Origin: Patescibacteria group bacterium
Lineage (GTDB): Bacteria > Patescibacteriota > Patescibacteriia > Magasanikbacterales > GWA2-37-8
Length of the DNA stretch: 64,000 nucleotides
Assembly (NCBI GenBank): GCA_004321885.1
Contig: SCQK01000013.1
Span: 32,001-96,000 of the forward strand
Reading direction: 5' to 3'
Shown here: in pieces, positions 1 through 64,000 of the stretch
Layout: every line of letters begins with the position of its first letter
How positions within the stretch are numbered: position 1 is the stretch's first letter
Position numbers and translations under genes: made by a program
The notes under the pieces: generated by a model
What the model saw: the letters and a program-made list of their open reading frames with translations, nothing else
Databases searched by the model: none
What the model was told of the DNA's origin: nothing

Positions 1-834
1 GGGTCCATCGTAAAAATGCTGGTGGCCGCGGCCGCTTTGCAGGAAGGAATCATAAATTCAAAAACGACCGTGCTAAGCAAAGGCGGATTGCAGGTTGGTC
101 GATGGTTTTTTAAGGATTGGAACGCCGGCGGACACGGCATCACCAATGTTGCCAAAGCAATTGCCTGGTCCGTGAATACCTTTTTTTATTACATCGGCGG
201 CGGCTACGGAGACTTTTCCGGTCTGGGCGCCGACCTTTTAACCAAGTACCTGCGCGATTTTGGACTAGCCAAAAAAACAGCCGTTGATTTGCCGGGCGAG
301 GCCGACGGTTTTGTGCCAAGCAAAGAATGGAAACTAACGACCAAAGGCGAAAAATGGTTTGTGGGTGACACATATAATCTGTCCATCGGCCAGGGCGACT
401 TGTTGGTGACGCCGATTCAAGCAGCCGCCTGGACAGCGGCGGTGGCTAATGGGGGGTTTATCGTCACTCCTCATTTAGCCGCCAAAATTGAAAATACGCT
501 CAAAAAAAAATCCGTGGAAATTGAGTACGAGAAGCGGCGCGGACCGGTTTCAGCATCCAATATGGCCGTCGTCAGGGCCGGCATGCGCGAATGTGTGACA
601 TACGGCAGTTGTAAAATAATGCAGACATTACCGTTTGCCGCGGGCGGCAAAACCGGCACGGCCCAGTGGAGCAAATCAAGGGGCAATCACGCCTGGTTTA
701 CCTCTTTCGCCCCCTACGACTCTCCCAAAATCGTCGTCACCGTGCTAGTGGAGGAGGGCGGCCAGGGCAGTTCGGTTTCCCAGCCAGTGGCGCGCGATTT
801 TTTGGCCTGGTGGGGAAAAAAATACATCAGATAA
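1..834 (+). CDS. Penicillin-binding protein transpeptidase domain (PBP2/FtsI-like). C-terminal part only; the ORF runs off the 5' edge of the window.
   Basis: Open frame from position 1; SxN and KTGT(A) motifs; transpeptidase-like sequence (GDTYNLSIGQGDLLVTP, KTGTAQ). Confidence 0.8.
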   Translation, partial: GSIVKMLVAAAALQEGIINSKTTVLSKGGLQVGRWFFKDWNAGGHGITNVAKAIAWSVNTFFYYIGGGYGDFSGLGADLLTKYLRDFGLAKKTAVDLPGEADGFVPSKEWKLTTKGEKWFVGDTYNLSIGQGDLLVTPIQAAAWTAAVANGGFIVTPHLAAKIENTLKKKSVEIEYEKRRGPVSASNMAVVRAGMRECVTYGSCKIMQTLPFAAGGKTGTAQWSKSRGNHAWFTSFAPYDSPKIVVTVLVEEGGQGSSVSQPVARDFLAWWGKKYIR

Positions 835-856
835 GGGATGCCCTTTCCGTGCGGTT

Positions 857-885
857 GACTTTACTTTAATTCGTGCTATAATCTA
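857..885 (+). promoter_or_regulatory. Sigma70-like promoter upstream of greA (TTGACT-16nt-TATAAT).
   Basis: Sequence ggTTGACTttactttaattcgtgcTATAATc read directly. Confidence 0.4.
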
Positions 886-908
886 CTTCATTAAACAACA
901 AAATAACA

Positions 909-943
909 TTGTCATTCTCCCGATTAAGTCGGGGGAATCCAGC
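909..943. repeat. Family-1 palindromic repeat, copy A (TTGTCATTCtCCCGAtTAAGTCGGGGGAATCCAGC). Intergenic, upstream of greA.
   Basis: Near-identical copies at 35405-35438, 38028-38063 and 51310-51345. Hairpin ATTCCCCCGACT/AGTCGGGGGAAT. Confidence 0.85.
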
Positions 944-947
944 ATAT

Positions 948-1418
948 ATGACAGATGAAAAAGTTCACTATCTCACTCCGCAAGGATTGGACGCGCTGAA
1001 AAAAGAATACGACGAGCTGAAAAACATAAAAATTCCGGAAATCGCGAACCGGATAGACGAGGCCAAACAGCAGGGCGACCTATCGGAAAACGCCGAATAT
1101 CACCAGGCCAAAGAAGATATGGCCTGGGCCCAAGGCCGGCTGATGGAGGTGAGATACGTACTTGACCGCGCCCAAGTAATGGAGCCGGGCAGTAAAAAAA
1201 GCGAAGTGGTGAACGTGGGCAGTACCGTGAAGACAAAGGTGAATGGCAACGAGAGACAGTACACCATCGTGGGCCCCCAGGAGGCTGACCCGCTCGCAGG
1301 CAAAATTTCCAACGAGTCTCCGTTGGGCGCGGCGTTTTTGGGCGCCAAGGCCGGGGACAAGGTAGCTGTCAGAACTCCGGCCGGAGAGCAGATTTATAAA
1401 ATTATTGAAATTAATTAA
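948..1418 (+). CDS. greA: Transcription elongation factor GreA.
   Basis: The six-frame ORF 909..1418 includes an N-terminal extension that overlaps the repeat; the real start is probably MTDEKVHY at 948. GreA/GreB N- and C-domain sequence (DLSENAEYHQAKE, SPLGAAFLGAK). Confidence 0.85.
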   Translation: MTDEKVHYLTPQGLDALKKEYDELKNIKIPEIANRIDEAKQQGDLSENAEYHQAKEDMAWAQGRLMEVRYVLDRAQVMEPGSKKSEVVNVGSTVKTKVNGNERQYTIVGPQEADPLAGKISNESPLGAAFLGAKAGDKVAVRTPAGEQIYKIIEIN

Positions 1419-1421
1419 CCT

Positions 1422-2567
1422 ATGTCTAATTTTTTAATTTCGTCAGAATCCGTAACCGAGGGTCATCCGGATAAAATTTGCGACCAAATTTCAGACGCGA
1501 TTTTGGATTCGCTTCTTACCCAGGACGCGAAATCGCACGTGGCCGTAGAAAGTTTTGTTACGACCGGTTTGGCCATAGTGGGAGGAGAAGTAAGCACGCG
1601 CGGCTACATTGACGTGCAAAAAACCGTGCGCGAGGTGTTGTGCGACATCGGCTACAACGACGCGGCTTACGGCATTGATTACGAACACGCCGGGGTTTTA
1701 GTTTCCATTCATGAACAGTCACCCGATATCGCGCAAGGCGTCAACAAGACGACCGTGGAAGAGCAGGGGGCCGGGGATCAGGGCTTGATGTTTGGCTATG
1801 CCTGCGATGAGACGCCCGAGCTGATGCCCCTGCCGATTACGTTGGCGCATAAGCTGGCGCGCCGGTTGGCCGAGGTGCGCAAAGACGGCACTCTGCCGTA
1901 CTTGCGGCCGGACGGCAAAACCCAGGTGGCCGTGGAATACAGCGATAACGGACCGGTGCGCGTGCACAATGTGGTGGTGGCGGCGCAGCATCATGAAACA
2001 GTGGCCTTGGAACAATTACGCGAGGATATAAAAAAGCACGTGATAATGCCGGTGTGCGAAAAATACGTTGACGAGCGCACGGAATATCACATCAACATGA
2101 CCGGCCGGTTCGTAGTCGGCGGTCCGCAGGGCGATACCGGACTGACCGGCAGAAAAATTATCGTTGACACTTACGGAGGCATTGGCAGGCACGGCGGCGG
2201 CTGTTTTTCAGGCAAAGACCCCTCCAAAGTTGACCGTTCCGCCGCGTACATGGCGAGATATGTCGCCAAAAATATTGTGGCAGCCGGATTGGCAAAGAAA
2301 TGCGAACTGCAGGTGGCGTATGTCATCGGCCGCGCCGAGCCGACCAGTTTGCATGTGGATACTTTTGGCACCGGCAAGGTGAGCGATGAAAAATTAGAAG
2401 AAGCGGTGAAAAAAATATTTGATTTCCGGCCGGGAAAAATTATTGAACACTTGGATTTAATGCGGCCGATATACCGTGCCACGGCCGTCTATGGTCACTT
2501 TGGCAGGCCGGAATTTCCCTGGGAGAAGACGGACAAGGCGGAAGAATTACAGAACGCGGTTTGCTAA
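1422..2567 (+). CDS. metK: S-adenosylmethionine synthetase.
   Basis: [21 protein letters not shown] and [19 protein letters not shown] motifs. Confidence 0.95.
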
Positions 2568-2580
2568 TGTTCAAAAAAAT

Positions 2581-2640
2581 AACTATACGAATTTCGTCTG
2601 ACTCACTTCGCATAGGCGCTAAATTTGTATAGTTATTTTA
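2581..2640 (+). terminator. Long inverted repeat downstream of metK (AATAACTATAC...GTATAGTTATT followed by a T-run).
   Basis: 11-bp arms read directly, then ttatttttg. Confidence 0.4.
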
Positions 2641-2644
2641 TTTT

Positions 2645-2673
2645 TGACCATTTTAGCAAATTGAGGTATAATA
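2645..2673 (+). promoter_or_regulatory. Sigma70-like promoter for lysS (TTGACC-17-TATAAT). It shares the GGTATAATATCTCT core with the xer promoter.
   Basis: ttTTGACCattttagcaaattgaggTATAATatctct. Confidence 0.5.
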
Positions 2674-2701
2674 TCTCTGCTTTTAAGCGTATTTTTGATA
2701 T

Positions 2702-4168
2702 ATGCTACAAAATATAAGCGAGGAAAAAATAAGATTGGAACGGCTGGAAAGTTTGCGCCAACAGGGGATTAACCCGTACCCGGCCAGAGTAGAGCGCGAG
2801 CAGACAACTAAAGAAGCCAAAGCAGAGAAAGAAGGGGCCAAAACATCCATTGCCGGCCGCCTTGTTTCCAAAAGGGAAATGGGCAAACTTTGTTTCTCGC
2901 ACATTAAAGACGAGAGCGGTTCTGTTCAAGTCGCTTTTTCGGAAAAAGAATTGGGCAAAGAAAAATACAAATTTTTCACCAAGAATTTTGACCTAGGCGA
3001 TTTTGTGGCTATCTCCGGAGAAATGTTTGTCACGCATAAGGGCGAGATAACGGTTTTGGTAAAAGATTTTCAGCTTATCAGCAAGGCGCTTCTGCCTTTG
3101 CCAGAAAAATTTCACGGCTTGTCAGACGTGGAGATCCGTTACCGCAAAAGATACCTGGATTTGTTGGCCAATGAGGAGGCGATGAAAATCGCCAAGACGC
3201 GGTCGCTTTTGGTGCGCGAGATACGCCGGTATTTTGACGACAAAGGGTTTTTTGAAGTGGAGACGCCGGAACTGCAGTCGCTCTACGGCGGCGCCTTGGC
3301 CAAACCGTTTGTCACGCATCACAACGCCCTGAACATGGATTTGTATCTGCGCATCGCGCCTGAATTGTATTTGAAACGCCTCATCGTGGGCGGATTTGAA
3401 AAGGTTTACGAAATCGCGCGCTGTTTTCGCAATGAGGGCATTGACCACAACCACAATCCGGAATTTACCCAGATAGAATTTTATTGGGCTTACGCGGATT
3501 ACAACAAATTGATGGATTTGATGGAGGATTTATTGCCGACGCTGATTAAAAAAATCGGCCTGCCTTTGCGGTTTACCGCCGAGGGGCAAGAAGTGGATTT
3601 TACACCGCCGTACCCGCGCGTCACCATGAGGGACTTGATAAAAAAACACGCCAAGATAGATATAGAGGATTTTCCGGACCAGAAATCGCTTTACAAAAAA
3701 GCGGTCGCGCTGAAGGTGGAGGGGATTGATAAAAACACCGGCCGGGGAAAATTGATAGACGAGATTTATAAAACTTTCGCCAGGCCGAAGATCACCGATC
3801 CGATTTTTGTGATTGACCATCCGGTGGAGCTGTCGCCTCTGGCCAAGGCCAAAGAAGACGACCCGCGCTACGTGGAACGCATGCAGCTGTTGTGCGTGGG
3901 CGGAAACGAGCTCTGTAACGCTTTTTCCGAGCTGAACGACCCGCTGGATCAGGAAGCGCGGTTTAAGGAGCAGGAGCGTTTGCAGAAAGAGGGCGACGAA
4001 GAGAGTATGCCCTATGACGCGGATTTTGTGGAAGCGCTAAGGCACGGCATGCCGCCGACCGCCGGGTTGGGCATGGGTATTGACCGGCTGGTGAAGCTTT
4101 TAGTCAATGCTGGCAATTTGAAGGAGGTAATTCTGTTCCCAACCCTCAAACCAGAGCAGAAATTATGA
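2702..4168 (+). CDS. lysS: Lysyl-tRNA synthetase, class II.
   Basis: FRNEGIDHNHNPEFTQIEFY and GMGIDRL motifs; 488 aa. Confidence 0.95.
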   Translation: MLQNISEEKIRLERLESLRQQGINPYPARVEREQTTKEAKAEKEGAKTSIAGRLVSKREMGKLCFSHIKDESGSVQVAFSEKELGKEKYKFFTKNFDLGDFVAISGEMFVTHKGEITVLVKDFQLISKALLPLPEKFHGLSDVEIRYRKRYLDLLANEEAMKIAKTRSLLVREIRRYFDDKGFFEVETPELQSLYGGALAKPFVTHHNALNMDLYLRIAPELYLKRLIVGGFEKVYEIARCFRNEGIDHNHNPEFTQIEFYWAYADYNKLMDLMEDLLPTLIKKIGLPLRFTAEGQEVDFTPPYPRVTMRDLIKKHAKIDIEDFPDQKSLYKKAVALKVEGIDKNTGRGKLIDEIYKTFARPKITDPIFVIDHPVELSPLAKAKEDDPRYVERMQLLCVGGNELCNAFSELNDPLDQEARFKEQERLQKEGDEESMPYDADFVEALRHGMPPTAGLGMGIDRLVKLLVNAGNLKEVILFPTLKPEQKL

Positions 4169-4575
4169 AAAAAGTGATGGTGTTTGGAACTTTTGATATT
4201 TTACACCGGGGACATGAGTATGTGCTAAAGCAGGCGAAGAAATATGGGGATTATTTGGTGGCCGTGGCGGCGCGAGACACCAATGTGCGCAAAATTAAGG
4301 GTCGCGCGCCGTTAAACAACGAAAAAACCCGCGTCCGTAATTTGAAAAAACTCGGTTTGGCCGACAAGGCGCGCTTGGGGTATGTGCGCGATCCATATAA
4401 AGTGATAACTGAAGAAAAACCAAATGTAATCGCGCTGGGATACGACCAAAAAGAGTTTGTTGAGGGTTTGAAGAGGTTTAAAAATGTAAAAATAGTGCGG
4501 TTAAAAGCATTTAAGCCGAACATTTACAAAAGTTCAAAGATGCGAAATGAAAAAAATTCTTATTGCGACAAGTAA
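4165..4575 (+). CDS. Small HxGH nucleotidyltransferase (cytidylyltransferase-like, TagD/RibL family).
   Basis: FGTFDILHRGHEYVLKQAKKYGDYLVAV resembles glycerol-3-phosphate cytidylyltransferase / FAD synthase-like enzymes. Confidence 0.6.
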   Translation: MKKVMVFGTFDILHRGHEYVLKQAKKYGDYLVAVAARDTNVRKIKGRAPLNNEKTRVRNLKKLGLADKARLGYVRDPYKVITEEKPNVIALGYDQKEFVEGLKRFKNVKIVRLKAFKPNIYKSSKMRNEKNSYCDK

Positions 4576-5581
4576 TCAAGGAAAATTTGAGGAAATGACG
4601 GCAGAATTCGCCGACCTGCCTTTTAAGTTTGTTTCTCTGCGTGATTTAAGATTGAACAAGCTTGAACCAACCGAAACAGCCAATACTACTTGGGAAAACG
4701 CGGTCAGTAAAGCGCGATTTTTTGCCAAAAAAAGCGGATTACTAACGATAGCTGAAGACACGGGATTTTTTGTGGATTATTTAAACGGCCGGCCGGGTGT
4801 GCACGCGCGCCGCTGGGCCACCACGCCACAGGAGCGCAACCGCAAAATAATTGATGGGTTAAAGGACGCGTCCAAAGGCAAACGCGGAGCGTACTTTGAA
4901 ACATCGGCCTGCGTCTACAATCCGGGAAACAATTCGTTTAGTGTGTTCAAGGGTCAGGCGAGGGGAGTGATAACGCGAAAATTGACCGGCGCTTCTCGGG
5001 GCGGTTTGCAGTATGATTCCATTTTTTATTATCCCCCGCTCAAAAAAACATTCGCCGAACTCCCGCTTTTGGAAAAAAACAAAGTCAGCCATCGGGGCAA
5101 AACGGTTAATCAAATAAAATATTTTCTCACTAAACAATTTGACACGCGGCAGTTTTCCGTGCCGGTCGCGCTTATAGTCAAAGACCACAGAATGCTGGTG
5201 CTCAAGAGGCGCGATTATCGTGAAGAGTTTAACGGCAAATGGGAATTCCCCGGCGGCGCCGTGGAGTATGGAGAAAGCATAGCCGATTGCTTGAAAAGAG
5301 AGACGCGTGAAGAATCGGGGTTTTCCGTGAAAATATTGGAACAATTGCCGGAAGTTATGACAACGGTCAGAAAACCGAAAGACGGCGGCTATCAAGTTCA
5401 TCTAGTCATCTTTATTTGCCGCGTGAAATCCGGTTCCCTGAAACTGGCTGACAACGAACATTACCAAAGCGGCTGGTTTAGTTATCGCGAGGCGTTAAAA
5501 AAGAAAATTATTCCCTTGAACAAAAAAAGTTTTCAAGCTCCCGCCAATAAAAAAGTACTATTAAAATACATTGATTTATAA
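4547..5581 (+). CDS. Fusion of non-canonical purine NTP pyrophosphatase (RdgB/HAM1) with a Nudix hydrolase.
   Basis: N-terminus: IATSNQGKFEEM...TIAEDTGFFVDYLNGRPGVHARRWA (HAM1). C-terminus: Nudix box GGAVEYGESIADCLKRETREESG. Confidence 0.75.
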   Translation: MKKILIATSNQGKFEEMTAEFADLPFKFVSLRDLRLNKLEPTETANTTWENAVSKARFFAKKSGLLTIAEDTGFFVDYLNGRPGVHARRWATTPQERNRKIIDGLKDASKGKRGAYFETSACVYNPGNNSFSVFKGQARGVITRKLTGASRGGLQYDSIFYYPPLKKTFAELPLLEKNKVSHRGKTVNQIKYFLTKQFDTRQFSVPVALIVKDHRMLVLKRRDYREEFNGKWEFPGGAVEYGESIADCLKRETREESGFSVKILEQLPEVMTTVRKPKDGGYQVHLVIFICRVKSGSLKLADNEHYQSGWFSYREALKKKIIPLNKKSFQAPANKKVLLKYIDL

Positions 5582-5590
5582 TGAACACAT

Positions 5591-6874
5591 ATGTTGGACA
5601 TAAAATACATCCGGGAAAACGCAGAAGCCGTGAAAGAAAATTGCGCCAATAGGGGAGTGGCGGCTGACATTGACGCATTGTTAAGATTAGACGAGCAGAG
5701 GCGGCAAACCCTGCAACAAGTGGAGCAGATGCGGGCCCAACGCAAACAGAAATCAAAAAGTAAACCCTCGGACGAGGAAATCGCCAAAATGCGTGAAGCA
5801 GGGGAGGAAATAAAGGAGGTGGAAGCGGAGTTGGCAGCCATTATGGCTAAACTTGAAGAAATTGCCTACAAAGTTCCAAACATGGTTTATCCGGGCACGC
5901 CCATAGGCAAAGATGAAACCGAGAATAAAGTAGTTAGAAAATTCGCCAATCTGCCCAAGTTTAATTTTCAACCAAAAGAACATTGGGAATTGGGTGAAAA
6001 ATTGGGGATAATTGACACAATTACGGCCACAAAAGTATCTGGCTCAAGATTCGCGTACTTAAAAGGCGCGTTGGTGAAGCTGGAATTTGCTTTAGTCCAG
6101 TATGCACTGGACGTATTGACCGATGAAAAAATTCTTAAAAAAATAATAAAATACAATAAGCTCAAAGTGTCGTCCAAGCCATTTTTGCCGGTAGTACCAC
6201 CTATGTTAATCAAACCAGACGTAATGCATAAAATGGCTCGCCTGGAACCACGCGAAGAACGTTATCATATCTCCGGCGACGACCTTTATCTGGTGGGTAG
6301 CGCCGAACATACCTTGGGCCCGATGCACATGGATACTATTTTAAAAGAGGAAGACCTGCCCATAAGATACGTCGGCTTTTCCACTGCTTTTCGCCGCGAG
6401 GCCGGCTCTTACGGCAAGGACATGAAGGGCATTTTGCGCGTGCACCAATTTGATAAAGTGGAAATGGAATCATTTACTGCGCCGGAGCAAGGCGTGGCCG
6501 AACAGGATTTCATTGTCGCCATTCAAGAATATCTGATGCAATCACTTGGCATTCCTTATCAGGTGGTGCAAAAATGCACAGGCGACATGGGAGCGCCGGA
6601 TTATAGAGAGTTTGATATAGAGGCATGGTTGCCCGGACAAAATAGGTATCGCGAAACACATACGGCTGATTACATGGCCGACTATCAATCGCGAAGATTA
6701 AACACAAAAGTGAAATTAGATGACGGCACAATCCATTTTGCTCATATGAATGACGCGACGGCTTTTGCCATTTCCCGCACGCCCATTGCCATAATGGAAA
6801 ATTTTCAGCAAGCAGACGGCAGTATTCTGGTGCCGAAAGCGCTACAGAAATATACGGGATTTAAAAAAATTTAA
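5591..6874 (+). CDS. serS: Seryl-tRNA synthetase.
   Basis: N-terminal coiled-coil arm plus class II core (FRREAGSYGKDMKGILRVHQF). Confidence 0.95.
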   Translation: MLDIKYIRENAEAVKENCANRGVAADIDALLRLDEQRRQTLQQVEQMRAQRKQKSKSKPSDEEIAKMREAGEEIKEVEAELAAIMAKLEEIAYKVPNMVYPGTPIGKDETENKVVRKFANLPKFNFQPKEHWELGEKLGIIDTITATKVSGSRFAYLKGALVKLEFALVQYALDVLTDEKILKKIIKYNKLKVSSKPFLPVVPPMLIKPDVMHKMARLEPREERYHISGDDLYLVGSAEHTLGPMHMDTILKEEDLPIRYVGFSTAFRREAGSYGKDMKGILRVHQFDKVEMESFTAPEQGVAEQDFIVAIQEYLMQSLGIPYQVVQKCTGDMGAPDYREFDIEAWLPGQNRYRETHTADYMADYQSRRLNTKVKLDDGTIHFAHMNDATAFAISRTPIAIMENFQQADGSILVPKALQKYTGFKKI

Positions 6875-6933
6875 TACCCCTCCTATCCTCCACCTTAATT
6901 AAGGGGGGGTAAGGTAGGGGGGTAAATATTATT

Positions 6934-8049
6934 ATGTTTTCGTGGATGGAAATAAACTCCAAAGCCATAGAGCATAACCTGAAAGAATTTCGCCGCGTAA
7001 TTGGCCCCAAAATTTTACTCATGCCTGTCGTAAAATCAAACGCTTATGGGCATGGACTTTTGGAAGTGGCGAGGATTTGCGACAAAAGTAAAGAAACGGA
7101 CCGGCTTTGCGTGGTCAATTCGGATGAAGCCATGGAACTGGTAAAAAATAAAATAAAAAAACCGATAATGATACTGAGTTTCTATGATTTTGATGAAAAA
7201 AGTCTGCTAACCTTAGCCAAAAAAGACGTTATTTTCCCGCTTTTTTCACTGAAACAAGCTAAAATCCTGAACAAAGCAGGGGAGAGGGCGCGTAAAAAAA
7301 TCAAAGTCCACCTTAAAATTGACACCGGCGCCGCGCGCCTGGGAATCTTGCCGCAAAACGCGGTTTCTTTCTGTGAGCAAATTCGTAAATTTAAAAATCT
7401 GAAATTGGAAGGATTGTGGAGCCACTTCGCCTCCAGCGAGGAAGACGGGGAGTACACAGAAAAACAAATTGCCAAATTCAACGAAACAACGCTCGCGCTC
7501 AAAAAAGCGGGGATTGATCCGCCGCTTAAACACATGGCTTGTTCGGCCTCGTCTGTTTTATACGAAAAAGCCAACCTAAACGGCGTCAGGCTTGGTCTGG
7601 GCATGTATGGTTTGTATTCGGCCAACAGCGACATGAAACTTAAAGTCAAACTGCGGCCGGCCCTGGCCTGGCGGGCGCGCGTCATTCAAATTAAAAACAT
7701 ACCGGCCGGCTCCAAAATCGGCTACGGAGGCACAGCCACCGCCGGCCGCCCCACAAAATTAGCCGTCATACCGGTCGGATACTTTGACGGCTACGACCGC
7801 GGGCTGTCCAATAAAGCGTTTGCGCTTGTAAAAGGCGAAAAATGCCCTGTGCTGGGCCGCATCTGCATGAACCTGTTTATGATAGACGTCACTTCTATTC
7901 AAAACGTAAGGGAAGGTGACGCGGCCACGCTTATCGGCCGGGAAGGCGCGAATGAAATATCGGCCGAAAATTTGGCGGACTGGGCCCAAACGATAAATTA
8001 CGAGATTGTTTCCAGGCTCAACCCGCAATTACCGAGAATTTTCAGATGA
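6934..8049 (+). CDS. alr: Alanine racemase.
   Basis: PVVKSNAYGHG PLP-binding motif; 371 aa. Confidence 0.9.
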   Translation: MFSWMEINSKAIEHNLKEFRRVIGPKILLMPVVKSNAYGHGLLEVARICDKSKETDRLCVVNSDEAMELVKNKIKKPIMILSFYDFDEKSLLTLAKKDVIFPLFSLKQAKILNKAGERARKKIKVHLKIDTGAARLGILPQNAVSFCEQIRKFKNLKLEGLWSHFASSEEDGEYTEKQIAKFNETTLALKKAGIDPPLKHMACSASSVLYEKANLNGVRLGLGMYGLYSANSDMKLKVKLRPALAWRARVIQIKNIPAGSKIGYGGTATAGRPTKLAVIPVGYFDGYDRGLSNKAFALVKGEKCPVLGRICMNLFMIDVTSIQNVREGDAATLIGREGANEISAENLADWAQTINYEIVSRLNPQLPRIFR

Positions 8050-8939
8050 AAAAATTTTATCGCTCACAAACCAATTTCAAACAATACAAACCGTACATTA
8101 GTAGACGGAGGCGGACGGTTAATCATGGCGTAAAAAAAATATTTATCATCGCGGTAGTCGCGCTGGCGACCGCCGGATGGCTCTGGCTCTTGTTGCGCCC
8201 ACCTTATTTTCAGATTCAAACCGTTTCCATAGAGGGTTTGGAAATAATTGACAGCGAGGAAATTCATTTACTCGTCAGGAATGAATACTTGAGTAAAAAA
8301 AGCTGGCTGGGTCTGCTCGCCAATGATAATTATTTTTCCGCCAGCGCCGCAAAAATAGAAAGGTTGATTGCGGATAAATACCCGCTCAATTTTCTTTCGG
8401 TTAAAAAATTATTTCCGAGAAGCATTTCCATATCACTAAAAGAAAAAATTTCCACCGTCATTTTAGACAACGGCAAAGATTATCTCCTGCTTGACGCAGA
8501 CGGCGGGTTGCTCAAAAGCCTCGGCGCGGCCGCTGTTTCAAATTCTACGCCGGTCGCGACCACGAGCGCGAGTACGACTATTTCCGCGCGCGCGCCGGAT
8601 TACTCCAAATTCAAAATTTTATATCCAAAATTTCCGCTGCTACTGTATGAAATGGAAGGACAAATTTCAGCTGACGGAAAAAATTTTCTATCAAGCAAAA
8701 TAATCAGTTCAGTTCTTGAACTTTCCCAAAGGCTAACCGCGGAAGCGGTGGAGACCAGGTATTTTGAGATGAACAGCCCGACGCACATCACAGCGCACGC
8801 GGCTAGACCAAAACAAATTATATTTGCTCTTAACGCTGACTTGGAACCACAAATGGAAAAACTGCGCATAATCATGCGCGCGAAAAAACCAAAAGAATAC
8901 GTTGACCTGCGCTACGGGGAAAGGGTGTTTTGGAAGTGA
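8046..8939 (+). CDS. ftsQ: Cell division protein FtsQ/DivIB-like (TM helix plus POTRA).
   Basis: N-terminal basic region, one TM helix (IFIIAVVALATAGWLWLLL), POTRA-like FQIQTVSIEGLEIIDSEEI. Sits among cell-wall genes. Confidence 0.6.
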   Translation: MKKFYRSQTNFKQYKPYISRRRRTVNHGVKKIFIIAVVALATAGWLWLLLRPPYFQIQTVSIEGLEIIDSEEIHLLVRNEYLSKKSWLGLLANDNYFSASAAKIERLIADKYPLNFLSVKKLFPRSISISLKEKISTVILDNGKDYLLLDADGGLLKSLGAAAVSNSTPVATTSASTTISARAPDYSKFKILYPKFPLLLYEMEGQISADGKNFLSSKIISSVLELSQRLTAEAVETRYFEMNSPTHITAHAARPKQIIFALNADLEPQMEKLRIIMRAKKPKEYVDLRYGERVFWK

Positions 8940-8971
8940 GGGGAATAGAGGAGGGGGTGTGGACAAGTGCG

Positions 8972-9000
8972 TTTGACCATATTTATAAAGAGTTATATAA
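8972..9000 (+). promoter_or_regulatory. Sigma70-like promoter for the xer gene (TTGACC-17-TATAAT), followed by the hairpin AATTGAGT...ACTCAATT.
   Basis: gtTTGACCatatttataaagagttaTATAATtgagtataatatctcttacactcaatt. Confidence 0.45.
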
Positions 9001-9088
9001 TTGAGTATAATATCTCTTACACTCAATTCCGTCGCAGTAAAACTGCTCCGGAAGTGTAAGAGTCGGTTAAGTTAGTATTCTATTACGT

Positions 9089-10042
9089 ATGTCTATAAAT
9101 GCACTTCCCTACCTGGATGATTTTATTTTGAACTTGAAAGCAAATAATTTTTCGGAAGAAACCGCGTATAATTACGAACGCGACCTCAATACTTTTGAGA
9201 TTTTTTTGAGTGAAGACCTAAAAAAAACATTTAACAAAGTAGATAAAACTGACCTGCTGAGATTTAAGGCCTATTTGATGTCTTCTGACCGTAAAACGGC
9301 TAAAACCGTCAAAACAAGCAAAAAATTAAGCAGTTATTCTATAAATCGCATACTATCTTCGTTGAGGTCGTATCTGAAATTTTTAGAAGATATGGACCAC
9401 AACCCTCCCGTCTCCCCTGCCGCGGTAAAATTAATCAAGAACATAAAAAAACACGCGCAGGTGCCGGAATTTGAAGAAATCATAAAAGTGATTGAGGCGC
9501 CGATGAAATACGAAGAAGACGAACGAATAGCTCTACGAAATCGGGCGATATTAGAGACACTGTTCGCTACAGGCATGCGTATTTCGGAACTTTTGTCGTT
9601 AAAAGTCGTTCAAATTGACCAAACCGGACGCATCTATATACTGGGAAAAGGCAAAAAACAACGTTTTGTCTACCTGACACCCAGAGCGCTCGCGCACCTA
9701 AAAAATTACCTGGCGAAACGAAACAGTACTTCTGAAATGCTATTTGTCCCCTACCGCGGCAGAAATAACAAAGAAAAAAATAAAAAAATATCGCCTAATT
9801 ATCTTCAATTTAAGATTAAGCGATACAGAGAGTTGCTTGATATCAATATTCCCATCAGCGCGCACACCTTGCGACACGGGTTTGCCACCTATCTGGCTGA
9901 AAACGGGGCAAACCCGGCCGCCATCCAGATATTGCTTGGCCACGAGTCGCTGGATACGACCACTCGCTATGTTCACGCTTCAGACAAATTCGCGGAGAAA
10001 ACTCACCACGATTTTCACCCTCTCTTTAAGGACAAAAACTAA
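9089..10042 (+). CDS. Tyrosine site-specific recombinase, XerC/XerD family.
   Basis: C-terminal catalytic motifs HTLRHGFATYLAENG...LLGHESLDTTTRYVH. Confidence 0.8.
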   Translation: MSINALPYLDDFILNLKANNFSEETAYNYERDLNTFEIFLSEDLKKTFNKVDKTDLLRFKAYLMSSDRKTAKTVKTSKKLSSYSINRILSSLRSYLKFLEDMDHNPPVSPAAVKLIKNIKKHAQVPEFEEIIKVIEAPMKYEEDERIALRNRAILETLFATGMRISELLSLKVVQIDQTGRIYILGKGKKQRFVYLTPRALAHLKNYLAKRNSTSEMLFVPYRGRNNKEKNKKISPNYLQFKIKRYRELLDINIPISAHTLRHGFATYLAENGANPAAIQILLGHESLDTTTRYVHASDKFAEKTHHDFHPLFKDKN

Positions 10043-11064
10043 ATACTCGCCTCAATTATTAAATCCAGCATCTCGGGAAAAGAGATTCCCATTTTTGCGG
10101 CCGCCTCGGGAAACAAGCTCGCCGGCGTCATACCGGGAATGGTGTTGGTCTCTATCACATAAATTTTTCCGTCGTCGGCCACAAACATATCGGTGCGCGA
10201 CATTCCCCTGCAATCCAAAATTTTGTGCGCCTTCTTTGCCAATTCCTGAATTTCTTTATTCACCTTTGCCGAAAAATCCGCCGGACAAATATGCGTGGAA
10301 CCGCCAGCCGCGTATTTTGACTTATAATCATAAAACTCGCCCAAATTAGGCAAAATATGAGTGGGCGGAAACGCAATCAGCTCTCCCCTCTTCTCTATTA
10401 TTCCGCAGGTGGCTTCCTTTCCTCTGATAAATTTCTGCGCCATTAACCACGGAAATTTTTTAATCGTTTTGTTCACGGCTTTTATCAATTCATTTTCATT
10501 TTTTACGATACTCACACCCACGGCCGAACCCTGGTCAACCGGTTTGAGCACGCACGGGTAGCTGATATTTTTTTTCACAACCGCGAGAAACTTTGGCTGA
10601 TTATTTTTCCACTCGTCTTTCTTAAAATGTTCAAACTTTGGGTGCGGCAGACCGTTGTGTTCATAAATCTGTCCGCTAAAAACTTTGTTCATGGCCAGGG
10701 CGCTGGCCAATACGCGCGAGCCTGTGTAAGGAATATCCAAACTTTCCAGCAACCCTTGTAAGCTGCCGTCTTCACCGAATGTGCCGTGAAGGGCAATAAA
10801 AACAACATCAATTTTTTTGTTTGCTTCCTCTCCGCTTTTCATCAATTTCGTTTCGTCGCTTAACTTTAGCGCGCCGACGGAATTCAATTGATGATAGAAT
10901 TTTTTATCAAACAAAATTTTGCGCTTTTGGTCTATTTCAAACGGCAGAATTTCATATTTTTTTTTGTCCAAACCCCTGCAAATCGCCTTGCCGGTAATAA
11001 GCGATATTTTTCTCTCGGCCGATGGGCCTCCCATCAGTACGCTAACGGATAATTTTTTTGGCAT
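10039..11064 (-). CDS. ddl: D-alanine--D-alanine ligase.
   Basis: ORF 10039..11217 trimmed to the MPKKLSVSVLMGGPSAER start. ATP-grasp Ddl sequence. Confidence 0.85.
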   Translation of the reverse strand: MPKKLSVSVLMGGPSAERKISLITGKAICRGLDKKKYEILPFEIDQKRKILFDKKFYHQLNSVGALKLSDETKLMKSGEEANKKIDVVFIALHGTFGEDGSLQGLLESLDIPYTGSRVLASALAMNKVFSGQIYEHNGLPHPKFEHFKKDEWKNNQPKFLAVVKKNISYPCVLKPVDQGSAVGVSIVKNENELIKAVNKTIKKFPWLMAQKFIRGKEATCGIIEKRGELIAFPPTHILPNLGEFYDYKSKYAAGGSTHICPADFSAKVNKEIQELAKKAHKILDCRGMSRTDMFVADDGKIYVIETNTIPGMTPASLFPEAAAKMGISFPEMLDLIIEASI

Positions 11065-11074
11065 AACTAAAACT

Positions 11075-12295
11075 TTAAGGCAAATACGGCTGCGGGTCAA
11101 CGGGAATGCCGCTCTGTCTAATTTCAAAATGCAAATGCGGACCCGTAACAAACGGCCCGGCGCCGGCTGTACCCGGGGTGCCGCCGCTGTAACCGATAAT
11201 ATCGCCTTTGGCCACAAACTGGTCTTCGGCCACGCTGATACTGCTCATGTGCCCGTATAAAGTGGACAAATTTCCGGGATGCACGATAAGTGTGTAGCTG
11301 TAACAGCTGGCGCTGGAACACCGCTTGGCCCGCGCCACATAACCCGAGGCCGAGGCCTGAATGGGCGTCCCCTGCTTGGCGCGAATATCAATGCCGCTGT
11401 GTTCAAAGACCTTGCGATAGGGGTATTCCGGATCGTGAAACAGGGCCGTGATAAACCGGCCCGGGACCGGCCAGTCAAAATCAGTACTGCCCGCCGATAA
11501 TTTGTTGCTGGCCGCCAATTTCTTTCGCACCTCGTTCTCAAAACCCTTGACCTCGTCTTCTATCTGCTGATACTGCCGCCGCAGGCTGGTAAGCAGGGTC
11601 TGGTATTGCATTTCCGAACTTTTTGTCTGAATAAGCAAACTCTGTTTGACAAAAGTATCTTCCAGCAAGTCTCCCTTCCTGCCTTCCAATTCTTCCTTCA
11701 AATTATCGTACATTTTTTTTCTGTTCTCCACCTGCTCTTTTTTTGACTGTAAATCTTCTTTGGCCAGTCTGATGGTTTTGGCCGAGCGTCCCAAATCAGT
11801 ATAAACATTTTCCAGATATTGAACTTGATTATAAAATTCGGAAAAACTTTTGTTCGTGAGCAAAATTTCCAAGTAGCCTTTTTGCTTATCGGCGTTGATT
11901 TCCCTCATCATTTTCGCTATTATTCTTTTTTCTTTCTCAATAGCCTGCTGTTTCGCCGTTATAGACAGCTCCAAGGCCTCAATTTCCAGCTTGGCCTGCT
12001 TGATTTTTTCTTCGGTAAGCTCAATTTCCGTTTTGAGCTGGTCCACATGATTGTCAAGGATGCTCAACTGATTGCGCAATGACACGGCCTCGGTCTGCTT
12101 TTGCCTGATACTGCGCTTGTAGCTTTCTATTGTCTTTTCCAATTCCTTAATCTTGTCTTTTCGCTCCTGAATTTTGCTGTTCAGCTCTTTTATCTCTTCG
12201 CTCGCCTGCCCCTCTTGCGCCAAAACAGAAAAATTTTGCCAAAGCGGCAAAGCAATAATAATCGCTCCCAAAATTACGACAAGCCTTAATCTCAT
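11075..12295 (-). CDS. M23 family murein endopeptidase with N-terminal signal and coiled coil (EnvC-like).
   Basis: Long coiled-coil region, then M23 motifs HSGIDI...GHMSS...HLHFEI. Confidence 0.8.
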   Translation of the reverse strand: MRLRLVVILGAIIIALPLWQNFSVLAQEGQASEEIKELNSKIQERKDKIKELEKTIESYKRSIRQKQTEAVSLRNQLSILDNHVDQLKTEIELTEEKIKQAKLEIEALELSITAKQQAIEKEKRIIAKMMREINADKQKGYLEILLTNKSFSEFYNQVQYLENVYTDLGRSAKTIRLAKEDLQSKKEQVENRKKMYDNLKEELEGRKGDLLEDTFVKQSLLIQTKSSEMQYQTLLTSLRRQYQQIEDEVKGFENEVRKKLAASNKLSAGSTDFDWPVPGRFITALFHDPEYPYRKVFEHSGIDIRAKQGTPIQASASGYVARAKRCSSASCYSYTLIVHPGNLSTLYGHMSSISVAEDQFVAKGDIIGYSGGTPGTAGAGPFVTGPHLHFEIRQSGIPVDPQPYLP

Positions 12296-12313
12296 GGGAA
12301 TATTTTACAATTC

Positions 12314-13738
12314 TTAGATAATTTTTGCAATCGCTTTGTCAAGCCGGGCCAGGGATTCCGCTTTCCCCAAAACCTCGGCGATTTCAAACGGCCCGGGAGA
12401 ATTTTGCTGGCCGGAAAGCGCCACGCGCATGGGCCACAACGCCGCTCCAACAGAATATCCTTTTTCCGCGAGCCACTCCCCTATCCCCTGCTCCAACTTA
12501 CCCATATTCCAGGCTTGAACACTAAATGTGTTCAATAATTTGGCTAACTCTGGCAAAATTTTAGCAACTTCTTGCCTGTTACTCTTTTTCCAAACCAGCA
12601 AATCAGATGGGTAATCGGGCAAAACAAACACAAACTTCAAGGCCCCGGGCAACTCGGACAATGTCGTAATTCGTTCTCTTTCCAAACCGACAGCTCGCTC
12701 AATCAATTCCTTGTTCTCTATGCTATATTCTTTATTCGCGTTAAACCACGGCTCGGCGATTTTGGCCAGTTCTTTATCGGACAATTTTTTAATATACTCC
12801 TTATTATACCAATCAAGTTTATCTACATTAAACACCGCGCCGGCTCTGCCCGCCTTAGTGATGTCAAATTCTTTGACCAACTCTTTTAAAGAAAAAAATT
12901 CTTTATCCGTGCCCGGATTCCACCCCAAAAATGCCACAAAATTCACCAGGGCTTCGGGCAAGTACCCTTTCTGGCGATAGTCCTCCACCGACACATCACC
13001 CTGGCGCTTGCTCAACTTTGATTTATCAGGATTGAGCAAAAGCGGCAGGTGCGCCATCTGCGGAATATCCCAGCCAAAAAAATTATATAACTGAATATGC
13101 TTGGGCACGCTGGAAATCCATTCCTCGCCGCGAATAATGTGCGTTATTTTCATTTCGTGGTCATCGACCACCACGGCCAAATGATAAGTGGGATAGCCGT
13201 CGGATTTTATCAGCACCTGGTCGTCCACCAATTCATTCTTAAATCTCACTTCCCCGCGTATTAAATCATTAAAAACCGTCTCACCGCTAACGGGCATCTT
13301 CATTCTTATCACATGCCTCTCCCCTGCTTGCACGCGCTGGCCGGCTTCCTTCGGGTCTATGTCCCGACAGAGACCGTCGTAGCCAGTAGGTATTTTTTTG
13401 TCCTTCTGTTTTTGACGTAAGTTTTCCAGCCGCTCGGCCGAGCAAAAACAATAATACGCGTGGTCCTCTTTTATCAACTGCTCGACGTGCCGGTGATAAA
13501 TATCCAGACGCTTGGATTGCTCAAACGGCCCTTCGTCAAATTTTATCCCGGACCAAGCCAATGATTTTATAATATTCTCCACCCCGCCCTCCACATATCT
13601 TTCTCTGTCTGTATCTTCAATGCGCAACACAAACTTTCCGCCGTTTTGTTTGGCGAACAAATAATTATACAAAGCTGTCCGGAGTCCTCCGACATGCAAA
13701 AACCCTGTGGGACTGGGAGCAAAACGAGTTCTTACCAT
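12314..13738 (-). CDS. gltX: Glutamyl-tRNA synthetase.
   Basis: RFAPSPTGFLHVGGLRTALYNY (HIGH motif) and KLSKRQG (KMSKS variant). Confidence 0.95.
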   Translation of the reverse strand: MVRTRFAPSPTGFLHVGGLRTALYNYLFAKQNGGKFVLRIEDTDRERYVEGGVENIIKSLAWSGIKFDEGPFEQSKRLDIYHRHVEQLIKEDHAYYCFCSAERLENLRQKQKDKKIPTGYDGLCRDIDPKEAGQRVQAGERHVIRMKMPVSGETVFNDLIRGEVRFKNELVDDQVLIKSDGYPTYHLAVVVDDHEMKITHIIRGEEWISSVPKHIQLYNFFGWDIPQMAHLPLLLNPDKSKLSKRQGDVSVEDYRQKGYLPEALVNFVAFLGWNPGTDKEFFSLKELVKEFDITKAGRAGAVFNVDKLDWYNKEYIKKLSDKELAKIAEPWFNANKEYSIENKELIERAVGLERERITTLSELPGALKFVFVLPDYPSDLLVWKKSNRQEVAKILPELAKLLNTFSVQAWNMGKLEQGIGEWLAEKGYSVGAALWPMRVALSGQQNSPGPFEIAEVLGKAESLARLDKAIAKII

Positions 13739-13757
13739 AAAATTTGCTGTAAAGCGC

Positions 13758-13835
13758 GGCTGAATGTGTTCGCAGCGCCTTATCCCGACTCAGTCGGGAT
13801 GGCCGAGGCCTCGCGGCCGAGGAAAGCGAGAACGC
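13758..13835. repeat. Structured intergenic element with nested inverted repeats (GCGCGGCTGAATGTGTTCGC...GCGAGAACGCATTCAGCCGCGC, CCCGACTCAGTCGGG, CGAGGCCTCG).
   Basis: Read directly. Lies between wecB-like and gltX, both minus strand. Its core resembles the family-1 palindrome core. Confidence 0.5.
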
Positions 13836-13837
13836 AT

Positions 13838-14575
13838 TCAGCCGCGCGAACTTATCAATAAATATGTAAATCTTATAGTCGCGTTAAAGATACGTTCAAA
13901 CCGTCGCGGCTGCGTCAACAACCGGTACATCCATTCTAACCCAACTTTACGCATCAGTAAAGGCGCGCGCTTTACTTTTCCAGAAAGATAATCAAAGGCC
14001 CCGCCCACGCCCATGGCTATTTTTACCGACGGCATTTTTGACAAATTTTCGTGTATCCATTTTTCCTGTTTGCCCATCCCAAAAGCGACAAAGAGAATAT
14101 CCGGCCGTGATTGATTAATTAGTTGAATCGTTGAATTGTCAACTGATTGGAAATTCTCGCTAATAGCCGGTCCCTTATCGCACCCTGCTATTTTCAAATT
14201 CGGAAACTGTTGTTTCAAATTTTCCGCCGCTTTTCTGACAACTTCGTCCTCACCGGAGCCGAGCAAATACACGCTCCTCCCCTCTTCGGCCGCCACTTGA
14301 CACAACTCCAGCATAAAATTCGCGCCGGTGATGCGCGGCGCTTTTGTCCCTGCTAAACGGCAAGCCAACGCCAATCCAAACCCATCGCACAAGTTCAAAT
14401 CGCCAGCGTTCAAAATATTTTTAAAATTTTCATCTTTTTGCGCCTTCACCGCCATCTCGGGATTGGGCGTAAATATCTTGTGCTGCTTGCCTATCAAGTC
14501 ACGCAAAAACTCACGCGCCCTCTCGCGCGCTCCTTCCAAATCCATCTCATCAACTTTCACTCCCAAAATCATCAT
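13838..14575 (-). CDS. WecB/TagA/CpsF family glycosyltransferase.
   Basis: Sequence typical of UDP-ManNAc transferases (LNLCDGFGLALA, MGVGGAFDYLSGKVKRAP). Confidence 0.75.
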   Translation of the reverse strand: MMILGVKVDEMDLEGARERAREFLRDLIGKQHKIFTPNPEMAVKAQKDENFKNILNAGDLNLCDGFGLALACRLAGTKAPRITGANFMLELCQVAAEEGRSVYLLGSGEDEVVRKAAENLKQQFPNLKIAGCDKGPAISENFQSVDNSTIQLINQSRPDILFVAFGMGKQEKWIHENLSKMPSVKIAMGVGGAFDYLSGKVKRAPLLMRKVGLEWMYRLLTQPRRFERIFNATIRFTYLLISSRG

Positions 14576-15126
14576 GGGGTCAGCTTAAAAGTTTGTAAAA
14601 TATTGTAAACCGGACCGGCCGGCGCGAGTTCGCTTTCTATCAGCTCTATTTTATCCGCGAGCCAGTTAATTTTTTCTATTGGCATGGCGGCAAGCCCGTT
14701 CGGATTATTCCATTCTCGCTTCACTCTGCCCAATGTAATGTGCGGCCGCCAAATATGGTCTTCAAATTCCAGCCCCAAGGCAAATAATTTTTCTTCCAGA
14801 TCTTTATGCAACTTCGCGCAGTCGCGTTTTTCCTCGGCCGCGGCGCAAACCAGCACTTTTGGCCGGTTCAAGTCGGGAAAACCGTCCAGTGAATCAAGCC
14901 AAATTGAAAATCCGGGGCGTTTGGCCGCCTCGTCCAGGACTTTTTTTACTTGTTCCGCCTGCCCGTCTGTGATATCGCCCAAAAAAGCCAGCGTGATATG
15001 CATATTCTGCCGTTCTGTCCATTTTATCGGTACGCGCTCATTCAGCCGTTTTATCTCATTCTGCGCCAATTCCAACTCATTTTTGGCCTCTTCCGGCACC
15101 GGCAAGGCAATGAAAATTCGCGGCAT
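14572..15126 (-). CDS. thpR: RNA 2',3'-cyclic phosphodiesterase (2H phosphoesterase, ThpR/LigT-like).
   Basis: Two HxT motifs (HITLAF, HITLGR). Confidence 0.75.
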   Translation of the reverse strand: MPRIFIALPVPEEAKNELELAQNEIKRLNERVPIKWTERQNMHITLAFLGDITDGQAEQVKKVLDEAAKRPGFSIWLDSLDGFPDLNRPKVLVCAAAEEKRDCAKLHKDLEEKLFALGLEFEDHIWRPHITLGRVKREWNNPNGLAAMPIEKINWLADKIELIESELAPAGPVYNILQTFKLTP

Positions 15127-15149
15127 AATTATGGTAATGATACCATATC

Positions 15150-15179
15150 TTGACAGCCCAGGACAACCCGTGCTATTAT
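15150..15179 (+). promoter_or_regulatory. Sigma70-like promoter for clpB (TTGACA-18-TATTAT).
   Basis: cTTGACAgcccaggacaacccgtgcTATTATc. Confidence 0.5.
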
Positions 15180-15202
15180 CACTCTATTAAGGAGAGTGAT
15201 AA
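15176..15202 (+). promoter_or_regulatory. CIRCE-like inverted repeat (putative HrcA operator), TTATCACTC-N9-GAGTGATAA. It overlaps the -10 element and the RBS of clpB.
   Basis: The CIRCE consensus is TTAGCACTC-N9-GAGTGCTAA; this copy has one mismatch per arm. The AAGGAG RBS sits in the 9-nt loop and the ATG is at 15204. Confidence 0.55.
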
Positions 15203-15203
15203 T

Positions 15204-17846
15204 ATGATTCCCCAAAACTTCACCAATAAAGCCCAGGAAGCCATCCAAAACGCGGCCCGCATCGCCTTTGAAAACAGCGGCCAGCAAGTAGAGCCGCCGC
15301 ATGTCTTTTTTTCGCTTTTAGAGGGCTCGGAAAGCATCATCAACTCGGTTTTTGCTAAAATCAACACCAACCTCATCGCCCTGAAAGCCGAAACCCAGTC
15401 GCTGATAGACCGCCTGCCCAAACAAACCTTAAATATTCTAAGCGGCGGCCTGGGGCAAATTTTGCTTGGCCAAGGGACGCTTTATTTATTTCAAACAGCC
15501 GGCGGCGAGGCCAAAAAAATGGGAGACGAGTATATTTCATTAGAGCATCTCTTGCTCGCCTTTACCACCACCAAAAATCCGGTCAGCGACCTCTTGGCGC
15601 GCCATGGAGTGAACTATGACAAAATTATCCAGGTGCTGGCGGGCATCCGCGGCTCGCAAAAAATAGACAGCCCTGAGCCAGAAAATAAATACAATGTTTT
15701 AGAAAAATACGGCAAAAATCTCACGGCCCTGGCGGCCAAAGAAAAACTTGACCCGGTCATCGGACGCGACATTGAAATCCGCCGCGTCATGCAGATACTT
15801 TCCCGCCGCACCAAAAACAACCCGGTGCTCATCGGCGAGCCGGGCACAGGCAAAACCGCCATTGTTGAAGGGTTGGCCCAACGCATTGTGAACGGCGACG
15901 TGCCCGAATCTTTGCACAATAAAGAAATCGTGTCCCTTGATATTGGCTCGCTTTTGGCCGGCACCAAATTCCGCGGCGAATTTGAAGAGCGCCTCAAGGC
16001 CGTACTTAAAGAAATAGACAGCTCGGCCGGCAAAATCATTCTATTTATTGATGAATTACACACCATCGTCGGCGCCGGCTCTTCCGAAGGCTCGGTGGAC
16101 GCCAGCAATATGTTAAAGCCCGCTTTGTCGCGCGGCACCCTGCACGCCATCGGCGCCACCACCCTCAAAGAATACCAAAAATACATAGAAAAAGACGCAG
16201 CCCTGGAGCGCCGCTTCCAGCCGGTGCTGGTATTGGAACCGTCGCGCGACGACGCCGTCGCGATACTTCGCGGCATCAAAGAAAAATACGAAGTACATCA
16301 CGGCGTGCGCATCACCGACGCCGCCATTATTTCGGCCGTAGACCTGTCCCAGCGCTACATCACCGACCGCTTTTTGCCCGACAAGGCCATAGACCTGATA
16401 GACGAAGCCACCTCGGCCCTGCGCATGCAGATAGACTCCATGCCCGACGAGCTGGATGCCATGAAGCGCAAAATGCTGAAACTGGAAATTGAAAAGCGCG
16501 CCCTGAAAAAAGAAACCGACGAAATTTCCAAAAAACGGCTCAATGATTTGGAAAAAGAACTGGCCAACCTGAAAGAAGAAAGCTCGGCTTTGGAAGGCCG
16601 CTGGAAAAACGAAAAAGAAATCATCGGCGTGATTCACGAAAGCAAAAAAGAAATTGAGCGCTTAAAATCACAAGCCGAAATAGAAGAGCGCAGGGGTGAT
16701 TTGCAAAAAGTCGCCGAAATTCGCTATGGCCGCATTCCCGAACTGGAAACCGCCATCAAAAACAGCGAGCGCAAGCTAGTGAAAATGCAAAAAGAGCGCG
16801 GCATCTTGAAAGAAGAAGTTACGGAACAAGACATCGCCGGCGCTGTCTCGCGCTGGACTGGCATTCCGGTTTCCAAAATGCTCATGACCGAAGCGGAAAA
16901 ATTGGTCAAAATGGAAAGTGAACTGGCCAAACGGGTGGTGGGACAGGAAGAAGCGGTGGAAACTATTTCCAACGCCATTCGCCGCTCGCGCGCCGGCATC
17001 AGCGAACCCAAGCGCCCCATCGGTTCGTTTATTTTTCTCGGCCCCACCGGCGTGGGCAAAACCGAATTGGCCAAGGCCCTGGCCGAATTTATGTTTGACA
17101 CCGATGAAGCCCTGGTGCGCGTGGATATGAGCGAATATATGGAAAAACACAGTGTGAGCAAAATTATCGGCTCGCCCCCGGGCTACGTGGGCTACGAAGA
17201 AGGCGGACAGCTGACCGAGGTCGTCCGCCGCCGCCCCTACGCCGTGGTCTTGTTTGACGAAATAGAAAAAGCCCACCCGGACGTATTTAATATTTTGTTG
17301 CAAATTTTGGATGACGGAAAAGTAACCGACTCCAAAGGCCGCGCCGTGAACTTCAAAAACACCATCATCATCATGACCAGCAATGTGGGCAGTGAAATGA
17401 TTTTAGACTTCAAGAAACGCGGGGAATTCGGCTTTGCCGAAGAAGCGAAGCCTGGTAAAAAAGACAAACAGGACGAAAAGAAAATTGAAGAAAAAGTGCT
17501 GGAAGCCCTACGCGGCCAATTCAAACCGGAATTTTTAAACCGCGTGGATGATATCGTGATTTTCCATTCCCTCGGGCAAAAACAAATCGCGAAAATAATT
17601 GAGATGCAATTGAATGAATTGCAGGAACGGCTAAGCGAACAACGTATCACTCTAAAAATAGATGAGGCGGCCAAAAAACATTTAGCGCAAAAGGGCTTTA
17701 ACCCCGACTATGGCGCCCGCCCCTTAAAGCGCGTGATTCAAACCGAACTGATGAATCTTTTATCTCTTCGCATTATTGAAGGAAAAATAAAAGACGGCCA
17801 AACCGTCAAAATCTCCGCCGACAAAGGCGCCATTGTCATCGCCTAA
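15204..17846 (+). CDS. clpB: ATP-dependent chaperone ClpB.
   Basis: Two AAA+ modules ([16 protein letters not shown]) with the coiled-coil M-domain. The likely start is MIPQNF at 15204; the ORF track starts earlier, at 15150. Confidence 0.95.
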
Positions 17847-17848
17847 AT

Positions 17849-17881
17849 TACCCCCCCTCCTTTCGGAGGAGGGGGCGAGGG
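17849..17881. terminator. Bidirectional terminator hairpin between clpB and typA (CCCCCTCCTTTCGGAGGAGGGGG).
   Basis: Perfect GC-rich stem-loop read directly, in a convergent gene arrangement. Confidence 0.55.
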
Positions 17882-17916
17882 GGTGGTGCAAAAAAACCGC
17901 GACATCAGGGAGGGAC

Positions 17917-19716
17917 TTATACGACTGCCGGTTTTTTACGGACCGCCCGCACCCTGCCGGTTTCCGTGAGTATTTGTTTTCGCAAACGAATGCTCTTGGG
18001 AGTAACTTCCAAATATTCGTCTTCGGCCATCATCTCCAAGCCGCGCTCCAGATTCAATTCCAGAGGCGGCGTAAGTTGAATAGCAATATCCGCGTTAGAA
18101 GATCGCATGTTGGTCAAATTTTTGCCTTTGATCGGATTTACCACCATATCCAGGCCTTTGGCCGTGGCGCCAATCACTTGCCCCTCGTAAACCTCCACGT
18201 TCGGACCCACGAACAGCGCCCCGCGCTCCTGCAAATTGGAAAGGGAATAGGCCAACGTTTTACCTGTCTCTCCGGAAATCATTGAACCGGTTTCTTTCTT
18301 TTCAATATCGCCGACATACGGCTTGAAGCCGATGACTTCACCGCACAGTATTCCTTCGCCGCGCGTATCCACGATAAATTCGCCGCGGTAGCCGAGCAGG
18401 CCGCGGGTGGGTATTTCGTAAACCATTCTGGTATGATTTTGCTCGGGGCGCATCTCCAGCATCTGTCCTTTTCTTTTGGCCATTTTTTCAATCACTGTTC
18501 CGCAAAATTCCGGCGGCACGTCAATGGTCACTTCTTCAAACGGCTCGCGCTTCACGCCGTCCACTTCTTTGATAATTACTTGCGGCTGGGAAACCTGCAC
18601 TTCAAAACCATCGCGCCGCATATTTTCCAAAAGAATGGCGATATGCAATTCGCCGCGGCCATAGACTTTGCAATAATCAACCGCGGAAAAATCAATCCTA
18701 AGCCCCACGTTTACCTCCAATTCCTTTTGCAAGCGCTCCCTTATCTGCCGGCTGGTCACATACTTGCCCTCGCGTCCGGCAAAAGATGAATTATTCACCA
18801 AAAAATTAAGCGAGATGGTCGGCTCGTCTATCTTTATCGCCGGCAAGGATTGCTGTTCTTTGTTCGCGCAAACCGTATCGCCGATATAAATGTCGGGCAG
18901 ACCGGCGAGCATCACAATATCCCCGGCTGTCGCTTCCGAAACTTCTTTTTTCGTCAGCCCTTCAAAGGTGTAAATTTTGGTAATGGCGCCCGAGACAATT
19001 TCGCCGGCTGGTTTTTTCACGAAAACATTATCGCCCAATTTCAAGGTGCCTTGATATATTCGGCCGATGCCCATGCGGCCCAAGTAATTGTCATAAGCCA
19101 GGTTAAACGGTTGAAAAGCGCAGGGCGCGTCAATGTCGGCCACAACCGGTGGCACATTTTCCAAAATTGCGTCCAAAAGAGGCGTCAGGTCTTTGCTCTC
19201 GTCAGTCAGTTTTATCTTGGCTATCCCCTCTTTGGCAATGGCGTAAATAGTTGTGAACTCCAGTTGCTCGGCGTTCGCGCCCAAATCCATGAATAGTTCC
19301 AGAATTTTTTCCTGCGTCCATTCGGGCCGAGCCGCGGCTTTATCAATTTTATTTATCACCACCATCGGCTTCAAGCCCAGCTCAAGCGATTTTTTCAAAA
19401 CGAACTTTGTCTGTGGCATGGGCCCTTCCTGCGCGTCCACCAGAAGCAAAACCGAATCAATGGAGCGCAAGACCCGCTCCACCTCGGAACCGAAATCAGC
19501 GTGCCCGGGGGTGTCCACGATATTTATTTTTGTGCCTTTATAAAAAACCGAGGTATTTTTTGAATAAATCGTAATGCCGCGCTCTTTTTCCAGCGCGTTG
19601 AAATCCATGGTCACGGAATCGTCGGTTACCATGCCGGTCTGGCGCATCAAAGCGTCGGTCAGCTTGGTCTTGCCGTGGTCCACGTGGGCGATAATGGCGA
19701 TGTTTCTAACTTCCAT
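17917..19716 (-). CDS. typA: Translational GTPase TypA/BipA.
   Basis: AIIAHVDHGKTKL and DTPGHADF motifs; 599 aa. Confidence 0.95.
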   Translation of the reverse strand: MEVRNIAIIAHVDHGKTKLTDALMRQTGMVTDDSVTMDFNALEKERGITIYSKNTSVFYKGTKINIVDTPGHADFGSEVERVLRSIDSVLLLVDAQEGPMPQTKFVLKKSLELGLKPMVVINKIDKAAARPEWTQEKILELFMDLGANAEQLEFTTIYAIAKEGIAKIKLTDESKDLTPLLDAILENVPPVVADIDAPCAFQPFNLAYDNYLGRMGIGRIYQGTLKLGDNVFVKKPAGEIVSGAITKIYTFEGLTKKEVSEATAGDIVMLAGLPDIYIGDTVCANKEQQSLPAIKIDEPTISLNFLVNNSSFAGREGKYVTSRQIRERLQKELEVNVGLRIDFSAVDYCKVYGRGELHIAILLENMRRDGFEVQVSQPQVIIKEVDGVKREPFEEVTIDVPPEFCGTVIEKMAKRKGQMLEMRPEQNHTRMVYEIPTRGLLGYRGEFIVDTRGEGILCGEVIGFKPYVGDIEKKETGSMISGETGKTLAYSLSNLQERGALFVGPNVEVYEGQVIGATAKGLDMVVNPIKGKNLTNMRSSNADIAIQLTPPLELNLERGLEMMAEDEYLEVTPKSIRLRKQILTETGRVRAVRKKPAVV

Positions 19717-19718
19717 GT

Positions 19719-20228
19719 CTACTCCCTCTTCTTCGCCGCCGCCTTTTTGAGAACCGCTTTTGTCTTAGTTAAAACGTTTTTGCTCTTTTTCGTCTCTTTG
19801 ACTTCCTTTTTATCGGATTGTTCCGGAGCCGAAACCTTAAAAGCAGTGGCTGATAACGTGATTAAAATTTTGTCCAGCTTGACGTTTAGCGCTTCAAATT
19901 GCGCCTTAAATTGATTCTGATTCTGGCCGCCCTCCCTGTTACCGCCGCCAAAGGCCTGAAATGACGGCCCGTTGCCGCCAAAAGATTGGCGCTGTGGCCT
20001 GTTACCGCCGGCATTGTCGCCAAAACCTTTCCTGCCAAAACCACCCCTGGGTTTGTCAAAACCCGCGTCTCTTTGGCTTTTGAAACAATTACTGCAAAAA
20101 ACAGGCCGGTCGCCGGTTGGCTTGAAAGGCACTTCGCAATTGTTGCCGCATTTGCTGCAAACCGCCTGAAACATGGCCTGTCTTCCCTGGCCTCGATTAA
20201 ATCTATTGCCTCGGTTAAAATTGCCCAT
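19719..20228 (-). CDS. Low-complexity protein. Order: Arg/Gly/Asn-rich N-terminus, a zinc ribbon (CSKCGNNCEVPFKPTGDRPVFCSNC), a GGN-rich segment, a Lys-rich C-terminal tail.
   Basis: CxxC-x(17)-CxxC with a conserved (V/L)PF(K/Q)PxGDRPV(F/Y)C core, shared with the ORF at 52254..52565. Sits immediately upstream of typA with a 3-bp spacing. Confidence 0.5.
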   Translation of the reverse strand: MGNFNRGNRFNRGQGRQAMFQAVCSKCGNNCEVPFKPTGDRPVFCSNCFKSQRDAGFDKPRGGFGRKGFGDNAGGNRPQRQSFGGNGPSFQAFGGGNREGGQNQNQFKAQFEALNVKLDKILITLSATAFKVSAPEQSDKKEVKETKKSKNVLTKTKAVLKKAAAKKRE

Positions 20229-20325
20229 ACGCGAAATATTAGATTATTTAACTCAACCAAGCCAAGCATACCCCTTTTTCAGACAAATAGCAATACCTGG
20301 CCCTTTGTGGTATGATAAAAGTGGT

Positions 20326-20826
20326 ATGCGCTCCACTAACAGAAAATCAGAAAAAATTAGGCAAAACAAATTCGACCCACTTTTGACCGAAAAGAAGGCT
20401 TTTGAATTAAGCGAAAAATTAAAGCGATTAAAAGAAATCAGCCGGCCGCGGGCGGCGGAGGAGGTAAAACGACTCGCCGAATTGGGCGATTTTTCGGAAA
20501 ACGCGGAGTACCAGCTGGCCAAAGCACGGCTACGGGGCATCAATAACAACATTCTTTTATTGGAAACTCAGCTAAACCAGGCAGTTATCATCAAGCCGCA
20601 AAAAACCAACACCGTGCAAGTCGGCCATCTTGTGACCATAGAAGGTAAAAACGGACAAAAAACATATCAGATCCTCGGCTCGGTTGAAACCGACCCGCAA
20701 AAAAATATTATTTCGCGTAATTCCCCACTCGGCGCCGCGCTTTTAGGACGCAAGGTCAGGGATGTGATAAAAATCAAACTGGCGAACAAAGAGGTGAAAT
20801 ATAAAATACTAAAAATCACCTCATAA
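20326..20826 (+). CDS. Second GreA/GreB-family transcript cleavage factor paralog.
   Basis: GDFSENAEYQLAKARL...SPLGAALLGRKVRD. Start uncertain: the ORF opens at 20173, and M at 20326 is chosen. Confidence 0.65.
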   Translation: MRSTNRKSEKIRQNKFDPLLTEKKAFELSEKLKRLKEISRPRAAEEVKRLAELGDFSENAEYQLAKARLRGINNNILLLETQLNQAVIIKPQKTNTVQVGHLVTIEGKNGQKTYQILGSVETDPQKNIISRNSPLGAALLGRKVRDVIKIKLANKEVKYKILKITS

Positions 20827-20912
20827 GGGTCTGTCGCCGAATACCATTTCTACTGCAATTTCAAAATTTTGACCTTGTTTGGTGTATTCAATTATGATAT
20901 AATTGATTTAGT

Positions 20913-23141
20913 ATGCTCAAAAAAATCGCTTGCCTTTTTTTGATTACGACCTGGATCCCAGTTTTCGCTGGAATGACAGTGTCCTTTTCCCCTGCCCTCG
21001 CCCAAACGGAATTTAATCCGCATTTTATTATCTCCGACGAAGAAATGCAGACCCTGGCGAACTGGACCCGCGACGACGTGCAAAAATTTCTGGACGGCAA
21101 GGGCAGTTATCTGCGCGCCTTTTCCACCGAAGATGTGTCCGGCGCCGTCAAACCAGCGGCCGATATTATCTACGACGCGGCGCGCGCCTACACCATCAAT
21201 CCAAAATATCTGCTCGTTACTTTACAAAAAGAGCAGTCGCTGATTACCGACGACGCGCCCAGCCAAAAACAGCTTGATTGGGCCACGGGCTACGCGGTCT
21301 GCGATTCCTGCGACCGCGGCGACCCGGCCGTGGCCAAACACAAGGGCTTTGGCAAGCAGGTAGACGACGCGGCCGGCATCATCCGCTGGTATTACGACAA
21401 TCGCGACCGCGGCATTGTCAAAAAAAAAGACCAGGCCGTCAGCATAGACAACCAATCGGTCATCCCGCAAAGCTGGGCCACGGCTTTTTTGTACACCTAT
21501 ACCCCGCACTTGCACGGCAATAAAAATTTTTGGAAAATCTGGCAGACCTGGTTTGCGCAAAACTACCCCAACGGCACCCTGCTGGTCGGCGAAACCACGG
21601 GCGACACCTATCTGATTCAAAACAACACTAAACGCAAATTCAAAAATAAATCCACCCTGCTGTCGCGCGCCGACCCGGAAATGATAATCACCGTGCCCGA
21701 AAGCGAACTCTCCAACTACGCCACTGGTCCGGAAATTTCTTTCCCAAATTTTTCGCTCTTGCGCTCTCCGGCGAGCGCCTATTACCTGCTTGACTACGAC
21801 ACCATCCGCCCGTTTGCCGGCGAAGAAGTCATCCGCTATCACGGCTACAATCCGCAAGAAATCATAGACGTTTCCGAAGCGGACCTGACCGGCCTGACTC
21901 TCGGTACCACCATTTACGCCACGTCCACTCCGGTGCAGGGCGTGGTCTATCAAATCACAGATCTAAAAAACGCCCTTTACATGCTCAAAGACGGCACGCT
22001 CTATCCGATTATAGATAAAAAAATGGTGGAGGCGAATTACAAAAATTTGAAACTGGAAAAAAAGAAGCTAACGGACATAAAAAATTATCCGGTCGCCAAC
22101 CAGCCTTTGCAGTTCAAAGACGGCACCCTTATCAGAATAAAAGACAGCGAAACGATTTACGTGATAGAAAACGGCAAAAAGCGCCGCCTGGCCGATGAAG
22201 ACACTTTCCTGGCCATGGGCTATAAATACGCCAACGTCATATCGGTGGAATTGCTGACTGCTTTGAATATCTTTGACGGCGAGCCGATATTCATCAACGG
22301 CAGTCTGCTTTCGGCCAAAGATAAATTTCTGGGCGACAACCAACAGGCTGTCATTGACAATTACGGCGCCAAGCTCCCCTCATATCTGGTGGCCGAGTAT
22401 CCCAGCGGCCGCATCTTATCCGGCAAAAATATAGACGCCAGGCGCCCCATTGCCTCGCTCACCAAAGCCATGGTCGCTTACGAAGCCATATACGAAAATT
22501 TAGCGCCCGCGAAAATCACGGCCTACAGCGCCAAGAAATACCGCTCCGAAGGCTATGCCCTAAAAGTGCGTGACGGAGCCAAATTCAAAAATGCCGACCT
22601 GCTGAGCGCCGCGCTCATCGGCTCTTACAACAATATTGCCAAAGCCGTCGTGGGCGCCACGGGCCTGGACGAAGACGCGTTTTTGGCCGCGCTCAATCGC
22701 CGTCTTAGCGACTGGGGGGCGGATAACACGAAAATCGCCGACCTCACCGGCTTGGATGAAAAAAACTTTTCCACGGCCCGCGACCTGCTTCGCGTTTACA
22801 CGAAAGTTTTGAAAAACGAAACCATCGCCAAGTCCCTGGGCACTAAAAAATTTATCCTGCGCAATGTCTCGGGCAAATCGTACGGTTCGCTCAAATACAC
22901 AGTGCAAAATCGCAATAAATTATTTTTCCAAAACAATAAAAATTATAAAATTATCGCCAGCAAAACCGGTTATACGGACGAGGCCGGCGCCGTGCTTTTT
23001 ATGGTAATAGAATCCAAAAAAACCAAAAAGAAATACACCATCATCACTCTCGGCGACAAAAATTATAATTATCGGTTCAAAGAGCCGGACAAAATCGCCA
23101 GCTGGATTTCTTCCGACAACGCGAATTTAGCCAGCAATTAA
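20913..23141 (+). CDS. Secreted multidomain protein. N-terminal signal peptide, repeated about 50-aa modules, and a C-terminal serine-type D-Ala-D-Ala carboxypeptidase (PBP5/DacA-like, S11).
   Basis: Signal MLKKIACLFLITTWIPVFAG. SxxK (ASLTKAM), SxN (GSYNN) and KTG (KTGYT) motifs in the last about 270 aa. Confidence 0.7.
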   Translation: MLKKIACLFLITTWIPVFAGMTVSFSPALAQTEFNPHFIISDEEMQTLANWTRDDVQKFLDGKGSYLRAFSTEDVSGAVKPAADIIYDAARAYTINPKYLLVTLQKEQSLITDDAPSQKQLDWATGYAVCDSCDRGDPAVAKHKGFGKQVDDAAGIIRWYYDNRDRGIVKKKDQAVSIDNQSVIPQSWATAFLYTYTPHLHGNKNFWKIWQTWFAQNYPNGTLLVGETTGDTYLIQNNTKRKFKNKSTLLSRADPEMIITVPESELSNYATGPEISFPNFSLLRSPASAYYLLDYDTIRPFAGEEVIRYHGYNPQEIIDVSEADLTGLTLGTTIYATSTPVQGVVYQITDLKNALYMLKDGTLYPIIDKKMVEANYKNLKLEKKKLTDIKNYPVANQPLQFKDGTLIRIKDSETIYVIENGKKRRLADEDTFLAMGYKYANVISVELLTALNIFDGEPIFINGSLLSAKDKFLGDNQQAVIDNYGAKLPSYLVAEYPSGRILSGKNIDARRPIASLTKAMVAYEAIYENLAPAKITAYSAKKYRSEGYALKVRDGAKFKNADLLSAALIGSYNNIAKAVVGATGLDEDAFLAALNRRLSDWGADNTKIADLTGLDEKNFSTARDLLRVYTKVLKNETIAKSLGTKKFILRNVSGKSYGSLKYTVQNRNKLFFQNNKNYKIIASKTGYTDEAGAVLFMVIESKKTKKKYTIITLGDKNYNYRFKEPDKIASWISSDNANLASN

Positions 23142-23180
23142 TTAGCGAACTGGAAATGCTGTTCGCTTTAAGAAAATTTT

Positions 23181-23969
23181 ATGCTTGTATTTGCCTGTAT
23201 CACGCCTCACCCCCCGCTGCTTTTGCCCACCATCGGAAAAAAGGTCGCCAAAAAAGTGGAAAAAACAAAAAGGGCCATGGAAAAATTGGAAGAGGATTTG
23301 TATTTGTCCAAGCCCGACATCCTGATTGTAATTTCTCCGCACGGCAGCTGTATGAACGACGCCTTCACGCTGAATCTGGCGCCCGAATACGAAACCGACT
23401 TGTCCGAATTCGGCGATATCACCACCAAGCTGAAATTCAACGGCGAGCAGGAACTGACGTCTCTGCTGCGCGAAGCGAGCAAAGAACAGGCTTTCGCCAC
23501 CGCGGTTATTAGCGAGCCAAAAATTGACCACGGCGCGGCCGTGCCGCTGTATTATCTGGCCGCGCATCTTCCCAAAATTCCGATTATCCCGGTCGGTTTT
23601 TGCGAACTGGACCCAAAACATCATCTTGATTTTGGCAAGATGCTGCAAGAGCAGATAAGCGAGCTCAACAAACGGGTGGCCGTGGTCGCTTCGGGCGATT
23701 TGTCGCACGCCCTTACCACCGACGCCCCGGCCGGATACAGCGAAGCCGGGGCCGGGTTTGACGCCAAAATTCAAGAACTGCTCGCGGCCGGCAACACGGC
23801 CGGCATGCTACAGCTGGACAAAAAATTAGTGGCCGACGCGGCCGAATGCGGCTTCCGCTCCTTTCTCATTTTGATGGGCGCTTTACGCGGCGTAAATTTC
23901 AACTATAAAGCTTACTCGTACGAAGCGCCGTTTGGCGTGGGCTATTTGGTCGCCAATTTCGCGATGTAA
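23181..23969 (+). CDS. Class III extradiol dioxygenase family protein (LigB/YgiD-like).
   Basis: VISPHGSCMN, DHGAAVPLYYL and ASGDLSHAL align with the conserved His-containing motifs of YgiD-type proteins. Confidence 0.55.
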   Translation: MLVFACITPHPPLLLPTIGKKVAKKVEKTKRAMEKLEEDLYLSKPDILIVISPHGSCMNDAFTLNLAPEYETDLSEFGDITTKLKFNGEQELTSLLREASKEQAFATAVISEPKIDHGAAVPLYYLAAHLPKIPIIPVGFCELDPKHHLDFGKMLQEQISELNKRVAVVASGDLSHALTTDAPAGYSEAGAGFDAKIQELLAAGNTAGMLQLDKKLVADAAECGFRSFLILMGALRGVNFNYKAYSYEAPFGVGYLVANFAM

Positions 23970-24032
23970 TTCGTTCGCTGTCATTCTAGCCCCTGCCTAC
24001 CGGCAGGCAGGCGCGAGCAGGAATCCCACACT

Positions 24033-25922
24033 ATGCTTCTGCAAATTATCCCCGCACGGAGAATGCCTTTTTCTCTTCCGTTTTTGGATTACGCGGCTCC
24101 CGCTGAACTGGAAGCGCGCGTCAAAATCGGCCAGCTGGTGAAAATTCCGTTTCGCTCGCGCGAAGAATTTGGCATTATTAAATCAATCGGCGGCGATGCG
24201 CCGCCAAAAAAAGTCAGGCCCATTTTGGAAATTTTTTATGATACGCCTCTTCTGTCGCAGGCGCAATTAAATTTTTTAGAAGAGATATCGGCTTTTTACG
24301 GCACGCCCTTGTCTTTTCTGTTAAAAACCAATCTGCCGCCGCTCTCGGAAAAAAAATTAAAAAAAGAACTGGACAAAAAAAACTTCAGGTCCGGCGCGGC
24401 GGTCAGTAAAAAACCTAAAAAGCCAGGGGTGTTTTATTACGCCGACAAAGGAGAAAAACAAAAACTATTTATTGACGCGCCGGCTAAACGAGGACAAACT
24501 TTAATTATAGCGCCCGAATTGGAGCAAATTACCGAAATATGGAATCTTTTGTCCGAAGAGCGGCGCGCCAAGTGCGCGGCCATTTCAGGCCGACTAAGCG
24601 AAAAACAATTTTTCGCCGTCTGGATGGATATTTTTTTTGGACGCAAAAACATCGTCATCGGCACGCGCCGGGCACTGTTTTTGCCCTGGCGAAACTTGAC
24701 GCGCGTAATCATTGACGACGAAGCCAATGAAAGCCATAAAAGCTGGGACATGGCCCCGCGCTTTCACGCCAAAGACGCGGCCCTGTTTCTGGCCGCCAAG
24801 CACGGCGCGGCTCTCCAAATTATGTGCCACACGCCCTCGGTGGAAACGTATTTTTTCGCGCAAAAGAACGTTTACAAAACAAAAGACGCGCCCAAAACGT
24901 TCGCTGACTCTGCTACCATCGTGGATATGTGCGGGGAACGTAGGGCCGGCAATTACACGTTTATCAGCCAATACTTGCGCGACAAAATCACGGCTCTAAA
25001 CGGAGACGCCTTTATTTTTCTCAACCGCAAAGGCGCCGCCGCGGCCGTGGGTTGCCGCGATTGCGGCAATGTCATAAAATGTCCGTCTTGCGGCCGCTCG
25101 CTGGTGTATCACGAAACCGATAAATCATTGCGTTGCCATTTTTGTAAAACCCTGAGCCGCATGCCCCCGTCTTGCGCGGTTTGCCGTGGCGTAAATATGG
25201 CCTTATACGGCATTGGCACCCAGCTCGCCGAAAACACCCTGCGCAAGCTCGCCCCTGACAAGCGAGTTATCCGCATTGATTCGGACGACGGCGAGCTTAG
25301 CGAGTTAAAAGCGCCGGGAAATAAAATTATCATCGGCACGCAACTGGCCTGGAATAAAATTGACTGGTCAGCGCTCAAACTGGCCGCTTTTTTGGACGCT
25401 GACTCGTCTCTTTTTATTCCCGAATTTAAGATAGATGAAAATGTTTGGTATCTACTGCGAGACGCGCAGTTTCGTTTGGGCTGTCATTCCGGCCTTGTGC
25501 CGGAATCCACAATCAATCCGGAATTAATCATTCAAACAGGCCATCCGGAATATCCTGTTTTTTCCGGGCTGGCCAAGCCGGCCAATTTTTATGAACAGCA
25601 GATAAAAATCAGACAGCTCTTGGGCTTTCCGCCTTTTAATTTTTTGCTTAAAATATACAACAGCGAGCCGGGCGAAGCGCTGGCCAAAAGCCAGGCCGAG
25701 GCTTTTTTGGCCGAACTGCGCGCCTTGACAAGAGGCATGCCGCGGGTTAATATAACCGGCCCGCTGGCGGCGCCGTTTCGCCGCGGCAAAGATTACTCGC
25801 AAATAATTTTGCTAAAAATCGGGTTTGCCAACTACAAGCGCGACACGGCCAAAATTTCGTCTTTGGCGGCAACGCGCGGCTGGAAAGTAGACCCAAATCC
25901 AAATACCTTATTAGCCCTATGA
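24033..25922 (+). CDS. priA: Primosomal protein N' (PriA)-like with apparently degenerate helicase ATPase motifs.
   Basis: PriA N-terminal 3'-DNA-binding region and Cys-rich zinc region (CRDCGNVIKCPSCGRSLVYHETDKSLRCHFCK...CAVCRG). Walker A reads APAKRGQT and Walker B reads IIDDEANES, where GxxGSGKT and DEEH are expected. Confidence 0.7.
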   Translation: MLLQIIPARRMPFSLPFLDYAAPAELEARVKIGQLVKIPFRSREEFGIIKSIGGDAPPKKVRPILEIFYDTPLLSQAQLNFLEEISAFYGTPLSFLLKTNLPPLSEKKLKKELDKKNFRSGAAVSKKPKKPGVFYYADKGEKQKLFIDAPAKRGQTLIIAPELEQITEIWNLLSEERRAKCAAISGRLSEKQFFAVWMDIFFGRKNIVIGTRRALFLPWRNLTRVIIDDEANESHKSWDMAPRFHAKDAALFLAAKHGAALQIMCHTPSVETYFFAQKNVYKTKDAPKTFADSATIVDMCGERRAGNYTFISQYLRDKITALNGDAFIFLNRKGAAAAVGCRDCGNVIKCPSCGRSLVYHETDKSLRCHFCKTLSRMPPSCAVCRGVNMALYGIGTQLAENTLRKLAPDKRVIRIDSDDGELSELKAPGNKIIIGTQLAWNKIDWSALKLAAFLDADSSLFIPEFKIDENVWYLLRDAQFRLGCHSGLVPESTINPELIIQTGHPEYPVFSGLAKPANFYEQQIKIRQLLGFPPFNFLLKIYNSEPGEALAKSQAEAFLAELRALTRGMPRVNITGPLAAPFRRGKDYSQIILLKIGFANYKRDTAKISSLAATRGWKVDPNPNTLLAL

Positions 25923-26413
25923 TTCTACCCATCTTAACCGAACCAAATCCCCTTTTGCACAAACAGGCAAAGCCGATTGCGGATGCGCGCATAATCTCTG
26001 CCGAGATGAAAAAACTCGCCACCGACCTTATTGAAACCATGCGCGCCAAAGACGGAGTGGGATTGGCCGCCACCCAAGCGGGACGCCTGGAACAAATTTG
26101 CGTAGTGGCGGTTGATTTAGAAAAACAGGAAAAACGCGAAATCGTTTTAATTAATCCGCGCTGGGAAAAAATCGGCCTAAGGAAAGAAACTGACGATGAA
26201 GGCTGTTTGTCCGTGCCTGAAATTTTCGGCAAAGTGAAGCGCTATAAAAAAATCCGCGTGTTCGCGAAAAATTTGCTCGGCAATAATTTGGAATTTGTCG
26301 CCGAGGACCTGCTCGCGCGAATCATCCAGCACGAGGTGGATCATTTGAACGGAATTTTATTCACAGAGAAAGCCAAGGGTTTGCATAAAATTGACAAAAG
26401 CGCCGGTAAATAG
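25919..26413 (+). CDS. def: Peptide deformylase.
   Basis: GVGLAATQ, EGCLS and HEVDHLNG motifs. Confidence 0.9.
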   Translation: MILPILTEPNPLLHKQAKPIADARIISAEMKKLATDLIETMRAKDGVGLAATQAGRLEQICVVAVDLEKQEKREIVLINPRWEKIGLRKETDDEGCLSVPEIFGKVKRYKKIRVFAKNLLGNNLEFVAEDLLARIIQHEVDHLNGILFTEKAKGLHKIDKSAGK

Positions 26414-26425
26414 CGCGACGAATTT

Positions 26426-27352
26426 ATGACTATTAGCACAATATTTTTTGGAACACATAATTTTGCGGCGAAAATTTTGGCAGAGCTTATCAAAAACGGC
26501 TCTTTTGACATTACACTGGCAGTCACCCAGCCGGACAGACCGGCGGGAAGAAAACAAGACCTGGAAATTCCGGCCGTGAAACTTTTAGCCGAAAAAAACA
26601 ATATTCCGGTCGCCCAACCGGCCGGTTTGTCATTGCGAGGAGTAATCCCTTTTCCTGATTTCTATGACCTGAACATCCTCTGCCAATACGGAAACATAAT
26701 CACCAAAGAAATTTTAGACAAATCAAAATACGGTTCAATCAATGTCCACCCTTCGCTATTGCCAAGATACCGCGGGGCCTCACCCATCCAATCCGCGCTC
26801 GTAAATGGCGAAACCGAAACCGGCGTTTCCATAATTTTGATGGATGAGGAGCTTGACCATGGCCCGATTTTGGCGCAAAAAAAAATGAACATTGGCGATG
26901 ATGATAATTTTGTTTCTTTGAGCGCGAAATTGTCGTATCTATCCGCCCCTCTTTTGGTAAATACGGCCCTTGATTTTGTAAACGGAAAAATTACTCCCGG
27001 GCCACAAAACCACGACCAAGCGACTTTTTGCAAACAACTCTCGCGCGAGGATGGTAAAATTGATTTTAATAAATCCGCCAAAGAAATTTACAATCAGTGG
27101 CGCGGCCTCGCGCCGTGGCCCGGGGTTTGGGCAAGCTGGGAAAACAAACGTCTCAAATTTATTAATATCAGCCCCCTTCCCCTTTATAAGGGGGATGTGG
27201 GGAGGGGGTATGTAAGGGGGCACAAACTCATCATCGCCTGCGCCCAAGGCGCTATTGAAATTTTAGAACTCCAACTTGAAGGAAAAAAGCCCATGGTCGC
27301 GGCCGCGTTTATAAACGGCTATGGCAAAATAAACGGCGCTATTTTACGCTAA
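26426..27352 (+). CDS. fmt: Methionyl-tRNA formyltransferase. Carries an in-frame palindromic insertion at 27169-27220.
   Basis: Formyltransferase N-domain (SINVHPSLLPRYRGASPIQ). The insertion encodes SPLPLYKGDVGRGYVRG. Confidence 0.9.
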   Translation: MTISTIFFGTHNFAAKILAELIKNGSFDITLAVTQPDRPAGRKQDLEIPAVKLLAEKNNIPVAQPAGLSLRGVIPFPDFYDLNILCQYGNIITKEILDKSKYGSINVHPSLLPRYRGASPIQSALVNGETETGVSIILMDEELDHGPILAQKKMNIGDDDNFVSLSAKLSYLSAPLLVNTALDFVNGKITPGPQNHDQATFCKQLSREDGKIDFNKSAKEIYNQWRGLAPWPGVWASWENKRLKFINISPLPLYKGDVGRGYVRGHKLIIACAQGAIEILELQLEGKKPMVAAAFINGYGKINGAILR

Positions 27353-27353
27353 T

Positions 27354-28769
27354 ATGCAGTCCAAAAAACTTTTTCTTGTTTTTTTAGGGCTCTACGCGCT
27401 CCTGCGCGTCTTTTCCTATTTCTTCAGCCCTGAAACCCCGCTTTACTCGGCCAATCCGGTTAATACTTTGGCCGCCGCGCTGGTTCTTTTCACGGCGATT
27501 TATTTTCTGCTCAAAAAAGACCAGCGCGGCTGGCTGATTGTGGCCGGTGAGCTAATTCTCGGCGGCGGTGGAAATTACCTGGCTGTCGGGCCATTATCCC
27601 TACGGACGTCGCTTCTTTTTGCTTCACTGCTAATTTACTTCGCTCAACTTAAAAGGGGAGGGGCAGGCCACCACACCAAAGATTTTGGTGTGGTGGCAGG
27701 GGGTGGGGTTTGGGCAATATTTTTACTGATTGTAGTCGCCATCATCGCGGCCGGCCGCGGCCTATATCTGGGCCACGCTACTCGCCAAATTTTTTCCGAC
27801 ACGCTTCCCTATTTTTTCCTGCTTTATTATTTTCCGCTTCGCGATTTAATTAAATCTGACAATTTCAAGTCCGTCTGTAAGCAAATGCTCTTCGCGGCTA
27901 TTGTTGGCAACGCGCTTTTTATGCTTCTTACCTATGCCGGCTTTTCCAGCGGCCTGTTCGCTTTGCAGGATGAGTATTACCATTGGTTCCGCGATGTGGC
28001 TCTGGGTAAAATTACCGACATCGGCTTTAATTCCTTTCGCATAATTTTAGACGAACATTTATTGCTCGTGCCGCTGCTGCTGGCGTTTCTTTCGTCTGTC
28101 ATTGCGACCCCCTCATCAAGTGTGGGGCTAAAGGCTGCCACGCTCGCAATGACATTCGTCCTCTCTATTAATATTACCCGCATTTACATTCTGGCGTTCG
28201 TTGTCGGTCTGCTGTTCTTATTTTCAAAAACAAACTGGAGGCGCTGGCTGGCAATTTCATCGGCTTCGCTGGTTTTATTTTTTATCTTTTTCACCTCGCT
28301 TCATCTTATTTCCAGCCGCGGCCAAAATTTGGGCTGGGAATATTTTGGCCTGCGCCTGCAAAGCGTAATGGCGCCGCAAATAGAAGAAAGTTCACTTTCG
28401 CGCGTATTGCTTTTGCCCAAAATTTGGGAAAAAATAAAAGCCCATCCCCTCTTGGGTAATGGACTGGGCGACACGGTCACTGTTTACAGCCCGGCGCTCA
28501 AACAAACCATTACCACTCCGCACTTTGATTGGGGCTATCTGGAAATCTGGGCGGAAGTGGGCTTACTCGGTTTGTTTATCTGGATATTATTGCTCACAAA
28601 AATAATTCCCTCCCCTATCAGGGGAGGGACAGAGGGTGGAGTAACGGTCGCGCCACTCGCCTCCCTTCTTGTCATCAATCTCACCTCACCTGCTATTTTC
28701 CACGCTTTCGGCGTTATCTTTCTTACTTTTTACTTCACTCATTATGGCTCAAATCAAAATTCTGATTGA
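27354..28769 (+). CDS. Polytopic membrane protein, O-antigen ligase/polymerase-like (Wzy/WaaL family guess).
   Basis: More than 10 predicted TM helices. Sits beside GT2, GT4 and a flippase. Contains in-frame palindromes at 27667-27697 and 28608-28628. Confidence 0.45.
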   Translation: MQSKKLFLVFLGLYALLRVFSYFFSPETPLYSANPVNTLAAALVLFTAIYFLLKKDQRGWLIVAGELILGGGGNYLAVGPLSLRTSLLFASLLIYFAQLKRGGAGHHTKDFGVVAGGGVWAIFLLIVVAIIAAGRGLYLGHATRQIFSDTLPYFFLLYYFPLRDLIKSDNFKSVCKQMLFAAIVGNALFMLLTYAGFSSGLFALQDEYYHWFRDVALGKITDIGFNSFRIILDEHLLLVPLLLAFLSSVIATPSSSVGLKAATLAMTFVLSINITRIYILAFVVGLLFLFSKTNWRRWLAISSASLVLFFIFFTSLHLISSRGQNLGWEYFGLRLQSVMAPQIEESSLSRVLLLPKIWEKIKAHPLLGNGLGDTVTVYSPALKQTITTPHFDWGYLEIWAEVGLLGLFIWILLLTKIIPSPIRGGTEGGVTVAPLASLLVINLTSPAIFHAFGVIFLTFYFTHYGSNQNSD

Positions 28770-29307
28770 GGGTTATCTGTCCGCTGATTCCGGCGGAAAA
28801 ACCTGTCCCACTATCACTCTGGTGCGCGACGAGCGCTTAAATATCATCATTGACCCGGGCACCACGCCCACGGCCGAAACTATCGTTGAGGCGCTGGCCA
28901 AAGAGGGTCTATCTCCCGACGACATCAACATCGTTTTTCTCACGCACTCGCATTACGATCACTTCAAAAATATTTCCATTTTTTCCAAAGCGAAATTGCT
29001 GGATTATTGGGGGCTGTGGGACAACGACAAACTGGAAAGCGCGCCCGAAGACCTGACCGACGACATTAAAATCATCAAAACACCCGGCCACAGCGATGAC
29101 AATATCACCATGCTGGTTAAAACCGAAAAAGGAATTGTCGCCATCTGCGGCGATGTTTATTTCAAAGAAAATTTTCCGGAAATTGACCCGTACGCCAGCG
29201 ATAATGCCGCCCTTTTTCTCTCCAGAGAACTAATTAAAAAATCCGCGGACTTCATCATCCCCGGACACGGCCGCATGTTCGCGGCTAAACCGCAAAATTG
29301 CGGCTAA
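28744..29307 (+). CDS. MBL-fold metallo-hydrolase.
   Basis: LTHSHYDHF (HxHxDH) motif. Start taken at MAQIKILIEG inside ORF 28669..29307. Confidence 0.7.
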   Translation: MAQIKILIEGYLSADSGGKTCPTITLVRDERLNIIIDPGTTPTAETIVEALAKEGLSPDDINIVFLTHSHYDHFKNISIFSKAKLLDYWGLWDNDKLESAPEDLTDDIKIIKTPGHSDDNITMLVKTEKGIVAICGDVYFKENFPEIDPYASDNAALFLSRELIKKSADFIIPGHGRMFAAKPQNCG

Positions 29308-29316
29308 ACCGCAAAA

Positions 29317-30060
29317 CTAAGACAGACCGTGTTTTTTCAGGATTATCTCTCTGGCGGCTTCAAATTCTTGCACTGCCCTTGTTTTCCAGAGTAATTTATA
29401 AAAAAATTTCGGAAACCAATGACTGTAGCCTTGTCTGCCGCGTGTAATTTTTTTGTATAAAACTTCCGGCACGAACACGCCGGTTTTATTTTGCTCCAGC
29501 ATGGTCAGCCACAAATCCCAGTCCTGAAAGCGCCTAAGAGATTCGTCCCAGCCAAAGGCTGGTCCGCCTTTGGCGGAAAAGCATTCTAAATAATCGGCTC
29601 TGCGTATCAACGAAGTGGTGTCAATATAATTATTTCTTTTCAATTTTTCGGCGTCAAAATTATGAGAGTTCATTTTTGTCCAGCCAAATTTGAACTGACA
29701 GTAGGCGTATGAAGCAGACGGATTTGCGCCCAGCGCCGCTAGCATTTTTTCCAGCATTTTTGGTTTGGCCACCGTGTCCGCGTCCCAAAAAATTACGTAT
29801 TCTCCCCTGCTTTCGGCCAATCCCCTGTTTCGCGCGGCCGCGGCGCCGCGATTTTCCTGCCGAACTACTTTGATATTCAGCGCCTCATAAACCGGCGTCA
29901 AAATTATTTCCTCCATCACCTTGGCAAAATTGTCCGTGCTGCCATCGTCCACCACAATCACCTCCGCCGGCTTTAGTGTCTGATTCGCAATACAATCAAA
30001 ACACCGCCCCAAAGTATGCGCGTGATTGTAAGCCGGAATAATAATGCTTATACCTTGCAT
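29317..30060 (-). CDS. Family 2 glycosyltransferase.
   Basis: IIIPAYNHAHTLGRCFDCIANQT...VIVVDDGSTDN. Confidence 0.8.
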   Translation of the reverse strand: MQGISIIIPAYNHAHTLGRCFDCIANQTLKPAEVIVVDDGSTDNFAKVMEEIILTPVYEALNIKVVRQENRGAAAARNRGLAESRGEYVIFWDADTVAKPKMLEKMLAALGANPSASYAYCQFKFGWTKMNSHNFDAEKLKRNNYIDTTSLIRRADYLECFSAKGGPAFGWDESLRRFQDWDLWLTMLEQNKTGVFVPEVLYKKITRGRQGYSHWFPKFFYKLLWKTRAVQEFEAAREIILKKHGLS

Positions 30061-31160
30061 AGCTGTTTCTCCCACTTAAATTCGGCCTCGGCGCGGGCGC
30101 GGCCGGCGGCGCCCATTTTTTTACCGTACTCGGCTTCGCGCAACAAGTCAACCACCGCGGCCACCACGCTCATATCCTGATACACATCCACCACCAACCC
30201 GGTTTCCAGGTGTTTCACGACTTCCTCCACTGCCCCGCTGCGGCCGGCCACCACCGGCAAGCCCGAAGCCGCGGCCTCCAAAAACACCGTGCCCCAGCCT
30301 TCTTCTCCCCTGGAGTCGTCGGGATGCGTAAGCAAAACAAACAAATCAGCTGTTTGATAATATTTGGGCAGCTCTTCGTACGAAATTTGCCCCACATAGC
30401 GCACCGTGTTTTGCAGGGAATTTTTCTGAATCTGTTCCATCAGCGCGGCCCGCTTGGGCCCGTCGCCGACAATAAGCCAAACTGCGTTGGGTATTTTTTC
30501 CAAAATTTGCGGCAGCAGGCGCGCCAGATGCGGGTAACCCTTGCCCTCGCCAATGCGGGACACGGTGAGGATTACTTTTTTGCCCGACAGCGCCAGCTGT
30601 GATTTGAGCGCGGTTAGTTTCTCGGGCGGCTCTTTGGCAAAAAAAATGTCAGCCGGACAGGGATAAATAATCTTGATTTTTTCCAAAGGGATTGCCTCAA
30701 ACGCGCCCGCGAATTTATTGCGCGTGAATTCGCTGTTTACAATAACGGCAGACGCCGCCCGGCACACACTTTCCAATTGCCGCCGCTTAAAGCGCGCGCC
30801 CAGTTCCAAATCCGCGCCATGAAAAAAAATCGTGTAGGGAATCTTTTTTCGCGACCAAAAATATCTCGCGACATAGCCCAGGGGCAAGGCGTGGTGCACG
30901 TGAATCGCTGAAATTTTTTCAGTTCTGATAATTTTTTTTATCTGCCAAATCAGGCGCAGCCAATGCGGCCACAAAAACCAATACGGTTTTCGGCGATAAA
31001 CCGGCCACGAATTTTTTTTGTCAAAATTCTCGCCTCCGGCCGTCTTTGGCGCGTAGACGATAATATCATTGGCCGGCGAATGCGCGCAATAATTATAAAC
31101 ATAAGAAGCAATGCCGCCGATCTGCGGTGGGTATTCCAGGGTGATAATCAAAATTTTCAT
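30048..31160 (-). CDS. Family 4 (GT-B) glycosyltransferase.
   Basis: EGWGTVFLEAAASGLPVV C-terminal motif. Confidence 0.8.
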   Translation of the reverse strand: MKILIITLEYPPQIGGIASYVYNYCAHSPANDIIVYAPKTAGGENFDKKNSWPVYRRKPYWFLWPHWLRLIWQIKKIIRTEKISAIHVHHALPLGYVARYFWSRKKIPYTIFFHGADLELGARFKRRQLESVCRAASAVIVNSEFTRNKFAGAFEAIPLEKIKIIYPCPADIFFAKEPPEKLTALKSQLALSGKKVILTVSRIGEGKGYPHLARLLPQILEKIPNAVWLIVGDGPKRAALMEQIQKNSLQNTVRYVGQISYEELPKYYQTADLFVLLTHPDDSRGEEGWGTVFLEAAASGLPVVAGRSGAVEEVVKHLETGLVVDVYQDMSVVAAVVDLLREAEYGKKMGAAGRARAEAEFKWEKQLCKV

Positions 31161-32596
31161 ACCGGCTGTTTTTTTAATTTAGCTAAAAAGCCGAAGAGTA
31201 TTTGTTTGGTCAAACCGCCGCTCGCAAATAGTAGCGCGCCGTAAACAATCGCTCCAATGGGAATGGCGAGCAAAAAATGGACTCTTTGCGCCAAAAAATA
31301 AACCGCCATACCCATGACCAGGGCCGGCCATAAAGCGGCAAAGGCCTGCCGCGATATGTTTTTTATATTTAGCTCCGCGTACTTACGGGAAAAATAATAG
31401 CCCCCAACGCACAGCAAAATATTGCTGGCCAGCGCGGCAACGGCGGCGCCCGTAATTCCGATTCTCGGCAGCATTATAAGATTCAAAATCAAATTCAGCC
31501 CCAGGGCCGCGGCCAAAAGGCCGGTCTGGGTTCGCTGATGATTGGTGGCATTGATGAGCGCTCCGGTAATTAAAGACAAATAGCCGAATATCAAACTGAA
31601 CATTAAAATCTTTAATGGCCAAACAGACGGCGCGTACTCGGCTCCATAAATTAATTTAATGATCGGCTCGCCCAGCACAAACAAACCAATGGACAATGGG
31701 AAAACAGCATAGAATAAATAGCGCCACGATTTTTCAAACAGCGGCCCGATTAAGGCGCGCTCGCCCGTGTGCAAATTGGAAAAAACCGGATACACGCTGG
31801 CCGACAGGGCAATGGGAATAAATTGAAAAGCAAAGGTAATTTTGTATGGCACGCTCCACCAGCCCAACTCTTTGGCCGAAAGCATCTTGGACATCAGCAA
31901 AGAATCGCTGTATGAATACAGCCGCCCGATAATGCCGGCCAGGGCGAACGGCAGGGCCGCGATAATAAAAGTTTTGAAAACGGCTTTGTCAAAAGCGAAC
32001 AAGTACCGCAAGCCGTAAAATTTTCTGCCGGCAACAGCCAGATAGGTAAAATTCAGCAAACTGGGAATGGCGTAGGCGATTATCAGCCACATCAGCGGCC
32101 AATGCAGAAGCAGGGCGGCCGTGCCCACAATCAGCGTGATGAACTGCGCGGCCACGATGGCGATTGATTCAAAAATCAAATTCTGGCGCGCGCGGAAAAA
32201 ACTGTTGAACACCGACTGTAAACTGTCAAAAAACATCGTCACGCCAGAAATGTAAACCAAAAGCCTGGTCTCGGCCGCATACCCCAAAATATTGATAAAA
32301 AAAATCGCCAACAAATAAGCGGCGACGCCGAAAAGCGCCTTGGTCCACAATATCGTATTAACGTAATTTTGCGCGTTGCTCGTGTCGCGCGCGACCTCGC
32401 GGGTAAGCACCGGTGAAAGCCCGAAATCCGCCACCACGGTAAAAATAGTGGTAAAAGTGAGCGCGAAAAAATATTGTCCGGTATTGGCCGCCCCTAAAAG
32501 GCGGGCAACCAAAATAAAATAAAAAAAAGAAATTATTTTTTGAAGCACCGAAGCCGCCGTCAAAAACGTGGTATTTTGCGCGACCGTATAAGACAT
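31157..32596 (-). CDS. Polysaccharide flippase (Wzx/MOP superfamily).
   Basis: 479 aa with about 12-14 TM helices, located in the glycosyltransferase cluster. Confidence 0.65.
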   Translation of the reverse strand: MSYTVAQNTTFLTAASVLQKIISFFYFILVARLLGAANTGQYFFALTFTTIFTVVADFGLSPVLTREVARDTSNAQNYVNTILWTKALFGVAAYLLAIFFINILGYAAETRLLVYISGVTMFFDSLQSVFNSFFRARQNLIFESIAIVAAQFITLIVGTAALLLHWPLMWLIIAYAIPSLLNFTYLAVAGRKFYGLRYLFAFDKAVFKTFIIAALPFALAGIIGRLYSYSDSLLMSKMLSAKELGWWSVPYKITFAFQFIPIALSASVYPVFSNLHTGERALIGPLFEKSWRYLFYAVFPLSIGLFVLGEPIIKLIYGAEYAPSVWPLKILMFSLIFGYLSLITGALINATNHQRTQTGLLAAALGLNLILNLIMLPRIGITGAAVAALASNILLCVGGYYFSRKYAELNIKNISRQAFAALWPALVMGMAVYFLAQRVHFLLAIPIGAIVYGALLFASGGLTKQILFGFLAKLKKQPV

Positions 32597-32676
32597 AGAA
32601 CCACTAATCTATATTCACTAATCACACTAATTGATGGCCACTTGTTACAATTTTACAGGAATTTGGACAAAAAAAC

Positions 32677-32699
32677 AACCCCGACTAAGTCGGGGTTGT
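32677..32699 (-). terminator. Hairpin terminator downstream of rpsI (AACCCCGACTAAGTCGGGGTT). Its core matches the family-1 palindrome.
   Basis: Perfect 9-bp stem read directly. Confidence 0.5.
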
Positions 32700-32705
32700 G
32701 TCGGA

Positions 32706-33173
32706 TTATCGTTTCGCCCACTGCGGAGCGCGTCTGGCTTTTTTGAGGCCGAATTTCTTCCGTTCTTTCACGCGCGGGTCGCGCGTCAGATACCCATTGG
32801 TTTTTAGGGTTTTGCGCAGCTGTTCATCCCATTTGAGCAGGGCCCGCGCGATTCCGAGCTGAACCGCAACCGCCTGCCCTCTTTTGCCGCCGCCCTTAAC
32901 TTTTACCGAAACGTCAAAATTCTTTTCTTTGGCAACGGCGCCAAGCGGCGCGACAACTAATTCGCGCTGTTCATATTCGGGAAAATAAATCTCCAACGGC
33001 TTGCCATTGATTGCAACATCTCCTTTTCCCAAACTCAACCGCACGCGCGCCGCGGCTGATTTGCGGCGCCCCACCGCGACGGCGGTTTCGCTTGCGGCAG
33101 GAGCTTTCACTGAAACCGGCCGCGCGCTTTTTTTCGCGGAAACTTTTGGCATAAAACTTTGTTCAACTTTCAC
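32706..33173 (-). CDS. rpsI: 30S ribosomal protein S9 with a Lys/Ala-rich N-terminal extension.
   Basis: GRRKSAAARV...GLKKARRAPQWAKR. The start may instead be M8, at 33152. Confidence 0.9.
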   Translation of the reverse strand: MKVEQSFMPKVSAKKSARPVSVKAPAASETAVAVGRRKSAAARVRLSLGKGDVAINGKPLEIYFPEYEQRELVVAPLGAVAKEKNFDVSVKVKGGGKRGQAVAVQLGIARALLKWDEQLRKTLKTNGYLTRDPRVKERKKFGLKKARRAPQWAKR

Positions 33174-33529
33174 TTAAAACTAATCCTTTGCAGTCTTAAT
33201 TCCCTCATTTTGTTTTTCGGCAGCATTTTTGACACGGCCAAAATAATCGCTTTTTCCGGCTCGGCGGCCATAACCTCTTTGGCCGGCTTTTCTTTCAAGC
33301 CGCCCGGGTGCATGCTGTGATGCCGGTAAACCTTCTGCTGAATTTTTTTGCCGGAAAAATAAACCTGCCCGGCGTGGAGCACCCTCACGCGGTTATTTTT
33401 ATCCACATGCGGAGCATAATCCGGTTCATTTTTGCCCATCAAAAAGACACTTATTTCGGTGGCCACCCGGCCCACGGCCTTGCCGGCCGCGTCAACCTGA
33501 AATTTTTTGCCCTTAATTTTATTGCTCAT
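33170..33529 (-). CDS. rplM: 50S ribosomal protein L13.
   Basis: DAAGKAVGRVATEIS...YRHHSMHPGG. Confidence 0.9.
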   Translation of the reverse strand: MSNKIKGKKFQVDAAGKAVGRVATEISVFLMGKNEPDYAPHVDKNNRVRVLHAGQVYFSGKKIQQKVYRHHSMHPGGLKEKPAKEVMAAEPEKAIILAVSKMLPKNKMRELRLQRISFK

Positions 33530-33876
33530 ACAAGCTCAATAATGGCTGCCTGGGCCGCGTCCCCTTTGCGCTCGCCCAAAGCCGTAACGCGCGTGTATCC
33601 GCCGACGCGCTCTTTGTAGCGACTAGCCAGCTCGCTCATCAATTTGCGCGCCGCCCTTGAACCGTAAAGCGCGCCCTCAATTTCGCGGCGCGCGGCCAAA
33701 TTTTGCTTTTTGGACTCGGTAATCAATTTTTCCACCAGCGGCCGCACTGCCTTGGCTTTGGCTTTGGTAGTTTTCACCTTTTCATACAAAATAACGCTAA
33801 CGGCCAAATTGGCGAGCAGTGAACGTCTGGCGGCGGTCTTTCTGTCTAAGGTAACCTTCTTTTTTTGATGACGCAT
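33526..33876 (-). CDS. rplQ: 50S ribosomal protein L17.
   Basis: MRHQKKKVTLDRKTAARRSLLANLA. ORF trimmed to M10. Confidence 0.9.
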   Translation of the reverse strand: MRHQKKKVTLDRKTAARRSLLANLAVSVILYEKVKTTKAKAKAVRPLVEKLITESKKQNLAARREIEGALYGSRAARKLMSELASRYKERVGGYTRVTALGERKGDAAQAAIIELV

Positions 33877-33877
33877 A

Positions 33878-34711
33878 TCATTTCTTGACTTTCTTCTTCT
33901 CAATTTTTTCCTTTTTCACCTTCGCCTTTTTTTCTTTCTTGGGGGTTTCTTTTTTCTCTTCTTTCGCAAGGGCGTCTTTTTCTGTTTTCACTTCGGGAAC
34001 GGCTTCTTCTTCTATCTTGGCGTCGCCGGCCGCAGCCAAAATTATGGAAAAATGGTCCATCACGATTTGCGCGGCCTGCCTGATGGCCTCGTGGGGCGTC
34101 AACGCGCCGTTTGTTTCTATATTCAAAATCAATCTTTCAAAATTGGTGATGTCGCCCACGCGCGTGTATTCCACGCTGTAGCCCACGTCTTTAACCGGGC
34201 TGTAAATGGAATCAATCACGATGGTGCCCAGGTCGTAATGTTTTTTGTCTTTTTCCTCCACCGGCTTGAAGCCGCGCCCGCGGCCCGCGATAATTTCCAT
34301 TTCAAAAACACGCGGGCTGGTGAGATTGGCAATAACCAGGTCCTTGTTCATTATTTCAACATTGGCGTTGGGCTCGATGTCGCCGGCGAGTAGCGGCCCG
34401 GGGCCTTTTTTGGAAAAGGTCAGCACGACCGGCTCTTCACTAAATACTTTCAGCGCCAGCTGTTTTAAGTTCAAAATAATCTGCACTACGTCTTCTTTTG
34501 CGCCTTCCACGGCGCTAAACTCGTGCGCCACGCCCTTGATTTTGAAGGCCTCCACCGCGGCGCCCGGCAGCGAAGACAGCAAAACGCGGCGCAGGGCGTT
34601 ACCCAAAGTGGTGCCATAGCCGAAATAACAAGGTGAAATCAAAAACGCGCCCTTGGTTTTGGTTTCGCCTTCCATAAATTCCACCTTTGACGGTAAAAGT
34701 AAATTTTCCAT
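33878..34711 (-). CDS. rpoA: DNA-directed RNA polymerase alpha subunit. The alpha-NTD is present; the alpha-CTD is replaced by a short Lys/Glu-rich tail.
   Basis: GYGTTLGNALRRVLLSSLPGAAV. The protein ends in EEKKETPKKEKKAKVKKEKIEKKKVKK; 277 aa from MENLL. Confidence 0.85.
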   Translation of the reverse strand: MENLLLPSKVEFMEGETKTKGAFLISPCYFGYGTTLGNALRRVLLSSLPGAAVEAFKIKGVAHEFSAVEGAKEDVVQIILNLKQLALKVFSEEPVVLTFSKKGPGPLLAGDIEPNANVEIMNKDLVIANLTSPRVFEMEIIAGRGRGFKPVEEKDKKHYDLGTIVIDSIYSPVKDVGYSVEYTRVGDITNFERLILNIETNGALTPHEAIRQAAQIVMDHFSIILAAAGDAKIEEEAVPEVKTEKDALAKEEKKETPKKEKKAKVKKEKIEKKKVKK

Positions 34712-34772
34712 ACTGTTCAAAATTTTACCCCTCCTCAATCCTCCCCTTAAATAAGGGGGGGATAAGCAGAGT

Positions 34773-35399
34773 TTATCGCGAATAAAACTCAATGATAGTT
34801 TTGGCGTCAAAACCCGGCTCGGCAATCGTCGGCGCATTCAAAATTTTCGCGCGCAACTGGGACGGTTCCAGCCCCAGCCATCCGGGCGCCTCCAGCTTGG
34901 CCAGTTTTTCTTCCATTTTATCGTAAAGCAGGCTTTTCTTTTTGGATTCTTTAAGCGCGACCATGTCGCCGACCTTCACGCGGTAAGACGGAATATTGAC
35001 CGGACGGCCGTTTACGGACAGATGGCTGTGGCTCACGATTTGCCTGGCCGCGGCCCGGGATTTGCCCAAACCCATTCTAAACGCCACATTATCCAGGCGC
35101 GACTCCAGATAGGAAATCAAAAACTTGCCGGTGTTGCCGGTTTTCTTTGCGGCTTCGGCCACATAATTGGCAAACTGCCTTTCGCGCAGGCCGTACAATC
35201 GCTTGGCTTTTTGCTTCTCAAACAATTGTTTGCCGTAAACCGAGCGCTTGGAGTGCTTTTTGCTCGGCCCGTGCGCGCCCGGCGGATAATTGCGCTTTAC
35301 CATGGTGCATTTCGGCCCAAAACATTTTTCGCCTTTCAGCATCAGTTTAACGCCGGCTCCGCGGCACTGGGCGCATTTTGAATCTAACATTAAAACCAT
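34773..35399 (-). CDS. rpsD: 30S ribosomal protein S4 (zinc-finger type).
   Basis: CAQCRGAGVKLMLKGEKCFGPKC...IIEFYSR. Start at M14 or M17 of the ORF. Confidence 0.9.
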   Translation of the reverse strand: MVLMLDSKCAQCRGAGVKLMLKGEKCFGPKCTMVKRNYPPGAHGPSKKHSKRSVYGKQLFEKQKAKRLYGLRERQFANYVAEAAKKTGNTGKFLISYLESRLDNVAFRMGLGKSRAAARQIVSHSHLSVNGRPVNIPSYRVKVGDMVALKESKKKSLLYDKMEEKLAKLEAPGWLGLEPSQLRAKILNAPTIAEPGFDAKTIIEFYSR

Positions 35400-35404
35400 A
35401 AATC

Positions 35405-35438
35405 GTGTCATTCCCCCGACTAAGTCGGGGGAATCCAA
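35405..35438. repeat. Family-1 palindromic repeat, copy B. Intergenic between rpsK and rpsD.
   Basis: GTGTCATTCCCCCGACTAAGTCGGGGGAATCCA. Confidence 0.85.
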
Positions 35439-35450
35439 TCATGAATAAGT

Positions 35451-35924
35451 TTAAACTCTCCTTCGACCGGGCGGACGGCAGCCGTTATGCGGCATCGGTG
35501 TCACGTCGTTCACGGAAACCACGTTGAACCCGTTGATATGCAAAGCGCGAATAGCGCCCTCGCGCCCGCCGCCGATGCCCTTGACAAAAACATGCAAATC
35601 TTTCACACCAAAATCAGCCACCTTCCCGGCCACGTCTTTCACCACCATGCCGGCCGCATAGGGGGTGGCTTTCTTGGGACCCTTAAAGCCCACTTTTCCG
35701 GCCGATGACCAGCTCAAAATATCCCCGTTCGGATCGGCAATGGAAACAATGGTATTGTTATAGGAAGCCTGAATATACGCGTTGCCGTGCGCCACCTGTC
35801 TGACTGCTTTTTTCTTCTTGGATTTCACGACTTTTTTTGCGCCCGGTTTTATTTCCGCCGCCGGAACAGCCGCAGGCGCGCTATCGGCCGCTTCAATTAT
35901 TTTTGTCGCTTGTTCATCGGTCAT
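35451..35924 (-). CDS. rpsK: 30S ribosomal protein S11 with an N-terminal extension.
   Basis: HGNAYIQASYNNTIVSI...NGCRPPGRRRV. Confidence 0.9.
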   Translation of the reverse strand: MTDEQATKIIEAADSAPAAVPAAEIKPGAKKVVKSKKKKAVRQVAHGNAYIQASYNNTIVSIADPNGDILSWSSAGKVGFKGPKKATPYAAGMVVKDVAGKVADFGVKDLHVFVKGIGGGREGAIRALHINGFNVVSVNDVTPMPHNGCRPPGRRRV

Positions 35925-35935
35925 ATCTCAATATA

Positions 35936-36322
35936 TCAAGTCTTTAACCCGGCCGGCTTGCGGCCGCTGCCCATGGTTTTGCGCACGTTGCCGCGCACGG
36001 TGCGGCTGTTGGTTTTGGTGCGCTGTCCGCGAACCGGCAAATGCTTCATGTGCCTGATGCCGCGATAGGCCTTAATGTCTTTCATGCGCTTGATATTGGA
36101 CATCACTTCGCGGCGCAAATCGCCTTCGGTCTTGTATTCTTTTTCCACAATCAAACGAATCTTATCTTCCTGTTCGTTGGTCAAATCCTTGACGCGGATG
36201 TCTTCGCTGATTTTGGCCTTGGCCAAGATTTTTTTCGCGGCCACGGCGCCCACGCCGTAAATATAGGGCAAAGACGCCACGATTCGTTTTTCTTTAGGTA
36301 TATTTATACCGGCGATACGCAT
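35936..36322 (-). CDS. rpsM: 30S ribosomal protein S13.
   Basis: [28 protein letters not shown] trimmed to M18. Confidence 0.9.
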
Positions 36323-36339
36323 AAAATCGTCATTCGTTA

Positions 36340-36362
36340 TTGGTAATTGGTAATTGGTAATT
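36340..36362. repeat. Tandem heptamer (CCAATTA)x3 on the minus strand, 18-40 nt upstream of the rpsM start.
   Basis: Plus strand reads ggtaattggtaattggtaattgg. Confidence 0.6.
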
Positions 36363-36375
36363 GGCCATTTCAACG

Positions 36376-36489
36376 CTATCCCTGTCTTTGTTTATGTTTG
36401 GGATTAAAACAAATAACGCGGATTCTGCCTTTTCGGCGCACTATTTTGCACTTAGCGCAAATTTTCTTTACCGACGTTCGCACTTTCAT
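36376..36489 (-). CDS. rpmJ: 50S ribosomal protein L36.
   Basis: [37 protein letters not shown]. It is the C-terminal part of ORF 36376..36600. Confidence 0.9.
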
Positions 36490-36612
36490 ACGGAAAACCA
36501 GTGTAAGAAAAACTCCAACCACTGCCGCGATATCCACGCCCGACGGCCCGTGCGCCGGACATTTGGCCGGAAAGCGCACGTCGGTCAAGCTACACCGCAA
36601 TGATTGGAATGT

Positions 36613-36831
36613 TTAAAATCTGTAAGTTATCCTTCCTTTGGTCAAATCGTATGGGGTCATTTCCAGCTTTATCTTATCTCCTATTCCCAGACGAATTTTA
36701 TTGAGCCGCATCTTGCCCGACAGATGAGCTATAATCACCTGGCCGCTTTCCAGTCTGACCTTAAAAGTGGCCGCAGGCAAAAGCTCCTCTACCGTCCCTT
36801 TTACCTCAATTACGTTTTTTTCGTTCGCCAT
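36613..36831 (-). CDS. infA: Translation initiation factor IF-1.
   Basis: [34 protein letters not shown]. Confidence 0.95.
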
Positions 36832-36881
36832 TTCCTAAGTTAGTTTTAACGAGATTATCTTACCCCAAAAGACAAAATCCG

Positions 36882-37349
36882 TCAAGGGGCGGCTGGCAAA
36901 TTATCCCCATGATTTCCGCTGTCATTCCCGCCCGCGAGTGGAAATCCATTTGCGTACACCCAGTATTTATACAATAAAAAATTCCAGGCCACGGCCACGG
37001 CAATATTTGCCACGCGCGCCAGGCGATAATCCAGGCCGAATTTTTCGTTAAAAAACCACATCCAGCCAATGGCGATGATGTAATTCAAAAACATTACCAC
37101 CAAAAAACGGGCCGCCTGCGTGGCGGCGCATCCGCGGGCTCCAAAAGACCAGTATTTATTCAGCAAAAAAACATAAGCCACCATAAACACCTGGTTTATG
37201 GCCACGGCCGCAACCGGACGCAGACGGGCATATTCTTTGAGCAAATAAAGCGAGCCGACGTCCAAAAACAAGGCGCTAAGCCCCACCAAAAAATATTTGG
37301 CAAACTGCGCTCGGCTGGCCCACAGTTTTTTTATAATATCTTTTATCAT
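36882..37349 (-). CDS. GtrA-family small membrane protein.
   Basis: Four TM helices; AKYFLVGLSALFLDVGSLYLL is GtrA-like. Start taken at MIKDI. Confidence 0.5.
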   Translation of the reverse strand: MIKDIIKKLWASRAQFAKYFLVGLSALFLDVGSLYLLKEYARLRPVAAVAINQVFMVAYVFLLNKYWSFGARGCAATQAARFLVVMFLNYIIAIGWMWFFNEKFGLDYRLARVANIAVAVAWNFLLYKYWVYANGFPLAGGNDSGNHGDNLPAAP

Positions 37350-39202
37350 TCTAATATCGCCTTTATCCTCCGCACGCCGGCGCTCACTGCCTCTTCTTTG
37401 ATAATGCGGAATTTTCCCAGCACACCCGTGTGCTCCACGTGCGGTCCGCCGCATATTTCGCGGCTAAAACATTGCGAGTTCTCGTGGGCTTCAACTTTGG
37501 CTTGCGAGTCGCCCACGGAATAGACCTTGACTTTTTGCCCGTAACGTGCTTCAAACAATCCAATGGCCCCCAATTTTTTGGCCTGTTCCACGCTCATTTC
37601 TTCAAAAACCACCGTATAATCGCGCTTTATGGCATAGTTGACAAGTTCTTCAATTTGTGCTTTCTGATTTTCAGTCAGCTTCTCGGGATGGCTAAAATCA
37701 AAGCGCAAACGCTCGGCCGTAATATTGCTGCCGCGCTGTGTCACATGCTCGCCCAACACCTTGCGCAGGGCGGCGTGGAGCAAATGCGTGGCCGTGTGGT
37801 ATTTTATGGACATCTCGCCGGTATCAGCCAGCCCGCCCTTGAATTTTTGCTCGGCGCCGGCCCGAGAAAGCTCCTGATGCTTTTTCATTTCCTCGTTAAA
37901 TCCTTTGATATCAACACTTAATCCTTTTTCCTCCGCCAATTCTATCGTCAGTTCAATCGGGAAGCCATAACTTTGATACAGGTCAAAAGCATCTTTCGCG
38001 GAAATTATTTTTCCGCCGTCAGTCACATTGTCATTCCCCCGACTAAGTACGGGGGAATCCAGTAACTCCTCAAATTTCGCCATTCCTCGTTCAATCGTAT
38101 TCCTAAATTTACTCTCCTCTTTTGCCATTTCGTTTATCACAAACTCGCGGTTGCGTTCCACTTCCGGATAAACATCGCTAAAAATTTTGATTGTTTCCTC
38201 GGCCATGGCCGAGGAAAAATTTTCTTTTATTCCCAGCAGTCGTCCGTGGCGCACGGCGCGGCGAATCAAACGTCTCACCACATACCCCTGGTCCACGTTG
38301 CTTGGCGCTATCCCCTTGTCATCGCCCATGATCATGGTGGCGGTACGCAAATGGTCGGCGATAACGCGCATTGATTTGGTGACTTCCGCGTTTTCCACGT
38401 ATTCGCGCCCGGAAATCTCTTCAATTTTTTGTATCAAAGGCCAAAAAGTGTCCACCTGAAAAACATCGGCAAAGCCGTTTAAGGCGACCAGCGTGCGCTC
38501 CAGACCCATGCCAGTGTCCACGTTCTTTTGTTTGAGGGGCGCGTAACTACCATCAACCAGTTTATTGTACTCCATGAAAACGTCGTTCCAAATTTCCAGC
38601 CAATTGTCTTCGTCGTTTTCCGGGTTGCTCTTTTTGGGTGGAAGCTCAGACTCCCCCATCCAATAAAACATCTCCGTGTCCGGACCGCACGGCCCGGTGG
38701 CTCCGGCCGGCCCCCACCAATTATTTTCTTTCGGTAAAAAACAAATTTTGTGCTCTGGCACGCCCGCTTCTTTCCAAATTTCGGCCGATTCTTCGTCGCG
38801 CTCGGCTGTTTTGCCTCCCTTAAACACGGACACGGCCAATTTCTTCGGGTCCAGCCCCAGCCATTTTTGGTCCGTTAAAAATTCCCAACTCCACTGTATC
38901 GCTTCCTTTTTAAAATAGTCACCCAGCGACCAGTTGCCGAGCATTTCAAAAAAAGTATCGTGGCGGTTGTCCCCCACTTCGTCAATATCCTGCAAGCGCG
39001 CGCATTTTTGCGCGCTGGCCAAACGCTTGCCCTCGGGATGTTTTTCGCCCAGTAAATACGGCACCAGCGGGTGCATGCCGGCGGTGGTAAACAAAACCGT
39101 CGGATCGTTTTCCGGAACGAGCGAGGCCGACAAAATCACCTTGTGTCCTTTACTGACAAAAAAATCCAAATATTTCTGCCGCAGTTGTTTTGATATGAGC
39201 AT
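37346..39202 (-). CDS. alaS: Alanyl-tRNA synthetase, short form (618 aa) lacking the C-terminal C-Ala domain. A family-1 repeat sits in-frame.
   Basis: N-terminal catalytic core (FTTAGMHPLVPY, GNWSLGDYFK) and editing-domain HxxxH (HTATHLLHAAL). The repeat encodes DSPVLSRGNDN. Confidence 0.9.
   Translation of the reverse strand: MLISKQLRQKYLDFFVSKGHKVILSASLVPENDPTVLFTTAGMHPLVPYLLGEKHPEGKRLASAQKCARLQDIDEVGDNRHDTFFEMLGNWSLGDYFKKEAIQWSWEFLTDQKWLGLDPKKLAVSVFKGGKTAERDEESAEIWKEAGVPEHKICFLPKENNWWGPAGATGPCGPDTEMFYWMGESELPPKKSNPENDEDNWLEIWNDVFMEYNKLVDGSYAPLKQKNVDTGMGLERTLVALNGFADVFQVDTFWPLIQKIEEISGREYVENAEVTKSMRVIADHLRTATMIMGDDKGIAPSNVDQGYVVRRLIRRAVRHGRLLGIKENFSSAMAEETIKIFSDVYPEVERNREFVINEMAKEESKFRNTIERGMAKFEELLDSPVLSRGNDNVTDGGKIISAKDAFDLYQSYGFPIELTIELAEEKGLSVDIKGFNEEMKKHQELSRAGAEQKFKGGLADTGEMSIKYHTATHLLHAALRKVLGEHVTQRGSNITAERLRFDFSHPEKLTENQKAQIEELVNYAIKRDYTVVFEEMSVEQAKKLGAIGLFEARYGQKVKVYSVGDSQAKVEAHENSQCFSREICGGPHVEHTGVLGKFRIIKEEAVSAGVRRIKAILE
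38028..38063. repeat. Family-1 palindromic repeat, copy C, in-frame inside alaS.
   Basis: TTGTCATTCCCCCGACTAAGTACGGGGGAATCCAG. Confidence 0.85.
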
Positions 39203-39219
39203 AGCGATAAAAAAATCGC

Positions 39220-39582
39220 CTACTTTACCAAGCGATTTTTGCCCAACAAATTTAAAATTTTAACAATCTCTTTCTTTAATTTTGGTATATCGTTCTCAAC
39301 GATTTTCCAAACCAGATTAATATCAACTCCAAAATATTCGTGAATGAGGACGTCCCGCGTACCGGCAATTTTTTTCCATTCTACCTGAGGATGCTTCTTT
39401 TTAAAACCAGCTGGCAAGCTTTTGCATGCTTCACCGATTATTTCCAAGCGGCGAATGATCGCGTCTTGAATTGTGGTTGAATCAAAAAAAAATTTTGGCG
39501 TTAATTTCGCCGCATTTTTTTCTATTTCTTCAATACTGGTTAAAATATATTCAAGAAAAAATTCAGGCTGTCTTTTTGCCAT
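39220..39582 (-). CDS. HepT-like (DUF86) toxin of a MntA/HepT nucleotidyltransferase TA pair.
   Basis: Rx4HxY motif (RDVLIHEY). Overlaps the upstream MntA gene. Confidence 0.8.
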   Translation of the reverse strand: MAKRQPEFFLEYILTSIEEIEKNAAKLTPKFFFDSTTIQDAIIRRLEIIGEACKSLPAGFKKKHPQVEWKKIAGTRDVLIHEYFGVDINLVWKIVENDIPKLKKEIVKILNLLGKNRLVK

Positions 39583-39877
39583 AAATTACCTTTTGCCCGC
39601 TCAAAATCGTCTTTCGCAATAACGGGTTGATGCCGCCGTATGAAAGCACGTCTACTCGCAAACCGAGTTTGTCTTCCAGCTCTAATTTTAAACCAACCAA
39701 ATCTAATAATGATTTATTTTTTTGTAATTTTACAAGGAGATCCAAGTCGCTTTTTTTGGTCTGTTCGCCTCGGGCGAAAGACCCAAAAATCGCGGCCTTT
39801 GTCACCCCGTTTTTTTTAAGAATCGGAAAAATTTTTTTGTTTAACGTTTTTAAGGTCATAGTTGAAATTATTACCAA
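39563..39877 (-). CDS. MntA-like minimal nucleotidyltransferase (antitoxin).
   Basis: GSFARGE...DLDLLV (GSx9-13DxD) motif. Confidence 0.8.
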   Translation of the reverse strand: MVIISTMTLKTLNKKIFPILKKNGVTKAAIFGSFARGEQTKKSDLDLLVKLQKNKSLLDLVGLKLELEDKLGLRVDVLSYGGINPLLRKTILSGQKVIYGKKTA

Positions 39878-39941
39878 TTAGACACCAACCCATTAGGAAA
39901 GCTAAATCCATTATTATTCTAACCCTTTTTTGCTTTTTTGT

Positions 39942-41000
39942 CTATTTTTTCTTCAACGTCGTTATCGGCCTACTTTGAGTAATGTATACTGTACCGCTTT
40001 CCATGGCCCATTCAATATCACAAGGGAAACCATAGTGTTGCTCAATTTTCTTGCACACCTTGGCCACTTCAATAATTTCTTTGCCGGTCAGCTTCTGCTT
40101 ACCCCCCTCTTTCTCACTCAACTCAATCCATTTGTTGGAGTCTCTCCCCTTTATAAGGGGAGAGTTAGTGAGGGGTAATTTCGCTTTCACCAACTTCTTC
40201 GTCTGTACTCCAACATTTATATCTACAATACTCATTTCGCTTTTGGAAACAATATAACTGTCGGGTGTAATCTGGCCGCTCACAATCGCTTCGCCCAATC
40301 CAAACCCGGCCTCAATAATCATCTGGTCGGGGTCTTCAGTAACCGGGTGCACAGTAAAGGCGATGCCCGAAATTTCCGACTGCACCATTTTCTGCACCAC
40401 TACCGCGACCGAAACATAATGGTCAATCAGTTTTTTTTCGTGACGATAAAAAATCGCGCGGGGGGTGAAAAGCGAAGACCAGCATTGCTTAACTTTTTCA
40501 ACAACGTTAACGCGCGTGGTGTTCAAATAGGTTTCCAGCTCCCCGGCCCAACTGGCCACGTCGCTGTCCTCGGCCGTAGCGCTGCTTCTCACCGCCACCA
40601 GGTTGTCATCCTGAACTTGTTTCAGGATCCCCGTTCGCCGTCTGTCATTCAGACCCCGCTTAGCGGGGGAGGAATCCCTCCCGCCCAACTCATCAAACGC
40701 CCCCAATATCTCATTCTCCAAATCTTTCGGCATGGGCGTGTCGTGTATCACATCGCGCAAAACATTACTCGCCTTGTCCACGCTGTTGGTGTCTTCGGGA
40801 TCCACGTCAGCCAATCGCGCCTCAATCTCTTCTTTCAATTTCGTTTCCTCAATAAATCTGTCAAACGCGCTCGCCAATACCACAAAACCCGGCGGCACAC
40901 GCAGTTTCGCTTTAGTCATCTCGCCAAGCGAAGCGCCCTTCCCGCCCGCGCTGGCCACATCTTTCTTGGAAATATCCTTAAAAAATTTTATGTGAGGCAT
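39942..41000 (-). CDS. Stand-alone PEP-synthase/PPDK N-terminal ATP-grasp (nucleotide-binding) domain protein. Carries two in-frame palindromic insertions.
   Basis: VASAGGKGASLGEM...VAVRSSATAED...CDIEWAMESGTVYITQSRP is collinear with the N-domain of the ppsA at 53413..56379 and stops at the domain boundary. Insertions sit at 40143-40177 (family 2) and 40607-40632 (family 3). Confidence 0.8.
   Translation of the reverse strand: MPHIKFFKDISKKDVASAGGKGASLGEMTKAKLRVPPGFVVLASAFDRFIEETKLKEEIEARLADVDPEDTNSVDKASNVLRDVIHDTPMPKDLENEILGAFDELGGRDSSPAKRGLNDRRRTGILKQVQDDNLVAVRSSATAEDSDVASWAGELETYLNTTRVNVVEKVKQCWSSLFTPRAIFYRHEKKLIDHYVSVAVVVQKMVQSEISGIAFTVHPVTEDPDQMIIEAGFGLGEAIVSGQITPDSYIVSKSEMSIVDINVGVQTKKLVKAKLPLTNSPLIKGRDSNKWIELSEKEGGKQKLTGKEIIEVAKVCKKIEQHYGFPCDIEWAMESGTVYITQSRPITTLKKK
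40143..40177. repeat. Family-2 palindromic repeat (TCTCCCCTTTATAAGGGGAGAGTTAGTGAGGGGT), in-frame in the ATP-grasp ORF.
   Basis: Shared with 54371-54409; a variant sits at 27169-27220; a related core lies at 34730-34765. Confidence 0.8.
40607..40632. repeat. Family-3 palindromic repeat (CATCCTGAACTTGTTTCAGGATCCCC), in-frame in the ATP-grasp ORF.
   Basis: Identical to 62591-62616 and near-identical to 63041-63066. Confidence 0.85.
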
Positions 41001-41036
41001 ATTTCAAAAGCAGTCGCTTTGGGCGACTGCCACGAA

Positions 41037-41459
41037 CTATTTAATATATTCACCGATGATCTTCATAAACTTTTTTATATCTCCACTTTCCGCTTTTAGC
41101 TCGGTCAAAAATCGTTTCATGTCAATGTCTTCGTACTTGTGCACTATCCTGTTGCGCAAACCGACTATCGGAGCCAGTTTTAGAGCAAACGCCATGGGCA
41201 AAATTTTATTCTGGCCAAGCGTGATAAATGTGCTTTGATAATCTTCGGGCGCCTGCAAATTTTTCTCGGCGATAATATGCGTGTTGATATCTACCATACA
41301 GTCCACAATGAGCTGAAACAAGCGCTCAATCGCGTGCAATTTCGTCTCATCCTGAATTAAATCAAAAACATCGTCTTCTAAAAGCGCGTCCAACTCTTTC
41401 TGATACCCGCCGATGTCGGTGAGTTTGTTGTAAATAAGCGTTTTGTTGGTCATACACAC
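41037..41459 (-). CDS. HepT-like (DUF86) toxin, second copy.
   Basis: RNRIVHKY (Rx4HxY). Confidence 0.75.
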   Translation of the reverse strand: MCMTNKTLIYNKLTDIGGYQKELDALLEDDVFDLIQDETKLHAIERLFQLIVDCMVDINTHIIAEKNLQAPEDYQSTFITLGQNKILPMAFALKLAPIVGLRNRIVHKYEDIDMKRFLTELKAESGDIKKFMKIIGEYIK

Positions 41460-41462
41460 AAT

Positions 41463-41864
41463 TTAAGCCAAAAATTTTTGAAGTTGTTTATGCCTTAATT
41501 CATAAAGCGGTTTCGCCTCAACATATCTCTTAAACGCGTACATGCGAAATTTGGCAAACTCGCCGACTTTATCCTCGTATAGAGGAACTCCGTCTCGCCC
41601 TATTTGCAGCATAAGTAACGGCGACGCTCCGCGCGCGTTCACCACTTCCACGTCGCCGCGGCCAAATATATGGCAAAAATTTTCCCGCAACCCGGCTTCT
41701 TCATAATAAGAAATTGGCCCTTTTGTTTTGACGGCAATATCAATGTCGCTGTATTTATGCGTTTTTCCGCGCGCGGCCGAACCAAATAATACGACGAAAT
41801 CAAGACCAGCTTGTTTAGCCGCCTTTTTTATCGCTGTCTTTGTTGTTGAATTTATGACTTTCAT
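41463..41864 (-). CDS. MntA-like nucleotidyltransferase antitoxin, second copy.
   Basis: GSAARGKTHKYSDIDIAV. Confidence 0.8.
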   Translation of the reverse strand: MKVINSTTKTAIKKAAKQAGLDFVVLFGSAARGKTHKYSDIDIAVKTKGPISYYEEAGLRENFCHIFGRGDVEVVNARGASPLLMLQIGRDGVPLYEDKVGEFAKFRMYAFKRYVEAKPLYELRHKQLQKFLA

Positions 41865-41908
41865 GATAAAAGTATAGCATTTTTGCAGTATTTTGCAAAT
41901 TTTTGTCT

Positions 41909-42229
41909 TTAATCAATTTTTCTCACAATTCCCTTCTCCGCGTCCACCTCCACCATATCGCCATTTTTAATCTTCCACAAAATTTCTTCCGAAAGACCGA
42001 CAATCGCCGGTTTGTTATTTTCGCGCGCCACAATAGCCGCGTGAGAAGTTACCCCGCCATGCACTGCCAAAATCGCCTTCACTTTTTTAGCCAGCGCCGC
42101 GTTTGGTTTGACTTGATTCAATAACACAATATTCTCTTCCGTGCAATGAGCAAATTGGTCAGTATGATTAATAATACAAACCAGCCCGCTCGCCTTGCCG
42201 GGACAAGCAGAAATTCCTTTGAATTGCAT
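41909..42229 (-). CDS. Stand-alone PEP-utilizing-enzyme mobile (phosphohistidine swivel) domain protein.
   Basis: ACPGKASGLVCII...HGGVTSHAAIVARENNKPAIVG...GDMVEVDAEKGIVRKID; 106 aa. Confidence 0.8.
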   Translation of the reverse strand: MQFKGISACPGKASGLVCIINHTDQFAHCTEENIVLLNQVKPNAALAKKVKAILAVHGGVTSHAAIVARENNKPAIVGLSEEILWKIKNGDMVEVDAEKGIVRKID

Positions 42230-42492
42230 AAATTATAAATAATGGCTTTGTTCTGCCATTATTTTACTCTTACTCTTGACAAAAGTCAAAAAATGTGCTA
42301 TATTGTTTTGTTGTGGTTTATTGGAAAATTGCGCTTTATTGCGCTATTTTCCGGCTATAACGTGAGTGTGTTGTTTTTTGAAAATTTGAGGTTTCTTTGG
42401 CCAGAAGTTGAATGCGTAATGCGAATATCTTTTGTTCGTAATGCGCAGTCAACTTCCACGCCCCACCGATGGGGCACACCAAGGAGAGGAAG

Positions 42493-43140
42493 ATGAAGAC
42501 CACGGTGCTGTTCACGAGGCACGAGGACCACAAAGACCAGGTCCTCCTGCCGGACGCGGTCGAGAGAGCGCGCATGCGCGGTCTGCGCCTGCGTGAGAAG
42601 GACTACAAGATCGACCGGGTCAAGGGCTCGCCCCTGCCCCGCGCCGATGCCACCGCCACCGAGATGATGACCGGCTACGGCCAGACCACGGACATCGAGC
42701 GCGAGGCGCGCCTCGGCGACTTCAAATCCGATCCAAGGACGCCGAAGGAGGCGGTGAAGGAGCTCAAGGCGAACGCGGTGGCCAAGCACGGGGATGACTC
42801 CGACTCCAACTTGGCCAAGGAGCTCATCAACACCCCCGCCCTGCACGACCTCCTCTTCGCCCGCGCGAAGGAAGGCGCCGAGGCCCTGCTGGAGATGGCC
42901 GCCGCCAACCCGGGCAAGACCATCCTGGCCGTGAGCCACGGCGTGGCCCGCATGGAGATCGTCCTGCGCTACCTGCGGGGCGTCCGCGACACCGCGCTCC
43001 TGGACATCGTCCCGGAGCTCATCGACCGCGGCGAGGTCATCAAGCTGACCTTCGAGGTCTCGGAAGAGTGGGACGACCTCGCCGAGACGCACCCGGCGCG
43101 GGCCGAGTTCGTCTCGGCCGAGCCCCTCCCGCTCCTCTAA
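42493..43140 (+). CDS. Histidine phosphatase superfamily (PGAM/SixA-like) protein on a GC-rich foreign cassette.
   Basis: RHE and SHG motifs (VLFTRHEDH, AVSHGVA). Local GC is about 65% against about 40% in the flanks. RBS AAGGAGAGG lies just upstream. Confidence 0.65.
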   Translation: MKTTVLFTRHEDHKDQVLLPDAVERARMRGLRLREKDYKIDRVKGSPLPRADATATEMMTGYGQTTDIEREARLGDFKSDPRTPKEAVKELKANAVAKHGDDSDSNLAKELINTPALHDLLFARAKEGAEALLEMAAANPGKTILAVSHGVARMEIVLRYLRGVRDTALLDIVPELIDRGEVIKLTFEVSEEWDDLAETHPARAEFVSAEPLPLL

Positions 43141-43261
43141 CCCCCCATCTCGCCCGCGTTCCGCGGGCAACTCCAAACACAACTCACTGACACGGCGGTA
43201 CGCATCGCGCGACCGCCCAACTCTCAATGCTTTTCAACGAAAAACATTGAGCGTTACAAAA

Positions 43262-43293
43262 AATCCTTCGCGTTTACGAAGGATTTTTTGTTT
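43262..43293 (+). terminator. Rho-independent terminator after the histidine phosphatase (TCCTTCG-CGTTTA-CGAAGGA plus a T-run).
   Basis: Read directly. Confidence 0.55.
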
Positions 43294-43319
43294 CTCAATT
43301 TTAATACCAGCGCGCTATT

Positions 43320-44828
43320 TCAAATTCTCCTCACCACCCCTTTATACCCATCCACCTCCAACCAATCCCCATCTTTCACCACCTCGCGCACAAACCTGGT
43401 TTGTATTACTCCCGGAATTTTGGCTTCCCGCGCAAGCGTGGCCGGGTGCGTCGTAATACCATGCCCGCCATCGCAAACCAAACCTGCCGCTTTCATAATA
43501 GCTGTGGAGAAACTGGGTACCACTTGAATACTGACGATAATATCTCCCTTCTGCACTTTATCGCATTCATCGGGATGCAAAATTACACGCGCTGGCCCCT
43601 TGGCGACTCCGGGCGAAACCGGCATACCGGTAAACTCTTTAGCGTTCTTATCTACTTTACAGAAAAGATTAAACAATCTTTCGGCCTGACTTCTCTCAAC
43701 TATCTTCATTGGCTGTCCGCGCCGACAATACCACAACATCAGTTCTATCCTTTCGTTAATATCAAAAGATAATTCTTTTCCTTTGATCAAAGCCGTTCTT
43801 ATCTCTTCTATTTTTAAGTGCCTGACCTGATTCAGACTCAAATAGAATCTGCGGCCAATCTCTTTCAAAACGCTATCAAAATAATACAAAGATTCGGAAA
43901 CGTAGCGCTTGCGCAATTCTTTCAAGTAAGCCACATGGCGCATGGAATTGAAAGAATCTTGTTCTTGCTTGCTGAAGTTCAATCTGGCCAAATATCTCTT
44001 TCTTTCGCTTTCATTTTTAGCCAAGTTACCGACCAATTTCTCATATTCCTTCCTCACATTGAGTATGAGATAGCCGGTCAAACGTTGAACTATCGATCTA
44101 AAATCCAAAACGGAGTCTTCGTAATCACGCGTTACCCAAAAATAATTTCTTTCATGCTTCCTTATAAGATTACTAAGTTTAGAATCTTTTTTAATGGCGT
44201 CTATATCTTTGGTTGTGACCAGAGAAACCCAATGTTTATCGGCTAAAATCCTTAACGCCAATTCAAACAACGCCTTCAATTCAACAGTCGCCACCATGGC
44301 GCTGGGTTCGCGCGTTAAAATGTCCAAAACTACCGCGGCCTTCCTTTTGTCCGCCACTTTGCCTTCCACCATACGTAGCAGGTCGGCGATATAATGGTCT
44401 TCCGTAATCCAAATCCATCCGTACCGAGCGTACACCTCTTTGTATTTTTTTTCATAATCAGCGAAAAATTCGTACAATGTCTGATTGCTTATTCTTTCTA
44501 AATTAGAATTGCCTGCTTTCTTGGCAAAAGCCACTAAACGCGCACCGTAGATATGCTGTTCTTTAATGAACTTGCCGACCAATTTTGAATCATAATGAAT
44601 TTTATCGGACATGTCGCGAGCAACCTCTTCGTAACCCTTCCTACCAATAAACATGTAGTGTACGTTATGCGTGCAAAAATAAAGTACCTCTCCGAGGGCA
44701 AAGCCGACGGCACTTTTCATCTCATTGCAGACAGCCTCCATTGAAAAATAATTAGGAAACGGACTGACGCGTTGGCGTTGAGACTTAAATACCCAGTGGT
44801 CGATATCCGTTGAAAATTTAACTGGCAT
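43320..44828 (-). CDS. Two-domain protein: about 400-aa N-domain of unknown function plus a C-terminal PEP-utilizers swivel domain (paralog 1 of 4).
   Basis: C-terminus: GMPVSPGVAKGPARVIL...DGGHGITTHPATLAREAKIPGV...GDWLEVDGYKGVVRRI. Confidence 0.7.
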   Translation of the reverse strand: MPVKFSTDIDHWVFKSQRQRVSPFPNYFSMEAVCNEMKSAVGFALGEVLYFCTHNVHYMFIGRKGYEEVARDMSDKIHYDSKLVGKFIKEQHIYGARLVAFAKKAGNSNLERISNQTLYEFFADYEKKYKEVYARYGWIWITEDHYIADLLRMVEGKVADKRKAAVVLDILTREPSAMVATVELKALFELALRILADKHWVSLVTTKDIDAIKKDSKLSNLIRKHERNYFWVTRDYEDSVLDFRSIVQRLTGYLILNVRKEYEKLVGNLAKNESERKRYLARLNFSKQEQDSFNSMRHVAYLKELRKRYVSESLYYFDSVLKEIGRRFYLSLNQVRHLKIEEIRTALIKGKELSFDINERIELMLWYCRRGQPMKIVERSQAERLFNLFCKVDKNAKEFTGMPVSPGVAKGPARVILHPDECDKVQKGDIIVSIQVVPSFSTAIMKAAGLVCDGGHGITTHPATLAREAKIPGVIQTRFVREVVKDGDWLEVDGYKGVVRRI

Positions 44829-44858
44829 AATTAACTGATAAAAATTTATTCAATTCTT

Positions 44859-46082
44859 TTAAATTTTTCTCACAATCCCTTTCTCCGCGTCCACCTCCAC
44901 CATATCGCCGTCTTTTAAAACCTTAGTCGCGATTTTCGTGCCGATAATACAAGGTATACCTAACTCACGGCTGACGATGGCAGCATGCGCGGTTAACCCT
45001 CCCTCGTCGGTCACGATAGCGGCCGCCTTTTTGACCGCCGTTATCAACGACGGCGTGGTCATGGATGAAACTAAAATATCACCCTTCTGCATCTTGACCT
45101 GATCTTCCCGCGTGATAACAATTTTGACCTTGCCGCGCACCTTTCCCTTGGATGCCACGAAGCCAATAATTTTATCCACCACCGCTGTTTTGTCTTCTTC
45201 AAAATAAAGCTTAAAATAATTCTGCGCCTTTTCGCCGCTTAAAATTTTTAATTTTCTCCGGCTGATCAGCAATATATAAAATTGTTGGCGGCGTTTCATT
45301 TCGCTTTCGGGCATTTTCTTGCCACCCAAATAATCGCGCAAGCTGACCGGATCGTACCAATCCAATTCAGCCAATTCTTTTTCGTTGTTGATGACCTTTC
45401 GCAAATGATCTAATAGCTGATCGTAAAGATAAGACGACACTCTTTCCCCCATTTCGTAAAAGTAAGTGAACCATGATAAAATTTCCGCAAGCTCTTTTTC
45501 TTTGGCGGTTAATTTTAGCCGTCGTGCAAGATCCTCTCTTTTTCTAATCAATCGCGGACTAGAACAATGCAATTGGTTTAATAGCCCGACAACCGCTTTC
45601 GGCACTGATAAAGTTGATAAGACATCGTCCAGCTCGCGCGCCGATACTTTCGCCGCCAGTAATTTTTTCAGCCGCTGTGCAACAGACTGCTCACCCCAGT
45701 AGCTATAGACAATAGCGCCACGCCCATAAGCGTGATATTTCATGAACAAACTGATGTAACTCCTCAAATCTTTGCGGGTCAAATTTTTATTCTCGTACTT
45801 TCTGCCCCAGTTATAACCTTGGATTAGCAACTTAACTATAATGTCACCCAAACGAGAAATATTTTTCCCTTTAAATTCTCGCAGAATAATTTTCTGCTGT
45901 CTTTTTTTGTCCGCGGGGTCAAAGTATAACGAGGTAACTCTGCCGCGGCCGACAATCGGACTTCTGGCTATTTTCGCCCGCCCAAATTTACCAATGCTCT
46001 GCGCATAAGCAATGGTGCGAAATCCGCGATCAAGCAAAGTATTTTCACGTGTTAATTGTTTGACGTATTTGACTTTGGACAT
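44859..46082 (-). CDS. Unknown N-domain plus C-terminal PEP-utilizers swivel domain (paralog 2).
   Basis: C-terminus: KGKVRGKVKIV...DEGGLTAHAAIVSRELGIPCIIG...GDMVEVDAEKGIVRKI. Confidence 0.7.
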   Translation of the reverse strand: MSKVKYVKQLTRENTLLDRGFRTIAYAQSIGKFGRAKIARSPIVGRGRVTSLYFDPADKKRQQKIILREFKGKNISRLGDIIVKLLIQGYNWGRKYENKNLTRKDLRSYISLFMKYHAYGRGAIVYSYWGEQSVAQRLKKLLAAKVSARELDDVLSTLSVPKAVVGLLNQLHCSSPRLIRKREDLARRLKLTAKEKELAEILSWFTYFYEMGERVSSYLYDQLLDHLRKVINNEKELAELDWYDPVSLRDYLGGKKMPESEMKRRQQFYILLISRRKLKILSGEKAQNYFKLYFEEDKTAVVDKIIGFVASKGKVRGKVKIVITREDQVKMQKGDILVSSMTTPSLITAVKKAAAIVTDEGGLTAHAAIVSRELGIPCIIGTKIATKVLKDGDMVEVDAEKGIVRKI

Positions 46083-46239
46083 AAATTAAAGCTTCCCCAT
46101 AACCCCCTTTAATATAGAACCCCGAAATTTGACAAATAACGTGCACATGTTATACTGATTATGGAATTGATACCGCTTCAAATAGTCCCGTTTATCGGGG
46201 CGTCCCGCAAGGGTAAGGAGCGGTATTTTTGTTTTACTC

Positions 46240-46869
46240 CTATTTCGGCCATCTTTGCACCCAAATCTCTTTGTCTGCCACGTATTTATAATAATTCGTC
46301 CAATCCTTTTTATTTTGAACTTTTCTGCTGACAACGCCGGTGATGTAATCAGCTACCTGCAGCAAATTATTTGATTTTGAACGCTGTTGTTTTAATTTTT
46401 TTATAACTTTCTTCCCGTTCGTATTTAACCGAACGCGCAAATATTTGGCAAGACGGCTGCGAAAATCCGGCGAACCTGACTTATCAAGTATTACTGTGGC
46501 GTTATTCAAATGCGGAAGCGCGTTGTTAAAAACCATCTGGCAGGCGTATTTGTAAAACGATTCTTTGGTGATAAAACCTGGCCCCCACAATTTATTTGGG
46601 TCTTTGTCTATCACGACTGCGAAGTATATAAAGCGATACGGCTGGATGGCCGATAAAAATCTTTCTTTTATCTTATCCGAATTAAAAGAAAAATGAAATT
46701 CAAAATCGGACGGCAAATCAAGCTCTTTTCGCAATAAATTAATCCGTTGGTCGCAAGATAGGGCGTCTTCATTGTCATCAAAAATAACCAAAGAAATTAT
46801 AAAATATCTGCTGGAACCGGATTCTGTTTTACGGCCGGTATCGCCGGCTTCATCTATAAAGACGAGCAT
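46240..46869 (-). CDS. DUF3800-like protein.
   Basis: N-terminal FIDEAGDTG hallmark (an IDESG-type start); 209 aa. Embedded in the paralog operon. Confidence 0.5.
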   Translation of the reverse strand: MLVFIDEAGDTGRKTESGSSRYFIISLVIFDDNEDALSCDQRINLLRKELDLPSDFEFHFSFNSDKIKERFLSAIQPYRFIYFAVVIDKDPNKLWGPGFITKESFYKYACQMVFNNALPHLNNATVILDKSGSPDFRSRLAKYLRVRLNTNGKKVIKKLKQQRSKSNNLLQVADYITGVVSRKVQNKKDWTNYYKYVADKEIWVQRWPK

Positions 46870-46879
46870 AACTGTTAAT

Positions 46880-48361
46880 TCAAATTTTCTTCACAATCCC
46901 CTTTGTCGCATCCACTTCCACCATGTCGCCGTCTCTGAAAACCTTAGTGGCGATTTTCGTGCCAATCACGCAGGGAATACCGAGTTCGCGCGAGACGATA
47001 GCCGCATGGCAGACAATGCCGCCCATATCAGTAACTATCGCCGACGCCTTTTTCATGGCCGCCACGATTTCCGGTATGGTCATTTCCGAAACCAACACAT
47101 TTCCACTTACCATTTTTTTCATATCCTCTATGGTATTTACAATCGTTACTTTCCCTTTGGCCGCGCCCGGAACCGCGGTTTGCCCCCGCAGTTCTTGAAC
47201 TGATAAATCCACTTCTTCCTCACGAGCCATATTCATTTTTGACATTACGTATCTCGCTTCTTCGCCAACAATAAACTTGGATCCATTGGCGTCCACATAT
47301 AGTAAACTATATTTCCAACGTTCATTTAATTCATCCGCGTCGCACTGCCCGCTTCTAATCGCAGAAGGAACTTCTTGTGGCAAAAAATATCGCGCTTGAC
47401 GAATTGAAATAAGCAATCTTTTTGCTACTTCCCGCAGTATTTTATCAAGCGCATAAAATCCTAAAAATTGGTGCTCTTTGCTCCATGCCTTTTGATAAAC
47501 AAGGTCTTTGGTAACGCGAAATAAATGCTTGTGTTTTTCATCAATTTTTAAATTATCAAACCAGGCGTTTTGTTTTTTTTCAGCTTCAAAAAACTGATTT
47601 TTCTGACGCAAAATTTCTTGCTCAATATCGGTCCCAGCTTCTATAATCTCCTGAATATGCTTTACCACATCCTTCTCTGTCCAAGTCGGCCCTTCACAGG
47701 CAAAGGGCAAAAAACAATACTTCCGCGCATGCGCCGCAATTTTTTCCTCCCCAACGGATAATTGAATTTTGCCTTCCACAACTTCCTTCGCCAGCTCATA
47801 AAGTTCCAAATGTTCCTGTGTACCCAAAGCCGGCTTTGTCAGCGTGAGTAAATCAGCCAAAACAAGAACGGCATCTATATCAGGATTAAACTTTTTTAAA
47901 TAGTTCAATAAATATATTCCTAATTGTTCAAACGGAATTTCCAAAAGCCAACTCGGAACACGATATAAGTGTAATTCCGTCTGTAACGGCAACAGTTGTT
48001 CGTAAATTCGCGCGAGTTCTTCGTTGGATAACTTTGATAAATCACTCTCAATAATTTTCCAGGCATAATTTCTAAGCTGCGGTAAAATTTTATCTGATTT
48101 TACATGCATATCATCAATGAGCCGGGGATTTTCCACAATTGCTTCTAAAGTTTTTTTACCGGCCACTATCCATTCATTGCGAATATAGAATAACTTTGTC
48201 GCGCCGTTTTCATACAAAGGAAGGCTGTGTGCCACATCGGCAAGCCCCAGCTTGCTCAATTCGCTTGTCATGGCGCGAAAAGGCGGCTCCAATGTAATGG
48301 GAGGATACTGATACAACTTCTCAATCATTATCCATTCTTTTCTTAACAATTCTTCATTCAT
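46880..48361 (-). CDS. Unknown N-domain plus C-terminal PEP-utilizers swivel domain (paralog 3).
   Basis: C-terminus: AVPGAAKGKVTIV...DMGGIVCHAAIVSRELGIPCVIG...GDMVEVDATKGIVKKI. Confidence 0.7.
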   Translation of the reverse strand: MNEELLRKEWIMIEKLYQYPPITLEPPFRAMTSELSKLGLADVAHSLPLYENGATKLFYIRNEWIVAGKKTLEAIVENPRLIDDMHVKSDKILPQLRNYAWKIIESDLSKLSNEELARIYEQLLPLQTELHLYRVPSWLLEIPFEQLGIYLLNYLKKFNPDIDAVLVLADLLTLTKPALGTQEHLELYELAKEVVEGKIQLSVGEEKIAAHARKYCFLPFACEGPTWTEKDVVKHIQEIIEAGTDIEQEILRQKNQFFEAEKKQNAWFDNLKIDEKHKHLFRVTKDLVYQKAWSKEHQFLGFYALDKILREVAKRLLISIRQARYFLPQEVPSAIRSGQCDADELNERWKYSLLYVDANGSKFIVGEEARYVMSKMNMAREEEVDLSVQELRGQTAVPGAAKGKVTIVNTIEDMKKMVSGNVLVSEMTIPEIVAAMKKASAIVTDMGGIVCHAAIVSRELGIPCVIGTKIATKVFRDGDMVEVDATKGIVKKI

Positions 48362-49836
48362 ATTTTTCTCACAACCCCACTTGTCGCGTCAACCTTCACC
48401 ATATCGCCGTCTTTGAGTACGGAAGTGATTTTTTTCACGCCCACCACGCAGGGAATTTTAAATTCGCGCGCCACAATGGCCGCATGGCAAGTGATGCCGC
48501 CGTCCTCCGTCACGATAGCCGAGGCGCGTTTCATAGCCGGCAACATCGCCGGATAAGTCGTGAGCGCCAACATAATATCTCCTTTTTCCACCTTATCCGC
48601 GTCTGTTAACGATAGAACAACTTTTACTTTGCCTGAAACAAAACCCGGATACGCGGTGGCGCCCTTAAATCCGTCTTCAACATTTAATTTTATTTCTTCA
48701 ATATCCAAGCCGGCTATAATCGCGTCGGCCTCTTTGCCGTAATAATACTTTGTTCCGCTTTCAGTCGCTTCAATCACGCAATGCTTAATTCTCTCATTTA
48801 TTAAATCAATGTCCAATTTGTCACGCAATAGAGCGTTTTCCATTTCGTCCGTCAAAAAATGATTCGCTTGTTTATGCGATATATTCAATCGCTTGGCAAT
48901 TTCTTTGGTGAGCATGTCCAAAACATAGTGCCCATGCCAAATACAATATTTTCTGAGATCCTTAAGCCAAATAATCTCGCGGGCGATGGCGAACAATCGC
49001 GCGAGCTGCGGGGGCAAGTTGATTTCGGAAATTACTTTATTTTGTTCCGCGATGAGTTTCTCGTAGCGTTCTTTTTCTTCTTTGAGCATTTGGTCCGGGT
49101 CAGTTACGCGAGGCAGGGCTTCCTTAACCTGCTCTTCATAATATTTCAAATCATAAGCCGGCCCGATATAGCCGTATGGCGTCCAGCGCCATTTTTGCCA
49201 ATGCTTTGTTATTAATTCTTTGTACTGGATTCCCGCTTTCGCGGGAATGACAACGGCCTTAAGCAACTCCAAAAAATCCAATTGCTCCAACTGGACAAAA
49301 TTCTGTTTAGCCGGAGTGGTAAGCAGAACAAAATATTCTATTGTTTTTACCGGATCATCTATGCCTAAACTTTTTAAATGTTCTCCTAATTTTTGCTTTA
49401 AATACTCCGAAAAAATCATGCCGTCGCTGTCCACAAACCAAGTGGTGGCGATTGATGGAAGATGACCTTGCTCGGTAAGCCATAAAAGCGTTTTGTAGTA
49501 ATCAAAAAGCTCGGCATTGTTTAGCGCGCCAAAATCTTTTCCCACCAAACTTTGAGCGTAATTAAAATAATCCCAATTTAATTTTTCGGTTCGCGCATGC
49601 AATTCCTCTGCCCACTGCGGCTCGGTAATAATTTTTTCCGCAATCCATTTCACCGTCGTTTCTATTACTTCAACCGGCACATACGCCGTATCCCTGTCGT
49701 TTCTATAATCTTGATACCAAACAGTAAATAATTGTTTGCCATTCTTTTTTGGAATATGCGCAAAAATCCCTTGGGGGTAATAGCCCAGCATGTTAAAATT
49801 CACGTCGCGGATATCAAAATTTATTCGCCATTTCAT
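48358..49836 (-). CDS. Unknown N-domain plus C-terminal PEP-utilizers swivel domain (paralog 4).
   Basis: C-terminus: AYPGFVSGKVKVV...EDGGITCHAAIVAREFKIPCVVG...GDMVKVDATSGVVRKI. Confidence 0.7.
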   Translation of the reverse strand: MKWRINFDIRDVNFNMLGYYPQGIFAHIPKKNGKQLFTVWYQDYRNDRDTAYVPVEVIETTVKWIAEKIITEPQWAEELHARTEKLNWDYFNYAQSLVGKDFGALNNAELFDYYKTLLWLTEQGHLPSIATTWFVDSDGMIFSEYLKQKLGEHLKSLGIDDPVKTIEYFVLLTTPAKQNFVQLEQLDFLELLKAVVIPAKAGIQYKELITKHWQKWRWTPYGYIGPAYDLKYYEEQVKEALPRVTDPDQMLKEEKERYEKLIAEQNKVISEINLPPQLARLFAIAREIIWLKDLRKYCIWHGHYVLDMLTKEIAKRLNISHKQANHFLTDEMENALLRDKLDIDLINERIKHCVIEATESGTKYYYGKEADAIIAGLDIEEIKLNVEDGFKGATAYPGFVSGKVKVVLSLTDADKVEKGDIMLALTTYPAMLPAMKRASAIVTEDGGITCHAAIVAREFKIPCVVGVKKITSVLKDGDMVKVDATSGVVRKI

Positions 49837-49838
49837 AT

Positions 49839-50882
49839 TTATCCGAAGTAGTTTTTCACCGCGAATTCAAATTGCTGGACAAATAATTCCTTAAAGTAGC
49901 GCAAACTATTTTGTTCGTAAAATAAAAGCAACGCCTTCTTGTATTCGGCGCTATCAACGCTTCTAAACGACAAAGGACACCAGTCATGCGCCAAGAGAAT
50001 CGCATTGCCCAAAATTCTGCCTGTTCTTTTATTTCCATCCACGAACGGCTGAATATATGAAATCATCGCCGCCGCGATTATGGCCTTGATTATCGGTTGC
50101 TCCTCTGTATTTACCGCGGAAATCATTTTTTCCATCGCTTCTTTTATTTGGAATTGGTTGTCTATCGGCTTATAATTTGTGCCGACAATACCCACTACAA
50201 TCTTCCTGTAATCATCCGTCACGCCCAAATCTTTTATCAACAAAGAATGCAGGGCGCGTATCAGCGCGGCGGTCGGTTTCTTGAATTTATTTTTATTTTT
50301 CAAAACAAAATCAAGCGCGTATTTATGATTCAATATCATCGTCGCCTCCGCTTTAGTGTGCCCTTTCGCCTCTTTCATTTCCTTTAACAATACTTCCGTA
50401 TCCAATAACGAATAAGTATTACCTTCAAGTTCAGATGATTTCCAGCTCAATTCAATCAAAAGTCGCTCTAATTCTTTTTGAGCGACATCGACCGCCATTT
50501 TGTCTGTTTTTTGTTGATACGCCTTGTTGCGCTTTTCTAAATCTTTTAATTCTTCCTTGTTAAACAAGCCGGATAAATGGTCAAAAATTTCCCAGTCAAA
50601 TCTGTATTTTATTTTTCTTTCATCCACCGGAACCGCAAAATAATCCGCGGCATTAACATAACGCAGAAGCGGAGTTTTAATTTTTGACGAATATGTGACA
50701 CTGCGAGCCTTGCCTCTCTTTTCTATCTGTCCGATCGAGAGTAAAATTTCCAATTCACGCAGGATTGTCGGTTTTGACAATCTGTCAAATTTACCCGCTA
50801 ATCCTTTAATAAGTTCGGCCGCTGTTACCTGTTCATTAGCCTGTACAAATTCCAAAATCGCTTTTTGACGTTTTGTAAGCAT
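49839..50882 (-). CDS. Fic/Doc-family protein with an N-terminal wHTH. The Fic motif has Gln in place of the catalytic His.
   Basis: IQPFVDGNKRTGRILGN matches HPFx(D/E)GN(G/K)R except for H to Q. First gene of the paralog operon. Confidence 0.7.
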   Translation of the reverse strand: MLTKRQKAILEFVQANEQVTAAELIKGLAGKFDRLSKPTILRELEILLSIGQIEKRGKARSVTYSSKIKTPLLRYVNAADYFAVPVDERKIKYRFDWEIFDHLSGLFNKEELKDLEKRNKAYQQKTDKMAVDVAQKELERLLIELSWKSSELEGNTYSLLDTEVLLKEMKEAKGHTKAEATMILNHKYALDFVLKNKNKFKKPTAALIRALHSLLIKDLGVTDDYRKIVVGIVGTNYKPIDNQFQIKEAMEKMISAVNTEEQPIIKAIIAAAMISYIQPFVDGNKRTGRILGNAILLAHDWCPLSFRSVDSAEYKKALLLFYEQNSLRYFKELFVQQFEFAVKNYFG

Positions 50883-51004
50883 ATATTATAGGCAGAGCAT
50901 ATAATTTTATCGGCCTCGCAAACCCGAATAGAATCGGGTTTGTCTCGGCCTTAATAAAATTATTGTCTCATTTTTATAGTTTAATTGTATCATAATGATA
51001 CAAT

Positions 51005-52186
51005 TCAAGCAATCACTCCCCCGCCCAAACATTCACCTTTAAGATAAAATACCGCGAACTGACCCGGGGTGACGGCGCGTTGGGGGTGAGTGAAAGTAAC
51101 TAAAGGGAGGGAAACAGTGCATCTCTGCAAAGGTTGACGGTGACGCAGGCGCACCTGGCATTTTAGCGGGAAATTGGGTGTGTTTCCACTTATCCAATTT
51201 ACGTCTTTGACCCTTGCTTCCATACTGTACAGCATATCGCTTTTCTCGTCGCCGACAATCAGTTCGTTCTTTTTTATATTCTTACCGACAACAAAGAGAG
51301 GCAACGCGCTGGATTCCCCCGTACTTAGTCGGGGGAATGACAAACTGATACGTTGGCCGATGGTGTAAAACGCCAGGCCATCGTGCTGGCCCACGACTTT
51401 ACCCCTCTCTCGCCACCGCCGCGAGGCGGGGCCCCGCCGTGGCGGTGGCTCTCCCCTTGTAAAGGGGAGAGAGAGCACTATGTTCCCGGGTTTGAATTTT
51501 ATCTTTTTCATCAAAAATTCTTTCATCGGCACTTCGCCGATGAAACAAATGCCCATGCTTTCTTCTTTTTCCGCCGTGGGCAAGCCGAATTTTTTTGCCA
51601 GGGCGCGCACCTGTGGTTTGGCATACTCACCGATGGGAAACAAAACGTGGCGCAGTTGTGCTTGAGATAATTGATTCAAAAAATATGTTTGGTCTTTATT
51701 GAGATCTTTTGACTGCAAGAGGTGCAGAACCCCACCCCCCTTTCGTTCCCCCTTTATTAAGGGAGGAAGAAACGCGTAGTGTCCAGTCGCTAATTTATCA
51801 AACCCTAACGCACGGGCTTTATCCAGCCAGGCGCCAAACTTGATGAATTTATTGCACAAAACATCCGGATTGGGCGTGCGGCCGGCCTTGTACTCGCTAT
51901 ACATGTAATCCAAAACATCGCGCTTGTATTTGCGCGTAAAATCCAGCTTCAAAAGTTTAATGCCCAGTTTGGCGGCCACGCGCAAGGCGTCGCGATAATC
52001 GCCGGTCCAACAGCGCGATCCCACCCCCCCTTCGCCCCCCCCTCTGGCATGAGGGGATATTTTCTCATCATAGTTCACCATGAACGCGCCGCTTACGTTA
52101 TATCCTTGCTTAACCAAAAGAGCGGCGGCAACGGACGAATCCACGCCGCCGGACATGGCGACTAAAATTTTTTGCTTTTTTTTCAT
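51005..52186 (-). CDS. mnmA: tRNA-specific 2-thiouridylase MnmA with several in-frame palindromic insertions.
   Basis: ILVAMSGGVDSSVAA PP-loop. Gly/Pro/Arg-rich insertions at 51310-51345 (family 1), about 51410-51478, about 51740-51770 and about 52020-52060. Confidence 0.85.
   Translation of the reverse strand: MKKKQKILVAMSGGVDSSVAAALLVKQGYNVSGAFMVNYDEKISPHARGGGEGGVGSRCWTGDYRDALRVAAKLGIKLLKLDFTRKYKRDVLDYMYSEYKAGRTPNPDVLCNKFIKFGAWLDKARALGFDKLATGHYAFLPPLIKGERKGGGVLHLLQSKDLNKDQTYFLNQLSQAQLRHVLFPIGEYAKPQVRALAKKFGLPTAEKEESMGICFIGEVPMKEFLMKKIKFKPGNIVLSLPFTRGEPPPRRGPASRRWRERGKVVGQHDGLAFYTIGQRISLSFPRLSTGESSALPLFVVGKNIKKNELIVGDEKSDMLYSMEARVKDVNWISGNTPNFPLKCQVRLRHRQPLQRCTVSLPLVTFTHPQRAVTPGQFAVFYLKGECLGGGVIA
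51310..51345. repeat. Family-1 palindromic repeat, copy D, in-frame inside mnmA (encodes LSFPRLSTGESS).
   Basis: The reverse complement equals copy C. Confidence 0.85.
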
Positions 52187-52253
52187 AACAATATAATACC
52201 ACACAAAACAAAAACTGCCAGCCTTGCGGCCGGCAGTTTCTTGTTTGCAGTAA

Positions 52254-52565
52254 TTACCTATCGCGCCTGGCCCGCAGACATTCTCTGCAGTAAACCGGCT
52301 TGTCGCCGGTGGGCTGGAAGGGCAACTCGGTGATCTTGCCTCCGCACTGGGCGCAGGTCAAGTCCACCTGGTACATCTGGCGCGGAGCGCCAAACGAGCG
52401 TCCGCCGCCGCTCGGGCGGGTCTGGCGGTACGCGCGATTGCATTCATTGCAATACACGGGTCTGTCGCCGGACGGCTGGAAGGGCAGCTGTGAAATATGG
52501 GTCCCGCATTTGCCGCAGGAAAGGTCCACATCGTACATCTGCCTAGTGCTGTTGTCAAAAGCCAT
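52254..52565 (-). CDS. Small protein with two tandem zinc-ribbon repeats (CGKCGTHISQLPFQPSGDRPVYCNEC and CAQCGGKITELPFQPTGDKPVYCREC).
   Basis: Internal duplication read directly; paralogous to the motif in 19719..20228. Confidence 0.5.
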   Translation of the reverse strand: MAFDNSTRQMYDVDLSCGKCGTHISQLPFQPSGDRPVYCNECNRAYRQTRPSGGGRSFGAPRQMYQVDLTCAQCGGKITELPFQPTGDKPVYCRECLRARRDR

Positions 52566-52674
52566 AACTTTGCTGTTTTTGTTCCCAAAATGTGTTTTGA
52601 GATTGTTTTAGTCGACCTATTTTGGGAACTTTGGCCGAAAACCGGCCTTTTTTAACGTTTCCAAAATTTGTTAA

Positions 52675-52703
52675 ATTATATCACAAAAGCCTGATTTTGT
52701 CAA
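52675..52703 (-). promoter_or_regulatory. Strong sigma70-like promoter on the minus strand (TTGACA-17-TATAAT) driving the zinc-ribbon gene.
   Basis: Reverse complement reads TTGACAaaatcaggcttttgtgaTATAAT. Confidence 0.5.
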
Positions 52704-52881
52704 TATCCCCCTAATTTTATCCACAACTATTCCACCAGGCGGCTATTGACAAAAAAACTTATTTGTGATACATATCTGGTATCTTACAATCAAGCCCGGA
52801 GAATGTTTGGCATAAGGAGAAGCGTCCCCTCCTTCGCTTCTTTCCTTTTGTCAAACATCTTCCGGGTTTTTTGTTTGCAGA

Positions 52882-52910
52882 TTGACATTTGGATAAAAAT
52901 TTTATACAAT
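52882..52910 (+). promoter_or_regulatory. Sigma70-like promoter (TTGACA-17-TACAAT) upstream of the tRNA-like fragment and GIY-YIG ORF.
   Basis: aTTGACAtttggataaaaattttaTACAATg. Confidence 0.5.
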
Positions 52911-52929
52911 GAAGCCAACAATTTAACTT

Positions 52930-52984
52930 GGGTCGGTAGTTCAACTGGTTAGAGCATCCCGACTGAGTCGGGAAAGTTGCGGGT
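52930..52984 (+). pseudogene. tRNA-like 5' fragment, from acceptor to the 5' side of the T-stem. Its body is identical to tRNA-Asp, but the anticodon arm is TCCCG-ACTGAGT-CGGGA.
   Basis: GGGTCGGTAGTTCAACTGGTTAGAGCA is shared with tRNA-Asp. No T-loop or 3' acceptor follows it. The anticodon arm resembles the family-1 palindrome core. Confidence 0.55.
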
Positions 52985-53245
52985 ATGGAGGTAATTTTAT
53001 ATTATATTTACAGTAAAAAACTGAATAAATACTACTTAGGAAAAACCAATGATTTGGAGCGACGTTTTATAGAGCATAATAACGGTGAAGAAATTTTTAC
53101 CAGAACTGGTATTCCATGGAAATTAGTTGGATTTATTAAAGCCAGCGCGAAGATAATTAGTAAATTAGAGTATAAACTAAAAAAAGCAAAAAATCCAAAA
53201 TACGTTTATTGGTATTTCAATCAACACGGAACTGTATTGGAATAA
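52985..53245 (+). CDS. Small GIY-YIG nuclease-domain protein (YhbQ/UPF0213-like).
   Basis: ILYYIYSKK...YYLGKTNDLERRFIEHNNG covers the GIY, YIG, Arg, Glu and Asn positions; 86 aa. Confidence 0.6.
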   Translation: MEVILYYIYSKKLNKYYLGKTNDLERRFIEHNNGEEIFTRTGIPWKLVGFIKASAKIISKLEYKLKKAKNPKYVYWYFNQHGTVLE

Positions 53246-53250
53246 TGAGC

Positions 53251-53324
53251 GGGTCGGTAGTTCAACTGGTTAGAGCACTGCCCTGTCACGGCAGAAGTTG
53301 CGGGTTCGAGTCCCGTCCGACCCG
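53251..53324 (+). tRNA. tRNA-Asp (anticodon GTC).
   Basis: Hand-folded cloverleaf. Acceptor GGGTCGG/CCGACCC, U8, D-arm, anticodon stem CTGCC/GGCAG with loop CTGTCAC, T-loop TTCGAGT, discriminator G. No encoded CCA. Confidence 0.85.
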
Positions 53325-53346
53325 CTTATTATTCCATCAAAGCAAG

Positions 53347-53405
53347 CTGGTTAGAGCATCCCGACTGAGTCGGGAAAGTTGCGGGTTCGAGTCCCGTCCG
53401 ACCCG
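53347..53405 (+). pseudogene. tRNA-like 3' fragment, from D-loop to the 3' acceptor. It complements the 5' fragment at 52930-52984 and has the same variant anticodon arm.
   Basis: CTGGTTAGAGCATCCCGACTGAGTCGGGAAAGTTGCGGGTTCGAGTCCCGTCCGACCCG. The 5' acceptor strand is missing. Confidence 0.55.
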
Positions 53406-53412
53406 CATAAAA

Positions 53413-56379
53413 CTATTTAACCGAGAACAAAGTAAACCAGCCGAGCATCTCGTCAAAGGTTTTTTTGTCGCCAGAAATTTCTATGATGTTTTTGGATTTT
53501 TTGAAACCTTGGGGATAAAGCTCCATTAATTTTGTGCCGTCGGCGCGAGTATAAATTTTGGCCGGAATATTTTGCCATACAGTTGTGGTAGACGAACCGG
53601 ACAGAGAACCCCCGGTCGCCTCAGGCGACCTCGGGATGACAGCTGAGGCTATTATAAACCGGCTTAACTTATCGGCCGACTGAAAACGCACCACCTTGTC
53701 CCCGTGCTCCACTGTCCAGGCCGCCGGATATTGCAAAGTAAACCGCGCGAAAGAATCCTCGCTGTACAAACTCTTGGGCTGTTCGCTTTCCCGCTTGCGA
53801 ATCTCGGCCGCCAGCTGTTCCAGCTGCGTTTTCAATTTTCCGGTTTCTTCCACGATGGCTTTTTTCACGTTTTCGTTCACAATCTGATTATTGGGCTGGC
53901 AGGCGTAGCCGCCCAGCGTGGAAAGCAAACCCACCACGCCAAAAATCAACAACAATTTCGTAGCCGCCGCTATTTTTATAATGGCGCCTTTTTTGGCCGA
54001 AACTTTTTTCTCCAGCCCGGCCACCCGCTCGCGCGCCTTTAGCACCGTGTCCGGATTAAGCGAAATGCTGTCTATCCCCTCTTGCACCAAAAAATCGGCG
54101 AACTCGGGATAGTCAGAGGGCGCCTGACCGCAGATGCCCACCTTGCGTCCATACTTGTGCGCCGTGGAAATCACCTGTCGTATCAAAGTTTTTACGGCCT
54201 CGTTTCTTTCATCATACACATGGCTCACCAAAGCGCTGTCGCGATCAACACCTAGGGTCAACTGGGTTAAATCGTTGGAGCCGATGCTAAAGCCGTCAAA
54301 AATCTGGCTGTACTCTTTGGCCAAAATCACGTTGGAAGGAATCTCGCACATCACGTAAACTTTCAAGCCAGACCCCTCACTAACTCTCCCCTTATAAAGG
54401 GGGGAGGAGCTTCCTCGCTCCAATCCGAATTCTTTCATCACAGCCAGCACCTTTTTTCCCTCGGCCACGGTGCGGCAAAACGGCACCATCACGATTATAT
54501 TTTTCAGCCCCCACTCTTCACGCGCCATTTTCAATGCCGCGCATTCCAGCCTAAAACCGGGCTTGTAGGCCGGGTCATAATAGCGCGAAGCCCCGCGCCA
54601 GCCCAGCATGGGGTTTTCTTCTTTGGGCTCGTACAAATGCCCGCCGATAAGCGTGGCGTATTCATTGGTTTTGAAATCAGACAAGCGCACAATAACATCG
54701 CGCGGATAATACGCGGCCGCGATAAAAGCGATGCCCTCGGCCAGCTTGTCCACGCAGTACCGGGCCTTGTCTTTGTAGCCGATGGTCAGCTCGTCAATTT
54801 TGGCTTTCAATTCCCGGTCCGCCAATTTTTTGTAATTTACCAAAGCGAGCGGATGGATTTTTATAAAATTGGTGAAAATAAATTCCTCGCGCGCCAGGCC
54901 CACGCCGTCACTGGGGATATGCGACAAAGCAAAAGCGCTGCCCGGGTCGCCCACGTTCATCATTATTTTGGTGCGGGTTTTGGCAATGGCTTTTATTTCC
55001 TGTTTTTCTATTTCAAAAGGCAGGCGCCCTTTGTACACATAACCGGCCTCGCCCTCGGCGCAGGAAACAGTCACTTCCTGCCCGGGCTTCACAATCTGAC
55101 GCGCCCTGGCCGCGCCCACCAGGCACGGCGTGCCCAGCTCGCGGCTGACAATAGCCGCGTGCGAGGTCTTTCCCCCCTGCTCCGTGACAATGGCCGAGGC
55201 AATGCGCATTATCGGCTCCCAATCCGGGTCCGTAATGCGCGTAATCAAAACTTCGCCTGGCCGAAAGCTCTTCATCTGCCTGGGCGAGTTTATTACCCGC
55301 GCTTTGCCCTGACCGATTTTTTGCCCGATGCTGATTCCCTCCACCAAAACTTTGCCTTTTTGTTTCAAATGGTACTGCTCTATTACATTTATATTGTCGC
55401 GCGAACGCACTGTTTCGCTGCGCGCCTGCACGATATAGAGTTTTCCGCTCCGTCCGTCTTTGGCCCACTCTATATCCATGGGCCGCTGGTAATGCTCTTC
55501 TATTTGCATGCCCCACTTGGCCAGTTGCAAGACTTCGTCCGGGGAAACGCAGAACCGGTGCTGGTCCGGCATTTTTACTGTTTCCTGCCTGGTGCCTGTT
55601 TTTCCGTAAACAAGTTTTACTTCTTTGCTCCCCAGCCGCTTGCTGATGATTGATTTCAATCCGCGCCGAACCCCATCTTTGAAAACAAAAAACTGGTCCG
55701 GTATCACCCGGCCCTTGACCACATATTCGCCCAAGCCATAAGCCGCGTTTATAAGCACCACGCCCTTAAAACCCGACTCGGTGTCCAGAGTGAACATCAC
55801 GCCGCTGGCGCCCAAATCCGAACGCACCATTTCCTGCACGCAAACCGAAAGCGCCACAGCCGCGTGGTCAAAGCCCTTGTCCACGCGATAGGAAATGGCG
55901 CGGTCCGTAAAAAGAGAAGCAATACATTTCTGGCAGGCTAAAATAAGTTCATCGGCGCCGACGACATTCAAATAGGTTTCCTGCTGGCCGGCAAAACTGG
56001 CGTCGGGCAAATCCTCGGCCGTGGCCGACGAACGCACGGCCACTGAACTCTTGCCCAATTCTTTATACGCCGCTTTCAATTCATCTGCTATTATTCCTGG
56101 AAACTCGGCGCTTAAAACCATCTGGCGAATCTTGGCGCCGGCCGCGGCCAGCGATTTCACGTTTTTGCCGTCGGTCTTGTTTAGAATTTCTTTTATTTTT
56201 TTATCCAATTTGTCCTCACGCAAAAAAAGCCGGTAGGCGTCGGCAGTAAGAGCGAACCCGTTTGGCACGGCCACTCCATTGGCAGTCAAATTATTATACA
56301 TCTCGCCCAGCGACGCGGTCTTGCCGCCCACGCTGGGAATGTCTTTGATGCCGAGTTCCTTAAACCAGCGGATATACAT
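53413..56379 (-). CDS. ppsA: Phosphoenolpyruvate synthase (pyruvate, water dikinase), full length, with an extra C-terminal extension of about 190 aa that contains a TM helix.
   Basis: ATP-grasp N-domain, swivel (QGGKTSHAAIVSRELGTPC) and PEP-binding TIM barrel (GFSIGSNDLTQL...GICGQAPSDYPEF). A family-2 insertion sits at 54371-54409. The C-terminal tail reads IIKIAAATKLLLIFGVVGLLSTLGGYAC and so on. Confidence 0.9.
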   Translation of the reverse strand: MYIRWFKELGIKDIPSVGGKTASLGEMYNNLTANGVAVPNGFALTADAYRLFLREDKLDKKIKEILNKTDGKNVKSLAAAGAKIRQMVLSAEFPGIIADELKAAYKELGKSSVAVRSSATAEDLPDASFAGQQETYLNVVGADELILACQKCIASLFTDRAISYRVDKGFDHAAVALSVCVQEMVRSDLGASGVMFTLDTESGFKGVVLINAAYGLGEYVVKGRVIPDQFFVFKDGVRRGLKSIISKRLGSKEVKLVYGKTGTRQETVKMPDQHRFCVSPDEVLQLAKWGMQIEEHYQRPMDIEWAKDGRSGKLYIVQARSETVRSRDNINVIEQYHLKQKGKVLVEGISIGQKIGQGKARVINSPRQMKSFRPGEVLITRITDPDWEPIMRIASAIVTEQGGKTSHAAIVSRELGTPCLVGAARARQIVKPGQEVTVSCAEGEAGYVYKGRLPFEIEKQEIKAIAKTRTKIMMNVGDPGSAFALSHIPSDGVGLAREEFIFTNFIKIHPLALVNYKKLADRELKAKIDELTIGYKDKARYCVDKLAEGIAFIAAAYYPRDVIVRLSDFKTNEYATLIGGHLYEPKEENPMLGWRGASRYYDPAYKPGFRLECAALKMAREEWGLKNIIVMVPFCRTVAEGKKVLAVMKEFGLERGSSSPLYKGRVSEGSGLKVYVMCEIPSNVILAKEYSQIFDGFSIGSNDLTQLTLGVDRDSALVSHVYDERNEAVKTLIRQVISTAHKYGRKVGICGQAPSDYPEFADFLVQEGIDSISLNPDTVLKARERVAGLEKKVSAKKGAIIKIAAATKLLLIFGVVGLLSTLGGYACQPNNQIVNENVKKAIVEETGKLKTQLEQLAAEIRKRESEQPKSLYSEDSFARFTLQYPAAWTVEHGDKVVRFQSADKLSRFIIASAVIPRSPEATGGSLSGSSTTTVWQNIPAKIYTRADGTKLMELYPQGFKKSKNIIEISGDKKTFDEMLGWFTLFSVK
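54371..54409. repeat. Family-2 palindromic repeat, in-frame in ppsA (encodes SSPLYKGRVSEGSG).
   Basis: The reverse complement matches 40143-40177. Confidence 0.8.
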
Positions 56380-56419
56380 AATTGAAGTTCAAAGCGTGCG
56401 GTATTATACCACACTTTGA

Positions 56420-59279
<2,860 letters not shown>

Positions 59280-59325
59280 AACTGTTATTTTAACATAAAA
59301 CGGCTGACTTATGCAACTGCCGGCT

Positions 59326-59366
59326 GACAAAAAAGCCCCCCGACAAGCTCGGGAGGCTTTTGACTA
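59326..59366. terminator. Hairpin with flanking A/T runs between the pilin gene and pilD (AAAAAAGCCCCCCGACAAGCTCGGGAGGCTTTT).
   Basis: Read directly. Plausible attenuator/terminator after the highly expressed pilin. Confidence 0.45.
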
Positions 59367-59389
59367 ATATTATGGGGTACCCAATAATA

Positions 59390-59827
59390 CTAATCAGCAA
59401 TGCCTGACTGCGATAATGTTACTGTGCCGCTCATGCCGTTCATATTGCCTTCCAGAGTGGCAACCACGCTGTAACTGCTTGAGGCCGTGCTGGTGTAAAC
59501 ATAGTTCTGCCCGGCTTTCGGATCTTTTGGCACAACCGCCATGTATGGGTCGGCACAGCCAGTGGCGGCGAATCCGGCGGAAGATAAACAGACATAGCTG
59601 CCTCCGGTAACGCCCAGGTTCTGGCCAGTGGCCGCGGCCGGATAACCGCTGTTATCGGTGTAGTACAACTCCAGCGCGGTTTGAATCTGTTTAAGGTCGG
59701 ACAAGCGCTTGGAATCGCGCGCTTTTGTTCTGGCGTTTCCCAAAGCGACCACTGCCAAAGTGGACAACAAACCGATGATGGCTACCACGACCAATAACTC
59801 AATCAAAGTAAAACCTTTCTTATTCAT
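59390..59827 (-). CDS. Type IV pilin (prepilin-type N-terminal methylation domain).
   Basis: MNKKGFTLIELLVVVAIIGLL class III signal. Confidence 0.85.
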   Translation of the reverse strand: MNKKGFTLIELLVVVAIIGLLSTLAVVALGNARTKARDSKRLSDLKQIQTALELYYTDNSGYPAAATGQNLGVTGGSYVCLSSAGFAATGCADPYMAVVPKDPKAGQNYVYTSTASSSYSVVATLEGNMNGMSGTVTLSQSGIAD

Positions 59828-59871
59828 AAATTCACCCCCTCTCTATGCGTAAAGTTTCTTGACATATCGTA

Positions 59872-60306
59872 TTAATCTTGTATGCCCCCGGGAACCAAAG
59901 TTATCCCGCCGCTTAATCCTTCCATGGTCCCTTCCAAATTGGCGGTGACGGAATAAGTGCTCGAGGCCGCGTTGTAAGTATAAACATAAACCCCGGAATT
60001 TTTGGGGTCTGTGGGCACCCGGCCCATCAGCGCGTTGGCGCATCCAACAGCCGCAAAGCCGGAAGCGTTCAAACAGGCGTAATTGGTTCCTCCGAGAGCA
60101 GCGCTCGCGCCGGCCGGATAGCTATTGTTCTCGTCCTGGTAAAGCTCCAGCGCGGTTTGAATCTGTTTAAGGTCAGACAGACGTTTGCCATCGCGCGCTT
60201 TTATGCGCGCGCCGTTTAGGGCCACCACCGCCAAAGTCGCAAGCAGGCCGATAATGGCGACAACGACCAATAACTCAATCAGTGAAAAACCCTTGCTCTG
60301 TTTCAT
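59872..60306 (-). CDS. Type IV pilin, paralog.
   Basis: MKQSKGFSLIELLVVVAIIGLL. The N-terminal 60 aa are nearly identical to the neighbouring pilin. Confidence 0.85.
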   Translation of the reverse strand: MKQSKGFSLIELLVVVAIIGLLATLAVVALNGARIKARDGKRLSDLKQIQTALELYQDENNSYPAGASAALGGTNYACLNASGFAAVGCANALMGRVPTDPKNSGVYVYTYNAASSTYSVTANLEGTMEGLSGGITLVPGGIQD

Positions 60307-60310
60307 ACCA

Positions 60311-60703
60311 TTATTTTTTAAGTTTCAAAACGCTTCTCACTTTATCCACCACCTCGGACGGCTTAAAATGGATTTTAATCAAGTAGTCAGCCGCGCCCTG
60401 CTCTATACCGCGTTCCACGTCGTCTTTTTGGCCTAAATTCGTGAGTAAAATTACCGGAATATTTTTGACTTCCGGGTCTTTTTTTAGAGCCTCCAAAACC
60501 GCGAAGCCGTCCATTTTTGGAAGCAAAATATCCAGCAAAATAATGTCGGGCTTTTTTTTCTTCGCGTCGGCCAGGCCTTTTTCCCCGTTGTTTGAAACAA
60601 AAATCTTAAAACCCTCCATTTCAAATTTTTTCTGGTAAATGCCCGCTAAAAATACGTCATCCTCCACGAGCAGAACCACTGTCTCCTTTGGATTTTTTAG
60701 CAT
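60311..60703 (-). CDS. Single-domain response regulator (CheY-like receiver, PilH-like).
   Basis: VLLVEDD...DIILLDILLPKMDG...ILLTNLGQKDD: acidic pocket, phospho-acceptor Asp and a conserved Lys. Confidence 0.8.
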   Translation of the reverse strand: MLKNPKETVVLLVEDDVFLAGIYQKKFEMEGFKIFVSNNGEKGLADAKKKKPDIILLDILLPKMDGFAVLEALKKDPEVKNIPVILLTNLGQKDDVERGIEQGAADYLIKIHFKPSEVVDKVRSVLKLKK

Positions 60704-60745
60704 ATTTTTAATTATACGATTTGAAATTTGCGACTAACGCGTTCA

Positions 60746-61903
60746 TTATACCATATTTCTCAACGCGAGGCCAATAGCCACGGACATGCGCGGCCCGATG
60801 TCTTGCAAAATCGGCCGCAAGCTGTCTTGGTGCACCACTCGCGCCCACGGGTCCCCCACATAGCATTTTGTCTTGAACTTGTCCGCGATGATTTTAGCCA
60901 GATAGGGCAAACCAGCCATGCCGCCCGTCAGAATAATTTTTTCCGGACGCTTGTTTTCATTGCCGGTCTGGCGCAAATATAATTCAAAGCTCACTTCTAC
61001 TTCTTTTATTATCGGTTCAATGACCGCGCCGAACATTTCCAAAAGTTTGGCTGATAAATTCACGCCGCTGCGCGGCTGGGAAACAAAATCAAACAAGTCG
61101 CGCTTAATCTGCTCGGTACCGCCCTCGTCTATCCCCAGCGCGTTGCGCAAAATTTTGTCTATTTTCACTCCGCCCGCGTCTATGGTCTGGTGCGTTACCG
61201 GATAAGCCGAGTCAACGATAAAAAAATTGGTGCGCTCGGCCCCGATGTCTATCAGCATGCAAACGGCCTGGTCCCGCCAAACCAGCGAACGGGTGAGCGC
61301 GGCCGACTCGGGTTCCAGCGCCGATAGCGCGATGCCCGCCTTTTGAAAAACTCTGGTGTAAAAGCTGATAAGCTGGTGCGGCACCGCGTTGATGAGCACG
61401 CGCTGAATTTTCTGCTCTTCGTCCGCGGAGATTATTTCGTGCTCAATAGCCACTTCTTCCAGCGGAATGGGCACGAATTTTTTTATCTCGGCGCGTAAAA
61501 TGCGGTCCAGCTCTTCTTTTTTCACCAAAGGCAAAGTGACCACCGCGTGAAAGACCGATGAAACCGGCAGGCTGACCACCGCGCTTTTGGAAACCACGCG
61601 GCTGGCCCGGCACACGGCCGCGATTTTGGCCGCGTATTCTTTTATTTTTTCTTCGCTGAAATTTTCGGCCTTGGCCGCCGTGGCTTCGGCGGAAGCCACA
61701 CCCGCCTCGGCTCCGATTTTCTTTTTCAGCAATTCACTCACCGCGTCTTCTTTGGCCGTGCTTATCTGGTGCACGTCTTGCGACTGCGAAGTCAGGCCAT
61801 AGGTAAAAAGCACCGGCCTTTTTTTCTCCTGGCGCAATTCCGCTAACTTAATGCCGCCCGCTCCGATGTCTATGCCTAAAAACGATTTCGGCTTGAAGAA
61901 AAA
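60746..61903 (-). CDS. pilM: Type IV pilus assembly protein PilM (actin-like ATPase fold).
   Basis: LGIDIGAGGIKLAEL N-terminus and overall PilM-like sequence. Confidence 0.75.
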   Translation of the reverse strand, partial: FFFKPKSFLGIDIGAGGIKLAELRQEKKRPVLFTYGLTSQSQDVHQISTAKEDAVSELLKKKIGAEAGVASAEATAAKAENFSEEKIKEYAAKIAAVCRASRVVSKSAVVSLPVSSVFHAVVTLPLVKKEELDRILRAEIKKFVPIPLEEVAIEHEIISADEEQKIQRVLINAVPHQLISFYTRVFQKAGIALSALEPESAALTRSLVWRDQAVCMLIDIGAERTNFFIVDSAYPVTHQTIDAGGVKIDKILRNALGIDEGGTEQIKRDLFDFVSQPRSGVNLSAKLLEMFGAVIEPIIKEVEVSFELYLRQTGNENKRPEKIILTGGMAGLPYLAKIIADKFKTKCYVGDPWARVVHQDSLRPILQDIGPRMSVAIGLALRNMV

Positions 61904-61990
61904 CATACGGTAATAGTATAGCACATTTTTCCGCTGTTCGTAAGAAGGCCTGTTGATAAGTGGGCGCGAATAGAGTAAAATAAAAGCACT

Positions 61991-63385
61991 ATGCTACAAC
62001 TTTTCAATACCCTGATCAGAAAAACAGAAGAATTCGTCCCGCTCAAAAAAGGCCGCGCAGGCCTCTACACCTGCGGCCCCACTGTCTACAACTACGCGCA
62101 CATCGGCAATTTGCGCGCTTATGTTTTTGAAGATGTGCTCAAGCGAGTTTTGCTCTACGACAAATACAAGGTGAAGCACGTGATGAATATCACCGACGTT
62201 GGGCATTTGACCGATGACGGCGACGCGGGCGAAGACAAGATGGAAAAAGGGGCGCGACGCGAGGGCAAGACCGCCTGGGAAATCGCGAAATTTTACGAAA
62301 ATGCTTTTAAGAACGACTTGAAAAATTTGAACATTTTGCCGGCCGACAAATATCCGCGCGCCACCGAGCACATCAAAAACCAAATCGCTTTGATAAAAAA
62401 ATTAGAGGCGAAAGGATTTACTTACCGCACGAGCGATGGCGTGTATTTTGACACTTCAAAGTTGTCGGATTACGGCAAGCTGGCGCTTTTGGGCAAACAG
62501 GAATTGATGGCCGGAGCGCGGGTGGAGATGGGAGAAAAAAAACACGCGACTGATTTCGCGCTGTGGAAGTTGAGCGCCTCGCAGGGCGGTCATCCTGAAC
62601 TTGTTTCAGGATCCCCAAAACGCCAAATGGAATGGCCTTCGCCCTGGGGCATCGGTTTTCCTGGCTGGCATATAGAGTGCTCGGCCATGTCAGTAAAATA
62701 TTTGGGCCAGCCGTTTGATATCCACTGCGGCGGAGTTGACCATATTCCGGTGCATCACACCAACGAAATAGCGCAAAGCGAAGCGGCCGGCGGCAAACCC
62801 CTGGCGAATTATTGGTTGCACGGAGAGTTTTTGATAACCGGTACGGAAAAAATGGCCAAATCGGAAAACAACTTTTTGACTTTGGCGAAATTGAAAGAAA
62901 AAGGCATCTCTCCCCTGGCCTATCGTTATTTCCTGTTGCAGACGCATTACCGCAAACAACTGAACTTTTCCTGGGAGGCGCTCTCCGCCGCGCAAAAGGG
63001 CTTGGAGCATTTGTATGACTTAATCCCTGTGTCCAATAGTCATCCTGAACTTGTTTCAGGATCTCCGCTCGCTCAACGATTCCAAGAAGCCATCAACAAC
63101 GACCTGGACACTCCGGCCGCTCTGGCTCTGGTCTGGGATGCCCTGCGCGCCAAAACAATTTCCAAAAAACAACTTTTGGATTTTGACAAGGTTCTCGGTC
63201 TTGGTCTGAACAAAGTGAAAAAAGAAAAAATCAAAATCCCGGCCGAAGTTCAGAAGCTGATCAAGGAGCGCGAAACCGCCCGCACGGCCAAGAACTGGGC
63301 CGAATCCGACCGTTTGCGCCGTGAAATAGAGGCCGCCGGTTTTACGGTTGAAGACACGCCGGATGGGCAGAAGGTGAGGAAATAA
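61991..63385 (+). CDS. cysS: Cysteinyl-tRNA synthetase with two in-frame family-3 palindromic insertions.
   Basis: [17 protein letters not shown] (HIGH) and KMAKSENN (KMSKS). The insertions, at 62591-62616 and 63041-63066, each encode HPELVSGSP. Confidence 0.9.
62591..62616. repeat. Family-3 palindromic repeat, in-frame in cysS.
   Basis: CATCCTGAACTTGTTTCAGGATCCCC; the hairpin is ATCCTGAA-cttgt-TTCAGGAT. Confidence 0.85.
63041..63066. repeat. Family-3 palindromic repeat, second cysS copy.
   Basis: CATCCTGAACTTGTTTCAGGATCTCC. Confidence 0.85.
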
Positions 63386-63388
63386 AAT

Positions 63389-63631
63389 ATGTCTAAATAT
63401 TTGACTGAATTAGATATTACAAGACCTGAGTATTTAGGTAACACAAATTGGCAATTAAAAGATCTTAACGAAATTACAATACTTTTTGGTAAAAATGGTT
63501 CTGGAAAAAGTAAACTGCTACGTACTCTACGCGATAGCAACAAAACTGTCTTTCATTATACATCACCAGAAAGAGCTGGTGACATAACTCACAATGTTGG
63601 TATCATGCAAGAGGAGCTAAACGGAGAATAG
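63389..63631 (+). CDS. N-terminal fragment of a P-loop ATPase (Walker A GKNGSGKS). It stops prematurely; possible pseudogene at the edge of a low-GC region.
   Basis: ILFGKNGSGKSKLLRTL. The frame is broken after 80 aa and the downstream sequence is AT-rich. Confidence 0.4.
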   Translation: MSKYLTELDITRPEYLGNTNWQLKDLNEITILFGKNGSGKSKLLRTLRDSNKTVFHYTSPERAGDITHNVGIMQEELNGE

Positions 63632-64000
63632 CCACTCATAGCACCACCTTACTTTCCGCACTCGGTTATCACGACGAAGATAAAACTAGTATTATTTACA
63701 TCAACAATTCCGTAGCAGAACAACCAGCAAAAAAATTTGATAAAGAACACACTCAAATTAGTTACCTGATGCTGGTTGTTACGCTGGCCGTGCTGGCGCT
63801 TTTCGCCTGTGCTTATATTTCGGCTCGGGCAGAACCCCCCTCGTACTACTCCGGCACAAATTTTGCCGCCACCGCCATGATGACATTAATCGTACTTATT
63901 CTTGCTTCCTTGGTGTCGCTCCAAGTAATTATTGATGAAAAATATTTACGAATTAAATTTGGCTACGGTATTTATAAAAAAAGGTTTTTACTTGATGATA

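Follow-up and report, generated by a model that had tools for sequence, protein, structure and literature searches.

A hairpin repeat read in frame in AlaRS and MnmA of a Patescibacteria genome is probably a subfamily of the CGTC-tagged REP superfamily

The window, i.e., the whole 64-kb stretch of DNA analysed here, carries four copies of a short palindromic element (family-1), two of them intergenic and two in frame in genes. Copy A (TTGTCATTCTCCCGATTAAGTCGGGGGAATCCAG; 909–942, + strand; 34 nt, 7-nt-loop type) sits in the greA 5′ leader and ends 5 nt before the ATG at 948, with a TTGACT/TATAAT pair recognised by eye upstream. Copy B (GTGTCATTCCCCCGACTAAGTCGGGGGAATCCAA; 35405–35438, + strand) occupies the rpsK–rpsD spacer, between the genes for S11 (stop at 35451) and S4. 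Copy C (TTGTCATTCCCCCGACTAAGTACGGGGGAATCCAG; 38028–38062, + strand; 35 nt, 8-nt-loop variant) is in frame in AlaRS and copy D, of the same sequence (51309–51343, - strand), in MnmA, both genes being on the - strand. The earlier note on this DNA had described two intergenic copies and two in-frame copies in essential genes, and Pfam confirmed the gene identities, including greA, S11 and S4. All four copies claimed there are present, with about 0.2 expected by chance; the arm ATTCCCCCGACT has five matches against 0.21 expected, a count reached in none of 100 shuffles. The coordinates given there for C and D were shifted by 1–2 nt. Copies C and D, as claimed, are exact reverse complements across 35 nt.

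Each copy had been thought to form a perfect hairpin, but only copy B does so, with a perfect 12-bp stem and a loop of 1–3 nt. Two C>T changes in copy A give G.T pairs in the stem, and one additional A in copies C and D leaves a 9-bp stem and an 8-nt loop. In + strand RNA, the changes in copy A preserve pairing as G.U. The computed single-stranded DNA folds range from -7.7 to -12.1 kcal/mol (z -3.3 to -5.6). All four copies have the same anatomy: an unpaired head, TGTC, directly precedes a stem that starts with AT-TCC and ends with GGA-AT, and a tail CCA(G/A) follows. The inner core CCCGACTNAGTCGGG matches exactly at 13784, 32680, 35415, 52958, and 53360, and with up to two mismatches it has eight matches against 0.11 expected. 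Outside family-1, it recurs in a stand-alone CATCCCGACTGAGTCGGGA(T) 44 nt upstream of gltX (13782–13800, - strand), in an intrinsic-terminator-like hairpin of rpsI with the core CCCCGACTNAGTCGGGG (32675–32699, - strand; a 12-bp stem and then a T run on the - strand), and at the tRNA-like sites discussed below. These recurrences had been noted earlier, with one position, given as 52949, wrong by 9 nt.

Related hairpins are found elsewhere in the window, and at least ten CGTC-type copies lie inside genes (AlaRS, CysRS, MnmA, PriA, and others). A canonical CGTC-1/NTS-type copy, TGTCATTCCCGCGAAAGCGGGAATCCAG (49225–49252, - strand), is the NTS core itself, with an 8-bp stem and a 4-nt loop, and is in frame (VIPAKAGIQ) in a PEP-utilizers paralog. 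An SRM ('Ssn-related motif') copy with a weak hairpin (20951–20978, - strand) encodes WIPVFAGMT in the predicted signal peptide of a Peptidase_S11 protein, and the superfamily copy GTCATTCCGGCCTTGTGCCGGAATCCA (25483–25509, + strand) is in frame in PriA (CHSGLVPES). A sister subfamily, GTCATCCTGAACTTGTTTCAGGATCCCC, is in frame in a PPDK_N protein (40605–40632, + strand) and in CysRS (HPELVSGSP; 62589–62616, + strand), with a second CysRS copy at 63039–63066 (+ strand). The published SRM pattern, HGTCWYN(0-2)YYVSBRHN(0-5)WNVSBRGN(0-2)RNCYNB, has five matches in the window (910, 20951, 38029, 49225, and 51309), whereas 30 first-order Markov simulations averaged 0.2. Among the family-1 copies, A, C, and D fit the pattern, and B departs from it at the last base only.

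Copy C encodes LDSPVLSRGNDN at amino acids 381–392 of AlaRS, and copy D encodes SFPRLSTGESS at amino acids 283–293 of MnmA; the corresponding NCBI protein annotations (P0001 and P0121) agree at 100% identity, inserts included. The ortholog alignments that the earlier note had proposed contained the same peptide in none of 23 AlaRS and none of 19 MnmA sequences in the aligned samples, which makes the coding copies lineage-specific. At the same AlaRS and MnmA loops, SRM-like peptides of different sequence are seen in other lineages. Where it was measurable, the net length gain is 11 aa in AlaRS and 26 aa in a Tgt with a dimer, which fits 33 nt per copy; the closest relatives are ~76% (AlaRS) and 64% (MnmA) identical, and the insertion boundaries are only approximate. 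Because the MnmA copy adds only 7 aa relative to short orthologs and copy 49225 shows no net length difference from its paralog, simple insertion is supported for part of the copies. Within the clade, MnmA orthologs vary in length between 337 and 448 aa; repeat-like peptides occupy the variable sites, and insertions have recurred in one loop of MnmA. A surface-loop position had been expected for the inserts. In the predicted structure, the AlaRS insert overlaps a coil with pLDDT below 50 (386–396), located after helices 352–387 and before helix 402–412.

The two loop variants differ sharply in location. All eight copies of the 8-nt-loop (33-nt) variant are in real coding sequences (AlaRS, MnmA, RluD-like twice, Tgt, MiaA-like, UvrD-like, and a membrane protein), compared to none of the seven copies of the 7-nt-loop (32-nt) variant. 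This always-coding versus never-coding split is a clear case of selection filtering the persistence of hairpin repeats. Inverted dimers occur in an RluD-like gene (L021) and in Tgt (L023). We propose that the family-1 hairpin would form on single-stranded DNA, where a small Ssn-type GIY-YIG nuclease would bind it and nick a few nucleotides upstream, and that new copies could arise via a single-strand intermediate or by recombination or repair at nicks. Purifying selection would retain coding copies whose added length is a multiple of three, which lie in one of four stop-free frames, and which land in a permissive loop. The 8-nt-loop variant fits the length condition because T+31+A gives 33 nt, i.e., 11 codons. 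Family-1 is presumably mobile and selfish; the 64-kb window and the relatives compared showed no transposition event, empty site, or target duplication.

The head, the oriented hairpin, and the tail place family-1 close to a known superfamily, in which the unpaired head is (T/C)GTC and the tail is CCA(G). This superfamily goes under other names, i.e., Neisseria dRS3/NTS, SRM, and Rickettsia RPE-6/RPE-4. Judged on sequence features, family-1 probably belongs to the CGTC-tagged REPs as a subfamily of its own; this reading, together with the mechanism proposed above, is the best explanation as a whole. More than 100 stretches contain the exact outer frame GTCATTCCCCCG..CGGGGGAATCC; they come from MAGs whose labels span many phyla (Calditrichia, Nitrospirota, Endomicrobiales, Dehalococcoidales, Ignavibacterium, Bacteroidetes, PVC, Gammaproteobacteria, and several Patescibacteria), although MAG phylum labels can err. 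The element is not confined to a few lineages, outside which the earlier note had known of no description. The inner stems between the outer frame are palindromic and genome-specific.

The partner enzyme of family-1 may be of the Ssn type. The window's only candidate hairpin nuclease is an 86-aa single-domain GIY-YIG ORF (52985–53245, + strand; PF01541, E 1e-9), flanked together with a tRNA-Asp by 40-nt direct repeats of the same sequence (52945–52984 and 53347–53386, both + strand). Each repeat carries the hairpin TCCCGACTGAGTCGGGA, which contains the inner core of family-1 without the GTCAT head and the ATCC tail. On the tentative reading given below, this palindrome replaces the anticodon arm of a split tRNA-Asp-like gene that encloses the GIY-YIG ORF and the intact tRNA-Asp, and the same layout, with an ORF 60% identical, occurs in another Magasanikbacteria lineage. 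Ssn is a small GIY-YIG nuclease that cuts single-stranded DNA, and Ssn genes encode a single GIY-YIG domain (cd10448) and are typically flanked by their motif (PMC11893778). The hairpin–gene–hairpin layout of the window resembles that of SsnA/NTS; however, the window's GIY-YIG protein could be a member of another subfamily. The relative closest to it among solved proteins is a UPF0213 protein, and the window protein is only 38% identical, across 53 aa, to the Ssn-like protein of the Patescibacteria MAG L062. In L062, Ssn-like GIY-YIG genes adjoin SRMs, and in L002 and L034 they lie beside or near pattern matches. That the nested ORF at 52985–53245 itself encodes the nuclease with which the family-1 hairpins are paired is a tentative and rather doubtful proposal. 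If true, it would represent a new Ssn-like system in Patescibacteria, in which the target hairpin mimics a tRNA anticodon arm and the activity of the module seeds hairpins into coding sequences.

Among the other explanations, it is improbable that a host function preserves the copies while they lack mobility or have lost it, with the copies acting either as an RNA hairpin in mRNA stability or translation or as a DNA site in recombination or transformation. Copy A in the greA leader with its retained G.U pairing, copy B within a ribosomal-protein operon, and the identity of the 8-nt-loop variant (31 nt) among MAGs and metagenome contigs of differing sources would suit such a role. Genes for type IV pilus components (PilM, prepilin peptidase, and pilins) also lie in the window, which makes DNA uptake plausible. 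However, the copies lie in both orientations relative to transcription and within protein loops of unrelated enzymes, and no T run follows the family-1 hairpin. A host role also leaves the origin of the copies unexplained, and it is compatible with the mobile-element view.

A GTAG-type REP moved by RAYT, an IS200/IS605-like tyrosine transposase, is less probable still. The size, the unpaired tag of the hairpin, and the inverted dimers in relatives (L021) are as such an element would have them, but the tag is TGTC/CGTC and not GTAG, CGTC REPs have no RAYT association (Di Nocera 2013, PMC3733652), and no Y1 (HUH) transposase domain was found in about 60 window ORFs. We consider very unlikely a lineage-specific MITE outside the known families, with a classical DDE transposase, terminal inverted repeats, and target-site duplication. 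MITEs are 70–300 bp long, with terminal inverted repeats of 15–30 bp and a target-site duplication. Family-1 is likewise short, palindromic, and dispersed, with C and D identical in unlinked genes; however, at 33–35 nt it is far shorter than that, its flanks show no target duplication (compared without an empty site), about 60 window ORFs contained no Pfam transposase domain, and its asymmetric head and tail are conserved in MAGs labelled as many phyla. An assembly or sequencing artefact, to which nothing specific points, is extremely unlikely, as reading frames are intact in essential genes, NCBI protein records carry the peptides, and the element occurs in independent assemblies and in metagenomes from different studies.

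The preferred reading, a CGTC-tagged REP subfamily, invites comparison with several known systems. Rickettsia is an obligate intracellular alphaproteobacterium, whose palindromic elements RPE-1 to RPE-10 were reportedly described by Ogata et al. in 2000 and 2002; classic RPE-1 is about 100–150 bp. Family-1 shares with these elements the in-frame tolerance in functional proteins, here AlaRS, MnmA, PriA, CysRS, PPDK_N, and PEP-utilizers, whereas classic RPE-1, a longer palindromic insertion (PMC3733652), is unrelated in sequence and far longer than 33–35 nt. The RPE-like behaviour that the earlier note had recognised points to a closer kinship, since RPE-6 of R. conorii is a CGTC-1 REP and its RPE-4 a CGTC-4 REP (Di Nocera 2013, PMC3733652), in the same superfamily. 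The intragenic CGTC-1 peptides of R. conorii (SFPRKRES, VIPAKAGI, DSRFRGND, WIPAFTGMT, and CHSRESGNP; PMC3733652) use the same reading frames as the window copies; this likeness is one of peptide frames. In its passages on GTAG REPs and REPINs with RAYT, the same source describes elements alike in unpaired tag, inverted dimers, and presumed single-strand mechanism, which differ from CGTC REPs in the tag and the RAYT link (PMC3733652).

CGTC REPs of families CGTC-1 to -4 are 20–40 bp long and multicopy, often as inverted dimers, with an 8–9-bp stem and a 4–5-nt loop (Di Nocera, De Gregorio, Rocco 2013, BMC Genomics 14:522; PMC3733652). The unpaired head is CGTC, replaced by TGTC in many repeats, or CCTC; stem positions 1–2 are AT, and the tails are CCA (PMC3733652). 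Family-1 shares the head, the AT stem start, the CCA tail, the multicopy state, and, in relatives, the inverted dimers, and copy 49225 is a textbook CGTC-1 match. However, its stems and loops of 12 bp/1–3 nt (B) and 9 bp/8 nt (C and D) fall outside CGTC-1 to -4, and family-1 therefore represents a further subfamily. In-frame intragenic CGTC and GTAG REPs are already published for DNA repair, tRNA synthetase, and pseudouridine synthase genes (PMC3733652), but the share of intragenic copies in this window is large by comparison, and Patescibacteria are absent from the five phyla listed there. The dRS3/NTS/SRM family, with Ssn as candidate partner family, was described by Chenal et al. (2025, Nat Commun 16:2388; PMC11893778) without mention of intragenic or in-frame copies or of Patescibacteria. 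NTS is CGTCATTCCCGCGMAVGCGGGAATCYRG, and NTS/SsnA modulates recombination or natural transformation in Neisseria (PMC11893778); family-1 keeps the NTS frame GTCATTCCC...GGGAATCCAG. Patescibacteria appear to carry DNA-uptake machinery, and a putative system of the Ssn type, with single-stranded DNA as its substrate, could affect their gene flow. Their genomes are small and streamlined, yet in this window at least ten hairpin copies lie inside genes, which bears on annotation and protein modelling. This kind of element is already described and widespread; what is new is the host and the subfamily, i.e., a Patescibacteria host that extends the range of the dRS3/NTS/SRM family, a longer stem, and the coding split between loop variants.

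Family-1, a repeated hairpin element of 34–35 nt, occurs in four copies in the window, as the earlier note had claimed, with small corrections to their coordinates. Copies A (909–942, plus strand), 5 nt upstream of the greA ATG, and B (35405–35438, plus strand), in the spacer between rpsK (S11) and rpsD (S4), are intergenic. Copies C (38028–38062, plus strand) and D (51309–51343, minus strand) lie in frame within AlaRS (aa 381–392, peptide LDSPVLSRGNDN) and MnmA (aa 283–293, peptide SFPRLSTGESS), respectively. All of these hosts were confirmed by Pfam, and the NCBI protein records of AlaRS and MnmA are 100% identical to the window genes, peptides included. The source bacterium belongs to the Patescibacteria, and its nearest protein relatives are labelled Magasanikbacteria. 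The 12-nt arm has five matches in the window against 0.21 expected, and 0 shuffles reach five. The claimed identity of C and D holds over all 35 nt, whereas the description of each copy as a perfect hairpin applies to B only, with its perfect 12-bp stem; two C>T changes give G.T pairs in A, and one extra A leaves C and D with a 9-bp stem and an 8-nt loop. Folded as ssDNA, the copies reach −7.7 to −12.1 kcal/mol (z −3.3 to −5.6). The few copies in the window showed no pattern of strand bias with respect to replication or transcription.

Loop length partitions family-1 between coding and noncoding sequence. Counted as the unit T+31+A, the 8-nt-loop variant is 33 nt long (11 codons) and the 7-nt-loop variant 32 nt. 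The former lies in real coding sequence in 8/8 cases (AlaRS, MnmA, an RluD-like gene with two inverted copies, Tgt, a MiaA-like gene, a UvrD-like gene, and a membrane protein), the latter in 0/7, where the ORFs that run across it are leaders upstream of CarB and EpmA-like genes or look noncoding. Most host genes were named by eye from conserved motifs, with Tgt and RluD confirmed against solved structures. AlaRS is a net 11 aa longer and Tgt, which holds a dimer separated by a 4-codon spacer, a net 26 aa longer; both gains are consistent with 33 nt per copy. Of the element's six reading frames, four contain no stop codon, and three of those four are in use.

The coding copies in AlaRS and MnmA appear from the ortholog alignments to be lineage-specific insertions. 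The family-1 peptide is present in 0/23 aligned AlaRS orthologs; the closest (76% identity) is net 11 residues shorter at the insert loop, and one carries a different repeat-like peptide, LDFPRLHSGQVARDPEL, at the same loop. The counterpart of this site in Aquifex AlaRS (1RIQ) is the segment EVIQKA..LEEGRK. In the AlphaFold model, the insert (aa 381–392) covers the end of helices 352–387 and the following coil, with pLDDT <50 across residues 386–396, before helix 402–412. MnmA orthologs within the clade range from 337 to 448 aa, and many of them have a short loop (GL-K-x5-KP) following YTIGQRI. This loop is a recurrent insertion site: in other lineages it holds other hairpin-type peptides, such as SFRAERSGVEESL and LSSRAKPRDP, at times as inverted pairs. 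The earlier note had held that identical peptides in distant orthologs would speak against its reading; other lineages carry different peptides and none of the aligned AlaRS or MnmA orthologs an identical one, so this objection falls. An exact empty site was sought for both insertions and none was found, the closest orthologs (76% and 64%) being too distant to define boundaries or target duplications. Simple insertion does not seem to fit every copy: MnmA gains only 7 aa relative to its short orthologs, and the net length change of a further repeat copy at 49225 relative to its paralog is zero. MnmA contains about four repeat-like inserts altogether.

Related hairpins are found elsewhere in the window. 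The Neisseria NTS is CGTCATTCCCGCGMAVGCGGGAATCYRG, with the dRS3 repeat within it (Chenal et al. 2025, PMC11893778), and the "Ssn-related motif" (SRM) is its generalised form (PMC11893778). The published SRM pattern has five matches in the window, A, C and D among them, versus 0.2 in simulations. PriA (25483) and a PEP-utilizers paralog (49225) each hold an in-frame copy with the head and tail frame of family-1, the latter copy (49225–49252) being the NTS core itself. A third copy with this frame, an SRM match (20951–20978), encodes WIPVFAGMT, which falls in the hydrophobic core of the signal peptide predicted for a Peptidase_S11 protein (D-Ala-D-Ala carboxypeptidase). A sister type, GTCATCCTGAAC..GTTTCAGGATCC, has one copy in a PPDK_N protein (40605) and two in CysRS (62589 and 63039). 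A second hairpin superfamily, (C)TCCCCT..AGGGGA(G), occurs at 17853–17875, 27178–27210, 28607–28629, 40142–40164 and 51449–51471, several of these copies being read in frame within a Wzy_C-like protein, PPDK_N and MnmA (the last giving PPLIKGE). The Wzy_C-like membrane protein also contains in frame a long palindrome, GTCATTGCGA...TCGCAATGAC (28098–28153, encoding VIATPSSSVGLKAATLAMT), whose GTCAT head at each end resembles a head-out dimer.

The most interesting lead from the window is a module (52930–53406) in which a single-domain GIY-YIG ORF (52985–53245; PF01541, E 1e-9), the only such ORF in the window, and an intact tRNA-Asp(GTC) are nested within a split tRNA-Asp-like gene (5′ part 52930–52984, 3′ part 53347–53406), with a 40-nt direct repeat on both sides. 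The tRNA-Asp-like gene has the palindrome TCCCGACTGAGTCGGGA in place of its 17-nt anticodon arm. A second Magasanikbacteria lineage (L102, 2880–3540) has the same layout around an ORF of 60% identity. Rfam searches in E-value mode over 52700–53500 and L102 returned only tRNA-Asp and no known RNA family for the module. Upstream of gltX there is a further CATCCCGACTGAGTCGGGA copy, and the core is also present in the rpsI terminator; the recurrence of the inner core noticed earlier is real, in four outer contexts. Inner stems co-evolving with a lineage-specific hairpin-binding protein would fit this recurrence. A word-based homolog search with the GIY-YIG ORF returned only two hits and an exhaustive HMMER search 1227 representative proteins (E ≤ 0.001), the best 150 of which are mostly 60–160 aa.

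The anatomy, distribution and selection pattern of family-1 were observed, and its mode of spread is suggested by known systems and by gene content. SsnA, a 94-aa single-domain GIY-YIG nuclease, binds SRM-type hairpins as ssDNA and cuts a few nucleotides upstream of the hairpin, and the motif often flanks the ssnA gene (PMC11893778). By analogy, an Ssn-type nuclease may recognise the family-1 DNA hairpin, and the element would spread via a single-strand intermediate. This mechanism is supported by Ssn-like GIY-YIG genes that adjoin SRMs in a Patescibacteria MAG (L062) and lie beside or near pattern matches at two other loci (L002 and L034). Support also comes from the single-domain GIY-YIG ORF and from the lack of any Pfam transposase domain among the ~60 window ORFs scanned. 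That ORF matches the L062 protein at 38% identity over 53 aa only, and among solved structures a UPF0213 protein is its nearest relative; it is therefore a candidate Ssn in the strict sense. The window does encode one XerC/D-like tyrosine recombinase, HepT/MNT toxin-antitoxin pairs, Fic, and type IV pilus genes. The pilus cluster (58482–61924) comprises a prepilin peptidase, two paralogous pilins (5′ ends 80% identical), a response regulator and PilM, and is relevant to DNA uptake should Ssn-type systems target incoming ssDNA. Five consecutive paralogous ORFs (41909–49836) end in a PEP-utilizers mobile domain with highly similar 3′ ends (repeat D1); a DUF3800 gene is interleaved, and HepT/MNT pairs (39220–39877 and 41037–41864) adjoin the run. 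A treble-clef zinc finger domain (PF23477) occurs in two ORFs (19719–20228 and 52254–52565), the second with an internal 101-nt direct repeat (52279–52379 and 52441–52541).

Family-1 belongs to a much wider assemblage. A scan for the outer frame, GTCATTCCCCCG-N5-9-CGGGGGAATCC, in which each species was represented by one genome, found it, among the matches listed, in >100 stretches from MAGs labelled Calditrichia, Nitrospirota, Endomicrobiales, Dehalococcoidales, Ignavibacterium, Bacteroidetes, PVC, Gammaproteobacteria and several Patescibacteria. The outer frame does not vary, and the inner stem and loop are genome-specific yet palindromic (AGTACT, AACGCTTT, CCAGCTGG, ACTAAGT(A)). At the loci not labelled Patescibacteria, the copies are mostly outside long ORFs; at several Patescibacteria loci, the copies are inside. 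One UvrD/PcrA-like helicase on a Hainich groundwater contig (L114) carries three different SRM-type peptides (VIPAQAGIQ, VIPPTKYGGIQ and LDSCFRRNDK), echoing the published finding that intragenic REPs are enriched in DNA repair genes. Rfam at gathering thresholds over the whole window returned only tRNA-Asp and no known RNA family for the element. Literature searches with the encoded peptides (RFRGND and others) gave no match, and those combining CPR/Patescibacteria with MITE, REP or palindromic repeats found no paper on such elements.

The CGTC-tagged REP superfamily was defined earlier by Di Nocera et al. 2013 (PMC3733652), with a CGTC (often TGTC) head, AT at the stem start and a CCA tail. 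In that work dRS3 is equated with CGTC-1, and the R. conorii elements RPE-6 and RPE-4 with CGTC-1 and CGTC-4 (PMC3733652). The likeness in behaviour to Rickettsia palindromic elements proposed in the earlier note is right, and the family includes RPE-4 and RPE-6, but the note's view of the element as described in few lineages does not stand: the family is known and widespread, and in-frame copies were already catalogued, including in tRNA synthetase and pseudouridine synthase genes (PMC3733652). The window peptides SFPRLSTGES, VIPAKAGIQ, DSPVLSRGND, WIPVFAGMT and CHSGLVPES use the same four reading frames as the published SFPRKRES, VIPAKAGI, DSRFRGND, WIPAFTGMT and CHSRESGNP (PMC3733652). Anatomy, SRM match and peptide frames thus indicate that family-1 is a further subfamily of this known superfamily. 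New here are the subfamily and its host phylum (Patescibacteria), the partition by length variant, and the loop sites that recur, and family-1 differs from the described CGTC-tagged REPs in its longer stem and different host phylum.

Follow-up and report, generated by a model that had tools for sequence, protein, structure and literature searches.

Two open reading frames on a 64,000-nucleotide stretch of a Patescibacteria group bacterium genome (GCA_004321885.1, SCQK01000013.1:32001-96000; hereafter the window, with positions counted from its first letter) encode small proteins that share a module built on two CxxC pairs, which raises the question of what these proteins are and what they do. 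A sequence-only reading of the window had presented them as paralogous zinc-ribbon proteins of a specific, uncharacterised family associated with nucleic acids or with the ribosome. The explanation that we consider best, to which we assign a probability of roughly 0.5 as a whole, is that both are catalogued Cys4 genes, that their products are RNA-binding proteins linked to translation, and that one of the two orthologous groups to which they belong (group 2) regulates its own expression through a leader RNA. Within this explanation, the genes themselves, their family, the predicted fold, the division into two groups, the synteny, the promoter and the conservation of the leader are in our judgement very secure.

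Both ORFs are present as described. The first (19719..20228, minus strand) encodes a 169-aa protein with a pI of 10.3 that is 100% identical to the NCBI hypothetical protein EPN28_03155 (Patescibacteria group bacterium), and the second (52254..52565, minus strand) encodes a 103-aa protein with a pI of 8.9 that is 100% identical to the NCBI hypothetical protein EPN28_03340. The 103-aa protein had been read as an internal duplication, and this was borne out by the presence of two modules (finger 1, 52440..52517; finger 2, 52278..52355; both minus strand), the two halves of the protein being 64% identical over 42 aa (E 6e-22). The single finger module of the 169-aa protein (residues 19-53; 20070..20174, minus strand) is 44-46% identical to the two fingers of the 103-aa protein (E 3e-11 and 9e-10), and the ORFs are, as proposed, paralogous through a common Cys4 module. 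No further copies of the PF-containing module were found in a six-frame scan of the 64-kb window.

Both proteins match two curated models of one domain, TIGR04272 (“CxxC-x17-CxxC domain”, cxxc_cxxc_Mbark) and PF23477 (zf_Tbcl_2, “probable treble clef zinc finger”). Scores against PF23477 were 61.6 bits for the 169-aa protein and 93.0 bits, in two stretches, for the 103-aa protein (cut-off 27); scores against TIGR04272 were 62.3 and 94.0 bits, respectively (cut-off 36). Scores were two to three times the cut-offs, with module E-values of 1e-17 to 1e-27 against both models, which all three modules match end to end. These entries share with the window proteins the Cys4 pattern and a PFxP...PV(Y/F)C loop (that of the 169-aa finger is EVPFKPTGDRPVF). 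The core of the 169-aa protein, C24-x2-C27-x17-C45-x2-C48 (20085..20159, minus strand), has a spacing of exactly 17 residues between C27 and C45, whereas each module of the 103-aa protein carries an insertion of one residue (spacing of 18), which the HMM accommodates and which sets this protein apart from the entry. Both ORFs are genuine conserved genes of the catalogued CxxC-x17-CxxC/zf_Tbcl_2 family. The description of the family as uncharacterised stands for its function and falls for its recognition: homologues at NCBI and JGI already carry the name “CxxC-x17-CxxC domain-containing protein”, and the curated match returned by the HMM and homology searches lowers the novelty claimed for the motif, as the sequence-only reading had allowed for. 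The entries define the domain only; the full-length architectures (RGG segment, finger, helix and Lys-rich tail in the one protein, and a compact two-finger protein with a leader in the other) are not separately described in the sources searched.

With a profile of the finger alone, a search at E <= 1e-3 retrieved 7,046 cluster representatives, of which the best 150 were all proteins of 100-340 aa with 2-5 fingers; no domain fusions were found among these 150. The domain is carried by small stand-alone proteins, which have between one and five copies of it. Only one paper found in the literature search characterises the domain, through two purified members from Methanosarcina mazei (A00184 and A01980) that bound zinc by ICP-MS, were modelled with AlphaFold 3 with four cysteines around an ion, and were speculatively proposed to act in transcription by analogy with the Cys4 motifs of TFIIB (PMC12704099). 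These archaeal proteins contain the same domain without the RGG or Lys-rich extensions (PMC12704099). Another paper that the literature search returned concerns GATA factors of Caenorhabditis. The family accessions were found in no paper, the supplements of the Southlakia Tn-seq paper contain no CxxC annotation, and a search of PHROGs returned no meaningful phage family.

The 169-aa and 103-aa proteins probably bind zinc through their Cys4 sites as well, since the cysteines are invariant. The AlphaFold2 (AF2) model of the 103-aa protein (mean pLDDT 77.5) consists of two modules of a beta-hairpin and a helix; in the first, C17 and C20 lie between strands 11-16 and 23-27, and C39 and C42 lie at helix 40-49. 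The same arrangement is predicted for the second module and for the finger of the 169-aa protein (strands 20-24 and 30-33, helix 46-54; block-mean pLDDT of 88-93 for residues 21-50). In each modelled module, a beta-hairpin holds the first CxxC as a knuckle, a loop rich in Pro and Phe follows, and the second CxxC sits at the N-terminal end of a helix; the predicted fold is treble-clef-like. The earlier term “zinc ribbon” is imprecise because this AF2 topology, in which the second CxxC opens a helix in all three modelled modules, is that of a treble clef, and the scores of both proteins against zinc-ribbon Pfam families fell below the cut-offs. In a classical zinc ribbon, each of the two ligand pairs occupies a beta-hairpin knuckle within a three-stranded sheet. 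Sequence and fold searches of the PDB, ribosome entries included, returned no homologous chain and nothing specific. DksA/TraR-type proteins and other bacterial Cys4 treble-clef or zinc-ribbon fingers (CsfB/Gin) are among the closest known systems.

The 169-aa protein begins with an RGG/N-rich segment, MGNFNRGNRFNRGQGRQ, which is followed by the finger, a Gly/Asn/Gln/Arg-rich stretch, a predicted helix and a Lys-rich tail. The finger contains a fifth cysteine, C31, that is invariant across the orthologous group of this protein (group 1). The conserved amphipathic helix (residues 106-131; 19836..19913, minus strand; mean pLDDT of 90 for block 111-120) carries the family motif QFExLNxKLDKILxxL, in which 26 homologues share N115, K117 and D119 without exception and L118 and L125 almost without exception. 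The 3-4 heptad spacing of its hydrophobic residues suggests an oligomerisation or docking helix. Outside the finger and the helix the protein is predicted to be disordered, both in the Gly-rich linker and in the Lys/Ala-rich C-terminal tail (residues 139-169; 19722..19814, minus strand). In the FET proteins (FUS, EWS and TAF15), a Cys4 RanBP2-type finger is likewise set amid RGG-rich disorder, and the two bind RNA jointly. The likeness to the 169-aa protein is one of analogous layout, with no kinship in sequence or fold: the FET proteins are eukaryotic, their finger has a CxxC-x10-CxxC spacing, and Pfam zf-RanBP matched neither of the window proteins.

Each ORF belongs to an orthologous group of its own, and both groups are widespread in Patescibacteria. 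Homologues of the 169-aa protein numbered 885 at E <= 1e-3, almost all of them 130-280 aa in length, and scanning one genome per species yielded at least 591 confirmed group 1 loci, mostly in Patescibacteria with a few in DPANN archaea and Omnitrophota. The common layout consists of MxNFNR and RGG repeats, one or two fingers, a low-complexity linker, the QFExLNxKLDKILxxL helix and a Lys/Ala tail; in the Omnitrophota members the helix sits N-terminal to the finger. Bacterial members have a basic tail and the DPANN archaeal members an acidic one, so the tail is not everywhere a nucleic-acid binder. Because the top homologues are mostly two-fingered, we considered a second finger hidden by a frameshift in the 169-aa ORF; this was ruled out, as a single finger is also found in 54 of 80 genome loci (the other 26 have two) and the six-frame scan gave no extra module. 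A conserved leader was looked for 5' of group 1 genes and none was found.

The one-finger gene adjoins typA/bipA (17917..19716, minus strand), which encodes a translational GTPase. From the TAG stop codon of the 169-aa ORF (19719-19721) to the typA ATG (19716) we measured a gap of 2 nt (AC), rather than the spacing of 3 bp given earlier. The typA Shine-Dalgarno sequence, AGGGAG, lies within the last codons of the 169-aa ORF, and a scan between the two genes found neither a terminator nor a promoter; together with the short gap, these features make the proposed co-transcription with typA plausible in this genome. On the other side, greA (20326..20826, plus strand; 166 aa, GreA_GreB_N and GreA_GreB) is divergent from the 169-aa gene across an intergenic region of 97 nt.

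BipA_C and GTP_EFTU matches were obtained among the neighbours in related loci, and the conservation of the typA linkage was examined across genomes. A conserved typA operon was ruled out: of 80 group 1 loci, only 4 have typA within 6 kb, and three arrangements occur among them, namely downstream with a gap of ~300 nt (L043), upstream (L060) and convergent (L052); in the fourth locus (L045) typA is 5 kb off. The TypA proteins of L043 and L060 are orthologues that are 75-76% identical to that of the window, and the typA link therefore looks local to this lineage. The commonest group 1 neighbour is an ABC-F ATPase (~485 aa) that matches the NCBIfam “ribosomal protection-like ABC-F family” model with E-values of 1e-91 to 1e-118. 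It occurs within 6 kb of the finger gene in 12/80 group 1 loci versus 0/80 group 2 loci, which served as controls; the 12 loci span Microgenomates, Parcubacteria and Saccharibacteria, and in 4 of them the ABC-F gene is directly downstream on the same strand. The 550 kb surrounding group 2 genes contained neither ABC-F nor typA. Together, links to ABC-F or typA cover only ~20% of group 1 loci, and inherited synteny could be partly responsible for them. A dominant neighbour was ruled out as well: when 73 genes downstream and 67 genes upstream were assigned to Pfam families, none of the families had more than 5 members (GTP_EFTU was found in 4/73 downstream neighbours and MMR_HSR1 in 3 on each side). 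The gene neighbourhood of group 1 is variable.

The two-finger gene is preceded by a sigma-70-type promoter (52703..52675, minus strand) with the sequence TTGACA-17 nt-TATAAT and an upstream TG extension. This promoter had been called strong and near-consensus; the first term holds and the second understates it, since the consensus is perfect (12/12 matches). An intrinsic-terminator-like hairpin (52241..52210, minus strand; 14-bp stem with 7 G-C pairs, followed by a T run) is found 13 nt past the stop codon, so the gene looks monocistronic, as its own transcription unit. Homologues of the 103-aa protein (group 2) numbered 374 at E <= 1e-3, and the best 120 of these 374 are 93-155 aa in length, nearly all ~100-110 aa, and 63-77% identical. 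An alignment of 35 group 2 sequences contained 33 invariant columns. Each of the two fingers has its own signature residues, and so the duplication is old.

Synteny around group 2 extends to both sides of the gene. The conserved downstream neighbour in the window is mnmA, encoding a tRNA 2-thiouridylase (51005..52186, minus strand). Among the 54 group 2 loci in which more than 1.5 kb of sequence follows the gene, 48 have an mnmA-like gene downstream in the same orientation. The finger gene and mnmA are often separated by an HD-domain gene, with alaS, infA, rpsM and rpsK further on, and PPDK-like and VirD4-like genes are found on the upstream side. The window has the same layout, in the order PPDK-like gene, tRNA-Asp, GIY-YIG gene, two-finger gene and mnmA.

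A conserved 5' leader RNA motif of ~90 nt (52579..52668, minus strand) separates the promoter of the two-finger gene from the ATG (52565). A covariance model built from seven short versions of this leader matched the window once, at these positions (59 bits, E 5e-8), with no second match in the window and none in 781 kb of group 1 loci; in 76/80 group 2 loci it gave exactly one match per locus, directly 5' of the two-finger gene. The leader is strongly conserved and new to Rfam. A search of the whole window against Rfam 15 at the gathering threshold returned tRNA-Asp only, and the best hit of a permissive Rfam scan of 52500..52760 had an E-value of 0.7 (19 bits, against a gathering score of 60).

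Reading 5' to 3' on the minus strand, the leader comprises element A (UUUUGGAAAC, 52666-52657; RNA consensus UUGGGnAAC), a variable hairpin (52647-52633), element B (GUUCCCAAAA, 52629-52620; consensus GUUCCCAA), the element AGGUCGA (52618-52612), which in related loci may be preceded by an optional variable hairpin, and, after an AU-rich spacer, elements E5' (UCUCAAAA, 52602-52595; consensus UCUCAAA) and E3' (UUUUGGGAAC, 52590-52581; consensus UUUGGGAAC). In related loci, the loop between E5' and E3' is 3-6 nt, and 15-20 A-rich nt separate E3' from the AUG. The extended -10 box of related loci mostly ends 9-15 nt before element A, so the motif begins near the 5' end of the transcript. A clear Shine-Dalgarno sequence is missing from many group 2 leaders. 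Element A can pair with B (P1) and E5' with E3' (P3), with an alternative pairing of B with E3' (B:E3'); the P1 and P3 duplexes have essentially the same sequence, UUGGGAAC over GUUCCCAA.

P3 is paired in all 63 unique leaders, with pairing-keeping substitutions of U.G to C-G (11), U.G to U-A (2), C-G to U-A (6) and A-U to G-C (1). In the clean alignment no compensatory change was seen in P1, and the 36 sequences gave 3 double-change cells, a number reached by 2 of 500 shuffles and barely above the shuffles. Strong covariation in the full alignment (A8) was rejected as an artefact, as the model had put P1 on the second hairpin; in the clean subset covariation is weak. With covariation weak, the main support for the leader structure comes from conserved complementarity and the variable hairpins. 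The minimum free energy (MFE) fold of the window leader (-25.2 kcal/mol, z -3.4) contains B:E3' instead of P1 and P3, and MFE folds of 51 leaders contained B:E3' in 30 and P3 in 21. This split suggests that the leader may be bistable. The start codon is not obviously hidden by either conformation.

RGG repeats are typical of RNA binders. These repeats and the Lys-rich tail of the 169-aa protein, the basic composition of both proteins, the translation-related context and the leader lead us to infer that the two are RNA-binding proteins with a role in or near translation, a proposal whose chances we put somewhat short of even. For an association with nucleic acids or the ribosome, as suggested by the sequence-only reading, the genomic context gives modest support. 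Group 1 proteins would be basic, flexible and possibly oligomeric RNA binders or chaperones tied to ribosome-associated NTPases, TypA here and ABC-F elsewhere. Group 2 proteins would recognise a specific structured RNA, for which the leader is the natural candidate ligand. Binding of the protein to the leader would then repress its own mRNA; the tie between protein and leader is their adjacency, and we hold this step to be rather unlikely. A fuller version, in which the leader is a new cis-regulatory RNA specific to Patescibacteria, the P1 and P3 duplexes provide one helix for each of the two near-identical fingers, and the competing B:E3' pairing acts as the switch in autocontrol, is if anything slightly more doubtful. 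The operators in the leaders of S15, L20 and ThrRS offer a parallel, in that a structured leader likewise lies directly 5' of a gene for a small basic protein in a neighbourhood of translation genes; here, by comparison, the leader matches no Rfam family, the 103-aa protein is not a known ribosomal protein and binding to the leader is putative.

Databases already list both the domain and these proteins; the full-length architecture of group 1, the enrichment of ABC-F and TypA genes around group 1 genes and, above all, the group 2 leader appear to be undescribed so far. Patescibacteria genomes are tiny, yet two groups of finger proteins are widespread in them and one is conserved almost residue for residue, which suggests a core function. 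If the two-finger protein binds the leader, the pair would reveal the recognition target of the finger, the CxxC-x17-CxxC finger would be a sequence-specific dsRNA-binding module, and a domain with thousands of members in CPR bacteria and in DPANN and methanogenic archaea would gain its first functional handle. The leads that follow from the analysis are the full-length architecture of each group, the statistical link of group 1 to the ribosome-binding NTPases ABC-F and TypA, and the uncatalogued leader.

The strongest competing explanation, though an improbable one, is that DNA is the ligand, the proteins being nucleoid-associated or acting as transcription factors. With its histone-H1-like tail and oligomerising helix, the 169-aa protein would coat DNA or bridge it, in keeping with the Lys/Ala-rich composition of that tail and the high pI; the 103-aa protein would be a repressor for which A, B, E5' and E3', elements of 8-9 bp located downstream of the promoter, serve as operator half-sites (TTGGGAAC sites). 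A divergent greA fits this proposal (it is the upstream neighbour in 2/67 related loci as well), as does the fact that the leader elements are kept mostly in sequence with little covariation, and so does the suggestion of a role in transcription that was made for the M. mazei proteins from TFIIB (PMC12704099). The variation among leaders argues the other way. Element A is separated from B by 4 to ~60 nt and B from AGGUCGA by a few to ~50 nt, variation that fits RNA loops and not an operator of fixed geometry. Where a segment is inserted before AGGUCGA (22 leaders), it forms a stable hairpin in every case (median z -3.6), with unrelated sequences. Covarying changes are confined to single hairpins (L159, the L091 group and L123) and do not run across all four elements, and the exchange of U.G wobbles with C-G and U-A in P3 is variation of an RNA type. 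The RGG repeats, usual in RNA binders, also count against DNA as the ligand.

Somewhat less probable again is that the proteins are integral or transient components of the ribosome, for instance lineage-specific ribosomal proteins or factors of hibernation or assembly, which would contact rRNA along with TypA and ABC-F and would not be free RNA chaperones or regulators. The surface of the 103-aa fingers is conserved to a degree comparable with ribosomal proteins, its gene is syntenic with infA, rpsM and rpsK, and genes for ABC-F, TypA and 50S-binding GTPases are enriched near group 1. A structured leader 5' of its own gene is the classic layout of ribosomal-protein feedback, and the disordered RGG architecture resembles, by analogy, that of eukaryotic dormancy factors of the Stm1/SERBP1 type. 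Against this, the domain occurs in no solved ribosome and the PDB searches gave nothing specific, and group 1 diverges fast: the finger proteins of L043 and L060 are only ~35% identical to that of the window despite the much higher identity of their TypA proteins. Proteins that bind RNA in or near translation, in group 2 with the leader as candidate ligand, remain our preferred reading.

A function in zinc buffering or delivery, with the leader as a riboswitch for zinc or another small ligand, would suit the two Cys4 sites of the 103-aa protein, the zinc binding that is the sole property of the family shown by experiment (PMC12704099) and the riboswitch-like similarity in stability of the two leader conformations, but it is very improbable given that the non-Cys surface and the linker-flanking RQM(Y/F)xV are nearly fully conserved, which points to a macromolecular partner, that znuABC and zur are absent from the conserved neighbours, and that the leader has no obvious multi-helix ligand pocket, its conserved nucleotides lying largely inside helices.

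Downstream of the two-finger gene, mnmA probably starts at the ATG at 52186, and 6 nt before this codon lies a TGnTATTAT box.

The gene for the 103-aa two-finger protein is directly preceded by a conserved, roughly 90-nt 5' leader (52579..52668, minus strand), delimited with a covariance model and also found directly upstream of each two-finger gene in the related loci L083-L162 (model matched in 76 of 80). Across the searched loci and the window, this model gave one match per locus and none elsewhere. The leader is made up of two similar helices, P1 (elements A and B) and P3 (E5' and E3'), a conserved AGGUCGA linker and variable hairpin inserts, with B:E3' as an alternative pairing, and is without an Rfam 15 entry. 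A scan returned, on the plus strand, a terminator-like hairpin, GGCCGAAAACCGGCC followed by T6 (52633..52647), whose reverse complement forms the variable hairpin within P1; since no plus-strand gene ends there, it is probably not a terminator.

Extended -10-like boxes precede both the gene for the 169-aa one-finger protein (20229..20250, minus strand) and the tRNA 2-thiouridylase gene mnmA (52187..52200, minus strand), with the forms TGnTAnnAT, TAATAT and TATTAT. Such boxes were also located upstream of group 1 genes, the orthologues of the 169-aa gene (L011, L013, L020, L021, L022, L028, L048, L054, L058, L061, L070 and L074). Because only 6-8 nt separate the end of the box from the ATG in the 169-aa gene, mnmA and many group 1 orthologues, and no Shine-Dalgarno sequence is present, the sequences suggest that these mRNAs are leaderless. 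Nucleotide-level conservation extends to the first codons, ATGGGAAATTTTAAT.

The MnmA ORF (51005..52204, minus strand) is listed as 399 aa, compared with about 357 aa in orthologues; judged by eye only, it seems to contain inserted stretches rich in Gly, Arg and Pro, for example HARGGGEGGVGSRCW and GEPPPRRGPASRRWRERGK. The region downstream of mnmA (46240..50882, minus strand) contains a gene with a Fic domain, a tandem pair of paralogues, each about 490 aa long, in which a C-terminal PEP-utilizers mobile domain is the only recognisable part, and a DUF3800 gene. A small GIY-YIG gene and tRNA-Asp(GUC) (52985..53325, plus strand) are upstream neighbours of the two-finger gene.

Among group 1 relatives outside Patescibacteria, those from Omnitrophota (L072:5129-5791; L078:5818-6321) have a permuted order, in which the conserved helix comes first and the finger follows it towards the C-terminus. 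The DPANN archaeal relatives (L065, L079 and L080) retain the RGG-finger-helix layout and carry a strongly acidic, not Lys-rich, C-terminal tail. Four loci, including L034:2015-3523 (minus strand), encode near their group 1 genes a Cys-rich protein about 500 aa long. Within it, a related segment, CDLCKKNIIAVFKPGTPFPVYCSDCW, has the pattern C-x2-C-x17-C-x2-C, and the finger may therefore also be embedded in larger proteins, judging from this motif.

Follow-up and report, generated by a model that had tools for sequence, protein, structure and literature searches.

The BoxC/PIT repeats, or TM_ECO, of E. coli and other bacteria are an intrastrand triplex motif (Holder et al. 2015, NAR 43:10126, PMC4666352; earlier work on the triplex motif, Hoyne/Maher 2000, as cited in PMC4666352). 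In E. coli, the copies are reported to be always intergenic and to have no link to transposons, phages or plasmids. The triplex was obtained in vitro for the E. coli member, and was undetected in vivo. The hosts surveyed were proteobacteria, and G/C-rich triplex motifs were also found in cyanobacteria (PMC4666352). The function and the spread of these repeats have been without explanation since the 1990s; they have so far been seen as curiosities that lie between the genes of enterobacteria and cyanobacteria. The RPEs of Rickettsia, as summarised in PMC10969869 (from Ogata et al. 2000), are about 100-150 bp long and have a conserved encoded peptide. The REP/REPIN elements are extragenic and are accompanied by a RAYT gene (PMC3116915).

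A dispersed repeat (family 2) was analysed in a 64-kb stretch of DNA from a Patescibacteria bacterium, here called the window. The preliminary description had proposed a palindromic CCCCTTTATAAGGGG element; the repeat was recovered, but as a three-arm unit of 36 nt and not as a simple palindrome. The unit reads CTCTCCCCTT-TAT-AAGGGGAGAG-TTA-GTGAGGGGTA in copy a (Table 1), with arms and loops of 10/3/10/3/10 nt. A C-rich arm (Y) is followed by its complement (R) and by a mirror copy of the complement (RH); the G-rich stem arm is thus repeated in mirror order by the GTGAGGGGTA 'tail'. Each arm has eight G/C-rich positions and two T:A positions. The ITxF definition of a class II intrastrand triplex (Holder 2015) places a pyrimidine-rich arm, a Watson-Crick purine arm and a reverse-Hoogsteen (mirror) arm on one strand, with stems of 6-15 nt, at most one mismatch and loops of 1-6 nt. 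Copy a falls within this definition with 0 mismatches in both Watson-Crick and mirror pairing, copy b with 1+1, and five more motifs also belong here. The Y-R-RH scan of the window gave these 7 motifs, vs 0 in 20 Markov shuffles; together with three degenerate or interrupted copies, 10 copies are present. A 34-mer found exactly at 40143-40176(+) recurs with one mismatch at 54372-54405(-), and had no match among 100 shuffles. The hairpin of copy a has a predicted energy of -9.8 kcal/mol (z -5.1); ViennaRNA, which models no triplexes, predicted the hairpin alone and left the third arm unpaired.

Table 1. Copies of the three-arm unit in the window and the genes that host them.
Feature	Position	Strand	Description
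Palindromic double unit	6876..6923	.	serS-alr spacer; G-rich arms on both strands
clpB/typA-bipA unit	17853..17888	+	CCCCCTCCTT-TCG-GAGGAGGGGG-CGA-GGGGGTGGTG, 36 nt
fmt host gene	26426..27352	+	domain search
Copy c, diverged and extended	27171..27224	+	in fmt; encodes SPLPLYKGDVGRGYVRGH
Wzy_C-like unit	28607..28642	+	TCCCTCCCCT-ATC-AGGGGAGGGA-CAG-AGGGTGGAGT, 36 nt
rpsD-rpoA spacer unit	34726..34763	-	arms 11/4/11/1/11
PPDK_N host gene, stand-alone (ATP-grasp)	39942..41000	-	domain search
Copy a, canonical three-arm unit	40142..40177	+	inside PPDK_N ORF
mnmA host gene	51005..52204	-	three triplex-type units, nested GC palindrome, family-1 palindrome
Copy g, split complete unit	51400..51471	-	CTCTCCCCTT-TAC-AAGGGGAGAG ... 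CGA-GAGAGGGGTA
Copy h, degenerate	51730..51769	-	encodes LPPLIKGERKGGG, +6 aa vs 2HMA; under strict-scan threshold
Copy i, weak, 7-nt arms	52024..52057	-	SPHARGGGEGG, about +10 aa vs 2HMA
ppsA host gene	53413..56379	-	PPDK_N, PEP-utilizers, PEP-utilizers_C domains
Copy b, 36-nt unit, one mismatch	54371..54406	-	in ppsA, same orientation as element

Comparison with the E. coli TM_ECO sequences (Holder 2015, Table 1) showed that the copies align arm for arm. In both, three arms stand in succession (class II purine motif), the first C-rich, the second complementary to it and the third a G-rich mirror, and the arm core CTCNCCCC / GGGGNGAG / GNGAGGGG is common to the two. TM_ECO-type units have 34-37 nt and a second loop of TTA (type A) or CCG (type B, found in the metagenome relative L121); copies a and b have 36 nt with TTA. 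Both tolerate a mismatch at the same place, and the mismatch of copy b is at the arm position of the variable 'N' in TM_ECO. Both are also dispersed, multi-copy, in both orientations and occasionally in inverted doublets, have no associated transposase known, and show local gain and loss. However, the arms here are without the outer GG/CC and have two T:A positions beside loop 1, and the host belongs to the Patescibacteria. The strict TM_ECO consensus (CCCTCNCCC N3-6 GGGNGAGGG N3 GGGNGAGGG[GTC-]) had 0 matches in the window; copies a and b fit the relaxed core CTCNCCC..GGGNGAG..GNGAGGG. The three-arm architecture including the TTA second loop places family 2 in the known BoxC/PIT/TM_ECO intrastrand-triplex class, and not in a new RPE-like family. 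What is new is the coding, in-frame context: 7 of the 10 copies are in frame in genes, a location unreported for this class in the literature searched.

The other small repeats are more distant. Like the RPEs, which were compared by description, the unit is in-frame repeat DNA in unrelated conserved housekeeping genes of a reduced genome, presumably translated and tolerated where the protein fold allows. This resemblance is one of behaviour only: the unit has 36 nt, three frames with three different peptides and a three-arm symmetry, whereas RPEs are two-arm and belong to another host lineage. The small dispersed repeats (SDRs) of Nostoc and related cyanobacteria, on which Elhai and colleagues reportedly published in 2008, are structured repeats of about 21-27 nt, apparently mobile, nested in one another and not known to encode an enzyme. 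The unit is likewise very small, structured, nested and without an encoded enzyme, although the sequence families and the hosts are different. A mirror architecture with three arms is not known from SDRs. The REPs lack the mirror third arm, but share short G/C-rich hairpins, at times inverted doublets, and the absence of target duplication (PMC3116915). Unlike REP/REPIN elements, the unit is mostly in genes, and no RAYT gene was seen in the 64-kb window.

The seven coding copies are in ppsA, the PPDK_N gene, fmt, the Wzy_C-like gene and mnmA (three copies), and the identity of the host ORFs was confirmed by Pfam. As had been described, the copies in ppsA and the stand-alone PPDK_N gene are in frame and in both orientations, and the translations agree. 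The ppsA protein reads ...KEFGLERG-SSSPLYKGRVSEGSG-LKVYVMCEIP, in which copy b contributes the peptide SSPLYKGRVSEG (+12 aa). The PDB structures 2OLS and 9DAE have a 12-residue gap opposite this insert. Among the 111 close homologs scorable at the site, 109 have a 3-residue KDG/KNG linker and one has a single residue; the 15-residue linker occurs only in this protein, and the insert is absent from the other 110. The PPDK_N ORF (...KAKLPLTNSPLIKGRDSNKW...) is read on the strand opposite to the element, and its insert is missing from minimal orthologs. The AlphaFold2 model of this protein is confident overall, with pLDDT <50 in the insert (residues 276-286); the low values may be read as disorder. 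The same ORF also holds a family-3 palindrome at 40605-40638.

In fmt (...NISPLPLYKGDVGRGYVRGHK...), the core motif of copy c lies at 27176-27207 and has 7-nt arms, and its 16-nt core TCCCCTTTATAAGGGG is identical to that of copy a. The copy is in frame as previously described, but it is not a net insertion: compared with 18 orthologs and PDB Fmt structures, the gain is at most about 1 residue. Since the loop length is unchanged, copy c replaces a loop, a variable β-hairpin. The unit in the Wzy_C-like gene, a membrane protein gene at 27354-28769, encodes PSPIRGGTEGG.

In mnmA, a 36-nt GC palindrome (51413-51448) is nested in copy g and splits the unit where the R arm meets loop 2. The two together make 72 nt, or 24 codons, encoding SLPFTRGE-PPPRRGPASRRW-RERG, about 22 residues more than in PDB 2HMA; 14 of 25 orthologs have an empty site. 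At the loop of copy h, orthologs hold other units of this type (NSPLGRGRGGL). The mnmA inserts are missing from minimal orthologs, and the idea that the peptides might be conserved in orthologs does not hold for ppsA, mnmA or PPDK_N. The mnmA genes of the relatives L119 and L120, with about 95% DNA identity, have a net difference of 33 nt in the same loop. The extra DNA of L119 reads CCCTTCCT-GCCCG-AGGAGGGG-TTA-GGGGTGGT, and comparison with L120 showed no target-site duplication at the filled site; the difference is a gain or a precise loss. Another relative (P0005) has two identical 33-nt palindromes within the loops of two triplex-type units.

Of the six frames of the unit, three are open, and each of these is used; the other three carry TAA, so that the unit is not free of stops in all six. 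One DNA unit thus gives SPLYKGRVSEG (copy b), PLTNSPLIKGR (copy a) and LPFTRGE..RERG (copy g). With three frames and orientations used and three copies intergenic, the unit is not a peptide module. All the peptides are rich in Pro/Gly/Lys, so that selection for an SPLxKGR-like loop peptide, or chance low complexity, was considered as the cause of the likeness; an assembly artefact was also considered, as palindromes are prone to be mishandled by assemblers. The independent Logan assembly of SRR8426592 has a contig that stops at the centre of the palindrome at 27667-27697. The same assembly, however, recovered the fmt and serS-alr copies exactly, and relatives from other samples bear the same kind of unit. 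The three peptides from one DNA are unrelated, copies are present outside genes, the shuffles gave no match, and the low AlphaFold2 confidence at the insert is read as disorder. These explanations are therefore strongly disfavoured. The inserts most probably add short floppy loops to the host proteins.

Three copies are intergenic. The RpoA domains start late in the mechanical ORF. The probable rpoA ATG is at 34711, and the unit in the rpsD-rpoA spacer, where a related copy had been described, ends 15 nt upstream of it. The second lies between the convergent clpB and typA/bipA, and the double unit occupies most of the 59-nt serS-alr spacer. The last two, the three in mnmA and the Wzy_C-like unit were additional to the preliminary description; its dispersed repeat family is borne out by these copies and by the near-identical pair a and b. 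The positions directly upstream of alr and rpoA might suggest that the units are selected as nucleic-acid structures useful to the host, for example in pausing of replication, transcription or translation in genes, mRNA stabilisation, or local recombination and variation. The G-rich strand is the mRNA sense in 6 of 7 coding copies, and TM_ECO sites have been linked to local genomic instability (Holder et al., PMC4666352), which would agree with such a role. However, presence varies among close orthologs, the positions are unconserved, the copies diverge freely, and PIT elements showed no promoter or terminator activity. The copies are, if anything, enriched between genes: non-coding DNA makes up 7.4% of the window and holds 3 of the 10 copies (P=0.03), which also speaks against this role. 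Selection for host function is thus quite improbable.

The unit is widely distributed. A hairpin-only scan of genome contigs identified at least 117 loci in many phyla, with about 2 estimated by chance. At 91 of these, gg-N3-5-gg-GTGAGGGGT comes after the hairpin on one side and is the same third arm. Of 97 copies, 77 have CC/GG/GG as the 2-nt extensions of the arms, which are unconstrained, and in 3 the extensions co-vary as TC/GA/AG. With a loop 1 of up to 9 nt and a loop 2 of 3-5 nt allowed, 80 of the 117 cross-phylum loci have the TM_ECO arms. The unit is also in frame in the PutA, NuoE/F and PrmC genes of other phyla.

Near-identical copies at unrelated sites and in both orientations may also be produced by a non-autonomous REP/REPIN- or MITE-type element, moved by a transposase elsewhere in the genome (e.g. 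a RAYT, or an IS200/IS605-type Y1 enzyme, which recognises DNA hairpins); in that case the third arm would serve for recognition or cleavage and not as a triplex strand. The hairpin with an asymmetric flank, the one inverted doublet in the serS-alr spacer, and the other palindromes nested in the single-stranded loops of the unit are compatible with this. No direct repeats stand beside copies a or b, and the absence of target-site duplication is like that of IS200/IS605. The 36-nt unit also has no terminal inverted repeats, and thus lacks both features of a MITE. No transposase or other candidate mobilising enzyme was found within the 64-kb window, where the search gave only a Xer-like recombinase (9089-10042); a Pfam scan of 61 of 62 selected window ORFs and one further ORF had no match to Y1_Tnp. 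Furthermore, Holder et al. saw no link of TM_ECO to transposons, phages or plasmids (PMC4666352). Neither the mirror symmetry of the third arm nor the triple co-variation of the 2-nt arm extensions is expected for a simple recognition site, and the same unit is present in very distant phyla. An element of this kind is therefore considered unlikely.

The best explanation, and a probable one, is that family 2 is the Patescibacteria version of the intrastrand-triplex class, a selfish repeat whose copies within genes persist only in the form of a translated surface loop. In single-stranded DNA, arms 1 and 2 would pair as a 10-bp hairpin, on which the third arm could fold back as a purine-motif triplex. 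Such selfish, structure-forming repeat DNA would be copied to new sites, leaving no target-site duplication, and often be lost again. Because other palindromes insert into the loops of the unit, copying probably acts on single-stranded or folded DNA. As the genome is about 93% coding, most insertions would hit genes. The survivors would be those that are 12 codons long, fall in any of the three frames lacking stops and sit in a tolerant surface loop, and would be translated as short disordered loops rich in Pro/Gly/Ser/Lys/Arg. Since only copies a and b are near-identical and the other window copies have diverged, recent mobility in this genome is indicated by one pair. A wider reading, put forward tentatively and as a whole, is that three-arm triplex-type units could be pan-bacterial, extremely small mobile DNA that colonises coding sequence in frame; that with other palindrome families they could be a main source of variable loop insertions in Patescibacteria housekeeping proteins; and that the insertion of units and palindromes in each other's single-stranded loops could reflect an insertion or copy-choice mechanism targeting folded DNA.

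In summary, the same architecture is present, in three frames, in essential genes of a candidate-phyla-radiation bacterium. With these in-frame units and those in PutA, NuoE/F and PrmC, the repeat appears to behave as coding selfish DNA, like the Rickettsia RPEs. A base-by-base comparison of filled with empty sites, and of the nested insertions, is possible and might offer a way into the mechanism. Such loops may be repeat-derived, a warning for annotation and structure prediction. The finding may also help to account for the length variation of Patescibacteria orthologs, such as MnmA (337 to 448 aa).

The family-2 units have a three-arm organization. The preliminary description had placed one palindromic element at two sites in opposite orientations. 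The 34-mer TCTCCCCTTTATAAGGGGAGAGTTAGTGAGGGGT was indeed found exactly at 40143-40176(+) and with one mismatch at 54372-54405(-); 100 dinucleotide shuffles produced no match. The hairpin arms of the palindrome were confirmed, but a third, mirror arm makes the element more than a palindrome. In copy a, the unit in the PPDK_N (ATP-grasp) gene, the layout is 10+3+10+3+10 = 36 nt, with zero mismatches in both pairings. A three-arm scan written to the published ITxF rules identified seven motifs in the window and none in 20 first-order Markov shuffles used as control. The previously proposed copy in the rpsD-rpoA spacer is real, and three further copies are degenerate or interrupted. As single-stranded DNA, arms 1 and 2 of copy a form a hairpin (-9.8 kcal/mol, z = -5.1) and arm 3 is left free. 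The fmt and serS-alr copies were recovered base for base in a Logan assembly made independently from run SRR8426592. By protein matches, the nearest relatives of the source MAG are annotated as Candidatus Magasanikbacteria. Two other roles were considered. G-quadruplex formation was rejected for the canonical window copies, which have just two G-tracts each; for the G-rich tail as a Shine-Dalgarno site of alr or rpoA, the spacing of about 11-24 nt is poor.

Family-2 units, host genes and neighbouring features (window positions, or related locus)
Feature	Position	Strand	Detail
Copy a, arm 1	within 40142-40177		C-rich, CTCTCCCCTT
Copy a, loop 1	within 40142-40177		TAT
Copy a, arm 2	within 40142-40177		complementary, AAGGGGAGAG
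Copy a, loop 2	within 40142-40177		TTA
Copy a, arm 3	within 40142-40177		GTGAGGGGTA, mirror of arm 2 (G opposite G, A or T opposite A)
Three-arm motif	17853-17888	+	ITxF-rule scan
Three-arm motif, fmt	27176-27207	+	ITxF-rule scan
Three-arm motif	28607-28642	+	ITxF-rule scan
Three-arm motif, rpsD-rpoA spacer	34726-34763	-	ITxF-rule scan
Three-arm motif, copy a	40142-40177	+	ITxF-rule scan
Three-arm motif	52024-52057	-	ITxF-rule scan
Three-arm motif, copy b	54371-54406	-	ITxF-rule scan
Degenerate or interrupted copy, mnmA (copy g)	51400-51471	-	
Degenerate or interrupted copy, mnmA	51730-51769		
Degenerate or interrupted copy, serS-alr spacer	6876-6923		palindromic doublet
ppsA	53413-56379	-	PPDK_N, PEP-utilizers, PEP-utilizers_C domains
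Stand-alone PPDK_N (ATP-grasp) protein gene	39942-41000	-	
fmt	26426-27352	+	
PutA, Pro_dh-Aldedh linker	L112		cross-phylum in-frame copy, Pfam
NuoE/NuoF fusion	L011		cross-phylum in-frame copy, Pfam
NuoE/NuoF fusion, inside Complex1_51K domain	L009		cross-phylum in-frame copy, Pfam
PrmC N-terminal domain, another Patescibacteria genome	L055		cross-phylum in-frame copy, Pfam
Family-1 palindromes	910-941, 32675-32699, 35406-35437, 38023-38062, 51309-51348		TGTCATTCCCCCGACTAAGTCGGGGGAATGACA
Family-3 palindromes	40605-40638, 62589-62622, 63039-63072		GTCATCCTGAACTTGTTTCAGGATC
Perfect palindrome, Wzy_C-like gene	27667-27697		GCCACCACACCAAAGATTTTGGTGTGGTGGC, 14-bp stem
tRNA-Asp(GTC)	53251-53325		
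Partial tRNA copy, 5' part	52931-52985		
Partial tRNA copy, 3' part	53347-53407		

A similar G/C-rich "intrastrand triplex motif", TM_ECO, previously known as BoxC or PIT element, was described in E. coli K-12, which carries 23 copies, each 34-37 nt long (Holder et al. 2015, PMC4666352). Its consensus is CCCTCNCCC N3-6 GGGNGAGGG N3 GGGNGAGGG; the second loop is TTA (type A) or CCG (type B), and one mismatch at the N position is frequent (PMC4666352). Each arm of the window units aligns with its TM_ECO counterpart; the arm cores and the TTA loop agree, as does the length of 36 nt, and copy b has its single mismatch at the same N position. However, the strict consensus is not matched: the outer CC/GG is missing from each arm, and two T:A positions lie beside loop 1, unlike in TM_ECO. 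Family 2 was therefore named a short-arm variant of the class and not a TM_ECO copy. The element is a member of a known, poorly understood repeat class; Rfam returned no family for the element (gathering search of the window and five related loci; E-value search of 52560-53420). The TM_ECO triplex is stable in vitro as single-stranded DNA and was not detected in vivo; the motif is tied to local genomic instability and lacks promoter or terminator activity (PMC4666352). A host function for the unit structure is unlikely.

All the peptides quoted earlier were found in the PpsA, PPDK_N and Fmt ORFs. The claim of in-frame insertion held for ppsA; the fmt copy is in frame and is not a net insertion. 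PpsA has exactly 12 residues more than PDB 2OLS and 9DAE. Among the 111 of the 120 closest homologs in which the linker could be scored, it has 3 residues (KDG/KNG) in 109, 1 residue in one, and 15 only here. From the TIM-barrel topology and its place just before the strand LKVYVMCEIP, the insert would lie on the side of the barrel away from the active site. PpsA also has a C-terminal extension of ~190 residues (~797-988; window 53413-53990), in which a membrane helix is predicted; a similar length (~970-1000 aa) is found in most Magasanikbacteria-type orthologs, and some others (~800-855 aa) are shorter, as are the PDB enzymes. The fmt copy occupies a variable β-hairpin equal in length to the PDB structures and 18 orthologs, so it replaced sequence and added nothing. 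The PPDK_N unit lies within a loop of variable length among orthologs; minimal orthologs lack the unit, and the related protein P0122 has NPPLKKGR at this site. The AlphaFold2 model (mean pLDDT 81.5) is confident outside four segments: residues 276-286 (the family-2 unit, between two strands), 109-131 (a family-3 palindrome insert), and the shorter 144-153 and 240-242, which correspond to no repeat. The mnmA inserts comprise about 10, 6 and 22 residues relative to PDB 2HMA. MnmA orthologs have lengths of 337 to 448 aa; inserts are entirely absent from the shortest, and the same few loop sites carry differing repeat-like peptides by lineage. The observation is real, and the signs that the preliminary description named as speaking against it, a lack of further copies and peptides conserved in orthologs, were not seen: the window has ten copies, and the ppsA insert occurs in one of 111 scorable homologs.

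Stops were not absent from all six frames, as had been suggested for checking. The canonical unit has three open frames (SPLYKGRVSEG, LPFIRGELVRG, and reverse PLTNSPLIKGR), and the other three are closed by TAA. Since the three near-canonical coding copies occupy exactly these three frames, the repeated entity is the DNA and not the peptide. Removal of the units from RNA was considered and is disfavoured: all seven coding copies keep the host frame, the three stop frames are avoided and no gene is split by a copy, which argues for translation, matches selection on translated inserts and would be unexpected under such removal. The window is ~93% coding, and intergenic copies (3/10) are mildly enriched (P=0.03). 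The units show no preference for genes and are tolerated there.

Copies a and b differ at 1/36 positions; their near-identity in non-homologous domains and opposite orientations argues for a recent copy event. The mnmA genes of two relatives, L119 and L120, share ~95% DNA identity and have a net difference of 33 nt at the copy-g loop. The extra sequence, CCCTTCCT-GCCCG-AGGAGGGG-TTA-GGGGTGGT, is another unit of this type, and its loop is TTA; a target-site duplication is absent, two neighbouring codons are changed, and the difference may reflect either a gain or a precise loss. In the first 170 alignment columns of this pair, the original start codon is lost to a 29-nt insert that contains a hairpin, and the ORF then runs to an in-frame ATG upstream. 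No transposase is encoded in the window, which has only an Xer-like recombinase at 9089-10042, and TM_ECO is without association to transposons, phages or plasmids (PMC4666352). A transposase-driven, REP/MITE-like mechanism is considered a less likely alternative to selfish repeat DNA. A 36-nt GC palindrome interrupts copy g precisely where arm 2 meets loop 2 (72 nt in total, 24 codons); no second copy of this palindrome was found in the window. In the relative P0005 (mnmA locus L122), two identical 33-nt GC palindromes CCTGCCCGCAACGCTCTCGCTTGCGAGGCGGGC are nested in triplex-type units of one gene, one within loop 2 of a unit and the other within loop 1 of another (CDS residues ~150-190 and ~255-295; both in frame, RPARNALACEAGG). 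Nesting in loops suggests a process acting on folded single strands.

Other palindromes were also observed in the window. Family-1 palindromes (stem up to 15 bp) lie inside alaS and mnmA, at the 5' ends of the greA and rpsD ORFs, and in one intergenic site; the mnmA copy encodes ISLSFPRLSTGESSA, about +2 aa only. Two family-3 copies lie in cysS, and the one in the PPDK_N ORF is in frame (GILKQVQDD; pLDDT <50 at residues 109-131). The independent Logan contig L001 stops exactly at 27682, the centre of the perfect palindrome in the Wzy_C-like gene. The tRNA-Asp(GTC) has on either side a partial copy of its own tRNA body (region 52931-53407), and in both the anticodon arm is swapped for TCCCGACTGAGTCGGGA, a family-1-like hairpin; neither was called by ARAGORN or Rfam. 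A small ORF between the 5' part and the tRNA (52985-53245) may be GIY-YIG-like, as judged by eye. The gene cluster 39942-50882 comprises the stand-alone PPDK_N protein and five paralogs whose final domain is a PEP-utilizers mobile (phosphohistidine) domain; between them lie two HepT/MNT toxin-antitoxin pairs as well as one DUF3800 and one Fic protein.

One genome per species was scanned with the hairpin-only query CTCYCCCCTTNNNAAGGGGAGAG, and at least 117 loci were identified (estimated chance expectation, ~2). The matches listed include Verrucomicrobia, Dehalococcoidia, Planctomycetes, Binatia, alphaproteobacteria, cyanobacteria, MAGs labelled Bifidobacteriaceae, and one Patescibacteria genome; many matches per genome are common. 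The third arm GG-N3-5-GG-GTGAGGGGT, which is outside the query, was found on one hairpin side in 91 of the at least 117 loci. Among the matches listed, the unconstrained 2-nt arm extensions are CC/GG/GG in 77/97 copies and shift jointly to TC/GA/AG in three of 97; this joint change is weak but direct evidence that would favour a three-arm constraint. The metagenome scan identified one further locus of the short-arm variant, L121, so the variant is rare in that collection. Its unit has CCG as loop 2 and is read in frame as RPLTGSPLSKGRG within an ATP-grasp-like ORF.

TM_ECO was reported as "always located intergenically" (PMC4666352). Coding occupancy of triplex repeats is undescribed in Holder et al., and the literature search found no paper describing it, nor any on coding palindromes in CPR/Patescibacteria. 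The four Pfam-confirmed in-frame copies elsewhere indicate that coding occupancy is not peculiar to this genome. The novelty lies in the short-arm variant and its Patescibacteria host, and most of all in the position of units in frame within coding sequence. We infer that the units are translated, mobile and able to form a triplex. The units are probably selfish, structure-forming repeat DNA, which would persist in genes as translated surface loops.

Follow-up and report, generated by a model that had tools for sequence, protein, structure and literature searches.

A probable multi-component RPH-like dikinase in a patescibacterial gene array that carries a MntA/HepT insertion

A gene array on the minus strand of a Patescibacteria genome probably encodes a multi-component RPH-like small-molecule dikinase in the two-component format of HpeHI, CreHI and PpsAB, into which a MntA/HepT toxin–antitoxin (TA) cassette was inserted without splitting a gene. 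The array was found in a window of 64,000 nucleotides, which is the whole stretch of DNA that was analysed. A stand-alone ATP-grasp protein of 352 amino acids (39942..41000, minus strand) would be the shared nucleotide-binding component, and four paralogs encoded upstream would be its acceptors, each with an RPH-type substrate-binding domain (the X domain) and its own phosphohistidine swivel. A further protein of 106 amino acids (41909..42229, minus strand) consists of a swivel domain only and is called the small swivel below. New here are the apparent use of one ATP-grasp protein by whole sets of acceptor paralogs in patescibacterial genomes, a conserved protein that consists of a swivel alone and has an invariant Cys/His signature of its own, and a conserved, divergently transcribed histidine phosphatase at the locus; the literature searched contained no description of such arrays in CPR/Patescibacteria.

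The ATP-grasp protein, its candidate acceptors and their neighbours

Pfam agrees with the sequence-only reading of this DNA that 39942-41000 encodes only an ATP-grasp domain and 41909-42229 only a swivel domain, with a MntA/HepT pair between them. The ATP-grasp protein matches PPDK_N alone (E 2.8e-94, profile positions 2-314 of 328) and aligns over its full length with the crystal structure of HpeI (9GOJ, E 4e-51), as expected for an equivalent of HpeI/PpsB. The best 120 of its 7979 homologues are PF01326-only proteins of 312-413 amino acids with 64-76% identity, and of 60 patescibacterial loci compared at species level, about 45 contain a complete stand-alone ATP-grasp gene. The best sequence matches are the N-termini of PEP synthases. 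The window also encodes a PEP synthase, PpsA (53413..56379, minus strand), and the earlier statement that this gene is complete holds, since its product contains three domains (PPDK_N, swivel and PEP-utilizers_C) and scores 1160 bits against an NCBIfam cut-off of 598. Alignment with this resident PpsA, which the sequence-only reading had suggested, gave an identity of only 34% for the ATP-grasp protein and of 30% for the small swivel, and the ATP-grasp protein falls into a clade apart from genuine PpsA in a neighbour-joining (NJ) tree without support values. It carries two in-frame loop insertions that are built of short dispersed repeats.

The four X-swivel paralogs are encoded on the minus strand at 48358..49836 (paralog 1, 492 amino acids), 46880..48361 (paralog 2, 493 amino acids), 44859..46082 (paralog 3, 407 amino acids, with a shorter X domain) and 43320..44828 (paralog 4, 502 amino acids). 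They had been described as lying downstream; in the direction of transcription they are located upstream of the ATP-grasp gene. All four contain a C-terminal swivel domain according to Pfam. The His loops of three of them (TEDGGITCH, TDMGGIVCH and TDEGGLTAH) fit the pattern T/S-x-x-G-G-x-x-x-H, and the divergent loop of paralog 4 has a one-residue insertion (CDGGHGITTH). When compared with the PDB, the profile of paralog 1 matched RPH residues 525-865 (E 4.6e-28), and with its AF2 model (pLDDT 92.3, pTM 0.90) the top six Foldseek matches were all RPH-Lm (E 5e-13 to 6e-11). NCBIfam models of the RPH type cover a larger part of the X domain (residues 277-490) than any other model does. Profile and model comparisons thus both point to the X domain as a homologue of the RPH substrate-binding domain.

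In many related loci (L001, L020, L021, L022, L027, L031, L032, L045, L050 and L071), an X-swivel gene precedes the ATP-grasp gene at a distance of -4 to 66 nt, and natural fusions combine one ATP-grasp domain with 2-7 X-swivel units in proteins of up to 3363 amino acids. The longest is a single uninterrupted ORF in L050, in which the ATP-grasp domain is accompanied by seven intact swivel His loops. Three swivel domains follow the ATP-grasp domain in L058 (1752 amino acids) and two in L047, L055 and L059, the domain order of RPH is present in L061 (842 amino acids), and comparable fusions occur among database representatives (P0249, P0250 and P0252). About a dozen related loci have no swivel-containing gene in the retrieved flanks, several of these contigs being short. 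Conserved synteny, natural fusions and homology to characterised two-component dikinases largely support the proposal, already made in the sequence-only reading, that the ATP-grasp protein acts in trans on the four X-swivel paralogs.

Within the window, acceptor and ATP-grasp genes share the same orientation, and a phosphatase gene, the small swivel gene and the TA cassette intervene. The histidine phosphatase (42469..43140, plus strand) is transcribed divergently and was recognised by Pfam (His_Phos_1, E 6.7e-8) and by its RH and SHG motifs. A sequence search of the PDB returned no informative match for it, and its match to the NCBIfam model of SixA (E 0.006) is far under the threshold. Homologues occur at the same position and in the same orientation in L005/6, L015/16, L026 and L067. 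A GC-rich segment at 42-43 kb overlaps the phosphatase region; the foreign origin of the gene that it suggested was dropped, because the phosphatase is kept at the same position in relatives. The head of the array is formed by a gene for a Fic-domain protein with an N-terminal winged-helix-like region (49839..50882, minus strand), which has orthologues in L002, L015/16, L018 and L030 and keeps its place at the head of the array in several relatives. PADLOC matched none of the dikinase components, and the only proteins in its output with a resemblance to candidate defence proteins are Fic, DUF3800 and MntA.

The small swivel and the inserted MntA/HepT cassette

The small swivel matches only the PEP-utilizers mobile domain of Pfam (PF00391, E 2.1e-16) and belongs to a family of proteins of 104-110 amino acids that share 53-67% identity. 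Its catalytic His63, located within GGVTSH, is invariant in the family; the complete loop, AVHGGVTSH, contains this histidine and has Ala at the T/S position. The family-specific residues are C18, H28, C29 and K41-P42, of which C18, H28 and C29 are invariant; H57 is nearly so, and these Cys and His residues are missing from the swivels of X-swivel proteins and PpsA. The AF2 model (pLDDT 94) shows a confident, complete domain, with the His domain of RPH as its closest fold match (TM 0.85). The C-terminal regions of the X-swivel paralogs are closer to the small swivel (34-44% identity) than is the resident PpsA (30%), and the small swivels are monophyletic among 142 swivel domains in an NJ tree without support values. 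The small swivel appears to be a conserved paralog of the swivel domain of the acceptors. A search of 1.84 billion representatives with the small-swivel profile found multi-swivel polyproteins and three clusters of 106-107 amino acids.

The cassette between the small swivel and ATP-grasp genes consists of a MntA-type nucleotidyltransferase antitoxin (41463..41864, minus strand; Pfam Polbeta/NTP_transf_2) and a HepT toxin, a HEPN RNase (41037..41459, minus strand; Pfam HepT-like, E 3e-24). A second pair, comprising a nucleotidyltransferase (39563-39877) and a HepT (39220-39582), lies directly 3' of the ATP-grasp gene (39220..39877, minus strand). Both pairs are supported by Pfam and their translations show the expected motifs, FGSAARG...DIDIAV for the nucleotidyltransferase and RNRIVHKY or RDVLIHEY for the HEPN motif Rx4HxY, the former being that of the HepT in the first cassette. 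The pairs are unrelated to each other (36% identity between the two MntA proteins over 81 aligned residues). As in MntA/HepT (type VII) TA modules, a minimal nucleotidyltransferase gene (GS...DxD) is closely followed by a HEPN gene with Rx4HxY; no functional tie of the modules to the dikinase genes is indicated here. Neither pair was present in the 70 related loci searched, and L071, the closest relative, also lacks both. The first cassette is a lineage-specific insertion into a short spacer between the small swivel and ATP-grasp genes, by which no gene was split.

The cassette is preceded by a promoter-like site (41899-41871, before MntA) and followed by a terminator-like hairpin, which is located after the stop codon of HepT and before the start codon of the ATP-grasp gene (41005..41031, minus strand). 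The hairpin has a 9-bp stem followed by UUUU and a folding energy of -18.2 kcal/mol (z-score -4.6; 0 of 200 shuffles were as stable), although it escaped a simple terminator scan. Because the cassette brings its own promoter-like site and terminator-like hairpin, it may have uncoupled the expression of the small swivel and ATP-grasp genes. Since the cassette with its hairpin intervenes and the scan found no promoter-like site before the ATP-grasp gene, expression of this gene in the present genome is uncertain.

The arrangement had been read as the possible result of a TA insertion into a PpsA- or RPH-like gene encoding an ATP-grasp and a swivel domain, given that the ATP-grasp ORF stops at the PPDK_N boundary, the swivel ORF starts at the swivel boundary and the TA pair lies between them. 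Gene order and orthologous loci refute this reading, which is scarcely conceivable now. On the minus strand, the genes are read in the order small swivel, MntA/HepT, ATP-grasp, so that the small swivel gene precedes the ATP-grasp gene, whereas in PpsA and RPH the ATP-grasp domain comes before the swivel. In five other lineages, the two genes are likewise separate, and no TA module is present; the small swivel gene directly precedes the ATP-grasp gene there (spacers of -8, 16, 17 and 63 nt). Both proteins are conserved, with 66-76% identity for the ATP-grasp protein, and their orthologues share the same ends. The small swivel is monophyletic and closest to the C-termini of X-swivel proteins, not to PpsA. 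No single gene that joins swivel and ATP-grasp domains, in either order, was seen at this position in 71 loci, nor did such a fusion occur among the 10 proteins with a leading swivel that were scanned from the 150 best profile matches. The sequence-only reading had advised a look for target-site remnants at the cassette borders; comparison with orthologous spacers revealed no target-site duplication, shared spacer sequence or coding remnant there. A stop codon is located two codons upstream of the small swivel ATG, and a tblastn search of 41800-43400, the region that separates the small swivel gene from the nearest paralog, for remnants of an X domain or ATP-grasp domain found only the swivel itself.

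It is also highly improbable that the two ORFs represent degenerating fragments of what were once dikinase genes, a state that the sequence-only reading had named as evidence against itself. Such decay would agree with the interruption of the pair by the cassette and does occur in one related locus, L062, where the X-swivel gene is frameshifted, the ATP-grasp gene is truncated at its 5' end and an ATPase gene is inserted. Here, both ORFs are full-length in comparison with their orthologues and keep every family-invariant residue, dN is well below dS (dN/dS of about 0.1-0.4 for the small swivel, with saturated dS), and AF2 models the small swivel with high confidence. The locus underscores that, for apparent "split genes" around a mobile cassette, gene order and orthologous loci should be checked before a disruption is proposed.

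Proposed phosphate transfer and possible roles of the small swivel

If RPH and HpeHI are taken as models, the ATP-grasp protein would bind ATP and charge the swivel His of an acceptor in a transient complex. The charged swivel would then swing back to its own substrate-binding domain and phosphorylate the bound small molecule, with AMP and Pi as products. Distinct paralogs would be expected to accept distinct substrates. The ATP-grasp protein most likely charges the small swivel as well, which could later act as carrier, buffer or regulator. The analysis shows which domains are present, their homology to RPH and HpeI, their conservation, synteny and natural fusions, and the restriction of the TA pairs to this lineage; from these results we infer trans-phosphorylation, dikinase chemistry and substrate diversity, as well as whatever part the small swivel and the phosphatase play.

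An alternative is a three-part relay, in which the ATP-grasp protein charges only the small swivel, which then diffuses, like HPr of the PTS, to the substrate-binding domains or swivels of the paralogs. The small swivel gene is tightly linked to the ATP-grasp gene in relatives (spacers of -8 to 63 nt), and its conserved product has an invariant His and is predicted to fold as an autonomous, complete domain. In addition, HpeH alone moves phosphate between substrates via its His (PMC12167813), and the acceptor site therefore takes phospho-His chemistry independently of the ATP-grasp protein. An obligate relay of this kind is nevertheless quite improbable, as each acceptor has its own catalytic His, the window contains no X-only acceptor without a swivel, and HpeHI, PpsAB and RPH need no separate carrier. 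Moreover, among the 45 species loci in which the stand-alone ATP-grasp gene is complete, about 40 have no adjoining small swivel gene, as counted in flanks of up to 10 kb and with some contigs being short; they include L071, in which an X-swivel gene abuts the ATP-grasp gene instead. The own catalytic His of each paralog and these loci indicate that a three-part relay is not required. It is likewise distinctly unlikely that the small swivel moves freely as a phosphohistidine carrier, being charged by the ATP-grasp protein and supplying several substrate-binding proteins, a PTS-like but ATP-driven phosphorelay that the Cys/His residues and the phosphatase could control.

The small swivel could also be a regulator or decoy that competes for the ATP-grasp protein or senses redox state or metals via its Cys/His residues, and so tunes the flux. 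This proposal, although rather unlikely, is consistent with the family-specific conservation of C18, H28, C29 and H57, with the dispensability of the small swivel gene in many lineages, and with its location beside the ATP-grasp gene and not beside those of the acceptors. It is purely inferential, and the complete catalytic His loop that is kept in the small swivel suggests that the protein is still phosphorylated. The orphan swivel protein represents a clean test case for swivel domains as free phosphocarriers.

Patescibacteria have very small genomes. Many of them nevertheless spend 8-12 kb on one ATP-grasp domain with as many as seven acceptor modules of the RPH type, in some cases joined in a single polyprotein that exceeds 3000 amino acids, and this expense implies an important and diversified capacity for small-molecule phosphorylation. 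Candidate uses are the inactivation of antibiotics or toxins, scavenging and the modification of host metabolites.

Relation to known dikinases

The dikinase components are relatives, not members, of the named RPH and PEP synthase equivalogs. The ATP-grasp and swivel domains are homologous to those of PEP synthase and pyruvate phosphate dikinase; however, the PEP/pyruvate-binding TIM-barrel (PF02896) is missing from the ATP-grasp protein, the small swivel and all four paralogs and present only in 53413-56379. The NCBIfam score for PEP synthase is 337 bits, in comparison with the cut-off of 598. The gene order from X-swivel to ATP-grasp matches the domain order of the glucan, water dikinases (GWD/PWD), in which a substrate-binding module and a phosphohistidine domain precede a C-terminal nucleotide-binding domain. 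GWD, a eukaryotic or algal enzyme, consists of one polypeptide and contains starch-binding modules, and no homology to its CBM45 was seen in the X domain.

RPH (PDB 5FBS, 5FBT, 5FBU and 5HV1) is a single chain in which the ATP-grasp domain is followed by the RIF-binding and His domains (PMC4844700). The three domain types are shared with the locus described here, and L061 has them fused in the RPH order, whereas the ATP-grasp protein of this locus is separate and encoded after the acceptors. NCBIfam scores for RPH do not exceed 263 bits, with cut-offs of at least 999; for NF041857 (cut-off 999), the ATP-grasp protein scores 263 bits and the X-swivel paralogs at most 75 bits.

The same division of domains as in this locus is found in HpeHI, an experimentally characterised two-component dikinase of a subfamily that experiments on aromatic-compound degraders have established only recently (PMC12167813). 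[quoted passage not shown] The acceptors HpeH, CreH and PpsA are closely related in sequence (about 45% among those three; PMC12167813), and the likeness of the X-swivel paralogs to them is seen in domain layout and RPH homology. A separate ATP-grasp protein of about 340 amino acids, acceptors with an RPH-type substrate-binding domain and a swivel, and, in relatives, adjacent co-oriented genes are common to both settings. In contrast to the aromatic-compound degraders, the hosts here are Patescibacteria with reduced genomes, and no carboxylase or catabolic genes are found nearby. HpeHI, CreHI and PpsAB are 1:1 pairs, while one ATP-grasp gene is accompanied here by four acceptor paralogs (1-6 in relatives and 2-7 in fused forms). 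The locus also goes beyond these systems in its conserved swivel-only protein and divergent histidine phosphatase, and would extend the two-component dikinase subfamily to a format of "one donor, many acceptors".

Gene order and domain content of the cluster

On the minus strand, the cluster is transcribed in the order Fic protein (49839-50882), two X-swivel genes (48358-49836 and 46880-48361), a DUF3800 gene inside the X-swivel array (46240-46869), two further X-swivel genes (44859-46082 and 43320-44828), the small swivel gene (41909-42229), a first MntA/HepT toxin–antitoxin pair (MntA 41463-41864, HepT 41037-41459), the ATP-grasp gene (39942-41000), a second MntA/HepT pair (39563-39877 and 39220-39582) and alanyl-tRNA synthetase (37346-39202). 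A divergently oriented histidine phosphatase gene (42469-43140, plus strand; His_Phos_1 with RH and SHG motifs) is located between the X-swivel array and the small swivel gene. Pfam assigns PPDK_N alone to the 352-aa ATP-grasp protein (E 2.8e-94) and the PEP-utilizers mobile domain alone to the 106-aa small swivel protein (E 2.1e-16); the latter domain also ends each of the four X-swivel paralogs at the C-terminus. This domain content bears out the sequence-only reading of a stand-alone ATP-grasp and a stand-alone swivel flanking MntA/HepT, and the complete ppsA noted elsewhere (53413-56379, minus strand) is a genuine three-domain PEP synthase. In the direction of transcription, the swivel gene precedes the ATP-grasp gene instead of following it, which alters the meaning of the observation.

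The resident PEP synthase has 988 aa, and the PEP synthase model spans residues 2-796. Its C-terminal extension of ~190 aa, unusual for a cytosolic enzyme, contains a hydrophobic helix (IIKIAAATKLLLIFGVVGLLSTLGGYA) followed by a domain without assignment. Genes reminiscent of candidate defence or mobile modules stud the cluster: the second MntA/HepT pair (39220-39877, minus strand), the DUF3800 protein (PADLOC PDC-M04A-like) and the SoFic-like Fic protein. The zf_Tbcl_2 and mnmA genes precede the Fic gene in the window and follow the ATP-grasp gene in two related loci, L007 and L071, indicating local rearrangement.

Phosphatase homologues with the same position and orientation, on the minus strand opposite to the cluster, are found in loci L005/6 (L005 8836-9600), L015/16 (L015 9042-9698), L026 (8143-8811) and L067 (14500-15165). 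Together with HAD phosphatases within the L002, L005 and L009 arrays, they identify a phosphatase as a recurrent partner. The enzyme encoded in the window may act either on reaction products or on phospho-His proteins, and a sub-threshold similarity to SixA (E 0.006) is the sole hint on its target. A Fic homologue heads the array in L002, L015/16, L018 and L030.

The toxin–antitoxin cassette and the small swivel protein

The proposal that the cassette had split an RPH- or PpsA-like two-domain gene (RPH, rifampin phosphotransferase) is refuted. In five other lineages (L005/6, L007/8/11, L009/10/25, L034 and L069), the small swivel gene directly precedes the ATP-grasp gene with a spacer of -8, 16, 17 or 63 nt and without toxin–antitoxin genes. 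PpsA and RPH have the two domains the other way round, and insertion into a two-domain gene could not yield this gene order. The small swivel is also closer to the window X-swivel C-termini (34-44% identity) than to the resident PpsA swivel (30%), and the ATP-grasp protein shares only 34% identity with the PpsA N-terminus. Nor are the two ORFs fragments: both are conserved genes in families of like length, with dN far below dS. Pairwise dN/dS does not exceed 0.08 for the ATP-grasp and is ~0.1-0.4 for the small swivel, values that are rough because dS is saturated.

The cassette flanks contain neither a target-site duplication nor a coding remnant. Homologues of either MntA/HepT pair are absent from the flanks up to 10 kb away from the ATP-grasp gene in the 70 loci searched, and L071, the closest relative (76% identity), likewise lacks them. 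The two pairs of the window are not mutual copies: their MntA proteins share 36% identity across 81 aligned positions. A promoter-like site lies within the cassette (41899-41871), and at the cassette end, directly upstream of the start codon of the ATP-grasp gene, is a stable hairpin (-18.2 kcal/mol, z -4.6) with UUUU behind it, suggesting that the insertion may have uncoupled the expression of the small swivel and ATP-grasp genes. A decayed version of the locus is present in another Magasanikbacteria genome (L062, 7380-10630): its X-swivel gene is frameshifted into pieces of 167 and 129 aa, an ATPase gene (378 aa) has been inserted, and the ATP-grasp gene is truncated at the 5' end (193 aa).

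The small swivel proteins form a small family (104-110 aa, 53-67% identity, PF00391 only) that is monophyletic in a neighbor-joining tree of 142 swivel domains, and all members share a common start position (MQFKG...) and the catalytic histidine in the GG(I/V)TSH loop. C18, H28, C29, K41-P42 and an ENNKPA stretch are invariant in the family and absent from the X-swivel and PpsA swivels. C18, H28 and C29, together with H57, which is likewise invariant or nearly so and absent from those domains, could constitute a metal or redox site. AlphaFold2 predicts a complete autonomous domain (pLDDT 94.2, pTM 0.86), and structurally the model is most similar to the rifampin phosphotransferase His domain (TM 0.85, rmsd 2.4 Å). 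The window groups with L007, which has a small swivel, whereas L071, closest by identity, has none. The origin of the family is best explained by loss of the X domain, near the base of the Magasanikbacteria clade, from an X-swivel paralog adjoining the ATP-grasp gene; some lineages then retained the resulting gene and others lost it.

Conservation, tight linkage, the intact catalytic loop and the new invariant Cys/His set point to a function connected with the ATP-grasp. The stand-alone swivel had been proposed as the carrier of a phosphorelay, which is possible; an obligatory carrier is unlikely, because about 40 of the 45 stand-alone ATP-grasp loci have no small swivel beside the ATP-grasp gene, pointing to an accessory role. 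The small swivel may serve as a carrier, as a buffer or decoy, or, through the candidate metal or redox site, as a redox- or metal-sensing regulator.

A probable single ATP-grasp donor for several acceptors

A complete, stand-alone ATP-grasp is present in about 45 of 60 species-level loci, drawn from GTDB genomes with the labels Magasanik-, Kuenen-, Uhr-, Parcu-, Berkel- and Saccharibacteria. The arrays comprise 1-6 swivel-terminated paralogs, upstream in Magasanikbacteria and downstream in the other groups, and a paralog often adjoins the ATP-grasp gene at a distance of -4 to 66 nt. In nine loci, the ATP-grasp is fused to X-swivel-type units: in RPH order in L061 (842 aa), with one C-terminal swivel in L046, L053 and L057 (706-828 aa), with two swivels in L047, L055 and L059 (1130-1165 aa), with three in L058 (9986-15244; 1752 aa) and with seven intact swivel His loops in L050 (10001-20092), a single uninterrupted ORF of 3363 aa free of stop codons and Ns. 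Such fusions provide strong evidence of the Rosetta-stone type that one nucleotide-binding domain serves several acceptor modules. Comparative and structural evidence (synteny, fusions and homology to RPH and HpeI, the ATP-grasp partner in the two-component dikinase HpeHI) supports the earlier suggestion that the ATP-grasp acts in trans on the X-swivel paralogs, which it would phosphorylate by analogy with HpeHI, PpsAB and RPH.

Giant single-ORF dikinase polyproteins are thus present in other Patescibacteria; those besides L050 measure 1649-2648 aa and contain 3-6 swivels, among them the independent database representatives P0249 (2648 aa, six swivels with PPDK_N) and P0252 (1649 aa, three swivels). 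In a further representative, P0250, PPDK_N is internal. In L002 (8526-9842) and L003 (111-1427), a 438-aa protein directly upstream of the ATP-grasp gene occupies the slot of the X-swivel or small swivel of other genomes; it matches neither Pfam nor the X-domain and swivel profiles.

Homologues of the ATP-grasp protein number in the thousands; the 120 best (312-413 aa, 64-76% identity) contain PF01326 only and mostly bear the label Candidatus Magasanikbacteria. Two surface-loop insertions (40590-40690 and 40125-40195) bring the ATP-grasp protein of the window to 352 aa, versus 324 aa in many orthologues; they are short dispersed repeats in frame in coding genes, with 24-34-nt exact or near-exact matches inside ppsA (54372-54402), inside mnmA (51449-51472) and near 62.6-63.1 kb (62589-62616 and 63039-63072). 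Within the 492-aa paralog (~49200), the peptide IPAKAGIQ resembles a translated palindromic element, and its DNA has no convincing second copy within the window.

Relation to known dikinases

In the literature searched, no description was found of the one-donor, many-acceptor dikinase format, of its distribution across Patescibacteria or its polyprotein forms, of the conserved family of swivel-only proteins or of the recurrent phosphatase and Fic partners, and none of the dikinase components is covered by a PADLOC model. The core mechanism is not without precedent; what merits experimental follow-up is how large and diversified the system is in minimal-genome bacteria, together with the orphan swivel protein.

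In a tree, the ATP-grasp protein falls in a clade other than that of genuine PpsA proteins, and it matches the crystal structure of HpeI (9GOJ) over its full length (E 4e-51). A profile of 35 X-swivel proteins matches rifampin phosphotransferase residues 525-865 (E 4.6e-28), extending ~230 residues into the rifampin-binding domain. The confident AlphaFold2 model of the 492-aa paralog (pLDDT 92.3, pTM 0.90) has RPH-Lm structures as its six best Foldseek PDB matches (E 5e-13 to 6e-11; TM up to 0.58, with differing domain poses). Both results identify X as an RPH-type substrate-binding domain. Unlike PEP synthase, the system has no PEP-binding domain, and with scores far under the cut-offs it is not an RPH equivalog either. 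In HpeHI, HpeI is the counterpart of the RPH ATP-grasp and HpeH that of the substrate-binding and swivel domains, a conserved His is essential, and the format recurs in CreHI and PpsAB (phenylphosphate synthase) (PMC12167813). The ATP-grasp and X-swivel genes of the window have exactly the same architecture as HpeHI, by which the system belongs to the two-component branch of RPH-like small-molecule dikinases and, by analogy, would work like them.
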